This document shows positions 1 through 64,000 of a DNA stretch of 64,000 bases, piece after piece. The notes under the pieces are model-generated. The model saw nothing but the letters and a program-made list of their open reading frames with translations. It did no database searches and was not told where the DNA came from. The translations under genes were made by a program, and so were the position numbers. Origin of the DNA: Mytilus trossulus (lineage: Eukaryota); contig NC_086377.1 in assembly GCF_036588685.1 (NCBI RefSeq), positions 9,796,001 through 9,860,000 on the forward strand. The letters run 5' to 3'. Position 1 is the first letter of the stretch. Each line of letters starts with the position of its first letter.

Positions 1-1088
1 CTCAATTACATTCGTGCAAAACAAAAAGCAAGTCTTAGTTTCATGTTATTTTCAGTATGTTTTTATCAACACAGGATATGTTTGATGTCAACTACGATAT
101 TTTTGGTCCACTACGAAACAGTTTTATCAACTACCAAACTCATCAAAATGTCCACTACGTTACATGAGTTGTACCTTCATATGTGAAGTACTGTCTATTA
201 TTTATCGATAAAAAGTGGTTCTCCAATTCAGAAAAAAGGTTATCGTTCTAGTCTGTAAAAGACATCAAAATGCAATAAGATGTGCGTTTAGGAGCAGTTT
301 CATAGTGGACACATGTTCCCTACGAAACAGTGCATAAATTATGACAACATATCATATTAAAGAGTATTTAAGATTGCTCATTTTATTAACAAACAGGTCT
401 TTAATAGAGGTATTCAAAATAACTTTAATAATTTTGTGTTAGGTCTAAAATTCACATTTTTATTGAAAAACGCCCAGATATGTCTAGATATATTTAGCAA
501 GTTATAATTACTTGATCGTAATTTATTCCTGTACAAATAAAAGATAAGAATTATCATCTGACTGTAAGAATACGCTTTAACAGTTTGATATTTTTGTGCC
601 TATCAATTTCCTTAAGATGTTCTTTGTATGCATTGGTGTTCATCATTTATATGTTGTCAATATGTTTTTTTCTAATAAAAAAATGTAAATATTTACGTAT
701 TTTAAATTCAGATTTGGTAAATAAATAATCAAATTTTAATTTCGTGGATAATTCTTATTCACGAAATACAGGAAATTAAATATGAAAAATTCTTCATTTA
801 CAGTAAGATTATATTTTTTATTTCAATTGTAATGTACATACTGATCAGCGATTTGTATAACACGCCTAAGTAAAAACTAAATGTAAGTAAAATGAGTAAG
901 TATTCAACCTAATCGGAAAGCTGTTCAACCACACCATAGGTTTGTATAAAAATCATAATTGTTTTACTAGTTCTATTTAAAAGACGCGTCATACATTATT
1001 AGCTGTCAATTGTGTATAGTGTAGGATTTTGTTGTCATTGTTTATTTGCCGTTTAATGTAAAGTACCTTGTAATGAATCATTGACAAC
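1..1088 (+). repeat. Upstream segment duplicated at about 30180-31334
   Basis: Colinear high similarity, including recurring CCACTACG/CGTAGTGG motifs. Confidence 0.85.
974..990 (+). promoter_or_regulatory. Candidate TATA-like core promoter (TATTTAAAAG)
   Basis: About 115 nt upstream of the ATG; identical TATTTAAAAGACGCGTC in copy 2 (~31219); ATTTAAATAC at a similar position in copies 3 and 4. Confidence 0.35.
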
Positions 1089-1855
1089 ATGGCTCAGGCA
1101 GCTTTTAAAACGTGTGAGATATGTGTTAGTGCCTCTGGATCTCATTACTGCTTAGAGTGTGAACAGTGCTTTTGTGACAATTGTAAAGGCTTTCATAAAC
1201 GGCAGAGAGGGACAAAGCATCACCAGTTCCAGTCTTCCTCTGATGTTATACCGGAAGTTAAATCAAAATGTAAAGACCACAATGAAGACATAAGTTTTGT
1301 ATGTAATACCTGTAACGTAGCGGTATGTAGCAGTTGTGTGACTGGCAGTCACTTAGGGCATGCCTTTTCTAAACTTCTCGACAGCATATCACAGCTGAAG
1401 GAAACGAATACAACAGACCTGCGTAGAAAAGTACTACAGTCAACCCAAAACATGAAGCAGATAGAAGAGGGTCTGAAGGCATTTGATGTGAAGGTGGAAG
1501 GAATAGTTAAAGCTATTACAGAAGAAGGTACAAGGATAAAGACCATGGTTGATAAATGTATCTTAGAGAAGATTGCATCGGTCAAGGATCAATCCAGGAA
1601 GGAAAGGGACAAATTAACAAAGCTGTTGGAAGATACTCAAAGTAATTTGAAGGCAGGACGCGACTTAGACAAGAAAATACATGAACTAAACAAAACACGA
1701 AACGATGGAAAATTGTTGCAATCTTTACAGAAGCTAACAGCCGACATTGTAAAGCTGACGGTAACGCTTAAACCTGAATTTCCGAACGTACAGTATACTG
1801 TTAAGTCCGCAACAGATAACGACGTTAAACAGTTGTTTGGTAAATACATAATCAG
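1089..1855 (+). CDS. Copy 1, exon 1: RING-less TRIM-like protein (B-box1, B-box2, coiled coil)
   Basis: ORF 1089..1859 with CEIC..HYCLECEQCFCDNCKGFH..H (B-box type 1), CKDH..FVCNTCNVAVCSSC..H..H (B-box type 2) and a long charged helical region. Good start context (ACAACATGG). Ends at phase-2 donor ATCAG|GTAATT, conserved in all 4 paralogues. Confidence 0.92.
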
Positions 1856-3560
1856 GTAATTATACTAAAAGTAACTAAGCATTTTGTAGTCGTAATACAT
1901 GTTTTAATATAACCCATAGTATCCTAATGAGAAAAAAATGCAAAAACACAATAATGTTGTTTTTTTCTAATATCAAATCATGTCTGGATATGATATGACA
2001 GACGAAGGAGAGATAATTCATGAAATACATGTTTGTGTTCATTACAAATGTATTGTTTAATATTATGGATTCAAAATGTGATCCAGTAGATAAATACGGC
2101 AGTGTGCATTTTAATTTGTATTGATCTCGACAATACGTTAACAAATGTACAAATGTAAAAATGCAAAAATACTTGCTTTCAAACCAGAACAGATATATTT
2201 GTTTTTCTCGTTATTCAAATGTGTTATTCTAATTGCATGCATTTTATGTAATATTATAAAAGAAATAAAGACAAAAGAAGTATACCGCTTTACAATAGTC
2301 ATAATAAATCGATTAAACCACATGTAGAATAAATCTGAACAAAACTGAGGGAAACACACATTAACTACAAGTGGAAAGCAACAGAACAACATAAACACTA
2401 TTCTGCTACAAAAACAAACGCCAGAAATACAAAGAAAATGACTTTTTGTTAACAACTGTCATACTCCTGACACTTGACAGAACATTTTATGATAAAATAA
2501 ACATAAAAATTTCTGTTTTTCTTTTATCAGTGAAATGCCTACACAACACACCATGAACAGAGAAATAGAATTGCCATCACCCAAGAGGTAAGGAATATAT
2601 TTGTATATTAAACAGTTTTTAAACTACGCTTTTGACAATGTTAACTTGTCATCAAATGTTTGAGTGAATTACACATTATCTTCTTACATACCTCACCATT
2701 TGACGTGGCAACGATTCTGATTAAGTTTGCATTTTATCCTGCAATTGGGTGTTCTACTATACAGATACAGCCTGCTTTGCTGTACTTGCATACTATACAG
2801 ATATCGCTTTAAAGCTCCACCCACTGCCAAACTGAGTATCGTATGAACCTGCGTGACATCAGACTGTTTATTGCAGTTGCATTCCAATGAAGTATTAATT
2901 GTGAATTAACGATAACTTTATAAATACGTTCTGTTTGTTTTCAAACATTTCTTTAGAGCAACAAGAATCCCACCAATGTTTTGATAACATACACTCATGA
3001 ACATCAGTCTTTTCTACGATGACTTCTATTTCAAAACTTGTGTATGATTTTGTAACAAAAACAGCCATGTCAATTTCAGCATGCATGTTTAGTGAATGTT
3101 TCAAATTGGACAAAGTAGTGTGATTTGTTTTTACTGTTGAAATTAGTTGTTATGCGAAACTAGATAATTATTCACCTAGAACGATGTATAGGTGTTGATC
3201 ATTCGATATTCTTAATTTGCAAACACGTCGTCAACTGAATTTGTGATCACTGTATCGTATGACTACACGGATCTCAAGAGGGATTTCAATTCAAAAATAA
3301 ATGCAAAACATGTGTTTGTGTCTTTCAAAACAAAAATAATAAACAGAATCGTTTGCAGGATAAAGACAATAACTGTTTAGTGTCTTTAAATATCAGCTGT
3401 ACTCGATTCGAAGCAGGTGTAGTAGCTCGCGAAAAGCTCGCATACAACTTGTTTCCTAGCATCGTACAAATACAGCTTACATTTAAAGACACAGTTATTG
3501 TCTATATATATTGTGTACACCAGTTAACCGTTTATTTTTATTTTCGATAAATCCATTAAA

Positions 3561-4010
3561 AAGTCTCTCTGGTTTATGCCGATCCTCTTTTTCCTACTAC
3601 GTACGTTAAACCACACTGACTCAAGCACGATAGCATTTAAGTTAATAAATCTTCTTATGATATGGAAACGCATACTAGTAGCATACATTATTATCAATAT
3701 TGTTTAGATTTTGTTGCATTTAATTTTCGTAAATATACTGCTTGTTAAAATGTGCCTGCTTCTCTAGTTGAAATATTTAAAACCTTTCTATGCTTAAAGA
3801 GTGTCTCTATGGTTTATGTATCTCCTCTTGTATCAACTACGTACGTTAGAACACACTGGCTCGAGCACGATTGCATTTAAGTACATAAATATTCTTATGA
3901 TATGGAAACGCAAACTAGTAGCAACAATTATTTTCAATAGTGTTTAGATTTTGTTAAAATGTCCCTGCTTTTCTAGTTGAAATATTCAGAACCTCTTTAA
4001 ACTTATACAA
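3561..4010. repeat. Two tandem ~240-bp units in intron 1 (also two units at ~62541-63000, one at ~33070-33280)
   Basis: Repeated tctctggtttatg...ctagttgaaatatt. Confidence 0.8.
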
Positions 4011-4922
4011 TATAACCAAAATATAAAAGTTATTCATCACAATTATCTATTGAGGCACGTATAATCAAAAGACGCCAAACTGTTTTACAACAACATAACA
4101 CAGTCATACTGTTTTGTTAAGTGTAGTTTGTCTTTTTATAAATAGTTTTTGTATGCAATATCTTTCCTCATATGTCGAGGAGTTCAACCACTTCAGCATT
4201 CACATTCACAATCGACTGTTGATGAAAGAGTAAACGACTTCAGCAGGTACATTCACAGTCGACTGTAGATTAGGTAGTAAAAGAATCCAGGAGTCACTTT
4301 CATAATCGACTTTTGTTGACGGGGTATATGATTTTATCAGCCACATTCCCGAAATGCATCTGGAATTAGTACCATGAGTTTCGATTGTATATAGTATACT
4401 TAAGAACTATCAGTCATTACTAAATGGTTGGAGTACTATGTAAACTCTTATATTGTTTTGGTGATGTCATCCAATTTTGTTTAAAGGAACGACAAACATC
4501 AATACGACCATTCCAGCTAAATAAAAGTCGAAGTTAATTAAAATGTTTTGTCAAAAATTAGACACACTACGTAACAACAACCCCCACTTACAACAAATGG
4601 TGAATTGTGATACTCTTCGTGGGTAAACAGTTTCTGTTCTACGCGGAACCATAGGAAACTTCTGTGAATTTAAGCAATATATCTTCCCGGAAAAAGAAAT
4701 GTATCTCAGTCTGGGTGTGAGCTGATTTTTCGTCTTTTATATTAATATTACAATTAATTCGAGATTCATTAACTTGGTTTATGACTCTTGTATATATTTC
4801 AAATGATTTTTGATATTTTTGCACTGTTTATGTGTGTACCAGTTAGTAATAGCTTGTTGGATTTTAATATCATCTTGAAATAGTGTAACTTTTAAGTCAA
4901 TCAATAGTGTTGCTCATTGTAG

Positions 4923-4988
4923 TGATTACAAACAGGATGTGATACCAAAGGAGCAGGGAAAATGCCTGTATAGATGTGAAAAGTGTGG
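4923..4988 (+). CDS. Copy 1, exon 2 (66 nt, phase 2-2): (S)DYKQDVIPKEQGKCLYRCEKC(G)
   Basis: ctcattgtag|TGATTAC...TGTGG|gtaagt; in frame with exon 1; homologous exon at 33884-33952. Confidence 0.85.
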
Positions 4989-5176
4989 GTAAGTTCATTA
5001 TAATTGTTTTTATGGACATGACACACAGTTGTATATCTATATCATGTGGCGTATCAAATGTATAATTGCCAAGTGTCAATGAAGTGCATAATAACTTGTT
5101 TTTTTTCTCGAAAAATGCAACTGTTGTCATTTGTTATTGGCTTACGCCACACATATATTTGCACTTTTTAAAAAAT

Positions 5177-5260
5177 CAATAAGAAACATTGATGAACAAA
5201 TCAATACGAAACATTGATGAACAAATCAATACGAAACATTGATGAACAAACCAATAAGAG
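5177..5260. repeat. 25-bp tandem repeat x3
   Basis: caatacgaaacattgatgaacaaat repeated. Confidence 0.85.
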
Positions 5261-6858
5261 TGATAAAGAGCAGCATTGACTTGTAAATAATTTACACATA
5301 TGTATGCAGGTAATGAGCAACATATATTCGCCTGCGTCAGCAGTGATGTAAATGGATTTATAATAAAAAGACTTGACGACACTCATATGTAATCACTCAT
5401 AGTGAGCATTTGGTGGTTTGATACTAAATCATTCACGGGTATTGTGCATGATATGCATAATATGGAGAAATTCATTTTTTATCAGTTAAGTAGTGGTCTG
5501 GAGCTAGCATGCTTGTCAGTAACTGCTAAATTTAATAGTCTATGTTAATATATGAATCATTGCCATTTTGCATAGGTTTTTAAATTACCTTTTCTGACTT
5601 CAGACTCTTTTAAACTGAGTTAATCGCACGAGGTTTGGCTAGACATAAAACCAGATTATACAAACCAATTGCTCTAAAAATGTCCTGTTTCAAGTCAGGA
5701 ATATTGAAATTGTTTTCAAATAGTTCGGTTCTATGTATGTTGCATTGACCTTTTTTTTATTGCAGTTCAGTGTTTCTGTTGTTCATTTGTGACTTCTTAT
5801 AATTGGTGTGTTTCTCTCGATTTTAGGTTTGTAACCGGGATTTGTTTTCTCTCAAAATATTTATGACGTTGAACTACGGTATACTACTGTGGCTGTTATT
5901 GGTACTATCTGGATAGCTGTGTGTTTTTTCTGTCGACATTGAACAGGTGTTTGCACCTGTCCAAATTCAGGAGTCTCTGAGTCTTTGTTAGTCTTTTTCA
6001 ATTTTAATTTCAGTTAACTTATGTGTTTTGGAGTTTGGTATTACGTCAATAAAACTGAGTTAGTTCACATTTTTTGTTTAGAGGCCAGTTAAAGCCCGCG
6101 TCTAAGCGAAGGATTATCTCGCTGTGTTTAAGACCCATAGATTGCCTTCGATTTTTCTCTGCATTTTGTTCGGGATGTTGTCTCTTTGACATATTCATAT
6201 TTCCATTCTCAATTTTACTTGGAAATCAATCTTAGAGGGAAACATATATGATGTTTGGACAATTGTCGAAAGGTCTTAAAATAGAATACACATTGGTACA
6301 CTAATGCAGTTTTGTTTGTTTGAAATTCCAGAAGAAAATTGAATAGCTCAACCAAATTCCTCAATAATAAACGACACAGAATATTTTAAATTGAAAAGCA
6401 TCTAAAACTAAACGACATTTGCCCTTGTTGACGGTTTTGTTTCAGATATTTTAAACGTTAAAAAGGCATAAGGTAGATGACGTATAGCTCTTAATGTAGA
6501 AAATATTGATTAATTAAGATACTTTTTACATATGAATTAGATTTAAGTTACTCAGTTTTGCTGAGTCAAGTCAAAATATTTCTTTTAAGACATTAATTGT
6601 ATAATGCAATAAAGTTAATGCCGCAAATGTTATCATAATAATGTAATGCTCAAACATAACGATTTTAAATGGTTATCTCACAATACAATTTAACTAAACA
6701 TGTACATTGTAAAGGTAATAAAATGAAGTAAACTTAACAAGATTTATTAGAACTATTTGTATTGCTTTTGAAATGCTATCTGGATAAACGGCAACACATC
6801 TATCAGTATTTTTGTTTAGAATGTGTAACTGACACACTTGATCTGTTTCATCTTTCAG

Positions 6859-6879
6859 AACGAAAGAGAGATCTGATAT
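6859..6879 (+). CDS. Copy 1, micro-exon 3 (21 nt): (G)TKERSD
   Basis: tttcatctttcag|AACGAAAGAGAGATCTGATAT|gtaagt; same-length homologue with near-identical flanks at 34773-34793. Confidence 0.82.
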
Positions 6880-6899
6880 GTAAGTATGATCTACGTCTA

Positions 6900-7520
6900 C
6901 TTTAGACCGTTTTACAGTGCTGTACAACTTTGTACATTTTTTCACATTCGATCTTTTATATCTGGGCGTCACTGGTGAGTCTTGTGTGGACAAGGCGCGT
7001 TTTTGGCGTATTGAATTTTAAACCTGATGCTTTTTGTTATCTATTAATCATGTTTTTTCTTTGTCTAATGTGTTCTATTTATTTGTATTGTAGTCCTGTA
7101 ATATTTTGTTGTCATTTCGATGTTACATTTAACTTTGCCATTAAAGTGCGAGGTTTGGCATGCCAAAAAAACAGGTTCAACCTGTACCAAGTCAGGAAGA
7201 TGGCCATTGTTATAGTATTGTTCGTGTCTGTGTGTGTTGCATTTTAACGTTGAGTCGTTTGTGTTTTCTCTTATTTTTGAGATATTGAGATAAGACGTGG
7301 CACGGTACTTGTCTATCCCAAATTCATGTATTTGGTTTTCATGTTATATTTGTCATTCTCGTGGTGTTTTGTCCGATGATTGGTCCATTTTGTGTGTGTA
7401 TTGCGTTTCAGTGTTGTGTCGTTGTTCTCCTCTTATATTTAATGCGTTTCCCTCGGTTTTAGTTTGTTACCCCGATTTTGTTTTTTGTCCATGGATTTAT
7501 GAGTTTTGAACAGCGGTATA
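6900..7520 (-). mobile_element. Dispersed non-autonomous repeat, family B (AAATAAAGGCAACAGTAGTATACCGCTGTTC end); other copies at ~5620-5900(-), ~22795-22930, ~36547-37010, ~37995-38320, ~44367-44705
   Basis: Multi-copy similarity within the window in both orientations; class not determined. Confidence 0.7.
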
Positions 7521-9446
7521 TTCATAGAAATATTTTTTTTTAAGAAGAATTTATTCATCATTACATATAAAATTTTGAGAATTGTTGGGTTTTTAATTTT
7601 AGTATTTCGTATAGCTTGTAAGCATGTATAGACAGTATAGACAGTTGAAAAATCTAGATAATCGCTGAATTAAAAGAGGATTTGTTTTATTTTTATTATG
7701 TTCACTGAGATCAAATAATATTTTTGGTTTGGGAAGTTCCCATGGAGGACATTTCCAAGTTTTAACTTGAGCAACACATTTTAAATCAAAAGAAGCTAAA
7801 TGTGGTTTTAAACCTATACCTAACGGAGGAACTTTATTTTCATGTTTTGCAAATCTATCTTCATAAATCGGATTAAAAACACAGCTGTAGGCAGGATTAT
7901 CTAAATGTAATTGTTATTTGGATGGAGAGTTGTCTCATTGGCACGCACACCCCATCTTCCTATATCTATTTGAATTCGAGCGTCACTGATGATTCTTTTG
8001 TAGACGAAACGTGCGTCTGGCGTATATACTACATTTAGTCCTGGTATCTATGATGAGTTTATTTAATCAACTGAATATGTTTTAGGATTACCATGCTTAC
8101 GATTTATTCCACTCATACAATTGTATGTTTGATGTTTTTACTGAGTTTGATAGTGTTCATCTCCTTTATTTTCTTATTTCAACCAGGAAACTAATAACTT
8201 CTCTGCGGATTAAATATAGCACATACATAATTGCATACAATTTCTAAAGGTATGGCTTCCCTTAAATAAGTTATCGAACGTCATCAGTTACCGACCATGT
8301 AATTGCCAGTCGAGATCGGTAAACACTTTCAGTAGTGGACGTTTGAAATGTATAACTACATACAATAATGGATATGTTCTATTTGTCAGTACATTTCTTC
8401 TATTTTTTCAAAATTAAGTTACAATAAATTTTGATGCGAACCATACGACAGATGCTGAGTTTTCTTTGTATTTTTATCAGAAGTTTTGATAGGCCTTTTT
8501 TTTGTTACTGTGTTGTATGTTTTAGTTGGTTTTTTTATGATTTTCGTATGCCCATCGAATTTTGTTTAAAATATCTATTAAGAAAATAAGCAATTAACCT
8601 CTATTTATATTGGAATAGAAAAAAAAGGTCCCATTACAGTAATTGTGTCTCTTATTTTGCTCACACGTGCACATTGTTGTCAATTCAATGGAATTATATG
8701 CCACTTTCACAAGGTTGAGAAGTTAAGCTAGTTATAAACAAAGTTTTATCCATAATTTCCTACATCAGGAAATTCATGTACGAAAAGATTGGCGAGAGAT
8801 ACTAGACTGACAATCAAACTCATGGATAGAAAATAAACTGAGAATGCCACGGCTAGGAATATAAAAAACGACAAAGACAAACAGAAAAATAATAGAACAC
8901 AAGACATAACACAGAAAACTAAAGACCAAGCAACACCAACTACACCAACAACTTGGTAAAAACGTATATAATATGTTTGCATACTATGTAATTGACAAAA
9001 GTGTTTTATATCTAGCTCCTTATAATTAAATCTTTTCGGCTAGTCATAATCAATAACAAGAAACAATCATTGTTTTTAATATAAAGATAACCACACACTA
9101 GTCAATAAAAGCAATTATGTTTATGTATTCATTTTGTGAAGTGGTTTGTACACATACATACCTCGTTTTACAAATCAAATATTCCTGAAAAAAAAATCGT
9201 TCATAAAGGCCATTCTGCGACCGATACTATTCATTTCTATTTGTCCACTTCATTTAAACTTTGGTTAAAAGTTTTCCATATCATATAGGTATATCAAAGG
9301 TTGCTCGAGCAAAAGAAAGAGGGAAGATATAGAAGTAACATTCCTATGTATACAATAGGTTATCACACTCCTGTGTATATAACATGTAAATACATTCATA
9401 TGTATGCAAAAGGTAAATATTTCAGGATGTACGCCTCCTACTCAGA

Positions 9447-10160
9447 AATCCAACTATAAACACATCAGACATAACTGTATATGTCTAATCCAACTATGAA
9501 CACCTCAGGCATACCTTAAAATGTCTAATCCAACTATGAACACCTCAGGCATACCTTAAAATGTCTAATCCAACTATGAACACCTCAGGCATACCTTAAA
9601 ATGTATAATCCAACTATGAACACCTCAGGCATAACTTGAAATGTCTAATTCCAACTATTAACATCTCAGGCATAATTTTAAATGTCTAATTCAACTATGA
9701 ACATCTCAGACATACCTTAAAATATCTAATCCAACTATAAACACCTGAGGCATACCTTAAAATGTCTAATTCTAACTATGTACATCTCAGGCATAATTTA
9801 AAATGTCTAATTTCAACTATGAACACCTCTGTCATAACTTAAAATGGTTTATGCAACTATGAACACCTCAGGCATACCTTAAAATGTCTAATCCAACTAT
9901 AAACACCTCATGCATACCTTAAAATGTTTAATTCGAACTATGAACACCTCAGGCATAAATTAAAATGTCTTATTCAACTATGAATACCTCAGGCATAACT
10001 TTAAATGTCAACTATAAACACCTCAGGCATATCTATAAGTGTCTAATTCCAACTATGAACACCTCATACGTAACTTTAAATGTTACATAGAACTATAAAC
10101 CCCTCAGACATAACTTAAATGTCTCATTCAGCTATAACAACATCAGGCATTATTTTAAAT
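9447..10160. repeat. 40-bp minisatellite, about 18 units
   Basis: Unit aatccaactatgaacacctcaggcataccttaaaatgtct, head to tail. Confidence 0.93.
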
Positions 10161-10364
10161 CATCTCAAAGACTATAATAAAATATGATAAAACAGAATAT
10201 CACACATGATTAATGTCTTCACTATTCAATATTCTCACAGAACAAAAGGTAGTCTCAAAATGTTCTACTTTTACTGCACTACTTATTCAATTAATTCTAT
10301 TGTCATTTTTATAATTCAATGCTAAATGGTTTGTTATTGTATGATGATTTGTTTTATTTTTCAG

Positions 10365-10373
10365 GCGGTACTG
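10365..10373 (+). CDS. Copy 1, micro-exon 4 (9 nt, GCGGTACTG)
   Basis: gttttatttttcag|GCGGTACTG|gtaagt followed by the conserved ACAGATAAGT motif; frame-preserving. Confidence 0.72.
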
Positions 10374-11048
10374 GTAAGTCTCAAGTAGCAAACAGATAAG
10401 TATAGCTCCCAATTATATATGTAGTTTATTATATATAAGATATTTATACAAAGGTGTAAAGTGAAACAATAATTATGCCATTTATAAGATGTATGATAGA
10501 CTAACGTTATGTCTACGAAAGAGGCGGACGATACCAACGAGACGTTTAAACTCATTAGTCAAATGGAAAGTGATAATGCATTGACAAAAAACTTTTCAGA
10601 CATAAAGTCAATTATCAGTATACAAAATACCTTATGTTATTTTATGCGCTGTTTTCTTGATTAACGTTCATTGAAGATGCCTAAAGCAGAAATGTTTAAA
10701 TCATATCACGTATAATAACCCAAACTGTTGAAGTTATGTCCATAGAGAACGTGCATCAATATGATTATACCGACATAACGTCAGCTTTTTCGAGGATGAT
10801 TAAACCACGATTTCTTTACATATTTTAAATGTATAAAGTGACAAATTATTCAAAAAGCACATTATTTTGTATTATTGATGGCTTTACTTTTTTTAATAAT
10901 CTGGCATAAAAAAACTGTTATCTTAAAATGTTCTCCTTTCTCGATACTACTTATTCAATTATTTCCATTTAATATGGGTGTAATTCATTGCTGAATTGTA
11001 TGTTGTATGCTGGATTTTATAATTATTCATTTGATTCTTTTTTTACAG

Positions 11049-11051
11049 CTC
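11049..11051 (+). CDS. Copy 1, micro-exon 5 (3 nt, CTC)
   Basis: ttctttttttacag|CTC|gtaagtgtcaagtagcaaacagataagt. Confidence 0.65.
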
Positions 11052-11722
11052 GTAAGTGTCAAGTAGCAAACAGATAAGTATAGCGTACAATTATATATGC
11101 AATTCACAATATAAGGTTGTCGATGCATTGATTGTAGTAGAATATATAAATAAAACAATAAACCTATCATTGACATAATATAATTATCTCAGACGCGCAT
11201 GCAGTCAATAAAAGGGTCGGCAAAAACCAATGCGACATTCAAACTCACTAGTCAAATATTAACTGACAAAGACATTACAAAAGCCTAAAATGACAAACAA
11301 CAGTATTCGAAGGAAAGAAAAGCGGGTGATTTCATGTGCAGTTTTCTAGATGTTACTGCATAGGAGACGTTAACAGCAGAGATGGTTAAATCCAATGACG
11401 TATAATAACCAATTACCAACACATTTAAAGAACTATATAAACATAGAGAACAAAACTAAAAATTGTTAAACCCAAGGTCAGCTTTCGTCGATGGTGTTTA
11501 AATCTAAGTTACTTTATACATTTATAAAGCGACACTTCAAAATCATATCATTATCTCATTTCAATGTATGAATTATGACCATACCAAATTATTAATCTGA
11601 TAGAACAAGCTGTCATCCCAACATGTTCTGCAATCCCTTTACTAATTATGACATTAATTCCATTCTAATTGTGATAACTCATTGCTAAATGGTGTTCTCT
11701 ATTTAAGATTACTTTTTTTCAG

Positions 11723-11725
11723 CCC
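11723..11725 (+). CDS. Copy 1, micro-exon 6 (3 nt, CCC)
   Basis: actttttttcag|CCC|gtaagtgtctagtaacaaacagataagt. Confidence 0.65.
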
Positions 11726-12954
11726 GTAAGTGTCTAGTAACAAACAGATAAGTATAGCATACACTCATCTATGCAATGTATTAAATAATACTCATATATG
11801 TATATACACAGGTGTTTTCAGAGTAGTATTATTAAACAATAAACATACATTTTAAAGAGAAAGGTAGTGGAGAAGATGTTTTGAAATTGGGTGGTATTTG
11901 TGTTTTTTTTCAAATAACCAATTTCTGAAGAAAAAAACATGTGTATTCTTCAATGACTATTGTCAGCTATTTACAGAAACCTGCATACATAAGCCAACGC
12001 TTCGAGTTTCAAAAACTATGTCTTGAATATTACAATCATGTCATACCATTTCACAGTTTGATTATACTATTCAAGACATAGTTTTAAAAGCTCAAAGCGT
12101 GTGCTTATACATTCAGGCTGGTGGAAACCTAAATGTGGTGGTTAAGTTTACAACATTGAAAGTTTTCCTAACGTCACACTATTGCGGGGTTTCATCCAGT
12201 TCATTAGTTTACTCTCAATTAATTGATTTTTCCCAAAAAGAATAGTGTGCTATGTTAAATGCATTTACTCCGGACTATGTAGCAACTACTCATCAATAGG
12301 TTATCGTTACCCGAACAAGTAAAAGCAATTGTGTATATATGTTCAACATCATATGAGTAAACGTATACTCGTACGGTTCGGCCATACGCGTACAGTCGGA
12401 CCGTATGAGTATTCGCGTATAGACCAGTACGAGCTGACCATTCATGTTATTAGATCATATGGTTTAAATTTAAACATATCACAATCATATCGACACACTA
12501 ATAATTTCCCAATTGAAAAAAATGATAATTGCAATTTAGGTTGTTATTTATCTTAAAATCTAACATAACTCAATGAAGAAAAAAAAATATTACACATATT
12601 CGTGTTGAATGAAGTACTTCCATTGTTTTATTGTTATATGATGATAAAAATGTCGGCAGTTTTATGTATTGTGCATTTTCATTATAATTTTGACTTAAAA
12701 AAAACACACACAAACACACTCAAGACATTGCATACGTCCGTAGCGCTTTGTTTTAATAACACTGACGTGTTATTGATAAGGCGGAATAATAAGACATACG
12801 TTGTTATGTTTTTACTACAGTGATTTGAATATAATTTACCAGTGGGCATAATAAGAAACAAGACACATACACCAAAATGGATGCAACCAACGTGTTATTT
12901 TATCCTCAAAAGAGAAAACAATACGGGTTGAAATTCCATTTACATTTTATTAAG

Positions 12955-13290
12955 AAGATATAGATATATGAAGATGTGGTGTGAGTGCCAATGAGACAAC
13001 TCTCCATCCAAATAATAATTTAAAAATAAGTTAACCAGTATAGGTCAATGTACGGCCATCAACACGAAGCCTTGGCTCACACCGAACAACAAGCTATAAA
13101 GGGTCCCAAAATTACTAGTGTAAAACCATTCAAACGGGAAAACCAACGGTCTAATCTATATAAAAAACGAGAAACGAGAAACACGTATAAATTACATAAA
13201 CAAACGACAACTACTGTACATGAGATTCCTGGCTTAGGACAGGTGCAAACATTTGCAGCGGGATTAAACGTTTTAATGGATCCAAAACTT
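12955..13290 (+). mobile_element. Dispersed repeat, family A (AAGATGTGG..TGCCAATGAGACAACT end); other copies at ~25245-25580, ~45025-45340, ~50475-50860(-), fragments at ~7911, ~20300, ~39750, ~49775, ~63920
   Basis: Multi-copy similarity within the window; class not determined. Confidence 0.75.
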
Positions 13291-13535
13291 CTCTCTTTTT
13301 CTGAAACAATAGATGTTCATCATTTTTTTTTTTTATATTTTTGCTTCGTTTGAATAGCTATAACATTAAGTAAACTAAGTTTCATTAAGAAAAACATTAG
13401 CAATTTAAAGCAATATGCTAAACTTTATGTAATCAAAATTGATAAACTGATGTTTTGTGAAGACTTGTTTTATGTATCAGGATTTTCCTAGTTATTCCTT
13501 AGATTTTCATTTTTTTTTCTTTTTTTCTTTTTCAG

Positions 13536-13541
13536 TCCTCC
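13536..13541 (+). CDS. Copy 1, micro-exon 7 (6 nt, TCCTCC)
   Basis: long polypyrimidine tract + cag|TCCTCC|gtaagtgttatgtaccgaacagataagt; positional homologue of the 6-nt exon at 38575-38580. Confidence 0.72.
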
Positions 13542-15486
13542 GTAAGTGTTATGTACCGAACAGATAAGTATAAGGTTATAATGTTACAACATTATTAAAA
13601 TTAATGGACAACAGATAGTGAATGTTGTGTGTCGTGCTTTAAATAATGGGAAAATATTAAACTAGTTGTAAACAATTATTATTATGTAAAGGTTACATAA
13701 CCCATTCCTGAATAATAAGCAATGCGATATTTTGACTTTCGTCTTTAAAGAATAACATCATTTGGAAATGATTACACATATAGCACAAGTACAAGGTTTT
13801 GGGCATGCATGACGTCTGCACAACTTATATTCCATCCACATCAGACTAGTCATTTAAATTTTAAATATTAAATAGTTTGTAAAACTAGGGTCTTTATATT
13901 TACCTTTTGCACACTCTGTACTTGACTATAATTAACCAATTCTAATGCAGATAAGACGTGTTTCGGGTTTACTAAGCTGTTATACTAGTGTCGTGTATGA
14001 CTTATTACATCCACTTGTTTGATGCAAAAGTTTGTTATTATTTTTCTCCATTTCTACCTTTTATGATACCTTTATTTTAATATATAATCATCAATCACAG
14101 CGATTGAATATGCCTTCACACACAAAATGAGGGATCACATCGATAATTAAGCTTCTAAATAAATAAGAAGTTAGGTAGTCTTTCAAAGACTATCATCCAA
14201 ATCACCTTTGTCAAACTATTTAAACTATTGTATGATATTGTCTATTTTTTTTAAATAATACATGACAATGTCCCTAGTTTAATTCGCTACTTAAATGTCC
14301 ATGTATGATATATAACTGTCTTTGCGTACACCATGTTCGTCCATTACATGATGTAATACGAGAATAATATCATTGACAATTTCAACATATCAATTGTCTT
14401 AACTTTTTATCGGAAAGTGTCACTTACCCAACCATAAGTATTAATGATAGCTTTGAGCATTTATTGTTATATGAAAGATATGACAAAAGGCAGTTTGTTT
14501 AGAAAAAATATCAAGATGTGAATGTGTATTTGTTTGTTGGAATATTCAACTTGATAATTAATTTTAACATACGAAACAATGTTACTGGGAATTAATAAAA
14601 GTACTGGAAATCAAATATACGTGGATAAAATAACCAGATTCATTACGCCTAAGCTAAAAATTATTTAACAAGAAAAAAGAAATAAAAAAGAAATATTGTC
14701 AATGAGACAGCTTTCAATGACAAACGTTTTATCATAAACAGAGGTTTATAAATTGACCATACGGCTTTAAGTTATGGGCACTATAATACCGTCTTGTAAG
14801 ATAAACATATCAAATATGTAAAGTTTTGTAAAAGTGGAAACTATCTCTGATAAGTTCGATAGGTAGGTCCGAGCTATTTGTTTTAGCTAATATTAAGTAC
14901 TGCAGATAAAAGTTACGATCAATATGTTTCTTTTATTACTTGGCAGAACATATTATTAATTAGTCATACACAGACAGAGATCGTTAATCCTAAATATATT
15001 AGTATAAAAACTTGAACGAATATTGGCTTATTTTGATTTGTCAAGTTTAATTATAACAACAAAATTATTATTAAAATTTGAATACATTGAAAGCGCTTTT
15101 ATATATGACTGTTGTGCAATGGAATAATCGAAGGCAAACATAATCCAAACTATTTACTGATTTAAACCAAAACTAAGTGCAAGATCATACAACTTAACCA
15201 ACAAGACAAATGATTTGTAAAGTATATTAAACTTATTTATTTTTTTTAAAACTAAAAACACTGAAGGACATTTCGAAAGCTAAACATTTACTAAGATCTT
15301 ATATTAAGCAAAACATCAACCACACCGCTAACGAATTAGGTTTCAAAAAGGTAAATGCATTGCATTCAAATAGCATGACTAACCATTTATAACAATTCCA
15401 ATACACGTGTATTTTTGAAGAGCAAGTACTAGGATTATGATGCATTAATTAAATAAAAACAATTATTATTTACTTTATTTTTGCAG

Positions 15487-15514
15487 ACGATGGTTCCAAA
15501 TCAAGGAAACTTAA
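15487..15514 (+). CDS. Copy 1, alternative or degenerate terminal exon A (phase 2: RWFQIKET*)
   Basis: tttattttgcag acceptor; homologous to terminal exons at 23256 and 40790 but 1 nt shorter before the shared ATG; AATAAA near 15620. Confidence 0.4.
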
Positions 15515-16989
15515 TTACAGACACAGAATTTGTACAACAACCGTCTTCAAATGAAACTATAATAGAAAACTATCCGAATAGTGTTTTTGTTTTAATTATA
15601 TTATATAATTACACAAACAATAAATGCTTTGTAAATGATGTACTACAATGTTGTTAAAACCACAAACGAATAAGGGCACGCGTGTAACATCACAAAAATT
15701 ATCCATACACTCTCATTGCGAATACATATATTAGTTTGAATTACAAAAAAAAAATGCAGATTGAATTTCATATCTTATAACATTTCAAAAGTAAAACTAT
15801 TATTCACAAAATAACAAATATTTTATGAATGTCATTTATGTTATATAATTGTTTGCTTATATTATGAAATGTAATGTTTCTGCAATATGAAATACACTTT
15901 CAAATTGGTTTTACTGAATGATTTACCTGAAACAAACTGATCTAGTATCTATTTGACTACGACGATTTTTCAGCCTCTCCTCAATTCGATTGTATGTCTC
16001 ATGTTTTTGTGGTTTCTCTGGAGAACATGGTTTTACACTTGCCCTTCAGATCGGTAGTTTTGAGTTGTAGCATTTAGACAGTCTTTGCATCTATGTTTGG
16101 TCATACACTGTGTCCGCATAGTTTCAACGAGTGTTGTACGAAGATAATTTTCGCTAAATATTTCTTGTCGTTTATTAAAGGGATCGTTTTTATATTTGGT
16201 TTGTTGTTTTTTGTGCACTGTTGGTTTCCTTATGCTCTTTTCCTTTTTATCCTTGACGTTGAACGTTTCCTTTTTTATATTTTTGACCTTATATTTTATA
16301 TATGCTTTTGTCATTTTTCTTTGTTTGTTATTATTTTTTTACGAATGTGTTAATCGATATGATATGTAATGCCTTACAGTAGGGTGGTTTCAGAATATTT
16401 GATAAAGATACTAGTTAACATATTTTGTTTGATTGTTAAATTTTGACATATTCTTATATTGAAAGATTTCCAAATAAAAAAATGTCTATGTTATTAATAT
16501 TTTTGATTTTGAAATAAAAGATATGACTTACACAAACAACCAAATTATGTTGATGAACGTATATAATGTCGATACCAGTATGTTTTACTTCTACATGTAT
16601 ATAAAGTCACTGGACGATAACCCTTTCCTGCACAACTGTTACTTTTTTTTCACAAAACTGTAATGCAATTTGCGCAAATACATTAACTTACAGAACATTA
16701 GATAGTATCAAGACAATGTATTCAACATGTATCTGAACAATTCAATCAACGCACTTCTTGATTTTTATTGATGCACACGTCCAAGCAAAGTTAGTGAGCG
16801 ATTATATAAGTTGAAGTAGATTAGTTTATCGGAATGCAGCATTTTGTTAGTTGAATAAACTAATATAGTCCACACAATCTAAGTGAAATTTGGCCCAACC
16901 TTATAAAAATTGAAACAGAAACAAATTGGTTTTATATGAAAGCTATACATGTCCTCTATCAAATATTAAAAGTCCTAAGAAATCGTAGT

Positions 16990-17600
16990 TGCCCAAAACA
17001 TGTTTTTTGGGGGCAAAAAAACAAGGCAATATTAACCAAAAATCGCTGAAAACTGAATTTGTTGTATATAATGAAATTATGAATAAAATTTTCAACTGAC
17101 ATGATTTTAAAATAGTTTAAGCTTCTTAATACATGCCATATCAGCGATTTTAAAAGGCATAAGACCAAGTTAAGCTATTTTTTTTGGTAAAAATGGGTGA
17201 TTTTGTCAAATAATCGCTGAAAACTGGATTTGTAGTATATAATGAAATTTAAAATAAAGTCTTTAAATGACATGATTTCAAATAGTTTCATCTTCTTAAA
17301 TCATGCAAAATTAGCGATTTAAAAGGCATAAGACCAAGTCAAGCCTGTTTTTGGGACAAAATGGTGATTTTGTAAAAAAAATCGCTGAAAACTGGATTTG
17401 TTGTATATAATAAGATTAAGGACAACATCTTCAAATGATATGATTTCAAATAGTCATAACTTTTTAAATCTTGCCATATCAGCGAATTAAAAGGCATTGG
17501 ACCCAAGTCAAGTCATTTATATGGTAAAAATTTGTGTTTTGTCAAAAAGTCGTTGAAAATCGGTATTTTCTAGTTGAAATGAAATTCTGAAACATATTTT
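16990..17600. repeat. ~170-bp tandem repeat (3-4 units), probably subterminal repeats of the adjacent transposon
   Basis: Repeated aatcgctgaaaactg...agcgattttaaaaggcataagaccaagt. Confidence 0.75.
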
Positions 17601-17749
17601 CACAGCATAAAATATCAATATGTAAACACGCATTTCCTTAAAGTCAAAAGGCTGTTCAATAGTCTTTGTATAAATAATGGTTTTCAAATAAAGAAATATC
17701 ATTCTTGATCGACTCGTTGAAATTTCATATTTACGTTGAATCTAAGTCA

Positions 17750-19150
17750 CTCTGTGTAAGACTTGATGAATTTGTGAAGTGTATACCTCGACATTCAATA
17801 CAGCCTATTTAACCCTCAATACCATGTTTCCTGCAAGTGCATCGCTTGTTATCACAATTCTGCTGACAATTACAGCGAATAACTTTCAATAGTGTGTCTG
17901 GTGCAGGTGTTAATGTTGATCGAATTAGAAGCAGTTTATTTCCTGATGTACACCAACCCCAATCAATGCCAGAATACAGCTGTGTCAATAAGCATGTGTG
18001 CTCTTAATGCACACGCCACAGCCGTCTTGCAGTTGAGTATATGTGAGACAGCATTTGGGGAGTAGATAAGTTCTTGAATCCCAGAGTTACTCATAATATG
18101 ACCAATGCTACCCAAAAAGATCATTTCTGTATGAAAACCTCATACTAAAGGCTAATGACTTCAGTTGACTGCTTGGTTCCTCATTCTGCACAATGGTCAG
18201 TGCGTTCAAATGCAGCGGTTGGTCGCCTGTTAATACAGGTATTATATTCTACCGAGTTGCTTGATTGCAAACGAATGTCAATGTTGAGTAGATACAGGAC
18301 AAATCTGTTGCAATTATGTCTATCATTGGGAGAAATGATTCTGTAAATTTCCCTGGATATTCTTTTTTATGTACCATCTGCATCGTTCCGGACCATCCTG
18401 GTCGAGGTCTAGACGCTTGCATAACTGCCTGTCAAATTGATGCATCTTCAGTTTTTAATCTTTTTCAAGAAAAAATGTTTTCATATCTAGGACATATTAC
18501 ACATTCTGATCTATCGATGCTATGTCTAAGGGGAAATAGGTAGTACTCCTTCAAAGTTGCTACTGATCGAATGTCACTTTCAATCAGCTTTGCAGCTGCT
18601 AAAATTAAAACTTGTTTCTCATCCTCAGAATTTCTATGCCTGGTCGATGGTAAAAGTTTTCTAGAATGGTTGTCGCATAATCTCTAATTGTAACAATACT
18701 ACTTTTTCCAGATATATCAGTAATAAGAATATCATCTTTAAAAAAGTGTTATCTGCAAATAAACAGAACTGTAGGCTTGTTCTTCACATGTATGGTTCAT
18801 CTTATCAACGAGTTACTAATTGTGATTTGTTCATCACCACGAATTTTAGGTATTCAACAATGTTTAAGAAAAAATACTCATTGGCCTACCCCTACTGCTG
18901 TTTTTTTTTTTTTTTTGGGGGGGGGGCAGGTAAAAACGCTAAAGTAATCTTTTTGTTTTTCCTGAAATTCATGCTGCATGTTTGATGGTACAGTGCATCT
19001 GCTGCATGCAGATCACTTATTGATTGAAGTCTTCCTTGGATTTTTGAAGCCTATTTATTATCACATTCATTGCATACTTGAATGATTATAGTCTGAAAGT
19101 CATCTGCTCGTACAGGATAAACTTCACTACCTTTCTTTTTATTTTTTGTT
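17750..19150 (-). mobile_element. Degenerate DNA-transposon ORF remnant with C-terminal tesmin/TCR-like CXC domain
   Basis: Minus-strand translation gives DLHAADALYHQTCSMNFR, LILAAAKLIESDIRS and PAPDTLLKVIRCNCQQNCDNKRCTCRKHG, with many stops; superfamily not assigned. Confidence 0.65.
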
Positions 19151-20970
19151 GCTTGAAAGTAGTGGTCAAGGAAAAAAAACTGTTAATAACGGATCTTTCC
19201 TAGGGCTTAATACAACATTAAAGTTAAAATTGGCTAGTTGAATAGGTTAATGAAAACAAAATTCTTCGACAACACTAGATAGTCAAGCAGACATCACACA
19301 TTGTCATGTTTTTTTATTAATGATTTTTTTTTATTGAATTGCATTTTCAGTGGTTTTTAATGTATCCTTTTTCTTATGACGTGTAAGTGTATGTGTTGTG
19401 AACAGTATTCTATTTGATTCAGATATGTTTGTTCCATTTTCTTTTGTTTCTTAACATCCCATCAATAGATACGTTTCGACCGTCCGGTTATTTTGTATGG
19501 GTTGTAATTTTCTATCATTTTAACGGTCATTTTGAAAAGACCACACTATAAGTTATTCCGATAAATTGATTATTTTATAAAATTATGAATTAATTAAAGT
19601 TACCTAAACAATCATCATCAGCATTTTATAGTGATTTAAATCAATATAATTCTCTAGAGTAAACCTTGAAAAATACAGTCGTGAAGTTGAACAATGCTGA
19701 AAAATGAGAAAAACAAATATTACTTTTATTATTGATTTTTTTATTAGAATTTTATCTTTTTTTCTTCAAATTCATTAAGTTTATACTTACATTTCTTATA
19801 AATAGTAAAAAAACAGTATAAATATTCGCTTTTTTGCTTTGTTTCTTTTTGTGATGAATAATGCTCCATTCAAATGGTACAGTTCTGTTTTTTTTTATAG
19901 ATAAACATTAAATACTAAATTAATGTCCAGATTGGCTTTCCATAGATTTACTTTTTCGTTACAAGGCGTCTGTTACAAAAATGATTTTCATTTAACCACG
20001 GACGGTCATTGGCGGAGAACTGGTTCAGCCTAATATTATTTACAATGTATCAATACAATTAATCAACTTTTTAACTGTAAACAATACTGTAATTCGCAAG
20101 ACAGCGTTTTTAAACGTGAATTTGATGACGTCATTTATCTTTTTTTGGGGGGCAAATATGCGCAAAATTCACTACCCAATTCTCATATTTATATAGTAAC
20201 TTACCTTTTAATAAATATTCTTTGTCATTCTGTTTTCACTAAATTCGTCGGAACAGCGCTCAGAATCAACCAAAATAAAATGTTCATATGTGGCGATTAT
20301 TTGGTATGTTGGGGTCCTTTATAGCTTTTTGTTCGGTGTGAGCCAATGCTCCTTGTTGAAGGCCGTGACTTGATCTATAATTATTTACTTCCATAAATTG
20401 ATCTTTTGATGAATAGTTGTCTCATTGGGACTGATACCACACATTCCTATACCTTTATTTGCACCGCTACTTCTGTATACAGGCATGTATACCATGACAT
20501 TTTTTCTAAAATATCTATACAGTTATCAAATCTTATTTTATCATATAGTTTATGTTAATAGTGTATAGTGTTCTTATACACAATCATAGTACTGCTTGGT
20601 TCTAAAATAATACAACCTATTTTAAGGAACGAACGTTATATATTATATGAGAATTGATATGACATTTTGATGTAGCAACATTATTTCTTACATTATTCAA
20701 AACATTATGTTATATAGTAAATCTTGCATTTTGTGTTTCCTTTTGGCTCTTCTTATGGTATAATATTTTAATTCACAATTGTCGATTCGTACTTATTCAT
20801 CTTTGAAAAATATGTATGGATTAATAAGGTCAGACTGAATTTATACATAAGGTAAACAGATCGCTTCATGAAAATATATAATGTAAATTTAATTTGAAAC
20901 TCGCCTAGACAACTTCGATAGGTAATTCAGAGCGACTCATCCTAAATAATATGATATTTTCTCATTTTAG

Positions 20971-20985
20971 CTGTTCATGTGGAAG
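20971..20985 (+). CDS. Copy 1, micro-exon 8 (15 nt): CSCG knuckle
   Basis: ttttctcattttag|CTGTTCATGTGGAAG|gtaagtactgc; homologues at 39531 and 40337 keep C-x-C-G, with silent changes at phase-2 wobble positions. Confidence 0.8.
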
Positions 20986-21428
20986 GTAAGTACTGCAAAT
21001 AAATCTTTGATCCATATATTTAAACATCATCATATTTTTTCTTCTTCTATTGCTTGACAGTACATATTATGAATTAGTCATGCAAAGATGTAGAGGTGGT
21101 AATTTTTAAAGAACTAATATGTTTTATAAATGATTATCACTTTTGTATGTGTTTGCTACTTTCGATCAACAATGATTATGTAATCGTTATTACAACATCG
21201 GTCGTAACGAATATGCAGAGAAAAGCAGTTGTGTTTGCTTCCTTTAGATATAACGAATGACAGAACTTGTATTCTACAAGTAGGTCTCTTAGAGGACACT
21301 ATTTTGTCTATTTCAGTCTTATGTCTGTCTCTGTAACAACTCGCTTATATTTAAAACATTGGTACGTTATCATATTGCATGCATACTTGTGGAACACAAA
21401 CTACTTCAAAACTTACATTAGATATATA

Positions 21429-22784
21429 TGTTACAGGCAATTTCTAAATTTATGCATTTTGTAAAATGACTGAAATGTTTAGGCATTTTCTAAAATGCCT
21501 GCATGATTTAGGCATTTTACAAATTGACTATTTTTTTCAGGCATTTTATAAAATGCCTGAAAAAATTGTAAGGCATTTTACAAAATGCCTAAAAGACTAA
21601 AACTGAATGGAATGTACTCAAAATTTAACGACTGGAAATATCAAAGAGAAGATTTTATTCTATCATTAAATATAGCATGCAATTTAAACAGTTACAGTTT
21701 TATAATTGTTATTAAATCATTTACATTAACACTGAATATGAAAATTATTTTTGCTACATGTAATGATTGGATGACAGCAACTGTTACACATTTTTTCTGT
21801 CTTTTTGCAAAGACAACGTTTAGTGTTACAGCTTGTCTTACCACTAGCACTACGGCCACATTTTGTGTAACCCTGACCATCGCACAAAGAAACTTTACTG
21901 ACAGCTTTACTGAAGGATATTTCAATATCATAATTTACGGATTGAATAGCAATAAAGTTACTGTCAGACCGTTGAAACTGATTCCTTATGTAAAGTCCAC
22001 ATAGTATTCCATCTTAAATTCCATGTTGATAACCATGCTCTTCCTTTCCGGTAACAACATCCATAAGGTTACACAGGTCTCCTTTCCCTCCATTCACATG
22101 GGGAATTGTTACTAATACATTCACTCCAATATATACCTCTGTCAAAACTCTTTCCGATGGATTTCTAACCTGACAGCTTGTTTTGTCATTGAGTCTGATG
22201 CATGCCTTCTTTCATCATGTTTGATAACCTCTTTATTTGAACACAGAGGACAAGTAATAGTATCATACATTGAATGGCGCTTGCTTTTCAAGTGGCAAAT
22301 ATTTGATGCATATTCAATAGGCCTATAAGGCAACTTAATGGTAACAGAAGTCGTTAACTCAATCTTCATATGTCATTATGTCTTTTTTTTAACTTGACCA
22401 ATTTTTAAAATATTCTTTGAGTGTATCATACTTTTATTTTCAATATTTTGTAAGATGAGCAATTCAGGCTCCTAGAAGCCTACAGATTTTCTTATTAACG
22501 CTTGTTACATTTTTAAAGAATAATCTTAAATTTATAAGTCAACCCTTTTTGTAGCTTTACAATACAGTTTTTATCATCTTTTTCATGTATTTCATATTTA
22601 CATAATTTGCCTGAAACAAACCAGGCAATTTGTAAAATTTTCATTAAAAATTTCAGGCATTTTACAAAATGACTAGGTTTTTTTAGGCATTTTATAAAAT
22701 GTCTGTCAACTTCAGGCATTTTAGAAAATGCCTAAAAATTCAGTCATTTTACAAAATGCCTAAATTTAGAAAATGCCTGTAACA
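21429..22784 (-). mobile_element. Ginger2-like (KRBA2/SCAND3-type integrase) internally deleted DNA transposon
   Basis: Long TIRs TGTTACAGGCA...TGCCTGTAACA, TATA on both sides; minus-strand remnant GDLCNLMDVV..GILCGLYIRNQF..DGQGYTKC..CNTKRCLCKK..CNSCCH. Confidence 0.8.
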
Positions 22785-23255
22785 TATACATTAAATAAAG
22801 GCAACAGTAGTATCTGCTGTTTGATAGTCATAAATTGATTTAACTTAAACAAATCTGGATCACAAACAAAAACCCAGAGAAACTCAGAACTATAATATGT
22901 ATAAGAGTAAAGCAACGGAACAATATAAACAACTTAAAACTGTCGTGTACTGTTAAACAATAGTAAAATTGAGAATGGAAATGTGCAGTGTGCCAAATAA
23001 ACAACAACCCGACCATAGAACCCGACCATAGTCTATAGTTCAACTAGTACAAGGGACAAAGGCAGTTCTTATTGAAGTTTGAATACAGTGAACGCTTTTA
23101 CTTGTATGACTCAATAATTGTTCAATAAGATAATTGAAAGCGAACACAATCCCAAGTGCCTGCTGATTTAAGTCGTGCATAGATGCTTAGTTAAACAAAT
23201 AAACGAACAAAAGTTTCTAATGATTTCAAAATAACAATTATATTTATTTCTTCAG

Positions 23256-23277
23256 TTTGATGAATAGAGTCCAGTAA
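23256..23277 (+). CDS. Copy 1, terminal coding exon B: (S)LMNRVQ*
   Basis: tttatttcttcag|TTTGATG...CAGTAA; the CAG TAA stop and following AGAGACA are conserved in the copy-2 terminal exon. Full spliced CDS is 912 nt (303 aa). Confidence 0.75.
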
Positions 23278-24579
23278 AGAGACAATTAGAAACTAAACAT
23301 TTGCTAGAAACAGAAATATTCCAGAAACTTCCTTTAAACGAAACAACCGTGACAAATATACACGTATACTGTTTTCTTTTTTAAAAGCTTTTTATCGTGA
23401 CTTATGCAAAGATTTCAATTACATCCAAATAATGTATTTTGGAAATTTTTGCTTAAAAGTGAATCTGTTTTTAAGAATGGACTTTGTTGCTACAATTCTG
23501 TTTTGACCACAAACGTGTTGCATCACACAGTTCTTTGGAATGGTCTTATACTACTAACTAAAAACTCTTGCACTCTGATAAATACAGTTATTACACAGCA
23601 CATTCTAATGCGTTATTATCCGTTGCTACAAAAAGAAATTCTTTTGAATCTGTTTCACTCTTCAAATAAGTTTCCAAATAATCTGAATGTAAACTTGTAT
23701 GCATGTGAAAATATTATTTTACATCGACTTAGTTGGAAATGATTAAAGATGCACAGGGGAATTGTAAGTTATAACTCAAAATATACAGAACTTGGATTTG
23801 ACATGTACAATTCTATCTCTTACGATGTATATCTTGTGCATATGCCGAGTATGTATTATGTAGATTCAAATTATTGTATATTTCAACCGTGAAAAAACTA
23901 TGTATTTTAGATAATGTGATTGTAGATATTCTTGTATTGGTAAACGAATTAAACTATAAACCTTGTTAATACCATATATGTATTTTTCTGTTTCGCAGAC
24001 ATCAAACACAGGCCTTGTAACCGCTTTATTATGTCTATAAATCCATCATTCCAGCATTTTGTTTGTTTTTTGTTCGGTAGTTAACATTCGACAAAGTTTT
24101 CGTGTTTCATTTTAATTACGATTTTATATCTTGTATGTATCATCATAATGCTGATTAGTTTCAAAGCAACGCCATTTATTGGAAAAGGCTCATTTTCAAA
24201 AATTTAAACAAAAAATAACAATTTCTGTGACTCCGAATATGCTTGATATGGTTATACATAGCAAGTAGTTGGAGTGTTGTTTATAACAATTTTCGTTCAA
24301 AACATGTTGAGGCACAAAGTCTAACTATATGGTGCGGGGCTTCCCAGTTTCTCGCAGATTATTTTGCGAGCCCTGCATGGGTACCCATTTATTTCAAAGT
24401 ACACTTCCGAAATTAAATATATCAAATACCGTTCTTGTTTTCCCTCTCAGAATTACACTGCGGTCGGAAATATTTAACTGCTGTTCGTATGTCTCTCCGT
24501 CAGAGCATAGGTCGGGTTCGTAATCTAATTTGGAGACAATTGATGAAATAGCTTTTAACAAACCGCCAGTTAACAATAT

Positions 24580-24890
24580 TAACAACAAAAGAGATATTTT
24601 AGCTTTCCTATTTGTGAACTTTCCATATCTATATAGCAACATGCCATAGCGCCTGTATACGGAGTATGTATCTCCCTATTGATACTAAATTCCCGGGTTT
24701 GTATTTTCTATTATGGTTTTCTAGATAGAGGGTTGCTGCTCACAAGGAAGCTATAAAACCAAAATTTCTAAATAGTTAAGTTGAAATCATCCCTTCGTTG
24801 ATTTTACGGACGCCTTTACGAGCATGGTGACCGTTTTGGAATAACCGTTTCACAGATTATATCAGATATGTTCCTTATGTCGTAACAACA
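24580..24890 (+). mobile_element. Penelope-like retroelement RT C-terminal fragment, degenerate
   Basis: Translates to KRD..VNFPYLYSNMP..YGVCIS..FLDRGLLLTRKL..LKSSLR*FYGR. Confidence 0.7.
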
Positions 24891-27342
24891 ATCCACTTCC
24901 CTTTTCACTACGAATGTGACCTACTGAATTAGATTATATAGCGAGTTTGATATAATTTTAGCAACACGTGACTACTAAGCAACTCTGGGAAATCTTCTGT
25001 ACAAGGGAGTTTTGCAATATATCGTTTGTCCTTCGTTTTTATACTGTGTCTCTAAACAGTTGTTTTTTTGTTTTTGCTAAACTTCACTGATTCATCAGAA
25101 ACATCTCTCATCTATTCGATTTTCTCAAAATGATCCAAACTGACTTCTTTTGTGTTATTTTGTGGCCCAGTTGTAGTCAGAACATATTAGAACGGAAATC
25201 TTTAATATATCAATGTCGCTCAGAGTATACACTTATCTAAAATAACAAAGAAGATGTTGTATGATTGCCAATGAGACAACTCTCAACAAGATGATACAGA
25301 AATTAACCGCTATAGTTCACCGTACGACCTTGACAGTGATCAAAGCCTGTAACTCATAGTAAGCCAGTAAAGGCCCCGAAATGACAAATGTAACACAATT
25401 CAAACAAGAAAACTTTCAGCCTTATTTAAATATAAAACATGAACGAAAAACAAATATGTAACACATCAACAAACGACAAACACTACATTACAGTTTACTG
25501 ACTGGGTACAGGCACATACATAGAGAGTGTGTCGGGGTTAAACATGTAAATGGCATCCCAACCCTCCCCTAACATGGGATAGAGGTTTCCCTAAGTTCAC
25601 TGATGTATGGCAGTTCAGTCACATTTTATGTCATGCGATTTTGTAACGGTGATGCGATAGTTAAAACACTTCCATCCAAGACTAAACTAAACCCTTGGCA
25701 TACGATATACATTGATACATATACTTCGATCATGTCTAACTGGACGTATACCTTTTTACCATGTTTTAAACATTTGTCTTTATTTAAACTTTTTAATATA
25801 TTTTTTTCCATTACAATATTTTGAACGTGTAAGTACTTTCTCCGATCATCGTTGACGTAATTACAACGCATACTATGACTTCTTCAATGAAATTAAGCAC
25901 AGCTGAATTACTTAGTTTCAACGTATGTCCTTTTCTGATTGATAGTGTGAAGAGATTGTTGTATTTACTTACAAGAGACAGTTAAATGCACCCACGGAAA
26001 TAATTTATTATCATAATTTAAACATAAAATTAAATGCGAAGTTTATGTAATTATTGAAGAACTTGATAGTAAGTTATAACTGTTTTCATGGTTTTAGAAA
26101 GAATTGCGTATGTTCGAAATCAACCTGCATCTTTATTTGACAATTGTTTGTAAGAGTTGAATTGTAGATCTGTTTATTCTAAAAAAAAATATCTTTGGTT
26201 TACATATGTTACATTTTGCTATTTAAATTGAAAAAGCATATCTAAAGAGTGCGGCGTTTTATTTCACCTTATTGTGAAAAGAAATTTATTAGGCAATTTA
26301 ATTCAAGAGTGTAGAACATCTTAATTTGATCCGCTTCATATGAGACAAGACAATATATTTGAAACATAGAAGATCATGTATAAGATTAGAACTAGTGTTT
26401 TAGAAGTCAGTTGCCTGGCTGTATATTGTACTGATCTCGGACACATTTTCTAATATATTGTCTTCCCAAGTTCAGTAAGTCTCTCTTCTCTGTAAGTCAA
26501 ATAGTTAATTTCTGTCAACCAGTATACTTATTGTATATCTATTTAAACTGAGAATCGTATTTCCTTACCATTTAAACCTTAGTGTTTTTGTAGTCAGAAA
26601 TCTTCGACAAGTGTAGAATCTGTTGTATATGTGATTGCCTTTAAAATCTAGAATACTCAGAAATAGTGTTTTCTATTATTTATCCGAGTTCTTGTTTTAT
26701 TACTCCAAAACCTATAATGACATATTCGAAAGATATTCATGCAGATATGACACATAACACTCAACAAAGAGGAACACACTGTTCAATATCTAACCAATCG
26801 TCGATTCTTACAGCAACTCTCCTCCCAATTCTTCAGTTAAACAATTTGCTGATATGGTTAGTTTTGCAAGTTTCTATTTTTTTAATGTTGTTACATTGAT
26901 AATTGTTGATGGTAGCCCTTTGCTTGTTTGGCTCATAAGTGTTTCTCGTTTATCGTTTTGATATAGACGTTTATTGTTTTGTTAGTTGCTTTTGCCATGT
27001 GATTATGGACTGTCCATGTTGATTTTCCTCTAAGTTCAGTATTTTTGTGATTTTGCTTTTTATAAAGTCATTTTTTTTTGTATGGGTTTGTTCTAGTTAT
27101 ATGAGGGCCCAATTTAAATAAATGATTTAGAAAAGAAGAAAAAACGGCAATAGCTAGAACAGGTTTAATTACCGTTTACCTCATTTCCTCAATCGTACGT
27201 CAGTCCGAATGCCATTATTCAAAGTTTCTTCACGTTACTTGAGATTATTGTTTTGTTTTTTAATAAGTATGCAAACAGATAATGTTCAGCCGTAGTGTGT
27301 GAGTAATCTCTTAGTTTTCAGTTTGTACTGTTTTGTATTTAC

Positions 27343-27675
27343 ACCAGGCGTTCGTTTCGTCTACAAAAGACTCATCAGTGACGCTCGAATCCAGAACAGT
27401 TGAAAAAGCCAAATATAGTACAAAATTTGAAGAACATTAAGGACCAAAATTCCTAAAAGTACAGCTTAGCTAATATATTCCTGAGGTAGAAAAGCCTTAG
27501 TATTTAAAAAAATCAAATGTGTTATAAACAGTTAATTTATAAATATGACTATACCAAGGATAATTCACGTCAGCACTTCTGTGCTGACTACTGGGCTGGT
27601 AATACCTTCGGGGAATAAAAATTCCACCAGCAGTGGTAGACCCAGTGGTTGTAAATAAAACATAGATACTAGGAA
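27343..27675 (+). mobile_element. Dispersed repeat, family C (CGTTTCGTCTACAAAAGACTCATCAGTGACGCTCG); also at ~35300-35460 and ~7970-8065(-)
   Basis: Multi-copy similarity within the window. Confidence 0.65.
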
Positions 27676-30600
27676 TAAGTTTTGTACAAGATGAAGGAAA
27701 AACAAACAATGTCAACAAGAGGGTGAATGTAAACGACAGATAATAAAAAAAGTGAACGACCTGAAAAATTGATGTTGTATCTACGTCTGAGACCAGTACG
27801 ACAGATTCTTAAATTTTAACATTTTGATATAGTGGTCGGTTTTTTTAATTTTGTTGTTTTGTTGTTATTCTTTTCTTTCTTTATATAATAAGGACACGCT
27901 GTGCATCTAAACAATATATAAGGTTTAACAAAAGTAAATCGGAAACGTCTGCTAGGCAAAACATGCATACGTTGACTGGCATACTGTTTTATTGTTTTAT
28001 CCCTTCCATTTTCATTATTTGCTATTCTGAATAAATAGTTGACGTAAACATGTGGGAAGATTTTCAGAAATTATTAGATGCCTTACTTTTGTGAGTATTC
28101 ATTTGAAATTAATCTATAGTGAAAAGTTGTAAAGCCTTATCAAATAAAGTACCTGTGTATCACTTTGTCTCTAAACAGTTAATTGTGGAAAATTGTCAAT
28201 GATTCAACTATCCATCACAGTTTTAATGAAACTCTTTTACAAACAAACCTATGGCCATAATAAATATTTAAACTCATTGGTCTTTGCTCTATATGTGTCT
28301 GTGCATTCCAAAATTTTGTTTACTATATTATCATATATAGGTAGGAAGAACGGGGCAATACAACTTCAACCAATGAACTTGATGTTTCATGACAACAATG
28401 GCTGCCTAATCTATATATGACGATACAGATTGTCTCTCAGATAACTCAGTCTATAGCGATTCTGTCAAGGAACATGGCGGATTATTCTTCAAGAAACACC
28501 GCGGATTAAAACAAACATAGTCTTTATACATTGTGTGTGTTAGATTCCTTTTGGGTATCATTATATAAAAGTAATACATTAAGTATTGATGTATTTAAAG
28601 GAACCATATTTAAGGTATGACATATTCCACTTAAAATGCAGTTATCACGGTTATCATACAATACTACATGTCAGAATCCTCAAAGCGAATACCGTAGGAA
28701 GTAATTATACAAGACTATATTGTATAACAGATTCCGATAAGTCATCAATGCATTTAGAAAACTTGCATGAATGATTCACCTATGGCATTGATGTATAAAG
28801 GCATAGTATAGTGCATAACATTACACAAATTAATGACAAATTCCAAAAAGGTATCATTATGTTAAGATAAATTCCCAAAAAGCATTATCATGTATAATTA
28901 TCATGTGTGACTGGTTTCGATAGCACATCCAATTGTACACGTATCATGTATAACAGATTTCTCTGAAGTCAAACTAATTAAATTACTTTCTCTTTGGAAT
29001 AGTTTACCGCTAGAGAAATCAGTGCAAAATAGAAATTTACGCCTTAATGTTGTTCATAATCAAGCAATACATATATTCCCTAAAATTGCCTTTGAGTTTT
29101 ATTTGAGAACGGGTTTTACTGAAACAACATCATCACATATCCATTTCTATTGTTGCCAGATTTGAGAAGAAACGTGTATCTGCGGGGTTAAGTTATACTG
29201 TCAGACAGCCTATTTGGATGTACAAGTTTATTAAATATAATAACATAAAAACAAAACACAAGAAACAGTGATTATGTCTAATGAAATTAAAGTTTGCGAT
29301 ATGCAACATATTTTCATGATTTCATACAAATATTTATACATAAGTATAGTGTTAATCAATAGATGGGCGTTTTTCAATAAAAACGTGAATTCTTGTCCCA
29401 GACAATTTGAAAAAAAATGTGTTTGATCTTTACAAGTATTTGTTTGTGCAGTTAGTATATTGAATAAGATTTCACAGTTAAGCAAGGAAGTATACCACTT
29501 TTAGAGATATTAATAAGATATTGATTCATGAAAGGTTCAAAATAACCTAAATGGCATGTCCCTAGAACCCCTGTTCAACATTCATACTCTAAAATATTGT
29601 ATAAAAAAGGTAAAAATAAATTATTTTTTTTGGGATATAATTTCTTTAATTATTCAAAAGTATGTTTATAGCCAACATTTATTAATAAAAAGCTTTTTAC
29701 AAAGGATGTTTAATTTTAAAAGGTGTGTCACTGACATTCCTGACAAAATGTTCACTACGAAACAAAGTGGTTAATTTTTCTAACAAACAGTTTTATTAAA
29801 TCAATGTTTGCAAGAGATATAAACATTAGGGTATTAATGCTTTTAAAACGGCAGTTAAATTGTTGGCCCTAAAAAATTGAGCACATCAGATGCACCGGAA
29901 TGATACCGTATTTTTGTTAATTTCCACTACGGGACGGGTGAAATCTCCTTCAGAATCTGGTTGTAAAATTATGAAAAAAATATCAGTGCACATCTAAAGA
30001 CGTGTTTTGATGAATAGAATCATTATTGTTTCGTTCTAGTATAGAAAGTGTTGGTGAAAGATAAAACATGCGAATATGACCACTACGAAACGGTCTACTC
30101 ACGAAACAAGTATTGGAGCAAATAAATTCGTAGTGGACACTACCACTTCTGTATACCTTGCAGTCGTTTTTTACTCTTTTTGCAATTATATTCGTAAAAA
30201 GCAAATAACACGTGTTAGTTTCATGTAATTTTCAGTATGTTTTATCAACATATGATAGTGTTGATGTCAATACGAAATTTTTGGTCCACTTCGAAACAGT
30301 TTTGTCAACAACGAAACTCATCAAAATGTCCACTACGTAACATGAGTTGTACCTTCATATGTGAAGTCCTGTCCAATATTTATCCATACAAAATTGTTCT
30401 CCAATTCAGAAAAAAAGGTGATCGTTCTAGTATATAAGGTAAAACAAACTGGAATGTATCTAAAATACATCAAAATGCAATAAGATGTGCGTTTAAAAGC
30501 AGTTTCATAGTGGACAAATGTTCCCTACGAAACAGTGCATAAATTATGAACAAATATCATTTTAAAGAGTATTTTAGATTACTAGTACTCTTTTTTATTT

Positions 30601-31334
30601 ATAAACAGGTCTATAATAGAGGTATTCAAAATAATTCTTCAAAAACAGTTTTTGACAAATTGATTTTCCAGTCTTTTGGGTCCGAAATTCACACTTTTAT
30701 TAAAAGACGCCCAGGTATGTCTAGGTTTATTTAGCAATTTAAAATTACTTGATTATAATTTATTACTGTACAAATAAAATATAAGAATTATCATCTGACT
30801 GAAAGAATACGTTTTAACGGTTTGATATTTTTGTGCTTATCCATTTACCTAATATTTTCTTTGTATGCATTGATGTTCATCATTTATATGTTGTCAATAT
30901 GATTTTCTCTAATAGAAAAATGTAAATAATTACGTATTTTAAATTCAAATTTGGTAAATTAACAATCAAATTTTTATTCCGTCGTGGATAATTCTTATTC
31001 ACGAAATACACAAAATTAAATATGAAATGAAAATTTCTGCATTTACAGTAAGATTATATTTTTTTATTTCAATTGTAATGTACATAACGATATTTGTATA
31101 ACACGCCTAAGTAAAACCTAAATGTCAGTAACATGAAAAAGTAATCAACCTAATCAGAAAGCTGTTCAACCACACCATAGTTTTGTATAAAAAAAATCAT
31201 AATTATTTTACCAGTTTTTATTTAAAAGACGCGTCATACATAAATAGCCGTAAATTGTGTATAGTGTAGAATATTGTTGTCATTGGTTATTTGCCATACA
31301 TATGTAAAGTACCTTATAATGAATCATTGACAAC

Positions 31335-32101
31335 ATGGCTCAGGCAGCTTCTTAAACGTGTGATATTTGTGTAAATGCTTTTAGATCTCATTACTGCCTA
31401 GAATGTGAACAGTACTTTTGTGAAAATTGTAAAGGCTTTCATAAACGGCAGAGAGGGACAAAGCACCACAAGTTTCAGTCTTCCTCTGATGTTATACCGG
31501 AAGGGAAATCAAAATGTAAAGACCACAATGAAGACGTAAGTTTTGTATGTAATACCTGTAACGTAGCGGTATGTAGCAGTTGTGTGACTGGCAGTCACTT
31601 AGGGCATGCCTTTTCTAAACTTCTCGGCAGCATATCACAGCTAAAGGAGACGAATACAACAGACCTGCGTAGTAAGGTACATGAAGCAACCCAAAACATG
31701 AAGCAGATAGCAGAAGTTCTGACGGCATTTGATGGGAAGGTGGAAGGAATAGTCAAAGCTATTACAGAAGAAGGTACAAAGATAAAGACCATGGTTGATA
31801 AATGTATCTTAGAGAAGTTTGCATCGGTCAAGGATCAATCCAGGAAGGAAAGGGACAAATTAACCAAGCTATTGGAAGATACTCAAAGGGATTTGAAGGC
31901 AGGACGCGAATTAGACAAGAAAATACATGAACTCAACAAGACACGAAACGATGGAAAATTGTTGCAGTCTTTACAGAAGCTTACAGACGACATCGGAAAG
32001 CTGACGGTAAAGCCTATACCTGAATTTCCGAACGTACAGTATACTGCTAAGTCCGCAACAGATACCGATGTTGAACAGCTGTTTGGTTAATACATAATCA
32101 G
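31335..32101 (+). pseudogene. Copy 2, exon 1 of TRIM-like paralogue with two nonsense codons
   Basis: Colinear with copy 1 exon 1 (767 nt, no frameshift) but TAA at codon 7 (31353-31355) and at 32088-32090; donor ATCAG|GTACTT. Confidence 0.88.
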
Positions 32102-33883
32102 GTACTTCTGCTAAAAATAACTGAGCATTTTGTTGTCGTAATACATGTTGTAATATAACCATAGTATCCTAAAGAGACACGTATTTTTCAAAATCACAAT
32201 TATGTTGTTTTTTTAAATATCAACTTATGTCGGGATATGATATCACAAACGAAGAAGAGATAATTCATGAAATACAAATATGTGGTCATTACTAATGTAT
32301 TGTTCAATATTATGGATTCAAAATGTGCTCCAGTAGATAAATACGGGGTCTATGGCATTTTACATTTTAATTTGTATTGAAACATTTACATTTACCAATC
32401 TCGACAATACGTAAACATATGTAGAAATGCAAACAAACTTGACCATACATAAACATATGTTAAAATACTTGCTTTCAAACTAGTACAGATGTATCTGTTT
32501 TTCTCGTTATTTAAATATTTTATTATAATTTCATTAATTTTGTGCAATATTATAATATGAATAAAGACAATAGAAGTATACCGCTTTACAATAGTCAGAA
32601 ATCGATAAAACAAATCAAAACAAAACTGAGGGAAACACACATTAACTAAAAGTGGAAAGCAACAGAACAACATTAACAGTATACTGCTACAAAAACAAAC
32701 GCCAACATACAAAGAAAATGACTATGTGTTTTAAAACAACTGTTATACTCCTGATACTTGACAGAACATTTTGAGAAAAAAGTGTAAAAATTTTTGTTTG
32801 TCTTTTATCAGTGAAATGCGTACACAACAAACCATGAACAGAGACAGTGAATTGCCTTCACCCAAGAGGTAGGGAAATATATTTGCATATAAAACAGTTT
32901 TTAAATTTACGTATTTGACAATGTAAACTTGTTATCAAATGTTTGAGTAAATTACACATTATCTTCTTGCATACCTCACCATTTGACGTTTTAAGGCTTC
33001 TGATTAAGTTTGTATTATATATTGTGTACACCCTTATATCGTTGAATCTTATTTTCGACAAATCAATTAGAAAGTCTCTCTGGTTTATGTCGCTCCTCTT
33101 TTTTCCAATAAGTACGTTGGCTCGAGCATGATTACATTTAAGTAAATAAATCTTCTTATGATATGCAAACGCAAACTAGTAGCTTCAATTATTTTTCAAT
33201 AGCGTTAAGTTTTTATTGCATTATCTCTCCTTAAAATGCACCTACTTGTCTAGTTGAAATAATTAAAACCTCTTTAAACTTATACGATTTAACCAAAATA
33301 TAAAAGTCATTCATCACAATTATCTGGACTATAGAGGCAATCAAAAGACGCCAAACTGTTTTACAACAACATAACAACAACATACTGTTTTGTTAAGTAT
33401 AGTTTGTCCTTTTGGTAAATAGCCTTTGTATGCAATATCTTTCCTCATATGGAAATGTCCTCTTTGTGATATTGTCACCTCTTTTTAACATGAAAAATAT
33501 GATTAATTCACAACGTTATTCGCAATCGACTGTCAATAAAAAGTTCAACCACTTCAGCATTCACATTTACAATCATCTGTTAATGAAGGTCACATGCACA
33601 TCAACACTGAACTATAGGTAACCTCTCCGAATTTGAGCAATATATCTTCCTGGAAAAAATGTATCTCAGTCTGGGTGTGAGCGGATTTGTTTTTCTTATA
33701 GATTATTATTTCAATTAATTCGAGATTCATTAACTTGGTATATGACTCTTCTATATATTTCGAAGGTTTTTTTTTATTTTTTCAATGTTTATGTGTGTAC
33801 CAGTTCGTAAAATCTCAGTGTTATTATCATCTTAAAAAAGAGTTGAATCTTAATCTAATTAATTATGTTGATCATTGCAGTAG

Positions 33884-33952
33884 TGATTACAAACAGGATG
33901 TGACACCACCAAAAGAGCAAGGGAGACACCTGTTGAAATGTGACGAGTGTGG
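33884..33952 (+). CDS. Copy 2, exon 2 (69 nt; NAGNAG acceptor allows a 33881 start): DYKQDVTPPKEQGRHLLKCDEC(G)
   Basis: cattgcagtag|TGATTAC...TGTGG|gtaagt; homologue of 4923-4988; expression uncertain because exon 1 is disrupted. Confidence 0.75.
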
Positions 33953-34772
33953 GTAAGTTTTCATGTTTCGATGGACAAGACAAACAATTGTATATTTACA
34001 TCATATGGCGTATCAAATATATGAAGACAAAACATGTTTATTCCTTAATTTCAATGAAGTGCAGAATATATTTTGTCTTCGAAAATGTAACTTCTGTCAT
34101 TTGTTTTAATATAAAGCAACATACACTGTAGATGTTTGCAATGCTTTAGCAATCTTTTAAACCCATTGATGAAAAAAACAGAAAGAGTGTTTAGGAGAAG
34201 AATTCTACCTCTCACTTTTTAAATACTTTGATATTGTAGCATATGGAAAGTTGAGATTTCACTAAACTTCTCTAACGCCACCGCATATTTGCGTGTTTCT
34301 AAATTCAGGAGGCTCTCGTCTTTGTTTGTCTTTTCAATATTAATTTCAGTTATTTAATGTGATTGGAGATAATTATGACGTTTATTTTCACAGAACTTGC
34401 AGGACTTTCTCGTTTTTTATTTTCACAGAACTTGCAGGACTTTCTCGTTTTTTATTTTCACAGAACTTTCTCGCTGTGTTACAGACCCATTATTGGCCGT
34501 CGACCTTTTGTTACTCTTAAGTCTGGTGTGGGTGTCATTGACACATTCATCATTTCCATTCTCAACTTTACATAGATGTCATTCTTAAAAAGAAACATGT
34601 ATGGTGCGAGAACGATTTAAAATCTGTCTAACAATACTATACTCATGTCCCGGTAAAATATTACAGCTTCATATTTTTGCATTGAACAGCAACATATCTA
34701 TCAGTATGTTAGTTTAGACAAATTCCACGTGATCAGGTGTAACTGACATTATTGATCTGTTTCATCTTTCAG

Positions 34773-34793
34773 AAAGGAAAAGAGATCTCATTT
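34773..34793 (+). CDS. Copy 2, micro-exon 3 (21 nt): KEKRSH
   Basis: tttcatctttcag|AAAGGAAAAGAGATCTCATTT|gtaagt. Confidence 0.75.
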
Positions 34794-36439
34794 GTAAGTA
34801 TTATCTACGTCTATTGTTAATGACAAATACCTAAAATAGTCATCTACTACAAACAAGGTTTACAAATACATATCGTGCATCTCAATCACGTGATCGTTCT
34901 GATACTGTACATTTAATAAAAGAACAATTTATTAAACACTGACAATAAGATACATATTGCAATATTAAAACAAGATCTTTATGATAACAGCTGGATATGA
35001 TTGAAGCTAACCATGTTTACGATTTTTAATTTATGAGGTGTTTTATGAGGTCTTTTGGTTTTAAACAATAAGATATTTTATTTTCACCAGGCAAGTTAGA
35101 AAATTTTACGATTTTCTTGATTGTGGATTATTGATGGCACAGAAGACATAGAATCCAAATATTGTTATGATACATAACCATGGATATGTGACATTTTTCA
35201 GTGCAACAATTCGTCTTATTTTACTCCCAAAAAAACTACATTCTAACGTGAGCAACACGACAAATGCTACATCTGAGTTGTCTATGCATTGTTTTAATAT
35301 CAAAGGTACCAGGATTATTATTAAGTACATCAGACGCGCGTTTCGTCTGCATAAGACTCATCAGTGACGCTCGTATCAAAATATTTATAAAGCCAAACAA
35401 TTACAAAGTTGAAGAGCACTGAGGAACTAAATTCCAAAAAGATGTGCCCAATACGACTAAGGAAATTAATTTAACAAATTTAATTTTTTGTTTTTAATTG
35501 CAAAGGAGTTGTATGCTTTTATTTTCTTTTGATGATTTTCGAATGTCCATCATATCTTGTTGTGAATATCCTTTAAGAAAATGAACAATTGATACCTATT
35601 ATACTGGAGTTGAACATAGTCCCCTTATAACATATTATGTTTGTATCGCTCACACATTATTGCTTATATAATGACATTGTGTGCGACTGTTATACAGATT
35701 ATAGGTTAGGTTAGTTGTACAACCAGGTTTAATCCTTTATTTTCGTAAAGGAAATCCTTGTACCTAGCAAGGAATATGACAAATAGGTTTATTTGACAGA
35801 TGCGTTAAAGCTTTTTATTTGCCATTTGATAAAGTACTTTTCATTTAAAATTGTCAGTTATCTGATATGTTTTTTTTACAGACATATAACCTTTTATAAA
35901 ATGCATGTATAAATCTAAATTGTGTGATAAAAAACTGTTTTTTTTTAATATACATTATGAAAGACCGTACAGCAACATATAATTAGCAATCGTATTACAT
36001 CTCCATTTGTATTACAAGTGATAAACATAAAACTACGTTAGATTATAGAAGTGACTTTTCTCTGTTCATGTCACAACAAGTATAAAACAGTTATCCATTG
36101 CAAGATTTACACCTCCTGCTATGTATGTCTGATCTATCTATAAAAATCTTAACCATAACTTTCATTTCATATTTATTTCAAAGCAATGATAAAACAAATT
36201 GAAATGATCTTTTAATTAACAATTACGTATACCGACAATGTCTTTTAATTCAATAAACCACATGTCAATGTGTGCTTATATTTTATATTTCACAGTGAAC
36301 TTGAAATTGAGGATATAACCAAAAAGACAAGTTCTGTTCGTTCTTTTGTACCTAATTTCCATCTAGTAACTGTCAAAAACAATTGCAATTATTATCCATT
36401 TATCATTTTTCGAAGCGAAACAAGTCAGCCATAATTAAT

Positions 36440-38610
36440 TCAGATTTTTGCTACAGTATTATGATTGCTATATGATTACCATAACCATCATAGAAACAAA
36501 ACACATACAGAAAAAGTTGATGCTATTTTGATTTGTATTGTCTCCAAATAAAGGCAACAGTAGTATACTGCTGTTCGAAATTTATAAATCGATAGAGAAA
36601 ATACAAATCCGGGTTACAAACTGAAGCTGAGTGAAACGTATCAAATATAGGAGAACTACGTTACAACAGAAATTCAACACCAAAATGTAACACATACAGA
36701 AACGAACTATAAAGTAACAATGGCCATTTTCTGACTTGGTACAAGGCATATAATGAAATAATAGTTGGTTAAACTGTTTTTGTTGCATGTCAAACCTCAC
36801 GCTTTAATGGTAATGTTAATAATAACATTAAAATGGCAACACTACACGACAGGGCTACAATTAAAAATCGAAGAAAGCATAGGACAGAGGAACAAACGAA
36901 TAATAGCCATCAAAAGTTACCAGGTTAAACATTTTATACGCCAGACGTGCGTTATGCCCTCACCATACTATGCTCAGATGAAAAACGTTTGAAAGCCAAA
37001 ACAAATACAAAGTACAAAAGAGATAAACGGCTTGAACAGTCATTTACATAATTTTGGGCAGATATTCATGTTTAACACTTGGTTTGTTATTTTTTATATG
37101 TAAGCATCGTTTAAATAGCAACAACATTCACACAGTTTCATCTAAGCAACACACAAGCAATTTAAAGCAATATGAAAAATTAGCAAATCGATAACTGATG
37201 TTTTGAGAAGATGTTTTATATGTTTTTGAAATTTTGAAGTTTTTCCTTATATTTCAAACTTTTTTTTTATATTTTTCAGTAAGTGTCAAGTAGCAAACAG
37301 ATAAGTATAGAAAACAATTATATATGCAATTTATAATATAACGATGGTTATGCAATGGCGTTAGCAGAGAAGTCATGTTAAATAATAAACATAACAGTAC
37401 CATTTTATGAAGATAAATACTTAAAAAGTGTTTTAAAATTTGTTAGTATATAACCATTATCTGTGTTTTGTTTTATTTTTAAACCCTTTTATAAAGATAA
37501 AAAGTAAAATGAAAGCATTTGTGTTCTTAAATAATAGCTCTCAGCTTTTCAAATATAAGAATAAATTGATTAGAGTCCTACCCTTTCGAATTTTACACTG
37601 AGTTCAGTATTTATGTGAATTTACTGTTTGTGAAGTGATAAGACATGATAAGATATTCGAGACTGAGTTTTTAAAGCTTGAGCCATGTGCTTTTTTTATA
37701 TGTACAGCCAGTTTTTGTATACATATGTTGAAAAGAATGTCGGCAGTTCTGTATGTTTTGCATTTCCATAATCATTCTGTCTTTCAAAAAAGGCAGAACA
37801 CTTTAAAAATTTCAAAACGCCCGACGCGCTTTTTTAGTTAAGGTAACGTAAACTTGGCGAAGCGGAACAAGTAAGACATAATTAGTTAAGATTTTTTTGC
37901 CACAGTTCTATGATTGCTATATGATTACCATATGCATTATTGAAACAAAACACATACAGAAAAAGTTGATGCTATTATGATTTGTATTGTCTCCACAGAA
38001 ACGAACTATAAAGTAACAATATCCATTTTACTGTCTTGTTACAAGGCATTTTATGAAATAATGGTGGGTTAAACCTGTTTTTGTGGAATATCAAACGTCC
38101 CGCTTTAATGGTAATGTTAACGATAACATTAAAATGACAACATTACACGACAGGGCTACAATAAATAAATCGAAGAAAGTATAGGACAGAGAAACAAACG
38201 AATAATAGCCATCAAAAGGTACAAGGTTAAAAAATGTATACGCCAGACGTACGTTACGTCCTCACAAAACTGTGTGCAGATGAAAAACAGTTAGAAAGCC
38301 AACACAAGTACAGAGTACAAAAGAGTAAGGCAGTTCGAACAGTAATTTTCCTTTTTTTGGGGAAGATATTCATTTTTACCACTTGTTTTTTTTTATATTT
38401 AAGCATCGTTTAAATAGCGTTTAAATAGCGACAGCATTCACACAGTTTCATCTAAGCAACAAACAAGCAATTTAAAGCAATATGAAAATTAGCAAATTGA
38501 TAAGATGTTTTATATGTATCTGAATTTTTTGAAGATTTTCCTTATACTTCAAACTTTTTTTTTATATTTTGTAGGTATAGGTGAGTGTTATGTACCACAC
38601 AGATAAGTCT
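36440..38610 (+). repeat. Tandem duplication (period ~1.3-1.45 kb) of a micro-exon cassette in copy 2
   Basis: ~36450-37280 matches ~37900-38575 (atgattgctatatgattacc... to the acceptor). Confidence 0.8.
38575..38580 (+). CDS. Copy 2, 6-nt micro-exon (GTATAG)
   Basis: tttttatattttgtag|GTATAG|gtgagtgttatgtaccacacagataagt; flanks homologous to 13536-13541. Confidence 0.65.
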   Translation, partial: V

Positions 38611-39530
38611 ATTGTGATAAGTTTACCAAAAAAGAATGCATGTACATCATATAGTGATTGGTGTGTGTGGTGTTTTTAAAAAATTGGAAAGTATAAAGCC
38701 AGTTAAAACATTTTTTTTTTTATATAAATGTTATAAGAAGCCAGGCGATATTTTGAATTCTGTTTTTTTTAAGAATAACATCAGATAGAGATGATTACAT
38801 ATATTACATAAGTCTCTCCAAAATTTGTGTATTGTGACTTATATTAGAACGTTCATATATTAAGCTTTAAATCCAATGAATATCTTATGTTTCATCGTTA
38901 AATGATTATTAATTTTTATTAAACTAGGGTCTATACATGTTTAGCTACCTTTTTCATATTTTGTTCTATACTATAATTAACCAGCCTAATGTAGACGTAT
39001 TTGGGGTTTACTGAAGTCGTTTATGACTTATTACAATCACTTGTTTGATGACACAGCTGGTTGTCCGTCCCCGACAATACCTTTCAACATTTTTAACTAG
39101 TATGACTCATTCAGTTCAATTTGTGTAATAATAAATCACAACAATTGAATATACATCCATAAAAAATGAGGTAACCCATCAAGAAAAGAGCTATCAAATA
39201 GATAAAAAAGCCAGATAGTCTTTCAGAGGTTATAATCAACATCACCTTTGTCAAGTTATTATAACAAATATAAACTGTTGCCTACACTTTTCCAAACAAT
39301 AAATAGCAATGTCCCTTATGACATTCGATACGAAAATGATCATATGTGACGTATTAATAATGTCTTCGCACGCAACCTGTTCGTCCTTACCATTCTCTAA
39401 AGCAAGTAGTGGTAGTAAAACAATAAAACTGTATTGGCAGCTGTACAGATCCCTATATGACATTATGTGAATCAATTAACGTAAAGTTTGATATGGATGT
39501 CCGAGCGACTTGTTTTATTTCTCATTGTAG

Positions 39531-39545
39531 ATGTTCATGTGGCGG
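39531..39545 (+). CDS. Copy 2, 15-nt micro-exon a: CSCG(G)
   Basis: tttctcattgtag|ATGTTCATGTGGCGG|gtaagtactgc. Confidence 0.75.
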
Positions 39546-40336
39546 GTAAGTACTGCAGATAAAACTTACAATCCATAGTTCTCTTCTATGACATGGCAGT
39601 TCATAGTATAAATTGGTTATACAACGACGTAGATATTAAATGTTCATTTAGTTTATTAATTAAATTAAATATGACATACGTATTTTGGTTGCTTTGTTTT
39701 ATTTTTCCATTTAGCATATGGTAGGCATTACATAATATAATTATGAGTATCTTCCTGTCACAAGTCAACAGCCTGTAATTCAGTGGTTGTTACAAATTTG
39801 TATTACGTTTTGAAAAAAAAATAGTTTTCTCTTTTGAATTGTTTGACATTTGTCATTTCCGGGCCTTTTTAGCTGATTATGCGGTATGGGCTTTGTTACT
39901 TGTTAAAGAACGTTATGTGACCTATAATTTTTCTGTCATTCGGTCTCTCTTGAAGAAACAAAATATAAAACATATTTCAGGAAATTCCAATAGAGAAAAA
40001 AAAATCTATATGTTCTATCCTCTATAGTATATGATATATGTATCATATTAATCTTTTAAATATCATCGTTTTATTGACCTATCAGTCATTGAGTATCATA
40101 GATCGAAATTAAATACGTTGTTGGTTCATGTGATAATAACGTCGTAAAGTATAGAGATGTGCGCACCATACATACTGTTAATTGTCTTAAAAAAGTTCGT
40201 AAATGAAATTTAACCATATGAACGAGAAAATGCACACTGATAGGTCCAATCTGTAGTAAAATCCGAAATATAGAAAAAATGTATGCAACAGTGTTGAAGA
40301 GATAGTTTTATATGATATAAACCGTTCTTATTTCAG

Positions 40337-40351
40337 ATGTGTTTGTGGAGG
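40337..40351 (+). CDS. Copy 2, 15-nt micro-exon b: CVCG(G)
   Basis: ttcttatttcag|ATGTGTTTGTGGAGG|gtgagt; paralogue of exon a. Confidence 0.7.
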
Positions 40352-40789
40352 GTGAGTATAAAAACGAAAACACATAAATGTTTCACCTTGCATGGCTTGG
40401 AAATCTAAACAATGAATTTGCAATGAAAATAAGTATATGTCTTCTTTTATATAACTTTGTATCAGTTTTAACGAGGTATAAAATAAGTATTTCTAATTTC
40501 CATAGCATAGTTAACATAAATACGAAAACAAATGACATGAATAAACAGGCAATGACGTGTTTGTATTTATCTATAAAAAACTCGCTATATAAAAATATAA
40601 CGTATGACTTCACTTACATGTATTAAGTCCTTACATAAAACAACATTACTTTATTTAAGTGTTATGGGTGTCTTCTACATAAGTTTATTACTTGCAATGC
40701 GTTTCAAGGAGGATGAACAATTTATATTCAGCAGGCAGATATCGCATATGTATAACAACACTTATAAACTTGATATATTACTTTTGTAG

Positions 40790-40814
40790 ATCGATGTACT
40801 TCATCAGTCAGTAA
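40790..40814 (+). CDS. Copy 2, terminal coding exon: SMYFISQ*
   Basis: ttacttttgtag|ATCGATG...CAGTAA; homologous to 23256-23277. Confidence 0.7.
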
Positions 40815-41779
40815 AGAGACAGCCAGTGACAAACATTTGACAGATACTGAAAGGGCAGAAAACACTTCCTTCTGATGCTACAGTTGCAAACAATCTTAAA
40901 ATACTGTTCCTTGTATTATTTGTATGTTAGTTTTGATTTTGAAAGTTGTGTGATTCTTGCAACATAAAAAGTTTACCATAATGTTGGTTTTTTTAACTTA
41001 AAAAGAATGATGTCTAACTTGTAGCATTACACAATCATTCACCGTTTGCTATTCTTATAGAAATGATAACAAATTAAAACACTTTTTTCATGTCTTAGGA
41101 TTATATAAGTTTCGAATTAGTTAATTAGACTTTGTTATTTTTAATGTTGTTATTTGTTTCTGCATCATGAATTAAACTTTGCTACTAGTGTTACGAGAAT
41201 GATTTTTTATCGGTTTTGCCATGATGTTCGAAAAGAAAAAAAAACATACATCAAACATTTGTATACGTCTTGTGGGGAAATTTTGTGTAATGGACTGCAG
41301 CTAGATAATTCTGAGCAACCATGTAATGTTATTTTCACAATTGCTGTGAAGCCACTTTCTGTTTACCGAAAGTTCGAAATGTTATAACTCTCACTGTAAA
41401 AGAAAGAAATTATACAGTATTCATTTAACCTAGATCAATTGTATGCTGCGACGAAGGTCGATTCGGATATTGATGTTCCTCTTACTACGAAGGAAAATAG
41501 TCTCACTTAAAAGTTAAAGCATGTGCATTGGTCGTACTTTATGTATCTACTGATATAGAATGATAACTAAATGTGTTTTCAGCTTTTATATGACTCTCCA
41601 GGTGAAATCCAGATGATTTGATTACTTGCTCTCAACCAGTTTCCACAATCACGTCACAACAATATATTGGAAACAAGCGATCTTACCAAGATAGCCCATA
41701 TACCCTCCCAGCGACACTTTAACAGAAAACATGACAACTAAGAAGCGGTAACTTGATTGGAGATCTTACTGACATAAAA

Positions 41780-42220
41780 CATTTAAAAAAGGCTGCTTCA
41801 ATAGTTTACGTAAGTCTGTAACTGACAGCGTCCTTGAAGCCCTCGGTAGTCCAAAGGTATTAAATACTATTATACCCATCTTGTCTAAACAAATCAGCGC
41901 TACATTAGAGCTTATAATAAAAGCAGAAGTTAAAAATGTGTTGCCGAAGAAATGCAACCAATATTTCAAAAAAATAGAAAGTCAGTCTAGTATAGTTGAA
42001 ACACAAAAGCAACGCACCACCCACGACATGATCCCATCAAACAAAGAACGTGAACAAGAAATCAACTTAATCTACGATAGGATCGATAAACATGAAACAG
42101 GCTTGAAATTCAGGAGCAGTATTCCAGAAGGACAAGCCTGTGTATCAACAATATTCCTATTCCAGCAGACATAGACAAATAATTTTATAATCGTTCAGCC
42201 AGTCGATACTGATAGCATCA
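41780..42220 (+). mobile_element. LINE ORF1-like remnant (CR1/L2-type)
   Basis: Coiled-coil-like ORF 41881..42174 followed by a frameshifted QEQYSRRTSLCINNIP motif. Confidence 0.5.
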
Positions 42221-43677
42221 TTCTAGATATATACAAAAAAAGGCTTTGAAAGGTGGTCCTAATGGTACTTTCTTCATAGAAAACCTAAAACATGTTAGGA
42301 TAAACCTCCAAAGTACAACAACAAAAAATGCAATGCCTGTTGGACTACAGACGGTCCAATCTTTGTTAAAATGAATGTTAACTGTCAAACGCGCATTATA
42401 ATTGAAATTAGTGATCTTGATTATGGATATTCAACAATCTGAAGAACGCACGAACATTGATAATTCTGAGGTAATGAAAGGTACAAGGTTTCCCCATATT
42501 TCAGAATAAAATATGTTAAAAGACTAATTTCTAATTCTACTAGAATTGTTTAACTTTCTGGGATTGTGTGGTGAACAAAAAATTTAAAAAAAAGTATTTA
42601 TAGATTGTTTCCTTCCCATACCAGAACTCATAATGTATAAAAAATCCGTAATTTTTTTTATTAAAGACAGTGATCATATTAAATAAATATGTGTTTATTC
42701 AACCACACGACTTCATAATACAATTAAATTAAAGCTTCGTTTTTTAATGGTTTCTTTTGTATTCTTATATCTAAAAAGAACTGAGATAAGTTTCATTAAA
42801 AGTTTCATTTAAAAAAACAACAGTAGTTAGTACTGTTAGTTTAAAAGCACTCATTACAACTTACTGTATTTTTATGTTTTCGACAACTATCTGTTGTGTG
42901 TGGGTTGTTTTCGTAAATTTATTGAGCAATTTTTCTCGCTCCAATCTTTACTTTCGTTTTTATATTTATTTTTTGGTGAGGGAAAAAATAATCAAAAGAG
43001 TCACCAAAAACATAGTCCTAGTTGTTACCTTTTACATCCCTTCTTTTGTATGTCATCACTGTATTTCGTGTTAACAATTGTATTTGATTTTTTTGTTTAT
43101 TTGTTTATTATGCGTATAAGGTGTATCTTACTATCTGAACATTTGGTAATTGTATTGCGTTGGCTCCACAGAAATCTACATGGATTATTTGTTTAGACGT
43201 TTTGTGAAATGTTTTAAAAAAGATTACAAAGTCTATACTTTTGTTACTGAACATGTAACAGAAGTGATAAGTATCGTATTTGAACCACATCAAGTGAACA
43301 TTCTCAATTGCCGTACATTCTTTTTTCTATGAGTTCATACTCTGACTAGTCTGATAACCACACGTGTCATCGACAGATAATTGTGGTTAAACTCGAGTAA
43401 TTTGCTATTTTAAAAACGTTATACCTTGCCTCGACATTGTCGAATTAATTCACTCAGACAAAATCTAACTGAACTCCGTACAGTTGACCTCCTTTAGCAA
43501 AGATAATATTATTATTTAAAAATAATGTCTGCTGTTGTTTTTTCAATGGTCGGGTTGTTGCCTCTTTGACACATTCCCCATTTCCATTCTCAATTTTACA
43601 TTCAATATAAATATTTCGAAAAAACAAAAAAATTAAATTTTAATACGTTGAGGAAAAGGGTTATCCAATATGTCATT

Positions 43678-43880
43678 TACTGTGGACTCATTTATTTTCT
43701 AGGTACCAATTTTCGTGGATTGCGGAAAACTTGCATATTCGTGGATATTAAAATTCGTTTTGTGAGAAAAGTTTGCAAACATTCCTATTGAAATTTTGTA
43801 TTTCGTTAAACACTTAAATTCGTGGTTCTCCTGTTCCCACGAAATCCACGAAAATTGGTATCCAACGAATATTAATGTAT
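43678..43880. mobile_element. Tc1/mariner-type MITE remnant
   Basis: TACTGT start with internal inverted repeat taccaattttcgtggatt / aatccacgaaaattggta. Confidence 0.55.
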
Positions 43881-46865
43881 TAGTCTTTCAATCTTAACAA
43901 TTCAATGTTCCATAATTAGATGAGCCTTACGATATGACTTTTTGAGTTGCATTTTTGCTTGTTTGTAAATTGTAAATTGTATGTTTATGGTCTAACCTAT
44001 TGTGTATAATATCAAACTTTGTTATCTAATGTTTATATCCTGTCTTTATCATTTTACGCTAATAGAATTTCATGAAGTTTGTGATAAAACACAAATAATG
44101 ATAACAAAAAAAACCAATGATAATATATCTGGTTATTGTCTTGTACAACCTGGATACAAAACCTGCTTACAGACATGTATATTAATCACTGGTTGATATT
44201 CGTATCATTGGTTATCATACTTTATTATCTTAGTATCAACTACAGTTTCGATTACTTTTTATTTATTTATTTACATTTTTTTTTTTTTTTTTAATATAAT
44301 ACATAATTTCTTCAGTATTTAAAAATCCCTAGGCCTGTTTCACTATTTGTTCATGACTTCCATATAAATATAGGCAACAGTAGTATACCGCTGTTCGAAA
44401 CTCATCAATCGATTAAGAAAAAAAAACAATTCCGGGTTACAAACTAAAACTGAGGGAAATGCATCAAATATAAGAGAAGAATAACGACACAACAGAAACA
44501 CATCACTAAAATGTAACAAACACAGAAATGAACTATAATTTAACAATCATGGCAATTTTCCTGCTCGGTTCGGGACATTCCAAGAAAAAGGTTTTTAAAA
44601 AAGTTTGTTGAACCTGGTTTTGTGGCATACCAAACCTCCCGCTCGTATGGCAATGTTAAATATAACATTAAAATGACAACACCACATGACTACAATACAA
44701 ATGAATAGCCATATATGAGGAGCTTATTTTTTGGCCTTTTATAATTTTCAATTTTTCTTGTACTTATTTTTCTGTATTTTTCTGTGATGATGATGAAATA
44801 TATATGCGTCAGTTTGGTAATGTTTCCCTTCAGCAGCCCTCTCTTTAGTCTTGTAACTGTTTATTCATGTAAAGGATAACCATGTTCAAGATAACAGGGG
44901 TGCTATAGGTATATTTAATCACGGTAAAACACTGTGGACCTTCATCCTATATAGTAAATGCTTCTTATTTAGACATATTTTTAATCAACTAACGCTGCAG
45001 TCTCCTCATCTTCAATCTCTGTAAAAAAGAAGATAAGGTATGATTGCTAATGAAATAACTCGTCACAAGAGATCAAAATGACACAGTAATTAATAACTAT
45101 AGGTCACCGTACGGCCTTCAAAAATGAGCAAAACCCATATCGCATAGTCAGCCATAAAAGGTCCAGAAATGACAATGTAAACAATTCAAACGAGAAAACT
45201 AACAGCCTTATTGATATAATAAATGAACGAAAAACAAATATGTAACACATAAACAGACGACAACCACTGAAATAGAGGCTCCTGACTTGGGACAGGCACA
45301 TATATACATAGTATGGCGGGTTTAAGCATGTTTGCGGTATAAATCAGGAAAAAAAATGAATAAAAACGTTTGTTATCGTTAAAAAAAAAACAAAAAAAAA
45401 AACATGCGAGCGGGATCGCAACCCGCCTCTAACCTGGAACAGTGATTTAACAGTACATCATCAAAACGAGTCATACAAATAAGTTGAAAAGGCTCAACTC
45501 ATCAGATGGAAAAAATACACGTGGACATGCTCTCTGTTTTACGAACTATTAATCCAAGATCAGACAATATTTCCGTTATACGTACTTCATTTTATCCTTA
45601 TTATTGGAAAAGTTGAAACAAAACCGGGAACAAATTTTCCTAATGAGTCGAACGTACCGACAGTGAACGAAACACAACCACTAGAAAATTGTGTATATCC
45701 ATTTGAAGTCTCAACATAAGAACCGTGAGGAAAAGCTTATTAGGATGACAACCCATAATATATATATATCCGCGAATGAAATTATTTATACGGTAATAGA
45801 TGCAAACGCTCACTGAAATATAAATGTAATGTGTGACCTGACATGTTCGATATATATCTGAAAGTTAGAAACAAACGCTACATTTCGTTGGCTTTGGAAC
45901 AAGCCTTATTTCTCATTTGTTTGAATACTAATGATATGTGCATTGAGTTAAAATTCAACATCTTCTTCCAGGTTTAAAAGGTAAACGTTTTATTTGCATT
46001 TTCTAGTATTTAAGAAAAATAATCAGTATTGTCCGTCTATCATTTGTTTAACAGTGTGTTTACAACTTGGTCACCTGGTATGTCAATGGAAAGTAAATAC
46101 CAGAAAGGAATATTTGGGATAAGTTTCGTCTTAGCGGATTCGTAATCTCTAAATAATTATTCCAAACTAGATACACTAATATAAATCAGTTAGATAGAGT
46201 ACTCAGCTGAAGTCAGTATATTTTTATTGTTTTATTATCTAGCAATCTTAATTAATTTAACTAACATCATATCGGATATATTGATCATATAAATATTGCA
46301 TGGGTAGTTTATCTGTGAACTAATCGAGGTTTCTGTCACTAGTCTGATTAAACACGCACCATTGTGACATATAAATGGTTTAATTAAATACAAACATCTT
46401 TTATTTGACTGCAGTATGTTTGACAAACAACTGTTGTTAAATTTGACACAGGTTGATATTTACTTATCAACTCTTAAAGATTCTTCATAATAGATCTATA
46501 TAATATTAAATAAGTATGCCGTTCCTAATATATCTAGCTAGTTCATATATTTATCAAATTGTCACACTTATTGGCAAAATTTATTTTCGCGATTGAGGTT
46601 CGTCCGCTAAAATAAGCGAAATCGAAAAGCACAATGACCCTGAGATAACAAATATTACAGAATGGTTAAGATCTACCTCATTGCTTGATTTTGTCCTTCA
46701 TATTGCTACTAGTGGACGACTTATAACTGCATTAAATGAAATATTTGGCGATTAGTGTACGTATGTTTCAAGTCCTTTGCGACATGGTTGCATGGTCATT
46801 TATCTTGGAATTCAAAAATAGTCTTATAAACTGTAAATTTACCTTCTATGTTCTATTTGCGACAT

Positions 46866-47005
46866 TTTATACGTAATGTAGATTTAGGTCGTGATGCATT
46901 TTAAACGGATTAGCATATTTGAGTTCGTGTGTTTATACGTAATGTAGATTTAGGTCGTGATGCATTTTAAACGGAATAGCATATTTGAGTTCGTGTGTTT
47001 ATACG
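46866..47005. repeat. ~66-bp tandem duplication
   Basis: tttatacgtaatgtagatttagg...gagttcgtgtg twice. Confidence 0.85.
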
Positions 47006-48078
47006 AGTTTTTTTTATTGTTGCCTTAAATAAATATTGAGTGTTCATCGATAATGAAATATTAAATTTACAATGTTAACAAAAAAATTGTTGTTGAATAA
47101 ATAAAAGAAAACATTTTGTTTTTATTTATTTGTAAAGATAAAATAAAAAGTGTATACATTATTATTTAGTATCTCATATCCTCACATTGCCTTTTGAAAC
47201 ATTTGCACGAGGTAGCTGCAACATTTTAAAGCTATAACTGTTGTTCTGGAACTTCTGCAGTAAGCCTTGCTCATAATAGCCTTTGTCTCTTTCCATGGTC
47301 ATTTTTATATCACATTGTCATACGTAAACCCTGAACCACTGTGTAATTACATTTCATGCGTTTTGTTATAAAATATCACTTTCTGGCATGTATTTTCTAG
47401 TATCAAGTTATCCAGTTGTAAACAACTAATAAAAGGAAGTACTCTTTCTTGTCTTAAATAATAGAAAAATGAAAATAAAACATTTACCCTTAAAACATGG
47501 AAGAAGATGTTGAATTTAACGCAATGCAGCTGGGGATTGTGTAACGTTAATTTCTATTTTTCAAATATATCGATCATGTCCTGTAACTCATCAGTGAACC
47601 TTTGCATCTCTAACCGTGCAGCTAATTCCACTCGCTGTTGTGTTTTATTACAAATGATACGGTATATTTTGGATTAGTTTCGTGAAGCGGATTAATAGTC
47701 TCTAATTAATTAGTACAACTTAGATAAATTAATATAGATGACGTACATAGCTGTAGACAGTATATATTTAATTCGATAATATCTAGCAATCTTAACTAAT
47801 TTAAATAACTTCACATCGGATTTATTGATCAAATTATTATTGTATACATAGTTTATCTGTGGACTAATCAGGGTTTCTGTCACTAATTTAAAGCAACACG
47901 CACCATTGTGACATTTCATAAAATACATCATTTGTTTGAGTAGTATGGTTGACAAACAACTCTAGTTAAATTTGACACTGTTTAATATTTGCTTACAAAG
48001 CCTTACAGATGCTTCATAATAGATAAAGATACTATTAAATAAATAAGTTATTCCCAACATCTCTAGCTATTTCACATA

Positions 48079-50349
48079 CAGCCCGTAACAGAGAAGTGAT
48101 CGAATTGGTGTTTCTTTACCGTCAAAATTAGCTACGTTATCGACAAACTTAATTGAGTAGTGACCGAACTTTTGGTAATTTAACGTTAAAAAGATTGACA
48201 ATGCTGACAAACTTTCATATGTCGATAATCAAGTTTAATACCGATAATATTGAAAATATTTCTAATAATATGAAACAAAATATTTCCATGCATCATTTCG
48301 ATTGGGCGAAAAGTAGTCATTTCTTTAAAGTCAGAACAGAAAAAAACAGGTTTATGGAAGGACGTCTTGATAGTATTATTTCCTTTACAATTCTACCAAA
48401 AACTTAAAGAAATATACTGGTAAACAATTAAAAAGGTGTTTGATAGGAATGATGTCCTTTATTATGTGTGATGGATTTGAATTCAATCAATAACTTTGAA
48501 ATGTTTTCTCATATGTATACACAAAAGGGAGGACTGGTATTTGTACTTCTGTTAGAATATGTCTTCGTCCGTTTCACAGGCCAAACTTGTTTCTAGTACA
48601 GTTTAAACGGGAAAATTTTGTTGAGAATTTTTTTAATATGACAAAATAACTAGTAAAACTATTTCTTGCAATGGCACACACAGAGAATATTTTTTAGTAA
48701 AATAATTTCTCAAATATATACCATGATCAAAACCTAACAGTTTTTATCAGTGTAAAAATAAAATTCGTCCTCAAAACTGCGCTTGCTGTCATTTTAATGG
48801 ATCATGCAACATTTCACCTATTACCAATAAACAACATAGGTTCTCAATTACTAAAAAAAGTTATATAAGATAGTTTCAAATCAGAGCAAGCATATTAACT
48901 TCCTTATGTACAGTCAAATTTGTCTATAGGTTACACAAAGCATGTTCTTGAAACGTTTGTATCAGGGAAAACATTTTTCTTTGACCTTAAAAACGGATTT
49001 CCTAACCGTTCACTTATAATATTCCGTATTTCTGATTTTTTGTTCAATAACGTAAATTATACGACTTTTTTTATGACTACGTGAACTTGTTCCATTTATT
49101 TTTGCTGGTCTTTAGGCAGACAATTTACAATTTATAGTGAACGGAGGCACTTATACATAACCTTATAATTCTGTCTGGAAACAAAAATAAATTCCCAATA
49201 TATAAATATACATGTATGAATATACATGTATTATATGCCGTGTACATGGATTGATTTTGTAGATATAACTACCGCAAAGAAAAAGTATCATGGATTTCCA
49301 GGCTTTCATATTCAAGGTTTTGAATTCTACCCTTGTTGAATACCTGTGGAGGTCTCTACAGATCCTTTAAACAACAATTTTTTTTTGTAAATTAAGTGCC
49401 GTCTCCCTGAAAATGCTAACATTTAAGTCATATCTTTTCATTTTCATATTTGTTTCCCTGTTTGTCTCTGTTGTCTTGATTGTTGGAACGATTAGTGGTA
49501 TCTAACAATTATTTACGAAACCTTTCTGAGAATTATGAATATTTCTTCTCTGTCAGATATGGATTATTACCAATGATAAAATGAAATGCCGTACATCACA
49601 TCTTATAGAGGTTTAAATTTCAAATATTCGTCAATAACTTAAGATGAAGGGCAATTTTCAAATGTTAAAGGGTACATTTGTATTTTTTGCTTCGATATGA
49701 AAGAAATTTATTTCAGTTTTTTTCTGTGACAAAGTACAAGCATAACCGTACGATTACCTATTATTGTTAATGTTTGTGTCATTTGGGTCTTTTTGTGGAT
49801 AGTTTTCTCCTTGGCAATAATACCACATCTTCTTTTTTATATTTTGGTATTGCAACAATGTATGATTGACATAATCCCAGGGACATAATTAATAGATAGG
49901 TATGAAAAAGAAAAGATATGGGGTATTCTGTATCAGACGAAAGAAAAACTATTACCGTGTTGAATCCCATAAATATTCACAGTGCAAGCAGTGTATAATA
50001 AGTAGTCGGTGATTTCTAAAATTAACTGAACCTTGATAAATAATTCTTTATACTAGTAACAACTTTCAAAGAAACAATGTATAAACTACAGCATGTACAG
50101 TGCAATTCGTTCTTGTTGTATGTAAACGTAAGCTATATTTGCCTTTTCATGGAAACGAAAGTAAAGAGATTATAGACGATATAAAGAAGAAAACTTCGAC
50201 CTAAACAATGAAAACTTACACATTGGACATGAAATATTTAGTCGATGAAGAAAATTAAATTATGTCACTTCTGAAATAAGTTTGTCGATAACGTAACTTA
50301 TTCTGACGGTGAAGAAACGCGAATTCGATCACTTCTCTGTTACGGGCTG
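48079..50349. mobile_element. 2.27-kb non-autonomous TIR element with TA target duplication (Tc1/mariner-type)
   Basis: Perfect 28-bp TIR CAGCCCGTAACAGAGAAGTGATCGAATT, TA on each side; empty site visible in the paralogous segment at ~46545. Confidence 0.88.
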
Positions 50350-51420
50350 TATTTATCAAAATGTCATACTTATTGGCAAAATGTATTTTGGCGATTAAGG
50401 TTCGTCCGCCTAGATAAGCGACACCAAATAGCACCATGAATCTGAGATTGCGAATATTACTGAATGTTTAGGATCTGATACAAATTCTTATGTTGTACTG
50501 TTATACCACTTTCCCAGGTGAGGGGGATGGTTAGGATCCCGCTTACATGTTAAACCTCGACACATTATTTATGTTTGTGCCTGTCCCAGGTCAGGAGCGT
50601 GTAATTCAGTGGTTGTCGTTTGTTTATGTGTTACATATTTTTGTTTTCTCATTTTTTTTACATAAATAAGGCCGTCAGTTTTCTCGTTTGAATTATTTTA
50701 CATTGTGTTATCGGGGCCTTTTATAGCTGACTATGCGGTATGGGCCTTGCTCATTGTTGAAGGCCGTACGGTGACCTATAATTGTAATTGTCTGTGTCAT
50801 TTTGGTATTTTATTTATAGTTGTCTAATTGGCAATCATACCTCATCTTCTTTTTTATACTTACCGATATACAATTTTCTCAAAAATATATGCCAATGTAT
50901 ACGTTAATAATTCTTTTTTGAATGCTTGATTGATTTGTAAAATGCTTTATGCCGCATATGCACAAATAGGCTATAACGTGGCGAGAGCTTATTCCAAATT
51001 TTTTATTATAATTTAATGTTTATTTTAAAAATAGGACAGAAGGTCCTTCAATAAACTATATTTGAAGTCCAAAGCAAATTGTTTATTTACAAATAAAATT
51101 CAACACTCAGATGTTCACATAATAGTTTGTTACTTTATCTGTTATGTCTAACAATGCGTTGTCATATATCGTTATAACACACACCAGTCAATAACTCAAG
51201 TCAAACAATATTAGTATCTATAAATCAGAACATTGATCAATAATACAATAGGCATTTAAATGATTATTGTATGTAAATGTTAATTCCATATCCAAACTAT
51301 TATTAAGTTTGATGTTTTACAGCGTTAAATTTAAATACAAAGCGTACACATATATTCGTCATTGATTTATTTAGATAGTAGTGTTGACAATTGGTTCCTG
51401 TGTATTATACATCGAAGACG

Positions 51421-52199
51421 ATGAGTAGCAACAAGGCACAGGCAGCATCTAAAACATGTGAGATATGTGTTAGTGCCTCTGGATCTCATTACTGTTTAGA
51501 GTGTGAACAGTACTTTTGTGACAATTGTAAAGGCTTTCATAAACGGCAGAGCGTGACAAAGAACCACCAGTTTCAGTCTTCCTCTGATGTTATACCGGAA
51601 GTTAAATCGAAATGTAAAGACCACAATGAAGACGTAAGCTTTGTATGTAATACCTGTAATACAGCAGTATGCAGCAGTTGTGTCACCGGCAGTCACTTAG
51701 GGCATGCCTTTTCCAAACTTCTAGACAGCATATCACAGCTGAAGGAGACGAATACAACAGACCTGCGTAGTAAGGTACATGAGACAACCCAAAACATGAA
51801 GCAGATAGAAAAAGGTATAAAGGCATTTGATGTGAAGGTGGAAGGAATAGTCAAAGCTATTACAGAAGAAGGTACAAAGATAAAGACCATGGTTGATAAA
51901 TGTATCTCAGAGAAGATTGCATCGGTCAAGGATTACTCCAGGAAGGAAAGGGACAAACTAACAAAGCTATTGGAAGATACTCAAATGGATTTGAAGGCAG
52001 GACGGGACTTAGACAAGAAAATGAATGAACTCAACAAGACACGAAACGATGGAAAATTGTTACAGTCTTTACAGAAGCTTACAGATGACATCGCAAAGCT
52101 GACGGTAAAGCCTATACCTGAATTTCCTAACATACATTATACTGCTAAGTCTGCAACAGATAACGACGTTAAACAGCTGTTTGGTAACTACATAATCAG
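51421..52199 (+). CDS. Copy 3, exon 1: B-box1/B-box2/coiled coil (intact, no downstream exons of its own)
   Basis: Open frame MSSNKAQAASKTCEIC...; donor ATCAG|GTAATT; if unspliced it stops at 52203. Confidence 0.85.
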
Positions 52200-52257
52200 G
52201 TAATTCTACTAAAAATAACTGAGCATTTTATAGTCGTAATTCATTTTTTAATATAAC

Positions 52258-52336
52258 TGTTCCGGACCATATGAGTATTTGGACCATACGCGTATGGTCA
52301 TGACCATATGGGTATATACTCATATTGTCCGGAACA
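52258..52336. mobile_element. 79-bp Ginger-like mini-element
   Basis: TGTTCCGGA...TCCGGAACA with 4-bp TAAC duplication; empty site in copies 1, 2 and 4. Confidence 0.8.
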
Positions 52337-52354
52337 TAACCATAGTATCTTTAA

Positions 52355-53038
52355 AGGAGCACTAGCTACGATATATATAAAAAAATTAAGTATATATTTT
52401 TTTAGATTAATCATTAATTAAGTTGGAATAATGAAATAATAATTTGCTTTTAGCAATCAATTTTCTTTAATTTTGTTGAAATAAGCGTTTATACATAATT
52501 TTTGACTGATTTACTTGCAAGTGAAAACGTCATCATCATTCTAACCGGTATTCATGTGAACTTAACTTAACCCCCTAGCTAGAGACTGACAACGCATGCA
52601 TTGTACGTGAACTGGTTATTAAAAGAAAAAAAATGTCAACAATGAAAGTGAAACTACGGTAAATCATTTGATTACTAATTCGATCCACATTAATTATTTC
52701 TTATACGGTTAAAAACAATGAGTAACTTATATTTTTAATCTATAAATTCAAATCAAACAGACCTATAAAAATCCAATTGCACGTGCTGGTTTAACCTATT
52801 CATATCTTTATTTGTGTTTACATCGCTTATATGGTCATCTGAGGTCAAATCGATAGTTAATTAGATGGCGTCTGGATTTAAATACACACGAAACGAACCT
52901 ACATTTCATCTACCCCATGCTCTGTAAACTGTTTATTTTAAACGTTTGATAGATTGGATAAATGTTTTACATTGTTATTAATCAAATATGAGAATTTGAG
53001 TCAAATTGGTGACCATGAATTTGACAGCTAGTGCCCCT
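52355..53038. mobile_element. Kolobok-like non-autonomous element
   Basis: TIR AGGAGCACTAGCT / AGCTAGTGCCCCT, TTAA on both sides; absent from the other three paralogues. Confidence 0.8.
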
Positions 53039-53184
53039 TTAAGAGACACGTATTTTTGCAAAATCATACTTGTGTTTTTTTCTTAAAGTATCAACCTACG
53101 TTTGGATATAATATGACAAACAAAAGAGAGACAATTCATGAAATACAACTATGTGGTCATTACAAATGTATTGTTTAGTATTAT

Positions 53185-53700
53185 TAATTCGTATATTTTA
53201 ACAAATTTGATTCGTTTAGGGATAGTCACATGTTAAACTATATTTTCGAAGGTAGAGAGAAAACGGCGGATAGCAAAAAGCATATTGACCTGCAAAAAGC
53301 ATATCGCACGGTTATTTTTAGAATATCTAAAAATCGATATACTTTGTTACGTCATGTAATGAATTTCAGGATATTGTTTAACGTTTTGAAACACATAATA
53401 TCTGTGATCGATTATTTGACGAAAAAAATCCTTGGAATACATAAGATATAAAAAAAAAGTAAATGGAATAACAACTAATATGTTGTTATTTTCAAGGAGA
53501 AAATATAATATCTATAAAATTTCAACAAACCTAAATGACGATTTTGATACAAATATGGTCGGAAATTAATAATATAACAAATATAGCCTTTGTATGAGGT
53601 CAATACAGGATATATCGACCTCGGACTTCGTCCTCAGTCAATATACTTCTTTCAGATCAATATATCCTTGTATCGACCTCATACAAAGGCTATAATTGTA
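53185..53700. mobile_element. Unclassified ~0.5-kb insertion with 3' inverted repeat (~53582-53693)
   Basis: Absent from paralogous introns; flanked by ta(g/a)tattat; tatagcctttgtatgaggtc / gacctcatacaaaggctata. Confidence 0.65.
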
Positions 53701-54805
53701 TAATATTATGGATTCACAATGTGCGGATAAATACGGGTTGTATGGCAGTGTACATTTTAAGTAGTATTGATACATGTACATTTAATACCAACCATGACAA
53801 TAGGTAAAAATGCAAACATACTTGCTTTCAAACTAGTACAGATATATCTGTTTTTCTCGTTATATACATATTTTATTGTAATTTCATGCATTTTATGCAA
53901 GATTATAATATTATGAATAAATACAATAGAAGAATACCGCTTTACAATAGTCATAATAAATCGATTAAAATGATAAAAAATCCGAACAAAATTGAGGAAA
54001 ACACACATTTACTACAAGTGGAAAGTAACGGTACAACATAAACACTGTACTGCTACAAAAACAAACGCCAACATACAAAGAAAATGACTATGTGTTAACA
54101 AAGGTCATACTTATGATACTTGACAGAACATTTGGAGAGAAAAAATGTAAAAAATTAAGTTTTTCGTTTATCAGTGAAATGCGTGCACAACAAACCATGA
54201 ACAGAGAAAGAGAATTGCCTTCCCCAAAGAGGTAGGAAATATATTTGTATATTATACAGTTTTTAAATTTACGTATTTGACAATGAAAACTTGTCATCAA
54301 ATGTTTGAGTTAATTACACATTATTTTCTTACATACGTCATCATTATCTTCTTACATACGTCACCATTATCTTCTTACATACGTCACCATTTGACGTTGC
54401 AATGGTTCTGATTAAGTTTGTATTTTATCCTGCAATTGTGTGTTCTACTATACATATACAGCCCGCTATGCTGTTGGTGACTTTCTGCTGTTGTTGTTTA
54501 TTTGGTCGGGTTGTTGTCTCTTTGACACATTCCCCATTTCCGTTCGTAATGTTATGTACCTGTATACTATACAGATATCGCTTTTAAGCTCCGCCCACTG
54601 CCAGACTGAGTATTGTATGAACCTGCGTCACCTCAGAATGTGTATTGCAATCGCATTTCAATGACGTATTAATTGCGAATTAACGATTACTTTATAAACA
54701 CGTTATGTTTGTTTTCAAACATTTCTTTAGAGCAACAAGAATCGCACCAATTTTCTGATAACATACACTCATGAACATCAGTCTTTTCTACGATAACAAC
54801 TATTT

Positions 54806-55216
54806 GATCAATTTGTTAAATCCTCAAGTGTCGAAACGTTCATTAAGGTCGCCAGAGTCATCTATTGGTTGTTATGCAGTCCCATATAACAAAAAGAAAA
54901 CTTTTTCAGATAGAAGCTTTAGTACTATTGGGCCAAAATTGTGGAATGAACTAGGTACAAATGTAAGAAACTCTGAATCTTTGGATATTTTTAAATGTCG
55001 GTTGAAAACATTGTATTTCCAAAATTATTTTGAACTTTTCTGACTTTTTTCTTGTGTATCACAGTATAAATTTTCAATTTTTGGTATTGTACATACATAT
55101 TGTATTTTGTTTAGTATTTTTGTATTTTATATGTCATTTATGTACAACGCCATTGAATACATATTGTATATGTAGAAATAGGCGTTTAATTAAGTTTTCA
55201 TGTTTCATGTTTCATG
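54806..55216 (+). mobile_element. 5'-truncated L2/CR1-type LINE 3' end
   Basis: RSLRS..KTFSDRSFSTIGPKLWNEL..FKCRLKTLYF, (TTTCATG)n tail, TATTT on both sides, empty site in copy 1 (~3028). Confidence 0.8.
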
Positions 55217-55697
55217 TATTTCAAATCTTGTGTATGATTTTGTAACAAAAACAGTCATGTCAATTTCAGCATGCATATTTCAAATTGGATAATGTTGTGT
55301 GATTTGTTTTTACTGTTGAAAGTAGTTGTTATGTTAAAATACATAACTATTAACCTTGAGCGATGTATAGTTGTTGATCATTCGAGATTCTTATTTTGCA
55401 AACTCGTCGTCAGCTGAATTTGTGATTACTGTATGGTATTACTAAACGGGCCTCAAGAGGGATTTAAATTCAAAAATAAATGCAAAACATGTGTGTTTGT
55501 GTCTTTCAAAACAAAAACAAAAGATACAGAATTATTTGCAGGATAAAGACAATAACTGTTTAGTGTATTTAATTATCAGCTGTATTTGTACTTTCTTCGA
55601 AGCAGGTGTAGTAACTCGCTAAAAGCTCACATACACCTTGTTTCCTAGCCTCGTACCAATTCAGCTTACATTTAAAGACACTAAACAGTTATTGTCT

Positions 55698-55750
55698 CTT
55701 TTTAGCTCAGCTGGCCCAAAGGGCCAAGTGAGCTTTTCTCGTCACTTACT
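55698..55750 (+). mobile_element. Helentron-associated (pearl-like) element terminus at the copy-3 breakpoint
   Basis: TTTTTAGCTCA..GGCCCAAAGGGCC..GTGAGC hairpin; related TGACCTT-rich ~160-bp units at ~57281-57620. Confidence 0.55.
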
Positions 55751-58700
55751 AAAAATAAATAAGAATCCCTGGACAATTACACAATGCTTATGTTCGTAGA
55801 TCTTCTTATCAAATTGATTAAATCAAAACTGAATTGACTTCTTATACTTTTTTTGTTAAACAAAACTAGTATTTTTAAATAAAATACACTATGGCCTTAG
55901 TAATACATGAAGTAATGTAAAAAAAGATTACAAATAATTCATGATTTTATAATTGCTGTCATATTATTTAAAGTGCAATTGAATATTTTATTGAATGATT
56001 TATATTCATGTAAAAAGTTCAAAGATACCCAGAGGGATAATCAACCACCAGTGCATTATTAACATGTCACGGAACAAGGCAAAAAGAAGAAAAACACATC
56101 TCATTCAGCCCAAAAAACACTACACATATTTATGCTTTCCTAATTCATCTGAATAAAAAAAAACTATATCTTTCTAGTATCTTTTTCCAACCTTTATCTT
56201 GACATGTGTAGAAAATTAACGGGTGTCTTCTATTCCGTCCGCAATTTTAGGGAAAGTAAAGTATATTTAGAGTCAAAGTTGAAACTGAAACTACACATGT
56301 ATGATATAAATAGAACATGTTATTTTTGCTTTATCAAATTTCAATTTCAAAGGGATGGCAAAATTTGTTATTTTCTTTTGTTGCTCCATTGTCATGTTTG
56401 TGTATCTTTCCGATTTTTTTTATCAAATGAAATTTTGAAATAAATATATAAAGAAAGTGTACGTGGTGTTATTGCAAGTGACAACTGAAAATGTTTATTT
56501 TCAAGTCTCAATTCAAGATTATTACTGAATAGAGTCATGTATCATTCTGTATCATAATAAGGGGCCCAAAAATAATGTGAAACTTGTTACTGCCGTGTTT
56601 TGAACTAAAAATCAGTTGTATCTATTTGTCATATAAACCTCTGCAGAAATACTAAAAAAGGTCTATGTTTAACGAACTTGATTTAACAGTAAAAGGATTT
56701 TGCACAGTCAGCTCTATTTCATCTCTCATAAGCCATAATTCTTTGGACCAATGGTTTTGACGTTATGTTTTGAATCGTTTATTTTTTAATCTGGCCAAAC
56801 GACCAATAAATTGAAATCTCGATCATGTAAAGCATCTGCCCACTTTAAAGCTTTTGCCTATGTATCATGTGTATTTTTGGTGTGTCCTGCTTTTAATTTC
56901 AACAGCTAGCGATCGTATCTCAAATCAAAAATCAATTCCATCCTTTTTTCCCCCTGCAACTGCTTGTCGGTTGGGGGGGGGGGGGGTATCCCTGTCCGTC
57001 TGTCCCATTATTGGTATATAGTTATTTGGCATAACTTCTCCTATTGTTTGATTCCTAGAAAGTTTTCACTTAGCTGTCAGTTGAGTATTTAAGTACGTAC
57101 ACTGCGCTTCAATAGATACGATTCCCTTTTCAAACACTTGTATGTGACTACATGTCCATTATGTATTCCGTGTGCATTGAATGGCTTGAAATGTCATAAA
57201 ATATGTCTATATTGTTGTATGGTCGATTAAAGCTTTTGTTATATGATTTTTTGAAATAAATATGAATTTAAAACTACATGAAAGTTATGGCCTGTACAAG
57301 TGTTTCTTACCAAAAAAGCACAATTATTGTCCTTGAGGTCAAAGTTCAAGGCATATGAAGGTCAATTTTTTTAAAAGGCACACCACCTCATGGTGATACA
57401 TACACATGCCAAAGATGTAAGGCCTAGGTGAAAAGGCAAAGAAGTTATGGCCTACATGGTTGTGTTTTTCCCGGAAAAACACCAATAAAGTTGACCTTGA
57501 GGTCACATTTGAAGGTCACACAAAGGTCATCATGATGCAAGACACTAAACCCTGTGATGATACATCCACATACCAAAAAGCTAAGGCCTAGTTCAAAAGA
57601 CAAACAAAATTATGGCCATTATGTACTTTTTGAATAGATTTTGCTCTTATTTAACGATCCAATTTGTAGGTGGGGCCTAATTTAAACTTAAATTCCAAAA
57701 ATTCAAACGGTTAAATTTAAAAAAAAAATTGCAAGAACAACCGACTAGTATAGCTCTCCAAATGCTTAGTTTTATGAAAAAATTAAACGACACATTTTTT
57801 TTCAAAAACAAAATTCTTCTTCAAATACAAGAAGCACAGCATTCACTTATCGGGGCTGATGCTGAAACCCCCTGTTAAAGATCTGGCAAATTTTTTAAAC
57901 CGGAATAAAAAACTTACAAGGAGGGGGTATCAGTGAACTAATATTCTCCTCAGCCATCAATATTAGCTATGCTATTGTCAATTTAGGATTAAATTTTTTT
58001 TTTTTAACAAATTCAACCCTGTACCCATATTTTAGAAACTTCCAATTTTGGCCGATACTAGTATGTAAAAGATGCCATATTTGAATTGCCAAATCTTTTA
58101 ACCCTATGGTTCAAATCTCATAAAATTTTTACAAGATGTTTAGGTTGGCCTAGTTTATCAATGAAAAAAAAATAAGAAAAATTAAAGGACAGGAATTTTT
58201 TGGGGTTTAGTGTTGGGTACCCCCTTAAATAGACCTCATGTAAATTTTCATTGAAATCTGATTCCCATGATGTGCCAACCATTGCCTGAGTTTTCCTTGG
58301 ACAGCCTCTTACATTTACATATTGGTTGTTCTACCAAAATGGTTTAGCTGTGTATCTTGTTGATATGTATATATATATATATATATTTGTTAAACACTTA
58401 ATGATTAAATGATTACTATAATAAACTCTATTATATATGTGAAAAGAAATATCAGCTACAAGTTATTTCTAATTATAAATTGTATACATCGAACTGTGTA
58501 TTTTCTAAATAATTCTGGTTTGAATCAAAGTGCGATTTTTAAATAACTTGGCCATTTAACAAAACATTTATTGCTACAGGTTATTGTAAATTTTACCTGA
58601 GAATTTTGTTTACAACTATTAAAGTTTTACTGACGCAGTTAATTCAAGTATATTTTTTAATGTTTTACTTTATTGTTGAGTTTGTTCTCTTATCAATACA

Positions 58701-59882
58701 TCTACTATTACAATTAAATGCAGTTAAAGTTAAATATCACATTAACAACGGTTCAACTATTTAAACCAGTAATTCCTGTTTGCGATACAAAACAGTTCAA
58801 GGATTTAATTGGCTTATTCAATGGATTTTAAATCTACAAATATCCTTTGATTTCATATGCATGACTTGGACTAATGGACATTTTAGTAGGTCTCATTAAA
58901 TGATTAATCATAAACATGAAAGTATAAACACAATCTTAAACATTCCAATTTCTCCTGTTATAAAAGACAATTACATGAGCTTTGGAAGATACTTTTTTGA
59001 GATAAGCTATATTTCTCTCAATATTGACAAAAATATGAGTAAATTTAATGCACCATTCTTGGTCCAACTACTCATTGTTTAAAAGAGTGGATGAATTTAA
59101 CGCCAACATATTACTTTTACTATACCACGGCCGTCATATTTTGATTACGTTGGAAGCAGCAGCTTCATATCAGAACAAAGTCAATTAAAACAGGAGTCAG
59201 ACTTGCCAAAGCAATATTCAAGTGCACACACACAGTGTTGATAAGCTTGTATATCATGAACTACGTGTCCCAATAAACCTTCAAACTGTTGATTTTTAAG
59301 ATAATACGTTTCCGTTTCCTCATCCATTTCATGAGTCTGCATTTAATATTATAGTAATGCCTTTTTTTACAAAACATTGCGGGATGTAATTTACTTAAGG
59401 AATGACTGTACTAATATATATATATTTTATATATTTATATGGATAATTCGAATCAGTTTAACAGATTTTCAGACTATGCCAGTTACTTTGTATAACGAAA
59501 GATGTGTGATCTTTCCACGTTTCCGGTAGACAATTTATCCAGTTTGATATTTAGTAAGGACTAATATCACCTGAGAATATCACAGCTGTCTCAAATCGCA
59601 AATCACTTAACACTGAACATATATTGAGCGGATACGGTTTAATTAAATTGTAGAACAGTTTCCTTTAAATCTTTATCTTGATTATACATATAAAATTTTT
59701 TAAAAAGCAGGACTCGTGAGTATAATAAAACTTTTGCTGTATAAATTACATGTTTTTGAAATAAATCTTTTTATGATTTCGTACACACCTGGCTAACGAT
59801 TTAATATTTCCTACAGTGTGATAAGTCTATCTATACATACTGCAGTTATAATAATATAATTATACTTGTAATTGTTTATATA

Positions 59883-60607
59883 TGTTTCAGACCATATGAG
59901 TATTTGGACCGTACGCGTACGGTCCAGACCGTATACGTATACTCGTACAGTCCGACCGTACGCGTACGGTCGGACCGTATGAGTATACGCGTACGGTCCA
60001 TCTGACCATACATGTTCTGGGATCATATTGGTTAAATTCAAACAAACATTTTATCAGTCTTATTTTTATACATTTATCTATATAAAGTGTTATCATTACA
60101 ATTAAATGGGTAAAGTGAATAAGCAAACATTTGAAATTAAATATTTGTTTAATTGTATATCAGCGAATTCTATATTGTTACTCTGACCCAAGGTTACACT
60201 TGCTTTTACAAAGGACATTACATTTTTTAAAATTTACATGTTGTGTTCATGCATGTTCCTTTGCGTTCTCATTTTTTTTGTAAATTTCATAAATATTCGG
60301 AAACAATTGTCCTCCCACATTATGTTTACTTCCGATAACTTCTATTTTAATTACCATACTGGGCTGCAATTAATGATTAGATACAGGAAATTAATAGATT
60401 ACAAGCGTATATTTACAAAAAATAGTTAGAATATTTGATTTTTATGTCAATAACTGTTGAACTTTTACTATTAATTTGAGACATAAGTTGATCTGTCATA
60501 TACATTTATATCTAATATATTTGACTAATTTCTTAATATTCTTGAAAAAGTACGCATACGGTCCAGACCGTACGCGTACGGTCCTAATACTCATACGGTC
60601 TGGAACA
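59883..60607. mobile_element. Ginger-like MITE (same family as 52258-52336; fragment at ~12340-12445)
   Basis: ~60-bp TIRs TGTTTCAGACC...GGTCTGGAACA, TATA on both sides, internal palindromic GACCGTACGCGTACGGTC repeats; ends ~250 nt upstream of the copy 4 ATG. Confidence 0.8.
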
Positions 60608-60852
60608 TATACATTATGTTTACATCAGTTTATTATAAAGCCAAGTCAATGACCAAATACATTAATAAAGCCGTACCATAGCCCATTAGTCAACACAATG
60701 AATTCTTTATATAAAATATTCAAATGATATCCTAATTATAACTTGAAGTGTTTCATTTAAATACACGACATACATATATAACCGATATTGATTTAAATGT
60801 AGAACATTGTAGTCATTGGTTATATACATTACCTGTGTATTATACATTCAAC

Positions 60853-61634
60853 ATGATAAGTGACAAAATGGCACAGGCAGCATCTAAAACTTGTGAGATA
60901 TGTGTTAGTGCCTCTGGATCTCATTACTGTTTAGAGTGTGAACAGTACTTTTGTGACAATTGTAAAGGCTTTCATAAACGACAGAGAGGGACAAAGAACC
61001 ACCAGTTTCAATCTTCCTTTGATGTTATACCGGAAGTTAAATCAAAATGTAAAGACCACAATGAAGACGTAAGTTTTGTATGTAATACCTGTAACGTAGC
61101 GGTATGTAGCAGTTGTGTGACTGGCAGTCACTCAGGACATGCCTTTTCCAAACTTCTCGACAGCATATCACAGCTGAAGGAGACGAATACAACAGACCTG
61201 CGAAGTAAGGTGCATGAGGCAACACAAAATATGAAGCAAATAGAAGAAGGTCTGAAGGCATTTGATGTGAAGGTGGCAGGAATAGTCAAAGCTATTACAG
61301 AAGAAGGTACAAAGATAAAGACTATGATTGATAAATGTATCTCAGAGAAGATCGCATCGGTCAAGGATCAATCCAGGAAGGAAAGGGACAAATTAACAAA
61401 GCTATTGGAAGATACTCAAATGGATTTAAAGGCAGGACACGACTTAGACAAGAAAATTCATGAATTCAACAAGATACCAAACGATGGAAAATTGTTGCAG
61501 TCTTTACAGAAGATTACAGACGACATCGCAAAGCTGAGGGTAAAGCCTAAACCTGAATTTCCGAACGTACAGTATACTGCTAAGTCTGCAACAGATAACG
61601 ACGTAAAACAGCTGTTTGGTAACTACATAATCAG
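60853..61634 (+). CDS. Copy 4, exon 1: B-box1/B-box2/coiled coil (second in-frame ATG at 60868; downstream exons expected beyond the window)
   Basis: Open frame; donor ATCAG|GTAATT; intron-1 homology to the other copies continues to about 63160. Confidence 0.88.
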
Positions 61635-64000
61635 GTAATTCTTCTTACAATTATTGAGCATTGTGTAGTCGTAATTTATGTTTCAATATAACCATAGTAT
61701 CTTAAAGAGACTCGTATTTTTACAAAATCAAAATGATGTTGTTTTTTTAAATATAAACTTACGTCTGGATAAAATATGACAAACAGAGGAGAGACAATTC
61801 ATGAAATACAAATATGTGGTCATTACAAGTGTATTTTTGTAATATCAATGTGCGGAAAAATACGGGGTTTTTGGCAGTGTACATTTTAAGTTGTATTGAT
61901 ACATGTACATGTACCAACCACGACAATAAGTAAAAATGCAAACATAATTGCTTTCAAAGTAGTACATATATATCTGTTTTTCTCGTTATAATTATTTTAT
62001 TGTAATTTCATGCATTTTATGCAAGATTATAATATAAATAAAGACAATAGAAGTATACCGCTTTACAATAGTCATAAATTGATTAAACAGAAAAAAATCC
62101 GAACAAAACTGATGGAAACACAAATTAAATACAAGTGGAAAGCAACGGAACAACATTTACACTGTACTGCTACAAAAACAAACGCCAACATACAAAGGAA
62201 AGGACTTTTTGTTAACAACTGCCATAATCCTAATACTTCACAGAACATTTTGAAAAAAAATGTACAAATTTTAGTTTTTTCTTTAATCAGTGAAATGCAG
62301 ACACGTACACCACACCATGAACAGAGAAAGAGAAATACCTTCCCCCAAGAGTTAGGGACATATATTTGTATATCATACAGTTTTTAAAGCGTATTTGACA
62401 ATGTAAACATGTCATCAAATGTTTGAGTGAATTACACATTGTCTTGTTAAATACCTCACCATTTGACGTTGCAATGTTTCTGATTAAGTTTGTATTATAT
62501 ATTGTGTACACCCTTATATCGTTTAATCTTTAAATCAATTAGAATGTCTCTCTGGTTTATGTATCTCCTCTTTTTTCCACTACGTACGTTAGAATACGCT
62601 GACTCGAGCACGATTGCATTTAAGTAGATAAATCTTCTTACGATGTGCAAACGCATACTAGTAGCATAAAGTATTTCCAATAGTGTTTTGATTTTGTGGC
62701 ATTTAATGATTTTAAATAAACTGCTCGTTAAAATGTGCCTGCTTCTCTAGTTTAAATGTTTAAACCTCCTTGTACTTATAGAATGTCTCTCTGGTGTATG
62801 ATATCCCCTGTTTTCACTACGTAAGTAAGAACACACTGGCTCGACCACGATTGCATTTAAGTAAATAAATCTTCTGATGCGGAAACGCATACTAGTAGCA
62901 TAAAGCATTTCTAATAGTGTTAAGTTTTTGTTGCATTTATCTTTCTTTAAATGTCCCTGCTTGTCTAGTTGAAATATTTAGAACCTCTTTAAACTTTTAC
63001 GATATAACCAAAACATAAACGTCATTCATCACAATTATCTGGACTATTGAGGCACGTACAATCAAAAGACGAAATACTGTTTTACAACAACATAACTGTT
63101 TTGTTAAGTGTAGTTTGTCTTTTTGTAAATAGTCTTTGTATGTCATATCTTTTCTCCTATAGAAATGAGCTCTTTTAATGCGGTGACTGAAAGCAGATTT
63201 TTTTTAATCTAATCTCCCCACCGAACACACATCTATATAATATATCATTGGAAAGAGGAAATCGCGTACTATAATAATATGCCTGTCGTCAGGACTTGAT
63301 ATGGTCACATTTTTTTTATAAATTGAGGTCAAAGGTCATATGTAAAAATCTGTGAAAATTCGGGAGGGTTTCAATTTTGACATTTTTTCTTTTTACTAAA
63401 CTCTATCTAAACACAAATGATACTGTTTTGGCTTTAGTAATGTTTGTTATTATACATAAACCTTAATCATTGAGAATTTAAAAAAAAACTAAAACGATGT
63501 TTTATAAACAAAACTTCGTAAATCAAGTTTTCAACCTATAAAATGTTTAGAGCACCTTAACCTTATGAAAGTTTTCAGTTTCGGGTAAAAATTACATGTC
63601 ATGCAGGACAGTACTTTAAAATTATTTTTTAAACTATCATATTGGGTGAGGTATCAAACCAAAGCAATAGAACTCAAAACAGTCAAATATTACCTCAAAT
63701 TGAATTTGCGGATACTTCAGGTTTTTTTATCGACTACTCGTTTTTCACAATTATTACTGCTTCCATAGTAGTATCTGTTGTTGTGTTTTCTACTCTGGTT
63801 AATATCTATTACATAATAGGTTTTGTACCTATATCCCCTCTTTTTCCCTTCGCAACGTACCACAAACTTCAAAAGTATTCCATATAAAAAAAACATGTAA
63901 TATGCTTGCTAATAAAACAACTCTTAAAATAAGACCAAATGAGACATAAATTAGCAAATAAAGGTCCTGTACGGGCTTCAACTATGAGTAAAATTCATAC

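Follow-up and report, generated by a model that had tools for sequence, protein, structure and literature searches.

Exon chain and reading frame of copy 1

The window analysed here, a 64-kb stretch of Mytilus trossulus DNA, holds four tandem members of a B-box/coiled-coil family, and the first of these (copy 1) raises the question whether part of a protein can be assembled from a chain of exons as short as 3 nt and, if so, whether the resulting diversity arises by splicing or between genes. We consider it probable that copy 1 belongs, with its structure intact, to a RING-less B-box/coiled-coil family in which a loop is made from duplicated micro-exon cassettes and varies between paralogues. 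All features of the chain lie on the + strand. The coding part of exon 1 (767 nt, 1089..1855), recognized by Pfam, ends in phase 2 at the donor AG/GTAATT. It is followed by a 57-nt phase-2 exon, (S)EMPTQHTMNREIELPSPK (2531..2587; cag/T...AG/gtaagg), which was found by tblastn with the tails of homologues and is also present in P0003, P0018 and other homologues, by a 66-nt exon, DYKQDVIPKEQGKCLYRCEKC(G), with the first cysteine knuckle CxxCG (4923..4988), and by a 21-nt exon, TKERSD(M) (6859..6879), homologous to the KEERSD exons of P0003 and P0018. Next come a 9-nt exon, GCGGTACTG (10365..10373; cag/../gtaagt), a 3-nt exon CTC (11049..11051) and a 6-nt exon TCCTCC (13536..13541), both located by the splice-signal scan and cassette alignment A1, and between these two a further 3-nt exon CCC (11723..11725), located by its splice signals. 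A 15-nt exon, (C)CSCG(S), contributes the second cysteine knuckle (20971..20985); homologous exons exist in copy 2, with conserved flanks, as well as in the genes of P0003 and P0018. The last coding segment, (S)LMNRVQ plus stop (22 nt, 23256..23277), has the acceptor tttcttcag and runs into the 3' UTR; the matching exon of the P0003 gene yields GLMDRVQ and a stop, which is the C-terminus of P0003.

All exons listed in the original prediction were found in place, each preceded by AG and with GTAA behind it, and only the 57-nt exon at 2531-2587 had been overlooked. Acceptors are pyrimidine tracts ending in AG and donors are GTAA throughout, and all internal exons (57, 66, 21, 9, 3, 3, 6 and 15 nt) are of phase 2-2. 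Joined by coordinates and translated in phase 2, they give the same stop-free tail as predicted, ..CLYRCEKCG-TKERSDM-RYCSPPP-CSCGS-LMNRVQ-stop, and a predicted full-chain protein of 322 aa. A scan of the 64-kb window for a pyrimidine tract with YAG, 0-70 nt and GTAAGT returned 10 hits for the + strand and none for the - strand. This asymmetry, together with a donor flank of about 30 nt shared by the smallest exons, argues that the micro-exons of copy 1 exceed chance. Since all donors are GTAA in phase 2, a missed splice ends translation one codon further on, which accounts for the ladder of 256-, 275-, 297- and ~306-aa truncated models in the databases.

Micro-exon cassettes and their donor flank

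The 9-, 3-, 3- and 6-nt exons go back to tandem duplication of a single cassette, as seen by blastn and in alignment A1, in which the four share the homologous donor flank of about 30 nt. This flank, gtaagt..caagta..aacagataagtat, lies at 10374..10405 on the + strand, includes CAGATAAGTAT, and was delimited by exact-match search, alignment A1 and a census of 117 units; further copies are found at 11052-11083, 11726-11757 and 13542-13573 (+). The exact sequence AACAGATAAGTAT occurs at 10391, 11069, 11743, 13559 and 37296. CAGATAAGTAT is located about 22 nt downstream and agrees in 10 of its 11 bases with the perfect U1 complement, the catalytic G being replaced by A. It thus looks like a dead near-perfect U1-like site, which may recruit U1 and thereby aid the real donor. 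A dead duplicate of the cassette of the 15-nt exon was also found (14877..14981, +), with the acceptor kept, the exon degraded and the donor GT lost; by blastn, its part at 14894-14981 resembles the flank of the 15-nt exon of copy 2.

Among the 117 units of the census, which share descent so that the counts are not independent, 22 are dead, and the intact ones hold 3 nt (n = 81), 6 nt (about 8) or 9 nt (n = 4), with a lone 5-nt exception. Within the unit, conservation is lowest in the exon bases (0.27-0.83 bits), compared to 1.0-1.9 bits for the flank. In the chains decoded from sister genes, an ATAAGT-type motif is present in 20 of 20 included units and absent from 5 of 5 skipped units of a 'CGT' class; the latter have consensus splice sites and are nevertheless omitted, although their inclusion would leave the frame open. 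Copy 1 has no unit of this class, and the motif typical of included units is retained in all four of its small cassettes.

We propose that the 3' part of the copy 1 protein would consist of a disordered linker and a small four-cysteine tail, with a loop of about 7 residues just upstream of the second knuckle that would come from the 9-, 3-, 3- and 6-nt exons, each of which has a cassette of its own between introns. The consensus splice sites and the conserved intronic element would keep splicing constant while the 3-9 exonic bases vary freely and the set of cassettes changes by gain, loss or inactivation, so that both length and sequence of the loop would differ by paralogue. Exon definition is impossible with 3 nt; removal of the introns is therefore probably sequential, akin to that at recursive splice sites. 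The possibility that the 9/3/3/6-nt pieces merely substitute for one 21-nt exon was ruled out by the cassette alignments and by the decoding of the sister-gene chains.

Sister genes, RefSeq proteins and copy 2

The cluster around the window comprises more than 100 M. trossulus paralogues, and the RefSeq proteins of the family are encoded on the contig that carries the window. On this contig there are at least 214 candidate copies of the cassette, and at least 120 matches to the first exon were found. When the chains of sister genes were rebuilt from the genome, with exons chosen by splice signals alone, one was an exact substring of P0018 (..GKEERTDKWGFCWYRCSCG) and another, in which four 3-nt exons follow each other, an exact substring of P0003 (..GMEERSDLLRRWELECCSCG). 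The run of the P0016 gene gave VLALGPLFSMFMWR exactly, but in frame 0, i.e. in a shifted frame. The small part of the P0007 gene that was decoded is consistent with these, the first two 3-nt exons being CGA and CTT and CGT being skipped. The prediction of a tail made from a chain of symmetric micro-exons is thereby borne out in sister genes, and the RefSeq models of these genes presumably rest on transcripts. Judged from sequence, the micro-exon architecture is real at the family level and already implicit in RefSeq, so the statement that gene finders miss it entirely was too strong. Likewise, our literature search returned no paper on this gene architecture, in line with the claim that it had not been described, whereas RefSeq does carry such models.

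The larger tail exons also differ between the RefSeq models of the paralogues: P0108 is without the 57-nt exon, P0021 and P0106 are without the 66-nt exon, P0019 is without both of these, and P0007 and P0016 are without the 21-nt exon. For the 57-, 66- and 21-nt exons together, pN/pS is 0.38-1.19, compared to 0.30-0.38 for exon 1, which suggests relaxed constraint; positive selection is not clear from these 45 codons. The observed diversity of the loop is clearly germline diversity that differs between paralogues.

Copy 2, also on the + strand, has two in-frame stops in exon 1 (31335..32102) and is a pseudogene in this assembly. Its tail exons comprise 57 nt (32812-32868), 69 nt (33884-33952), 21 nt (34773-34793), 6 nt (GTATAG, 38575-38580) and twice 15 nt (39531-39545 and 40337-40351, the second reading CVCGG). 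The homologous yet different tail ascribed to copy 2 (69, 21, 6, 15 and 15 nt) is thus present, but behind an interrupted first exon. In a cassette near 37279 the exon has collapsed to 0 nt (tttttcaGTAAGT); it is not a working pair, since one G serves both acceptor and donor.

Domain composition of the protein

Exon 1 of copy 1 encodes two B-boxes (PF00643, E 2e-13) and a coiled coil, for which the TRIM_CC match is weak. Across the four copies of the window and six homologues, Pfam returned zf-B_box, ANCHR-like_BBOX and TRIM_CC only, with PF00643 matching in two stretches at E 2e-13 to 7e-15, and no RING finger was detected in these ten sequences. The family, named 'TRIM71-like' in RefSeq, has the predicted order of B-box and coiled coil and is, for want of a RING, TRIM-like only. 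Read from the sequence, the N-terminus of copy 1 enters B-box 1 directly (MAQAAFKTCEIC...), which speaks against a signal peptide of the MEG (micro-exon gene) type.

In the tails, CxxCG and CxCGG (CSCGG) are conserved and the stretch in between is variable, as had been predicted. The proposed relation to FmdB or desulforedoxin ribbons found no support at the profile level, as Pfam gave neither these families nor any other ribbon for the tail, and zero matches even at E up to 10. A search of the ESM Atlas with the tail gave a single match of 0.75 in an unnamed cluster, and a homology search with the tail only found just 8 proteins. In the AlphaFold2 structure of the database protein P0003, taken in place of copy 1, residues 101-205 form a helix with pLDDT >90, the linker is disordered, and the tail has short strands at 294-298, 304-307 and 323-326 with pLDDT of 60-73; these three modelled strands are compatible with a small ribbon. 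The four-cysteine tail (CxxCG ... CSCG) probably binds metal. Copy 1 has unusual residues, namely an SPPP loop and CSCGS where CSCGG is expected, which could mean decay.

Transcript support for copy 1 and alternative explanations

Three raw RNA-seq runs from unknown tissues, each sampled to about 12 million reads, were mapped to positions 18201-24200. Depth was 0 on 20971-20985 and on 23201-24200 in all three, and the lone contig there was unspliced DNA, so the search of raw reads suggested with the original prediction gave no read on the 15-nt or the last exon of copy 1. This is a lack of support and not a refutation. In the run search, no holder was recorded as RNA, and shares near 0.5 corresponded to DNA of a relative. 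The exon-1-only form of 256 aa, the one form of copy 1 that was looked up, was absent from the protein collection. Together with the pseudogene state of the adjoining copy 2, the frequency of dead cassettes (22/117) and the odd residues CSCGS and SPPP, these results would fit a silent or decaying copy 1 with cassettes that are intact-looking relics and a 322-aa protein that is not made. We regard this as possible but doubtful, because exon 1 is open over its 256 codons and retains every B-box cysteine and histidine, the reading frame is as intact as each of the ten splice junctions, the motif of the included class is kept in 4 of 4 small cassettes, and just three runs of unknown tissue stand behind the zero depth. 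Diversification at the transcript level, somatic or by MEG-like combinatorial skipping of six internal symmetric exons as originally proposed, is unlikely. Phase 2-2 and lengths in multiples of 3 would keep every subset in frame, the RefSeq models of paralogues miss different exons (57, 66 or 21 nt), and the decoded chains omit 'CGT' cassettes that have consensus sites and would leave the frame open. On the other hand, no isoforms of one gene differing in micro-exons were seen, the only skipped units form a single degenerate class, without the flank motif and absent from copy 1, copy 1 has zero reads, and the observed diversity lies between paralogues; the figure of up to 64 isoforms per gene is arithmetic only.

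It is very unlikely that the cassettes serve mainly as stepping stones for a recursive-like removal of the 14-kb intron, with their residues as a tolerated by-product and not a selected loop. The layout of a pyrimidine tract with CAG adjoining GTAAGT is that of recursive sites (bioRxiv 10.1101/006163), the exon bases are barely conserved and one cassette of copy 2 has 0 exonic bases; yet the intact units hold 3, 6 or 9 nt and not the 0 nt of a recursive site, multiples of 3 are kept in about 93 of 94 of them although the flanking T-runs vary in length, and the residues sit between two conserved cysteine knuckles. Moreover, compact paralogues, whose introns measure 0.2-0.9 kb, still have the cassettes, and intron length is therefore not what drives them. 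An artefact, in which intronic repeats with AG..GT arise by chance or are forced into gene models, is extremely improbable and largely refuted: the cassettes are indeed repeats, and almost any peptide could be assembled from 3-nt pieces without tools, but the strand asymmetry is 10 to 0, three RefSeq peptides were exactly reproduced by an independent splice-signal scan, and the CGT units are consistently omitted, whereas nothing would lead an ab initio path to leave them out. Duplicated cassettes with a loop that varies between paralogues thus remain our preferred reading, and the chain would be used in copy 1 as well. A more far-reaching version of it, which we think quite unlikely, would be a mussel system of cassettes devoted to the splicing of 3-nt exons, with consensus sites and a catalytically dead U1-anchor element, by which a large, possibly immune-related B-box family would alter the loop of its metal-binding tail in evolution through the gain, inactivation and editing of one-codon cassettes, while regulated inclusion, e.g. 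of the 'CGT' class, would add combinatorial diversity at the transcript level.

Comparison with known systems

To our knowledge, exons of three bases have been described only as isolated rarities, and they raise the question how the spliceosome deals with them. The mussel family has them by the hundred and up to four consecutively, with the same conserved intronic element at each, and the naturally skipped cassettes that lack the element offer a comparative and minigene system for the spliceability of ultra-short exons. At the same time, this massively expanded family of bivalve genes illustrates how a protein loop can become hypervariable through the germline, namely by duplicating one-codon cassettes.

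In Schistosoma MEGs, long introns separate series of very short and for the most part symmetric exons; these genes are hard to annotate and are linked to protein variation (PMC10526429). Like these, copy 1 has a run of symmetric micro-exons in multiples of 3 between ordinary end exons. MEGs are secreted, with a signal peptide, and consist almost wholly of micro-exons, whereas in the mussel family one loop of an intracellular B-box/coiled-coil protein is concerned. MEG micro-exons are most often 15 bp, are given as at least 6 bp in the main text, and vary by alternative splicing (PMC10526429), whereas the mussel units are mostly 3 nt, have a conserved intronic element in common and vary, as far as seen, between paralogues. 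Single 3-nt micro-exons that add one in-frame residue are described for cytohesin-1, homothorax, MAP4K5 and RPS24 (PMC6314551, PMC7392893, PMC8632122, PMC12207440). These are isolated, conserved singles, that of RPS24 lying beside 18- and 22-bp exons, in contrast to up to four in a row, cassette duplication and more than 100 paralogues in the mussel family. Drosophila recursive splice sites or ratchet points, with a polypyrimidine-CAG abutting GTAAGT in a long intron (bioRxiv 10.1101/006163; PMC5126111), resemble the mussel units in layout and make stepwise splicing the likely mechanism, but leave 0 nt in the mRNA instead of 3, 6 or 9 translated nt. With TRIM/RBCC proteins the family shares B-box1, B-box2 and coiled coil in the TRIM order; in place of RING and of an NHL, SPRY or filamin C-terminal domain, it has a four-cysteine tail of about 35 aa. 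Plant micro-exon clusters consist of adjacent micro-exons of ≤15 nt that annotation overlooks (PMC8831610); they are ancient, conserved portions of domains, present in single copy, and not duplicated hypervariable cassettes.

Micro-exon chain of copy 1

Copy 1 of the B-box/coiled-coil family (1089-23277) had originally been predicted to end in a chain of micro-exons, including exons of 9, 3, 3 and 6 nt. These four exons were borne out at 10365-10373, 11049-11051, 11723-11725 and 13536-13541, all on the + strand. In each case, a long pyrimidine tract with a terminal CAG precedes the exon and a GTAAGT donor follows it. The possibility that they are an artefact replacing a single 21-nt exon was rejected, as each has an acceptor and a GTAAGT donor of its own. 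When both strands of the whole window were scanned for such acceptor-donor pairs 0-70 nt apart, all ten hits proved to be on the + strand. The predicted positions were likewise confirmed for the 22-nt coding end and for the exons of 66, 21 and 15 nt, and all exons of the original list are present, but the list had overlooked a 57-nt exon at 2531-2587. Joined by their coordinates and translated, the ten pieces form an open frame of 322 codons, in agreement with the predicted stop-free reading, with the end ..CEKCG-TKERSDM-RYCSPPP-CSCGS-LMNRVQ and a stop codon. All donors of copy 1 are GTAA in phase 2, so that translation would stop one codon on if a donor were left unspliced. This accounts for the ladder of database models of 256, 275, 297 and about 306 aa, which end in ..IIR, ..PSPKR, ..CG and ..KEERSDx, respectively. 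In the intron directly upstream of the 9-nt exon, a 40-nt unit is tandemly repeated about 17.6 times (9447-10150), and 29-nt repeats are located at 21446-21594 and 22645-22764.

Decoding of sister genes and RNA search

The genes of RefSeq homologue proteins were located in the genome, and the micro-exons downstream were listed by splice signal alone and then translated in phase 2. For the gene of P0018, exons of 66, 21, 3 (ATG), 6, 3 (CTG), 3 (CTG), 6 and 15 nt gave SDYKQ...CDKCGKEERTDKWGFCWYRCSCG, an exact substring of this protein. Likewise, the gene of P0003 (66, 21, 3, 3, 3, 3, 6, 6 and 15 nt) gave ...CDKCGMEERSDLLRRWELECCSCG, again an exact substring, and its last exon encodes GLMDRVQ and a stop, which equals the C-terminus of P0003. 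In the case of P0016, whose model is frame-shifted with respect to the family, frame 0 of the exons of 3, 3, 3, 3, 6, 3, 6 and 15 nt gave exactly VLALGPLFSMFMWR, and for P0007 (XP_063436120.1) partial consistency with a chain was obtained from one locus (L030). One distinct group of cassettes, i.e. micro-exons with their flanking intron sequence, is omitted from the chains of all these genes despite a consensus CAG and GTAAGT and a frame that would stay open upon inclusion ('CGT' class). Since an ab initio predictor would have little cause to chain eight micro-exons and yet consistently omit this class, we infer that the RefSeq models of the sister genes rest on transcripts. The claim that gene finders miss such genes entirely goes too far, as RefSeq contains a few correct sister-gene models.

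The P0018 gene has a second tail module about 15 kb downstream of the first (C5:9573283-9580175, loci L053-L054), consisting of a 21-nt KEESTD exon, 6-nt exons CCCATT and CGGAAC and a 15-nt CVCGG exon, and in the 402-aa RefSeq model both modules are joined. The second 15-nt exon of copy 2 (40337-40351) is the counterpart of the 15-nt exon of this module. In P0016, P0061 and P0106, the 15-nt exon is read in frame 0 and gives LFMWR in place of CSCG; the cause of these frame-shifted tails is either aberrant splicing or micro-exons that were misplaced during annotation.

For copy 1 itself, a sequencing-run search with 23256-24100 gave no match among the runs recorded as RNA. Reads of three raw RNA-seq runs, together with one contig set, were aligned to 18201-24200, a 6-kb stretch too short for reads to be anchored at both ends of the 14-kb chain. 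None of the three runs had a read on the 15-nt exon or on 23201-24200 (depth 0). RNA-seq cover was confined to the repeat fragments 20309-20366 and 22989-23020; these are intronic and heavily covered by reads that run on into unrelated sequence, and are probably pieces of a transposable element expressed from other sites. The sole contig across the last exon also covers the intron and is therefore DNA. The 256-aa form consisting of exon 1 only, used as query, was absent from the protein collection. The product of the copy 1 chain is thus an unproven, predicted protein.

Duplication of the cassettes

The four smallest exons of copy 1 have about 30 nt of donor flank in common (gtaagtgtcaagtagcaaacagataagtatag), in addition to upstream similarity, according to blastn and an alignment of the window cassettes. 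Judged from their sequence, the small exons of copy 1 are tandem duplicates of a single exon-plus-intron unit. The 15-nt cassette also has a duplicate, now dead, at 14877-14981. Copy 2 has a homologous tail as predicted, in which a 6-nt cassette (GTATAG) is kept along with two of 15 nt, but the first exon of this copy contains two stops; in one cassette of copy 2, the exon has shrunk to 0 bases.

A 131-nt cassette query gave at least 214 candidate matches in the genome, and the 40 scored matches were all on contig C5 (8.1-11.9 Mb), nearly throughout on the + strand. Among 117 units with the flank motif in the DNA fetched, about 93 are intact and carry 3 nt (81), 6 nt (about 8) or 9 nt (4), a single unit holds 5 nt, and 22 have lost acceptor or donor; owing to the common descent of the units, these counts are not independent. 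Even so, exon length is held, whereas exon sequence drifts and the adjacent T-runs vary in length. Within the unit, conservation is lowest at the three exonic bases (0.83, 0.27 and 0.42 bits), whereas flank positions +7 to +14 reach 1.0-1.9 bits. A cassette stretch 1.6 Mb upstream (C5:8168925-8169054) shares 98% identity with the CTC/CCC cassettes of copy 1, and the tail region of copy 1 thus has a very recent duplicate.

A U1-like element downstream of the donors

About 22 nt downstream of each cassette donor we found the sequence CAGATAAGTAT. The perfect complement of the 5' end of U1 snRNA is CAGGTAAGTAT, and the element is a putative 10/11 U1 site in which the catalytic G is replaced by A. 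The ATAAGT-type motif is kept in 20/20 included units of the decoded chains, whereas in 5/5 skipped CGT units it is replaced by AATGTA, AAAGTA or similar; the skipped units also differ from the included ones at other places. The four small cassettes of copy 1 all fall into the included class. The element may recruit U1 and thereby prop up a donor that lacks usable exon context.

Encoded tail and loop

AlphaFold2 was run on P0003 with 41 family sequences. The B-boxes and the long helix were predicted with confidence, followed by a disordered linker (residues 266-291), which matches the 57-nt exon plus the first part of the 66-nt exon, and by short strands at 294-298, 304-307 and 323-326 with pLDDT values of 60-73; the micro-exon loop between the strands was the weakest part. 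The model is compatible with a small ribbon that carries a variable loop and in this respect with the predicted zinc-ribbon-like tail, but neither Pfam nor ESM Atlas assigned the tail to a family. The tail segments CxxCG, KEERSD and CSCGG are conserved. The loops, decoded or annotated, comprise 2-11 residues of varying sequence (RYCSPPP, LRRWELEC, WGFCWYR, RWGICGYR, DLDFFGYHGYR, (L)YR and others).

Comparison with known systems

The nearest known system are the schistosome MEGs, whose products, unlike the mussel family, are secreted and almost wholly built from micro-exons (PMC10526429). Single 3-nt exons are on record (PMC6314551, PMC7392893, PMC8632122, PMC12207440), and ratchet points have the same site layout as the mussel cassettes, but leave 0 nt in the mRNA (bioRxiv 10.1101/006163; PMC5126111). 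Our literature search turned up no paper about micro-exons of Mytilus or other bivalves, and none describing several 3-nt exons in succession. The supposition that the system lacks a description thus holds for the literature searched, but not for the databases, where RefSeq already has some correct models: the sequences of micro-exon chains are public, yet undescribed.

Gene family

The window is AT-rich animal DNA and contains four first exons of a B-box/coiled-coil protein in tandem, starting at 1089, about 31335, 51391 and 60748. Pfam recognized two B-boxes and a TRIM-type coiled coil in the encoded proteins, and no RING domain in the four window copies and six homologues. Mytilus models named 'TRIM71-like' (256-402 aa) are the nearest proteins, and the M. 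trossulus RefSeq proteins P0003-P0007 and P0016-P0019 are encoded on the same contig, C5, where the window occupies 9,796,001-9,860,000. First-exon searches of the genome gave at least 120 matches, which were located on C5 and, with more distant ones, on C11 and C14. Copies 3 and 4 (51391-54231 and 60748-62352) have the first exon and the 57-nt exon, and no 66-nt or later tail exon ahead of the next gene. The RefSeq isoforms X1-X10 of M. californianus combine different first exons with one identical tail (P0103, P0104, P0116). Copies 3 and 4 and these isoforms hint at an arrangement of variable first exons with a shared tail, or at read-through models. The pN/pS ratios were 0.30-0.38 for exon 1 and 0.38-1.19 for the larger tail exons. 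Between distant pairs among four paralogues, synonymous divergence, based on small numbers, was lower in the tail exons (0.08-0.21) than in exon 1 (0.15-0.44), which may reflect gene conversion or separate histories of heads and tails.

Follow-up and report, generated by a model that had tools for sequence, protein, structure and literature searches.

The window, the whole 64,000-nt stretch of Mytilus trossulus DNA analysed here, carries on its + strand two copies of a gene that encodes a RING-less B-box/coiled-coil (TRIM-like) protein. The genes that host the cassettes described below form a multi-megabase Mytilus tandem array on one chromosome. In copy 1, exon 1 (1089..1855) was recognised by its open reading frame, its splice sites and its Pfam matches to zf-B_box and TRIM_CC; it encodes two B-boxes and a coiled coil and ends in phase 2 at ..AG|GTAA, leaving the joined frame intact. 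Exon 2 (2531..2587, 57 nt, phase 2) was placed by tblastn of RefSeq tails and by its AG/GT boundaries, exon 3 (4923..4988, 66 nt) holds a first Cys knuckle (..YRCEKCG) and ends ..TGT GG|GTAAGT, and exon 4 (6859..6879, 21 nt) encodes TKERSD ahead of a GTAAGT donor. Four micro-exons then follow. The first (10365..10373), of 9 nt (GCGGTACTG), lies between a pyrimidine tract with CAG and a GTAAGT donor, the second (11049..11051) and the third (11723..11725) consist of 3 nt each (CTC and CCC), and the fourth (13536..13541, 6 nt, TCCTCC) is of type B, the type that ends the chain. Each of them is continued by a conserved intron block, located at 10374..10404, 11052..11082, 11726..11756 and 13542..13572, respectively. 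Within the first block lies the pseudo-5' splice site CAG-ATAAGTA (10393-10402), and the same motif, ACAGATAAGT, is found at 11070-11079, 11744-11753 and 13560-13569 in the three others. A 15-nt exon (20971..20985) supplies the second Cys knuckle (C TGT TCA TGT GGA AG), and the terminal exon starts at 23256..23277 with ..LMNRVQ, then a stop. The exons of 21, 9, 3, 3, 6 and 15 nt are in phase 2 throughout, and the ten exons joined give an intact frame of 322 codons.

In copy 2, exon 3 (33884..33952) is defined by AG/GT boundaries and matches to RefSeq tails, and exon 4 (34773..34793, 21 nt) encodes KEKRSH. A dead cassette follows (37279..37309), in which the donor and the complete motif (37297-37306) persist while the acceptor and the exon are deleted, so that the sequence reads ...tttttca|GTAAGT. 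The micro-exon of this copy (38575..38580, 6 nt, GTATAG) is of type B, has a GTGAGT donor and opens onto a conserved block (38581..38611) with the motif at 38599-38608. Downstream lie a 15-nt exon encoding RCSCGG (39531..39545), followed by GTAAGTACTGCAGATAAAA, and the exon that closes the coding sequence in the long isoform type (40789..40875), in which 27/28 residues are those of the tail of P0018. The ATAAGT motif was not found downstream of copy 1 exon 3 (66 nt) or exon 4 (21 nt), nor downstream of copy 2 exon 4, and a degenerate relative of it, GTAAGTACTGCAAATAAA, follows the 15-nt exon of copy 1.

In the host protein, Pfam recovers zf-B_box (E 2e-13 to 7e-15), TRIM_CC and, at the N-terminus, a second B-box/ZZ-like hit, with no RING family among the hits and nothing found for the C-terminal Cys module. 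A signal peptide looks unlikely from the sequence, because the protein start (MAQAASKTCEIC..) runs straight into the B-box. The micro-exons, together with the 21-nt and the 15-nt exons, encode the loop that connects the CxxCG knuckle to the CxCGG knuckle. With a mean pLDDT of 62, the AlphaFold2 model is a weak one; it places a long helix at residues 92-201 and short strands in the C-terminal segment 289-322 (pLDDT 58-77), a segment that, as modelled, is compatible with a small zinc-ribbon-like module.

The RefSeq models support the view that these cassettes are genuine micro-exons, 3, 6 or 9 nt long, which follow one another in phase 2. Indeed, the loops of four M. trossulus RefSeq proteins are the exact join of 20 cassette exons of 3 or 6 nt taken in genomic order, two of which were predicted from the protein first and located in the DNA later. 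The phase-2, multiple-of-3 architecture holds likewise in the four corresponding genes, and the motif accompanies all 20/20 matched exons. A protein word search with the P0007 tail returned only 5 matches, so that it provides no independent transcript-derived proteins. RNA reads from four runs of the same species, examined over window positions 1000-6999 (exons 1-4), gave almost no coverage: exon 1 reached a depth of 1-3 in one run, loose ends came from repeats only, and the exon joints are absent from these reads, which show almost no expression over exons 1-4.

The motif is far more frequent in the window than its composition predicts. The exact 10-mer ACAGATAAGT occurs 6 times against 0.24 expected (shuffle mean; 0/100 shuffles reach 6), always on the + strand (starts at 10392, 11070, 11744, 13560, 37297 and 38599), and each time a GTRAGT donor precedes it by 18 nt, with no indels (6/6). 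When the six cassettes are aligned, the invariant columns are +1, +2, +4..+6, +8, +12..+14 (GTA), +16 (C), +19..+28, +30 and +31, and the sequences diverge farther out, exactly as the initial annotation had described. It had also read the motif as the 5' splice-site consensus with only position +1 changed, a reading that is borne out. Its count of six cassettes with exons of 9 nt or less holds for five, in which a pyrimidine tract, an AG and an exon of 3, 6 or 9 nt precede the motif (5/6 sites); the sixth, at 37279, is the dead cassette that has lost its acceptor.

Genome-wide, the 28-nt pattern has 112 exact copies; all 100 of the copies listed, as well as all 40 scored DNA matches, lie on a single contig (C5). 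The motif belongs to one gene family on one chromosome and so does not constitute a general rule for micro-exons. Across 21 diverged cassettes, the mean frequency of the majority base is 0.99 at +1..6, 0.83 at +7..18, 0.97 at +19..28 and 0.60 at +29..40, and it falls to the background (0.44-0.50) beyond. The proposed comparison of +19..+28 with its flanks therefore came out in favour of the motif, which is about as conserved as the donor itself and more so than the rest of the intron block. In cassette pairs so diverged that the flanks have reached saturation (d 0.65-0.68), the motif shows d 0.05 and the exon d 0.70. In close pairs the exon has already reached d 0.29 against 0.03-0.05 in the flank, which means that among close paralogues the rate of evolution of the micro-exon is about 7 times that of the intron next to it. 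To a sample of 264 kb chosen without regard to the motif we owe the least biased estimate: ATAAGT is found at +10..+40 in 16/17 candidate exons of 9 nt or less, against a background of 1.5% per 31-nt window, these candidates being paralogous copies, for which a binomial P overstates the independence. Thirty of the loci used were located via the motif, and that part of the sample is biased accordingly.

This genome-wide view also narrows what had been called invariant. The part of CAG-ATAAGT that is constant is the ATAAGT(A) core; its usual form is CAG-ATAAGTA, but the CAG part varies (CAT, CGG, TTG, GAG). The 22-nt spacing is constant among the six cassettes of the window and not in the genome, where it may be 15, 18 or 22 nt: in the TTATCG/TTATCC cassettes the pseudo-site lies 18 nt past the donor, and in the GGGCAT/GGGCTT cassettes, which carry CATATAAGT, it lies 15 nt past it. 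In none of more than 112 copies of the cluster is there a G at the +1 position of the pseudo-site, that is, no GTAAGT is found there. Finally, the motif was said to follow every ultra-short exon; this is nearly so in the unbiased sample but fails for a CGT subfamily. The six CGT cassettes keep an intact tract, CAG and GTAAGT, but AAA[AT]GT replaces ATAAGT (ACAGAAA[AT]GT), and they also differ at +15. They are absent from three RefSeq models, and their CGT exon does not vary, in contrast to the exons that are used. Loss of the motif core thus correlates with omission from the RefSeq models, a correlation that counts as one natural event because the CGT cassettes have a single common ancestor.

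The nature of the core suggests who may read it. With the canonical U1 5' end, assumed here to hold for Mytilus, CAG-AUAAGUAU pairs at 10/11 positions, and the predicted duplex at the pseudo-site (-8.5 kcal/mol) falls within the range of the real donors (-7.7 to -9.1), while the motif-loss variants reach only -3.7 and -6.6 kcal/mol. The offset of 15-22 nt falls in the range of about 10-50 nt past the authentic donor where the U1-complementary sequence of an intronic U1-binding enhancer is expected. At least 42 tandem U1 genes (RF00003) were found on contig C14; four patterns in which ATACTTACCTG was continued by sequence as in human or fly did not match the U1 genes. Within 1-42000 of the window no Rfam family was found, the window holds no reverse complement of the block that could act as a docking site, and RNA structure was rejected as an explanation, since RNAalifold on 21 cassettes returned 0 pairs.

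The likeliest reading, which we consider an even bet judging from the sequence, is that the ATAAGT core is an intronic splicing enhancer and a putative non-cleavable U1 site. The conserved splicing module around each micro-exon comprises a pyrimidine tract with CAG, the variable exon, a perfect GTAAGT and about 24 more conserved intron bases. Because it is hypervariable, the exon is unable to supply positions -3..-1 of the donor, and a U1 at the true donor would collide with acceptor factors only 3 nt off. A second U1 snRNP could bind the ATAAGT(A) core 15-22 nt downstream of the true donor, a neighbouring site through which U1 and U1-70K would be recruited, and the docked U1 would then favour use of the 3' splice site upstream as well as of the true donor beside it. 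As the pseudo-site is uncleavable, with A at +1, an exon lengthened by 22 nt and thrown out of frame would never arise from it. The virtual exon of 25-31 nt that had been proposed for exon definition falls short of the ~50 nt that this process usually needs (PMC8378409).

The most serious competitor, which we hold to be possible though distinctly less probable, is an enhancer read by a factor other than U1, either an RNA-binding protein recognising (C)AGAUAAG or AUAAGUA, or a component of a later step (U6/U5 positioning, order of intron removal). The conservation of the motif and the omission of the cassettes that lost it would fit any enhancer equally, and the stretch +7..+18, with its GTA at +12..14, is conserved (0.83) and has little U1 complementarity. 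Downstream of the 15-nt exon, CAGATAAA is conserved; it keeps GATAA and loses U1 pairing (predicted -1.8 kcal/mol), a hint that the reader may be a GATAA-recognising factor and not U1. We know of no RNA-binding protein with (C)AGAUAAG/AUAAGUA specificity. Against such a factor, the invariant ATAAGTA coincides exactly with the part of a 5' splice site that lies in the intron, with a variable CAG, as expected for pairing with U1.

U1 might also bind the site to the opposite effect, making it a decoy by which use of the adjacent true donor is weakened or delayed, allowing regulated alternative micro-exons or imposing an order of intron removal. Repressive pseudo-5' splice sites are established, the P-element being the case in point. 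The pseudo-site equals the true donor in its predicted pairing with U1 and lies within a U1 footprint of that donor, and the large number of RefSeq tails that differ from one another points to alternative use of the micro-exons. However, if the site were repressive, the cassettes that lost it should be constitutively used, while they are the omitted ones, and the motif is present in all 20 validated exons; we therefore regard this role as unlikely.

It is similarly doubtful that the motif is a functionless relic, left by an old 22-nt duplication of the donor and spread by recent cassette duplication or gene conversion. The cassettes are indeed paralogues of a young tandem array, and GTAAGT, GTA and ATAAGT at +1, +12 and +23 follow an 11-nt rhythm that would fit a duplication. 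The motif also survives in dead cassettes and in orphan copies without an acceptor, which means that part of its conservation reflects youth. Against a relic, the flanks are saturated (d about 0.65) around a motif at d 0.05 with sharp boundaries, and the core is invariant in the 20 used exons, while in the CGT family, which is not used, it has decayed. Conversion tracts would homogenise the exon, yet it is what varies most within the conserved block, and gene conversion alone is rejected on that ground. As for a GATA-factor DNA site (AGATAAG fits WGATAR) or a real U2-type AT-AC donor (ATAAGT is its consensus), both are very improbable, since the motif occurs on the transcribed strand in every case, at a fixed place 15-22 nt past a donor, use of the AT-AC donor would lengthen the exon by 22 nt and disrupt the frame while the RefSeq loops require the GT donors, and ATAAGTAT does not match the U12-type /RTATCCTT either.

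The solutions known so far for micro-exons either depend on trans-factors (SRRM4, PRP-40) or concern isolated examples of a special kind. At the level of gene architecture, a close likeness is with the schistosome MEGs, multi-copy families in which symmetric micro-exons of a multiple of 3 lie between ordinary exons and encode variable protein segments; their exons measure 6-36 nt and their products are secreted. The mussel genes show the same tandem, symmetric, multiple-of-3 micro-exons between ordinary exons, but with exons down to 3 nt and in a B-box/coiled-coil protein. To our knowledge, no conserved pseudo-donor is known in MEGs.

Concerning the mechanism, intronic U1 enhancers as such are already known. 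In the PAH gene, a U1 site that occurs naturally around +17..+20 acts as an enhancer of exon 11 (PMC5933811), and exon-specific U1s (ExSpeU1) bound downstream rescue exon skipping (PMC3349419). In both cases, as in the mussel, a U1-complementary intron site lies ~15-25 nt past the authentic donor, and there it promotes definition of the upstream exon while remaining itself uncleaved (PMC5933811, PMC3349419). The mussel site, a putative U1 site, differs in being disabled by an A at +1, in being conserved in more than 100 paralogous cassettes and in serving chains of 3-9 nt exons. Recursive splicing offers a second parallel: at ratchet points and RS-exons the acceptor nearly abuts a strong donor, with a donor-like site downstream that could define a short first-step exon, the outcome being decided by donor competition (PMC6224609, PMC8605326). 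Unlike the 0-nt ratchet, the mussel mRNA keeps 3, 6 or 9 nt, which are needed for the protein loops, and neither donor competition nor an RS-exon product is possible, because the downstream site has AU, without GU, in every copy. In Drosophila homothorax, a 3-bp micro-exon nested in a 48-nt exon is directly followed by GTAAGT, with a second donor position downstream (PMC7392893). Splicing does occur at that distal donor and produces a longer exon as an alternative (PMC7392893), whereas its mussel counterpart is non-cleavable, and homothorax has a single such exon where the mussel has a chain. PRP-40-dependent splicing deals with the same problem of too short an exon, through a trans-factor that acts via intron definition with involvement of U1 snRNP components; a cis pseudo-donor is not described there (PMC8378409).

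This locus bears on the question of how exons much smaller than exon definition requires are spliced. One putative cis solution is replicated here by nature more than 100 times, including chains in which as many as six exons of 3-6 nt follow one another, and the array contains its own natural "mutants", namely the CGT cassettes, the dead cassettes and the spacing variants. It also presents single-codon exons as units of protein evolution within a strongly constrained splicing frame. The majority of annotation pipelines truncate the genes of the array past the first knuckle, so that the motif can serve as a landmark for the micro-exons. Our broader proposal, tentative and in our eyes somewhat short of an even chance, is that the mussel possesses a dedicated cis-module for single-codon exons, in which acceptor and donor are both perfect and a second, disabled donor serves for U1 docking. 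If this is true, phase-2 cassettes that are duplicated, deleted or skipped would rebuild the loop between the two zinc knuckles residue by residue, and some 100 TRIM-like paralogues would carry an aromatic- and glycine-rich, paratope-like hypervariable loop, possibly involved in immune recognition.

The 64-kb window holds six copies of the motif ACAGATAAGT, all on the + strand and where the initial annotation had placed them; 0.24 copies are expected on average, and none of 100 dinucleotide shuffles reaches six. From the donor to +31 (positions being counted from +1 of the true donor), the six cassettes can be aligned without indels, with invariant columns at +1, +2, +4-6, +8, +12-14 (GTA), +16 (C), +19-28, +30 and +31, and they align poorly beyond this block. 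The alignment confirms that the motif at +19 to +28, the GTA and the C are shared without indels, as first described. It does not bear out six exons of 9 nt or less: pyrimidine tract, AG and 9, 3, 3, 6 or 6 nt precede the donor in five of the cassettes, and the 37279 site (...tttttca/GTAAGT) keeps the whole motif without an acceptor, and is a dead cassette.

The expectation that the motif is conserved above its flanks holds in a set of 21 cassettes with far flanks less than 60% identical. The majority-base frequency is 0.99 at +1 to +6, 0.83 at +7 to +18 and 0.97 at +19 to +28, against 0.60 at +29 to +40 and 0.44-0.50 beyond +40; on the other side, it is 0.78 in the last 20 nt 5' of the exon and 0.52 further upstream, all these values being for cassettes that are paralogues, in a sample of which 30 loci were found through the motif itself. 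When 264 kb were sampled blind to the motif, ATAAGT was found at +10 to +40 behind 16 of the 17 candidates for exons no longer than 9 nt, versus 5 of the 103 other GTRAGT hexamers and a background of 1.5%.

At the scale of the genome, a 28-nt pattern (donor, T at +8, GTA, C and motif) has 112 matches, compared with 0 for the reversed-pattern control. All 100 of the places listed fall within 8.14-10.47 Mb of C5, nearly all on the + strand, and the 40 scored BLAST matches to one cassette are likewise all on C5 (8.14-11.85 Mb). The genome-wide invariant element is ATAAGT, usually ATAAGTA. Thus, the pseudo-5' splice site CAG-ATAAGT at a fixed 22 nt is correct for the window and too narrow genome-wide, where the CAG part varies (CAT, CGG, TTG, GAG) and the pseudo +1 lies 22, 18 or 15 nt behind the true +1. 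No G was found at the pseudo +1 within the cluster, and the genome-wide search for this pattern gave 0 forward and 3 reverse matches, all outside the cluster. The 66-nt and 21-nt exons have no motif behind them, although their donors are perfect GTAAGT, and behind the 15-nt exon stands GTAAGTACTGCAGATAAAA, which is related to the motif but lacks the GT. The motif characterizes this TRIM-like family rather than micro-exons generally.

The window, C5:9796001-9860000, is AT-rich (31% G+C) and holds four paralogous exons, each encoding two B-boxes and a coiled coil, whose closest relatives are Mytilus 'TRIM71-like' proteins. By mapping the C-terminal tails of the RefSeq M. trossulus proteins among these relatives onto the window, and from AG/GT boundaries, we placed the + strand exons of copy 1: exons 1 to 3 (1089-1855, 2531-2587 and 4923-4988), a 21-nt exon (6859-6879), four micro-exons (10365-10373, 11049-11051, 11723-11725 and 13536-13541, on boundaries), a 15-nt exon (20971-20985, also on boundaries) and a terminal exon from 23256 (on tail mapping). 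All boundaries of these ten exons are AG/GT, every exon ends in phase 2, and the joined frame of 322 codons is intact, ending in ...YRCEKCG-TKERSD-MRYCSPPP-CSCGS-LMNRVQ. It follows that the micro-exons code for the loop separating a CxxCG knuckle from a CxCG(G) knuckle, and since phase 2 holds throughout (1089-23277), any internal exon can be skipped, duplicated or lost with the frame kept. Given this phase, TAG as a 3-nt exon at C5:9477133 is no stop. A minisatellite (40-41-nt unit, about 17 copies, 9410-10119) sits in the intron immediately 5' of the first micro-exon.

In this assembly, copy 2 is probably a pseudogene: its exon 1 carries TAA at 32088-32090 where relatives have Lys (..QLFG*YII), and the open frame (31332-32090) starts late. 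The copy 1 counterpart of its RCSCGG exon is decayed (14860-14990 versus 39500-39640), copy 1 having the CSCG exon at 20971-20985 in its place; at 40337-40351 there is another CxCGG-type exon, ATGTGTTTGTGGAGG. The first exons of copies 3 and 4 (51391-52203 and 60748-61638) are 9.4 kb apart, their second exons lie at about 54170 and 62314, and no cassettes were found between these first exons within the window.

A subfamily of cassettes provides natural variants. In the CGT cassettes (array loci L005-L011, L016, L020, L023, L029 and L030, e.g., C5:8238019 and 8637428), the pyrimidine tract, the CAG and mostly the GTAAGT are kept, and ACAGAAA[AT]GT replaces ACAGATAAGT; the pseudo-site is thus not behind every ultra-short exon, as had been claimed. 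Six of them have an intact acceptor and donor within the genes of P0003, P0019 and P0104, and the models omit all six. Others have lost the donor (GTAACT, GTTAGT) or the acceptor (GAG), so cassettes lacking the core appear unused and decaying. Their exon is constant (CGT in 14 of 14 examples in a relaxed listing), versus 17 different triplets among 32 exons in use. They share one ancestor, differ also at +15, and count as a single natural experiment. Conversely, nine orphan blocks (GTAGGT...ACAGATAAGT; GTAGGTGTCACGTAGAAAACAGATAAGT) keep the motif without an acceptor, at L005, L006, L007, L010, L011, L020, L023, L029 and L030 (e.g., C5:8237646, 8360624 and 9476495). They lie 183 nt behind GCG-type cassettes, with no pyrimidine tract or AG ahead, and may be either additional U1 sites or cassettes that have decayed. 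A few dead cassettes also retain the motif, which, together with the orphan copies, counts against a purely functional reading.

How could a disabled donor serve such exons? Against the canonical U1 5' end, assumed for this genome, the pseudo-site has a predicted duplex energy of -8.5 kcal/mol, close to that of the real donors (-7.7 to -9.1), which cannot use -3 to -1 because those positions are the hypervariable exon. The predicted values are -3.7 and -6.6 kcal/mol for the motif-loss variants and -0.7 to -3.0 for the middle GTA element. U1 bound intronically 17-20 nt behind the donor enhances definition of PAH exon 11, and exon-specific U1 therapy builds on such binding (PMC5933811, PMC3349419); below about 50 nt, exons are believed to be sterically refractory to exon definition and to depend on the U1-associated PRP-40 (PMC8378409). 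Given this pairing and these precedents, the best reading is a putative non-cleavable second U1 site, which would enhance, from within the intron, the splicing of exons that have no room for signals of their own. The initial annotation came close to this reading, to which we give an even chance. The 'virtual exon' and 'hand-off' of that proposal are putative steps, and 25-31 nt would still be short for exon definition. At least 42 U1 snRNA genes are arranged in tandem on another contig (C14:50057228-50217257, with a period of about 1.3 kb; Rfam RF00003, 147-148 bits), one of them at C14:50160537-50160701.

An intronic enhancer read by a factor other than U1 is a less likely alternative; the conserved +7 to +18 segment and CAGATAAA behind the 15-nt exon point to it, and the U1 pairing favors the second U1 site. 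Searches of the block for conserved RNA structure, an Rfam family and a complementary docking site found none. Gene conversion or youth alone is ruled out by the variable exon inside a constrained intronic frame. Indeed, among 3-nt cassettes, pairs with saturated flanks (d 0.65-0.68) have d 0.05 in the motif, 0 in the donor and 0.70 in the exon, and close pairs (flank d 0.03-0.05) already have an exon d of 0.29. Within the module, therefore, no part evolves faster than the exon, and the intronic frame is strongly constrained.

Four RNA runs over exons 1-4 of copy 1 gave almost no coverage and zero joints; the only well-covered stretches (2730-2775 and 6915-6999), with reads on both strands and loose ends on both sides, are probably expressed repeats, not the TRIM-like gene. 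Use of the micro-exons can be followed in four RefSeq M. trossulus proteins with complete loops, which are matched exactly by small exons joined in genomic order: IRWGICGY(R) in P0019 (ACG, CTG, GGGCAT, CTG, CGG, TTATCG), (F)GYHGYR in P0007 (CGG, TTATCA, CGG, TTATCG), KLHWGFRYP in P0104 (ATT, GCA, TTG, GGGCTT, CCG, TTATCC) and LLRR, the start of the loop, in P0003 (GTT, GCG, GCG, TTG). The missing exons of P0019 (GGG+xAT) and P0007 (TTATCG) were predicted from the protein and then located as expected, with canonical splice sites. With 20 such exons, each 3 or 6 nt long, inside annotated coding sequences, support for real use of 3-nt exons is strong but indirect, coming from RefSeq models whose underlying NCBI evidence is not visible. 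Most M. edulis, M. galloprovincialis, M. coruscus and M. californianus models among the relatives (P0001-P0106) break off directly behind the first knuckle (..CG or ..CGKEERSD) or enter the intron, the micro-exons apparently having been missed by annotators.

Intronic U1 enhancers are a known class of mechanism, recursive exons are known (PMC6224609, PMC8605326), and hth has a single 3-nt exon with a functional distal donor on the same acceptor (PMC7392893). In the literature, we found no description of a disabled donor that is conserved downstream of every one of over 100 exons of 3-9 nt, of such exons following one another in chains of up to six, or of an expanded TRIM-like family that uses them to build a hypervariable loop with many W, G, Y, F and R residues. 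The structure model of the copy 1 protein is weak. The loops, KLHWGFRYP (P0104), IRWGICGY (P0019), GYHGY (P0007), LLRRWELE (P0003) and KWGFCWY (P0018), have a high content of Trp, Gly, Tyr, Phe, Arg and Cys, a composition reminiscent of binding loops.

Follow-up and report, generated by a model that had tools for sequence, protein, structure and literature searches.

Gene content of the window

The window is a 64,000-bp stretch of Mytilus trossulus chromosome DNA (contig NC_086377.1, here C5, positions 9796001–9860000). It carries four tandem genes whose first exon encodes two B-boxes and a coiled coil, and which NCBI names "E3 ubiquitin-protein ligase TRIM71-like". The gene of interest here, gene A, lies on the forward strand, and we derive ten exons for it. 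Exon 1 (1089–1855) is 767 nt long, is open over 256 codons and ends in phase 2. It is followed by a 57-nt exon (2531–2587; phase 2-2), homologous to one used in the NCBI proteins which we designate P0003, P0088 (XP_063436118.1) and P0007; a 66-nt exon (4923–4988), homologous to the 66-nt exon of the mapped RefSeq models, which ends in a Cys-x2-Cys-Gly knuckle, the first of two; a 21-nt exon (6859–6879; phase 2-2), the homolog of which is used in P0003, P0088 and P0019; four micro-exon candidates of 9 nt (10365–10373), 3 nt (CTC, 11049–11051), 3 nt (CCC, 11723–11725) and 6 nt (TCCTCC, 13536–13541); a 15-nt exon (20971–20985) coding for the second knuckle (Cys-Ser-Cys-Gly), homologs of which are used in all four of the proteins mapped below; and the last exon, the start of which, up to the stop codon, occupies 23256–23277. 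Every internal exon is in phase 2 and a multiple of three in length, and the exons lying between the two knuckle exons encode the loop between the knuckles. All ten exons keep their frame and consensus splice sites.

The donor of exon 1 (1853–1859) reads AG|GTAA, so that retention of intron 1 ends the protein after one more residue (AGG TAA). This explains the many annotated proteins of 256–260 amino acids in this family, for example P0005 and P0078, the latter being the product of the window gene at 51391. Similarly, the 21-nt exon ends in AT followed by gtaagt (6878–6885), and read-through gives Met and then a stop. Many Mytilus models of the family end a residue or a few after this exon, some in Met directly after it (P0002, P0026) and others a few residues further on (P0010, P0015); they are probably truncated because the micro-exons were missed.

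Elsewhere in gene A, a minisatellite of 40–41-nt units in about 17 copies (9410–10119) lies in the intron just upstream of the 9-nt cassette, and three copies of a tandem repeat of about 170 nt (17018–17540) lie in the long intron. In paralog B of the same window, the exon-1 open frame (31584–32090) starts only at about residue 85 of the family consensus. This copy may be truncated or broken at its 5' end, although its tail exons (33885, 34773, 38575, 39530 and 40338) look intact.

Anatomy of the cassettes

The CTC triplet is preceded by a pyrimidine tract and CAG acceptor (11030–11048) and followed by the donor GTAAGT and a conserved intronic box ending in CAG-ATAAGT (11052–11084), the arrangement being ttttttacag|CTC|gtaagtgtcaagtagcaaacagataagtatagc. 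The CCC triplet is likewise preceded by a tract and CAG (11707–11722) and followed by GTAAGT and the box (11726–11758), reading tttttttcag|CCC|gtaagtgtctagtaacaaacagataagtatagc; its box is the variant GTCTAGTAAC, which in the class described below occurs only in a partial copy of the gene (C5:8169646) and in a sister gene (C5:10214665). The nearly identical 33-nt stretch after the donors is GTAAGTGTCAAGTAGCAAACAGATAAGTATAGC. The neighboring 9-nt unit (GCGGTACTG) belongs to the same cassette type (box GTAAGTCTCAAG...) as four other 9-nt cassettes in the cluster, and the 6-nt unit is followed by its box at 13542–13572. The 9-nt, CTC and CCC units lie in tandem cassettes of roughly 675 bp, spaced 678 and 674 bp apart, the cores of which are 73–82% alike with lower identity outside the cores.

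The pattern YYYYNYAG-NNN-GTAAGT matches exactly these two triplets in the 64 kb on both strands, against 0.01 expected from shuffled sequences, and the 33-nt box has four matches against none expected. The initial annotation, which had described two consecutive 3-nt exons beside a 9-nt exon in homologous cassettes with diverged flanks and retained splice signals, is therefore confirmed as to sequence. Read exon by exon, the first C of CTC completes a Cys codon (TG|C) and its TC starts a Ser codon, while the first C of CCC completes this Ser codon (TC|C) and its CC starts a Pro codon, such that each would add one residue.

One cassette of paralog B (37279–37311) keeps the full box but has no exon bases and no separate AG (tttttca|GTAAGT...), and is a dead or zero-length cassette.

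A class of codon-sized cassettes

To determine whether these units are unique, the 28-nt pattern GTRAGT-N-T-NNN-GTA-N-C-NN-ACAGATAAGT was searched against the genome. It occurs 112 times (105 on the forward strand), against none for the reversed control, and nearly all hits lie in a 2.3-Mb cluster on C5 between 8.14 and 10.47 Mb. Using a looser definition on the DNA around these hits, we counted 134 cassettes, of which 94 carry 3 exon bases (in 25 different triplets), 27 carry 6 and 5 carry 9, while eight possess no usable acceptor. None of the 126 cassettes with a usable acceptor has a length that is not a multiple of three. At least three length changes occurred within one cassette lineage, namely GCG to ATCGAT, CGG to CGGCGG and CTG to CTGGTACAT, all of them multiples of three.

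Certain members depart from this design. The 6-nt cassettes of the GGAATT/GGGCTT type (C5:8241119, 8271277, 8484409 and 8639798) carry a different box (gtaagtaccaaccat-ataagt), in which ATAAGT lies 15 nt rather than 22 nt after the donor G. Four identical units (C5:9914591, 9917732, 10137897 and 10141052) have the box preceded by cataagtcg and no acceptor, and are part of an array of about 3.1 kb that is repeated within two recently duplicated blocks.

RNAalifold analysis of 74 ungapped and of 53 MAFFT-aligned cassettes gave no consensus pairs, and single-sequence z-scores averaged -0.7. The box is therefore more likely to be a sequence motif than a hairpin.

Annotated proteins of paralogs

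Four NCBI proteins from this assembly were located in the genome and mapped exactly with a script that allows only AG/GT-flanked exons; an unrestricted mapping gave meaningless exons of 1–2 nt, and a too strict one gave no solutions. P0003 maps as exons of 782, 57, 66, 21, 3 (GTT), 3 (GCG), 3 (GCG), 3 (TTG), 6, 6 and 15 nt plus the last exon, and all 32 solutions share this micro-exon chain, in which four 3-nt exons follow one another. P0088 and P0019 each have a single solution, with four 3-nt and two 6-nt exons, and P0007 also uses several such exons. Loops of 8–11 residues spelled exactly, in genomic order, by consensus-flanked cassettes cannot be due to chance, and gene predictors are not known to place 3-nt exons without alignments. 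We therefore infer that transcripts containing them exist, though this rests on the NCBI models alone and not on the transcripts behind them. A search of the protein collection with the tail of P0003 returned only four M. trossulus proteins, none of them derived from transcript assemblies.

In the four mapped genes, every cassette with an intact ATAAGT box is used, provided that P0007 is read by the mapping which we judge best; here two ambiguous exons are assigned to the consensus cassettes at C5:8482029 (CGA) and 8484923 (CTT), a choice based on reasoning rather than on the mapper. In contrast, seven CGT cassettes (C5:8236536, 8238016, 8239069, 8268283, 8269336, 8482392 and 8637425) have a perfect CAG and GTAAGT but a decayed box (acagaaatgt, acagaaaaac), and all seven are skipped in these models. 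Since they belong to one lineage, this is suggestive rather than decisive.

Variation across cassettes

Across 71 distinct 3-nt cassettes the three exon positions have an entropy of 1.57–1.88 bits, higher than any other position from -30 to +47. AG and GTAAGT are invariant and most of the box is near zero, although the donor and ATAAGT were part of the search pattern; CAG is present in 93–100% of the unique 3-nt cassettes. Within lineages whose flanks differ by only 2–5%, exon diversity is 0.16–0.32. Used cassettes show at least 10 changes in 12 exon sites against 31 in 204 flank sites outside the search pattern, an excess of about 5-fold (P = 2e-5). All of these changes fall on exon bases 2 and 3, which are codon positions 1 and 2, and none on base 1. 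The skipped CGT lineage shows 0 changes in 3 exon sites against 18 in 51 flank sites, and across its 12 members the exon bases do not vary. This pattern is expected if the splicing signals are under purifying selection and the coded residue under diversifying selection, and is not expected of a neutral repeat.

Protein domains and predicted structure

Pfam analysis of paralogs revealed zf-B_box matches (E = 1e-12 to 4e-15) and a weak match to the TRIM coiled-coil model. There is no RING match, the N-terminal zinc module matching B-box-type and ZZ-type models only; these proteins thus share the B-box and coiled coil of TRIM proteins but not the N-terminal RING finger. No known domain was found in the tail. 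An AlphaFold model of P0088, built on 28 family members (mean pLDDT 75.7), has a long helix at residues 96–200 and folds the tail into short strands around the two Cys pairs, a small predicted beta mini-domain (pLDDT about 80). The micro-exon-coded residues (304–312) lie in the less confident connection between the Cys pairs (pLDDT 57).

Transcripts and relatives of gene A

For gene A itself, no RNA containing CTC or CCC was found. Its exact exon-1 protein is absent from the protein collection, the nearest hit being 91% identical, and no sequencing run contains more than 0.22 of its exon-1 words. The contigs of four runs, aligned at 90% likeness to positions 1000–6999 only, a stretch which says nothing about the micro-exons, differ by 5–8% from exon 1 and leave the 66-nt exon uncovered; they represent paralog transcripts. 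A loose end at 1855 shows a paralog's junction from exon 1 to the 57-nt exon. Assembled contigs show presence rather than absence, and these four runs may not be from this species.

The nearest full relative (C5:10199417) is a pseudogene with a stop in exon 1, whose homolog of the CTC cassette has lost the acceptor, and as such it has no protein model against which the CCC-type cassette could be compared. A 94–96% identical copy of the tail (C5:8168493–8183485) keeps CTC, CCC and TCCTCC, with unchanged exons, donors and boxes at all three cassettes and a few changes in the upstream tracts, but has no exon 1 within 11 kb, and its divergence is too low to show constraint. This copy has an intact extra 15-nt knuckle exon (ATGTCGCTGTGGAGG; C5:8172833–8172847), whereas at the same place (14880–14900) gene A has lost the exon and its donor. 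Gene A also reads Gly-Ser where its relatives read Gly-Gly.

Discussion

We propose, with moderate confidence, that CTC and CCC are two cassettes of a lineage-specific class of codon-sized exons. Each cassette comprises a T-rich tract and CAG, 3 (less often 6 or 9) exon bases, an invariant GTAAGT donor and, sixteen conserved bases further on, a second, non-cleavable donor-like site, CAG-ATAAGT. The cassettes lie as arrays in the long intron between the two Cys-knuckle exons of mussel B-box/coiled-coil genes, where each would add one residue to the loop without disturbing the frame; in gene A, CTC and CCC would turn Cys-Pro-Pro-Cys into Cys-Ser-Pro-Pro-Pro-Cys. Our analysis establishes the anatomy and its excess over chance, the family-wide restriction to multiples of three, the use of such exons in four NCBI protein models of paralogs and the excess variation in the exon bases. 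That these two cassettes are spliced into the mRNA of gene A is inferred, and is likely but unproven. The action of the ATAAGT box as a U1-type landing site or enhancer permitting recognition of an exon too short for ordinary exon definition, and the removal of the introns one after another, are inferred only.

Because the whole exon is variable, the donor cannot rely on exon bases, which fits the invariant GTAAGT. CAG-ATAAGT matches the U1 recognition consensus except at +1, and we infer that it recruits U1, or a factor with similar specificity, 22 nt downstream. This would let the acceptor be recognized without steric clash, the real donor then being used once the exon has been joined to its upstream neighbor. 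This step is inference only.

The interpretation in the initial annotation is partly supported. Its argument for real exons kept by selection holds for the class, but not by any cDNA evidence for CTC and CCC themselves. Its point that U2AF and U1 cannot easily occupy such an exon together is a textbook inference. Its statement that exons this small are near the lower limit known is fair for animals, but single 3-nt exons are known and 1-nt exons exist in plants (PMC8831610).

The strongest alternative, possible though doubtful, is that the cassettes are intact relics in a silent or decaying gene copy, which enter no functional mRNA today. The absence of a protein model and of matching RNA contigs, the pseudogenization of the sister gene with its dead CTC homolog, the orphan copy of the tail and the lost 15-nt exon are all consistent with this. 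Against it, exon 1 is open and all exons and splice sites are intact, the RNA evidence is confined to four assembled runs, and genes of this family are known to vary in presence between individuals. It is less likely that the cassettes are normally skipped, and included rarely or only in some tissues. A perfect AG-NNN-GTAAGT is evidently not sufficient for inclusion, as shown by the CGT cassettes, skipping of symmetric exons costs nothing in frame, and other NCBI models of the family lack whole exons (P0089, P0019 and P0062). However, CTC and CCC keep the full CAG-ATAAGT box which marks the used cassettes in the four mapped genes.

It is very unlikely that the class is an annotation artefact or a repeat with splice-like motifs by chance, with models forced through these sites without transcripts. 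Although inclusion is known from the XP_ models only, the exact spelling of four loops, the restriction to multiples of three, the invariant signals, the hypervariable exon bases and the chance expectation of 0.01 matches argue against this. Equally improbable is that the cassettes are ratchet points for stepwise removal of the 14-kb intron with three incidental bases, for, despite the acceptor followed almost at once by a strong donor as at Drosophila ratchet sites, the long host intron and the zero-length cassette of paralog B, the coded residues are present in NCBI proteins of paralogs, the exon bases change at amino-acid-changing positions far more than the flanks do, and the zero-length cassette cannot rebuild a donor after the preceding 21-nt exon, which ends in T.

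In the literature searched we found nothing on Mytilus micro-exons and nothing on runs of consecutive 3-nt exons. The micro-exon genes (MEGs) of Schistosoma mansoni also have arrays of very short symmetric exons, in multiples of three, separated by long introns, in gene families expanded by duplication, and there too exon skipping and fast evolution diversify a protein (10.1101/2023.06.21.545858; PMC4350168). MEG exons, however, are mostly 6–81 bp, commonly 15 bp, and make up most of a secreted protein, whereas here the typical exon is 3 nt, each exon carries a conserved intronic box, and the array codes for only one loop of a protein with B-boxes and no evident signal peptide, exon 1 alone providing 767 nt of a coding sequence of about 960 nt. 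Isolated conserved 3-nt exons with ordinary GT-AG introns occur in human MAP4K5 (PMC8632122), Drosophila hth (PMC7392893), human RPS24 (PMC12207440), and mouse Ncam and Drosophila TnT (cited in PMC8042270); they add or change one residue and are often alternative. Those are single exons per gene, RPS24 having one 3-nt exon beside exons of 18 and 22 nt, while here up to four follow one another and about a hundred share one cassette design in one gene cluster. Recursive splice sites of long Drosophila and vertebrate introns similarly juxtapose an acceptor with a strong GTAAGT donor, a nearby downstream donor-like site could help to define the unit, and stepwise removal of a long intron is plausible, but ratchet points leave nothing in the mRNA, whereas these cassettes have three bases between AG and GT and homologous cassettes contribute residues to annotated proteins. 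The SRRM4-dependent neuronal micro-exons (3–27 nt) of bilaterians are also very short, in multiples of three, modify surface loops of proteins and depend on intronic enhancers rather than on exon sequence. Their enhancer is a UGC-containing element just upstream of the acceptor, while here the conserved element lies downstream and resembles a 5' splice site with A at +1.

Perhaps mussels have evolved a dedicated splicing module that makes single-codon exons reliably spliceable, and use it as a kit of movable codons. In this tentative view, the decoy donor CAG-ATAAGT would be necessary for inclusion, and duplication, death, point change and skipping of cassettes would vary, residue by residue, the length and sequence of a zinc-knuckle loop across about a hundred B-box genes under diversifying selection, which would represent a recognition repertoire, possibly for immunity.

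Exons of 3 nt are usually treated as rare oddities, and most read aligners and annotation pipelines miss them. Here a single gene cluster offers about a hundred such cassettes built on one design, together with natural controls in the form of skipped cassettes with a decayed box and dead cassettes without an acceptor. This makes directly testable the old question of how the spliceosome recognizes an exon far too short to hold U2AF and U1 at once, and what intron sequence alone can achieve. The finding also shows a way to evolve a protein loop one codon at a time, and the variation pattern suggests selection for diversity in an expanded mussel gene family.
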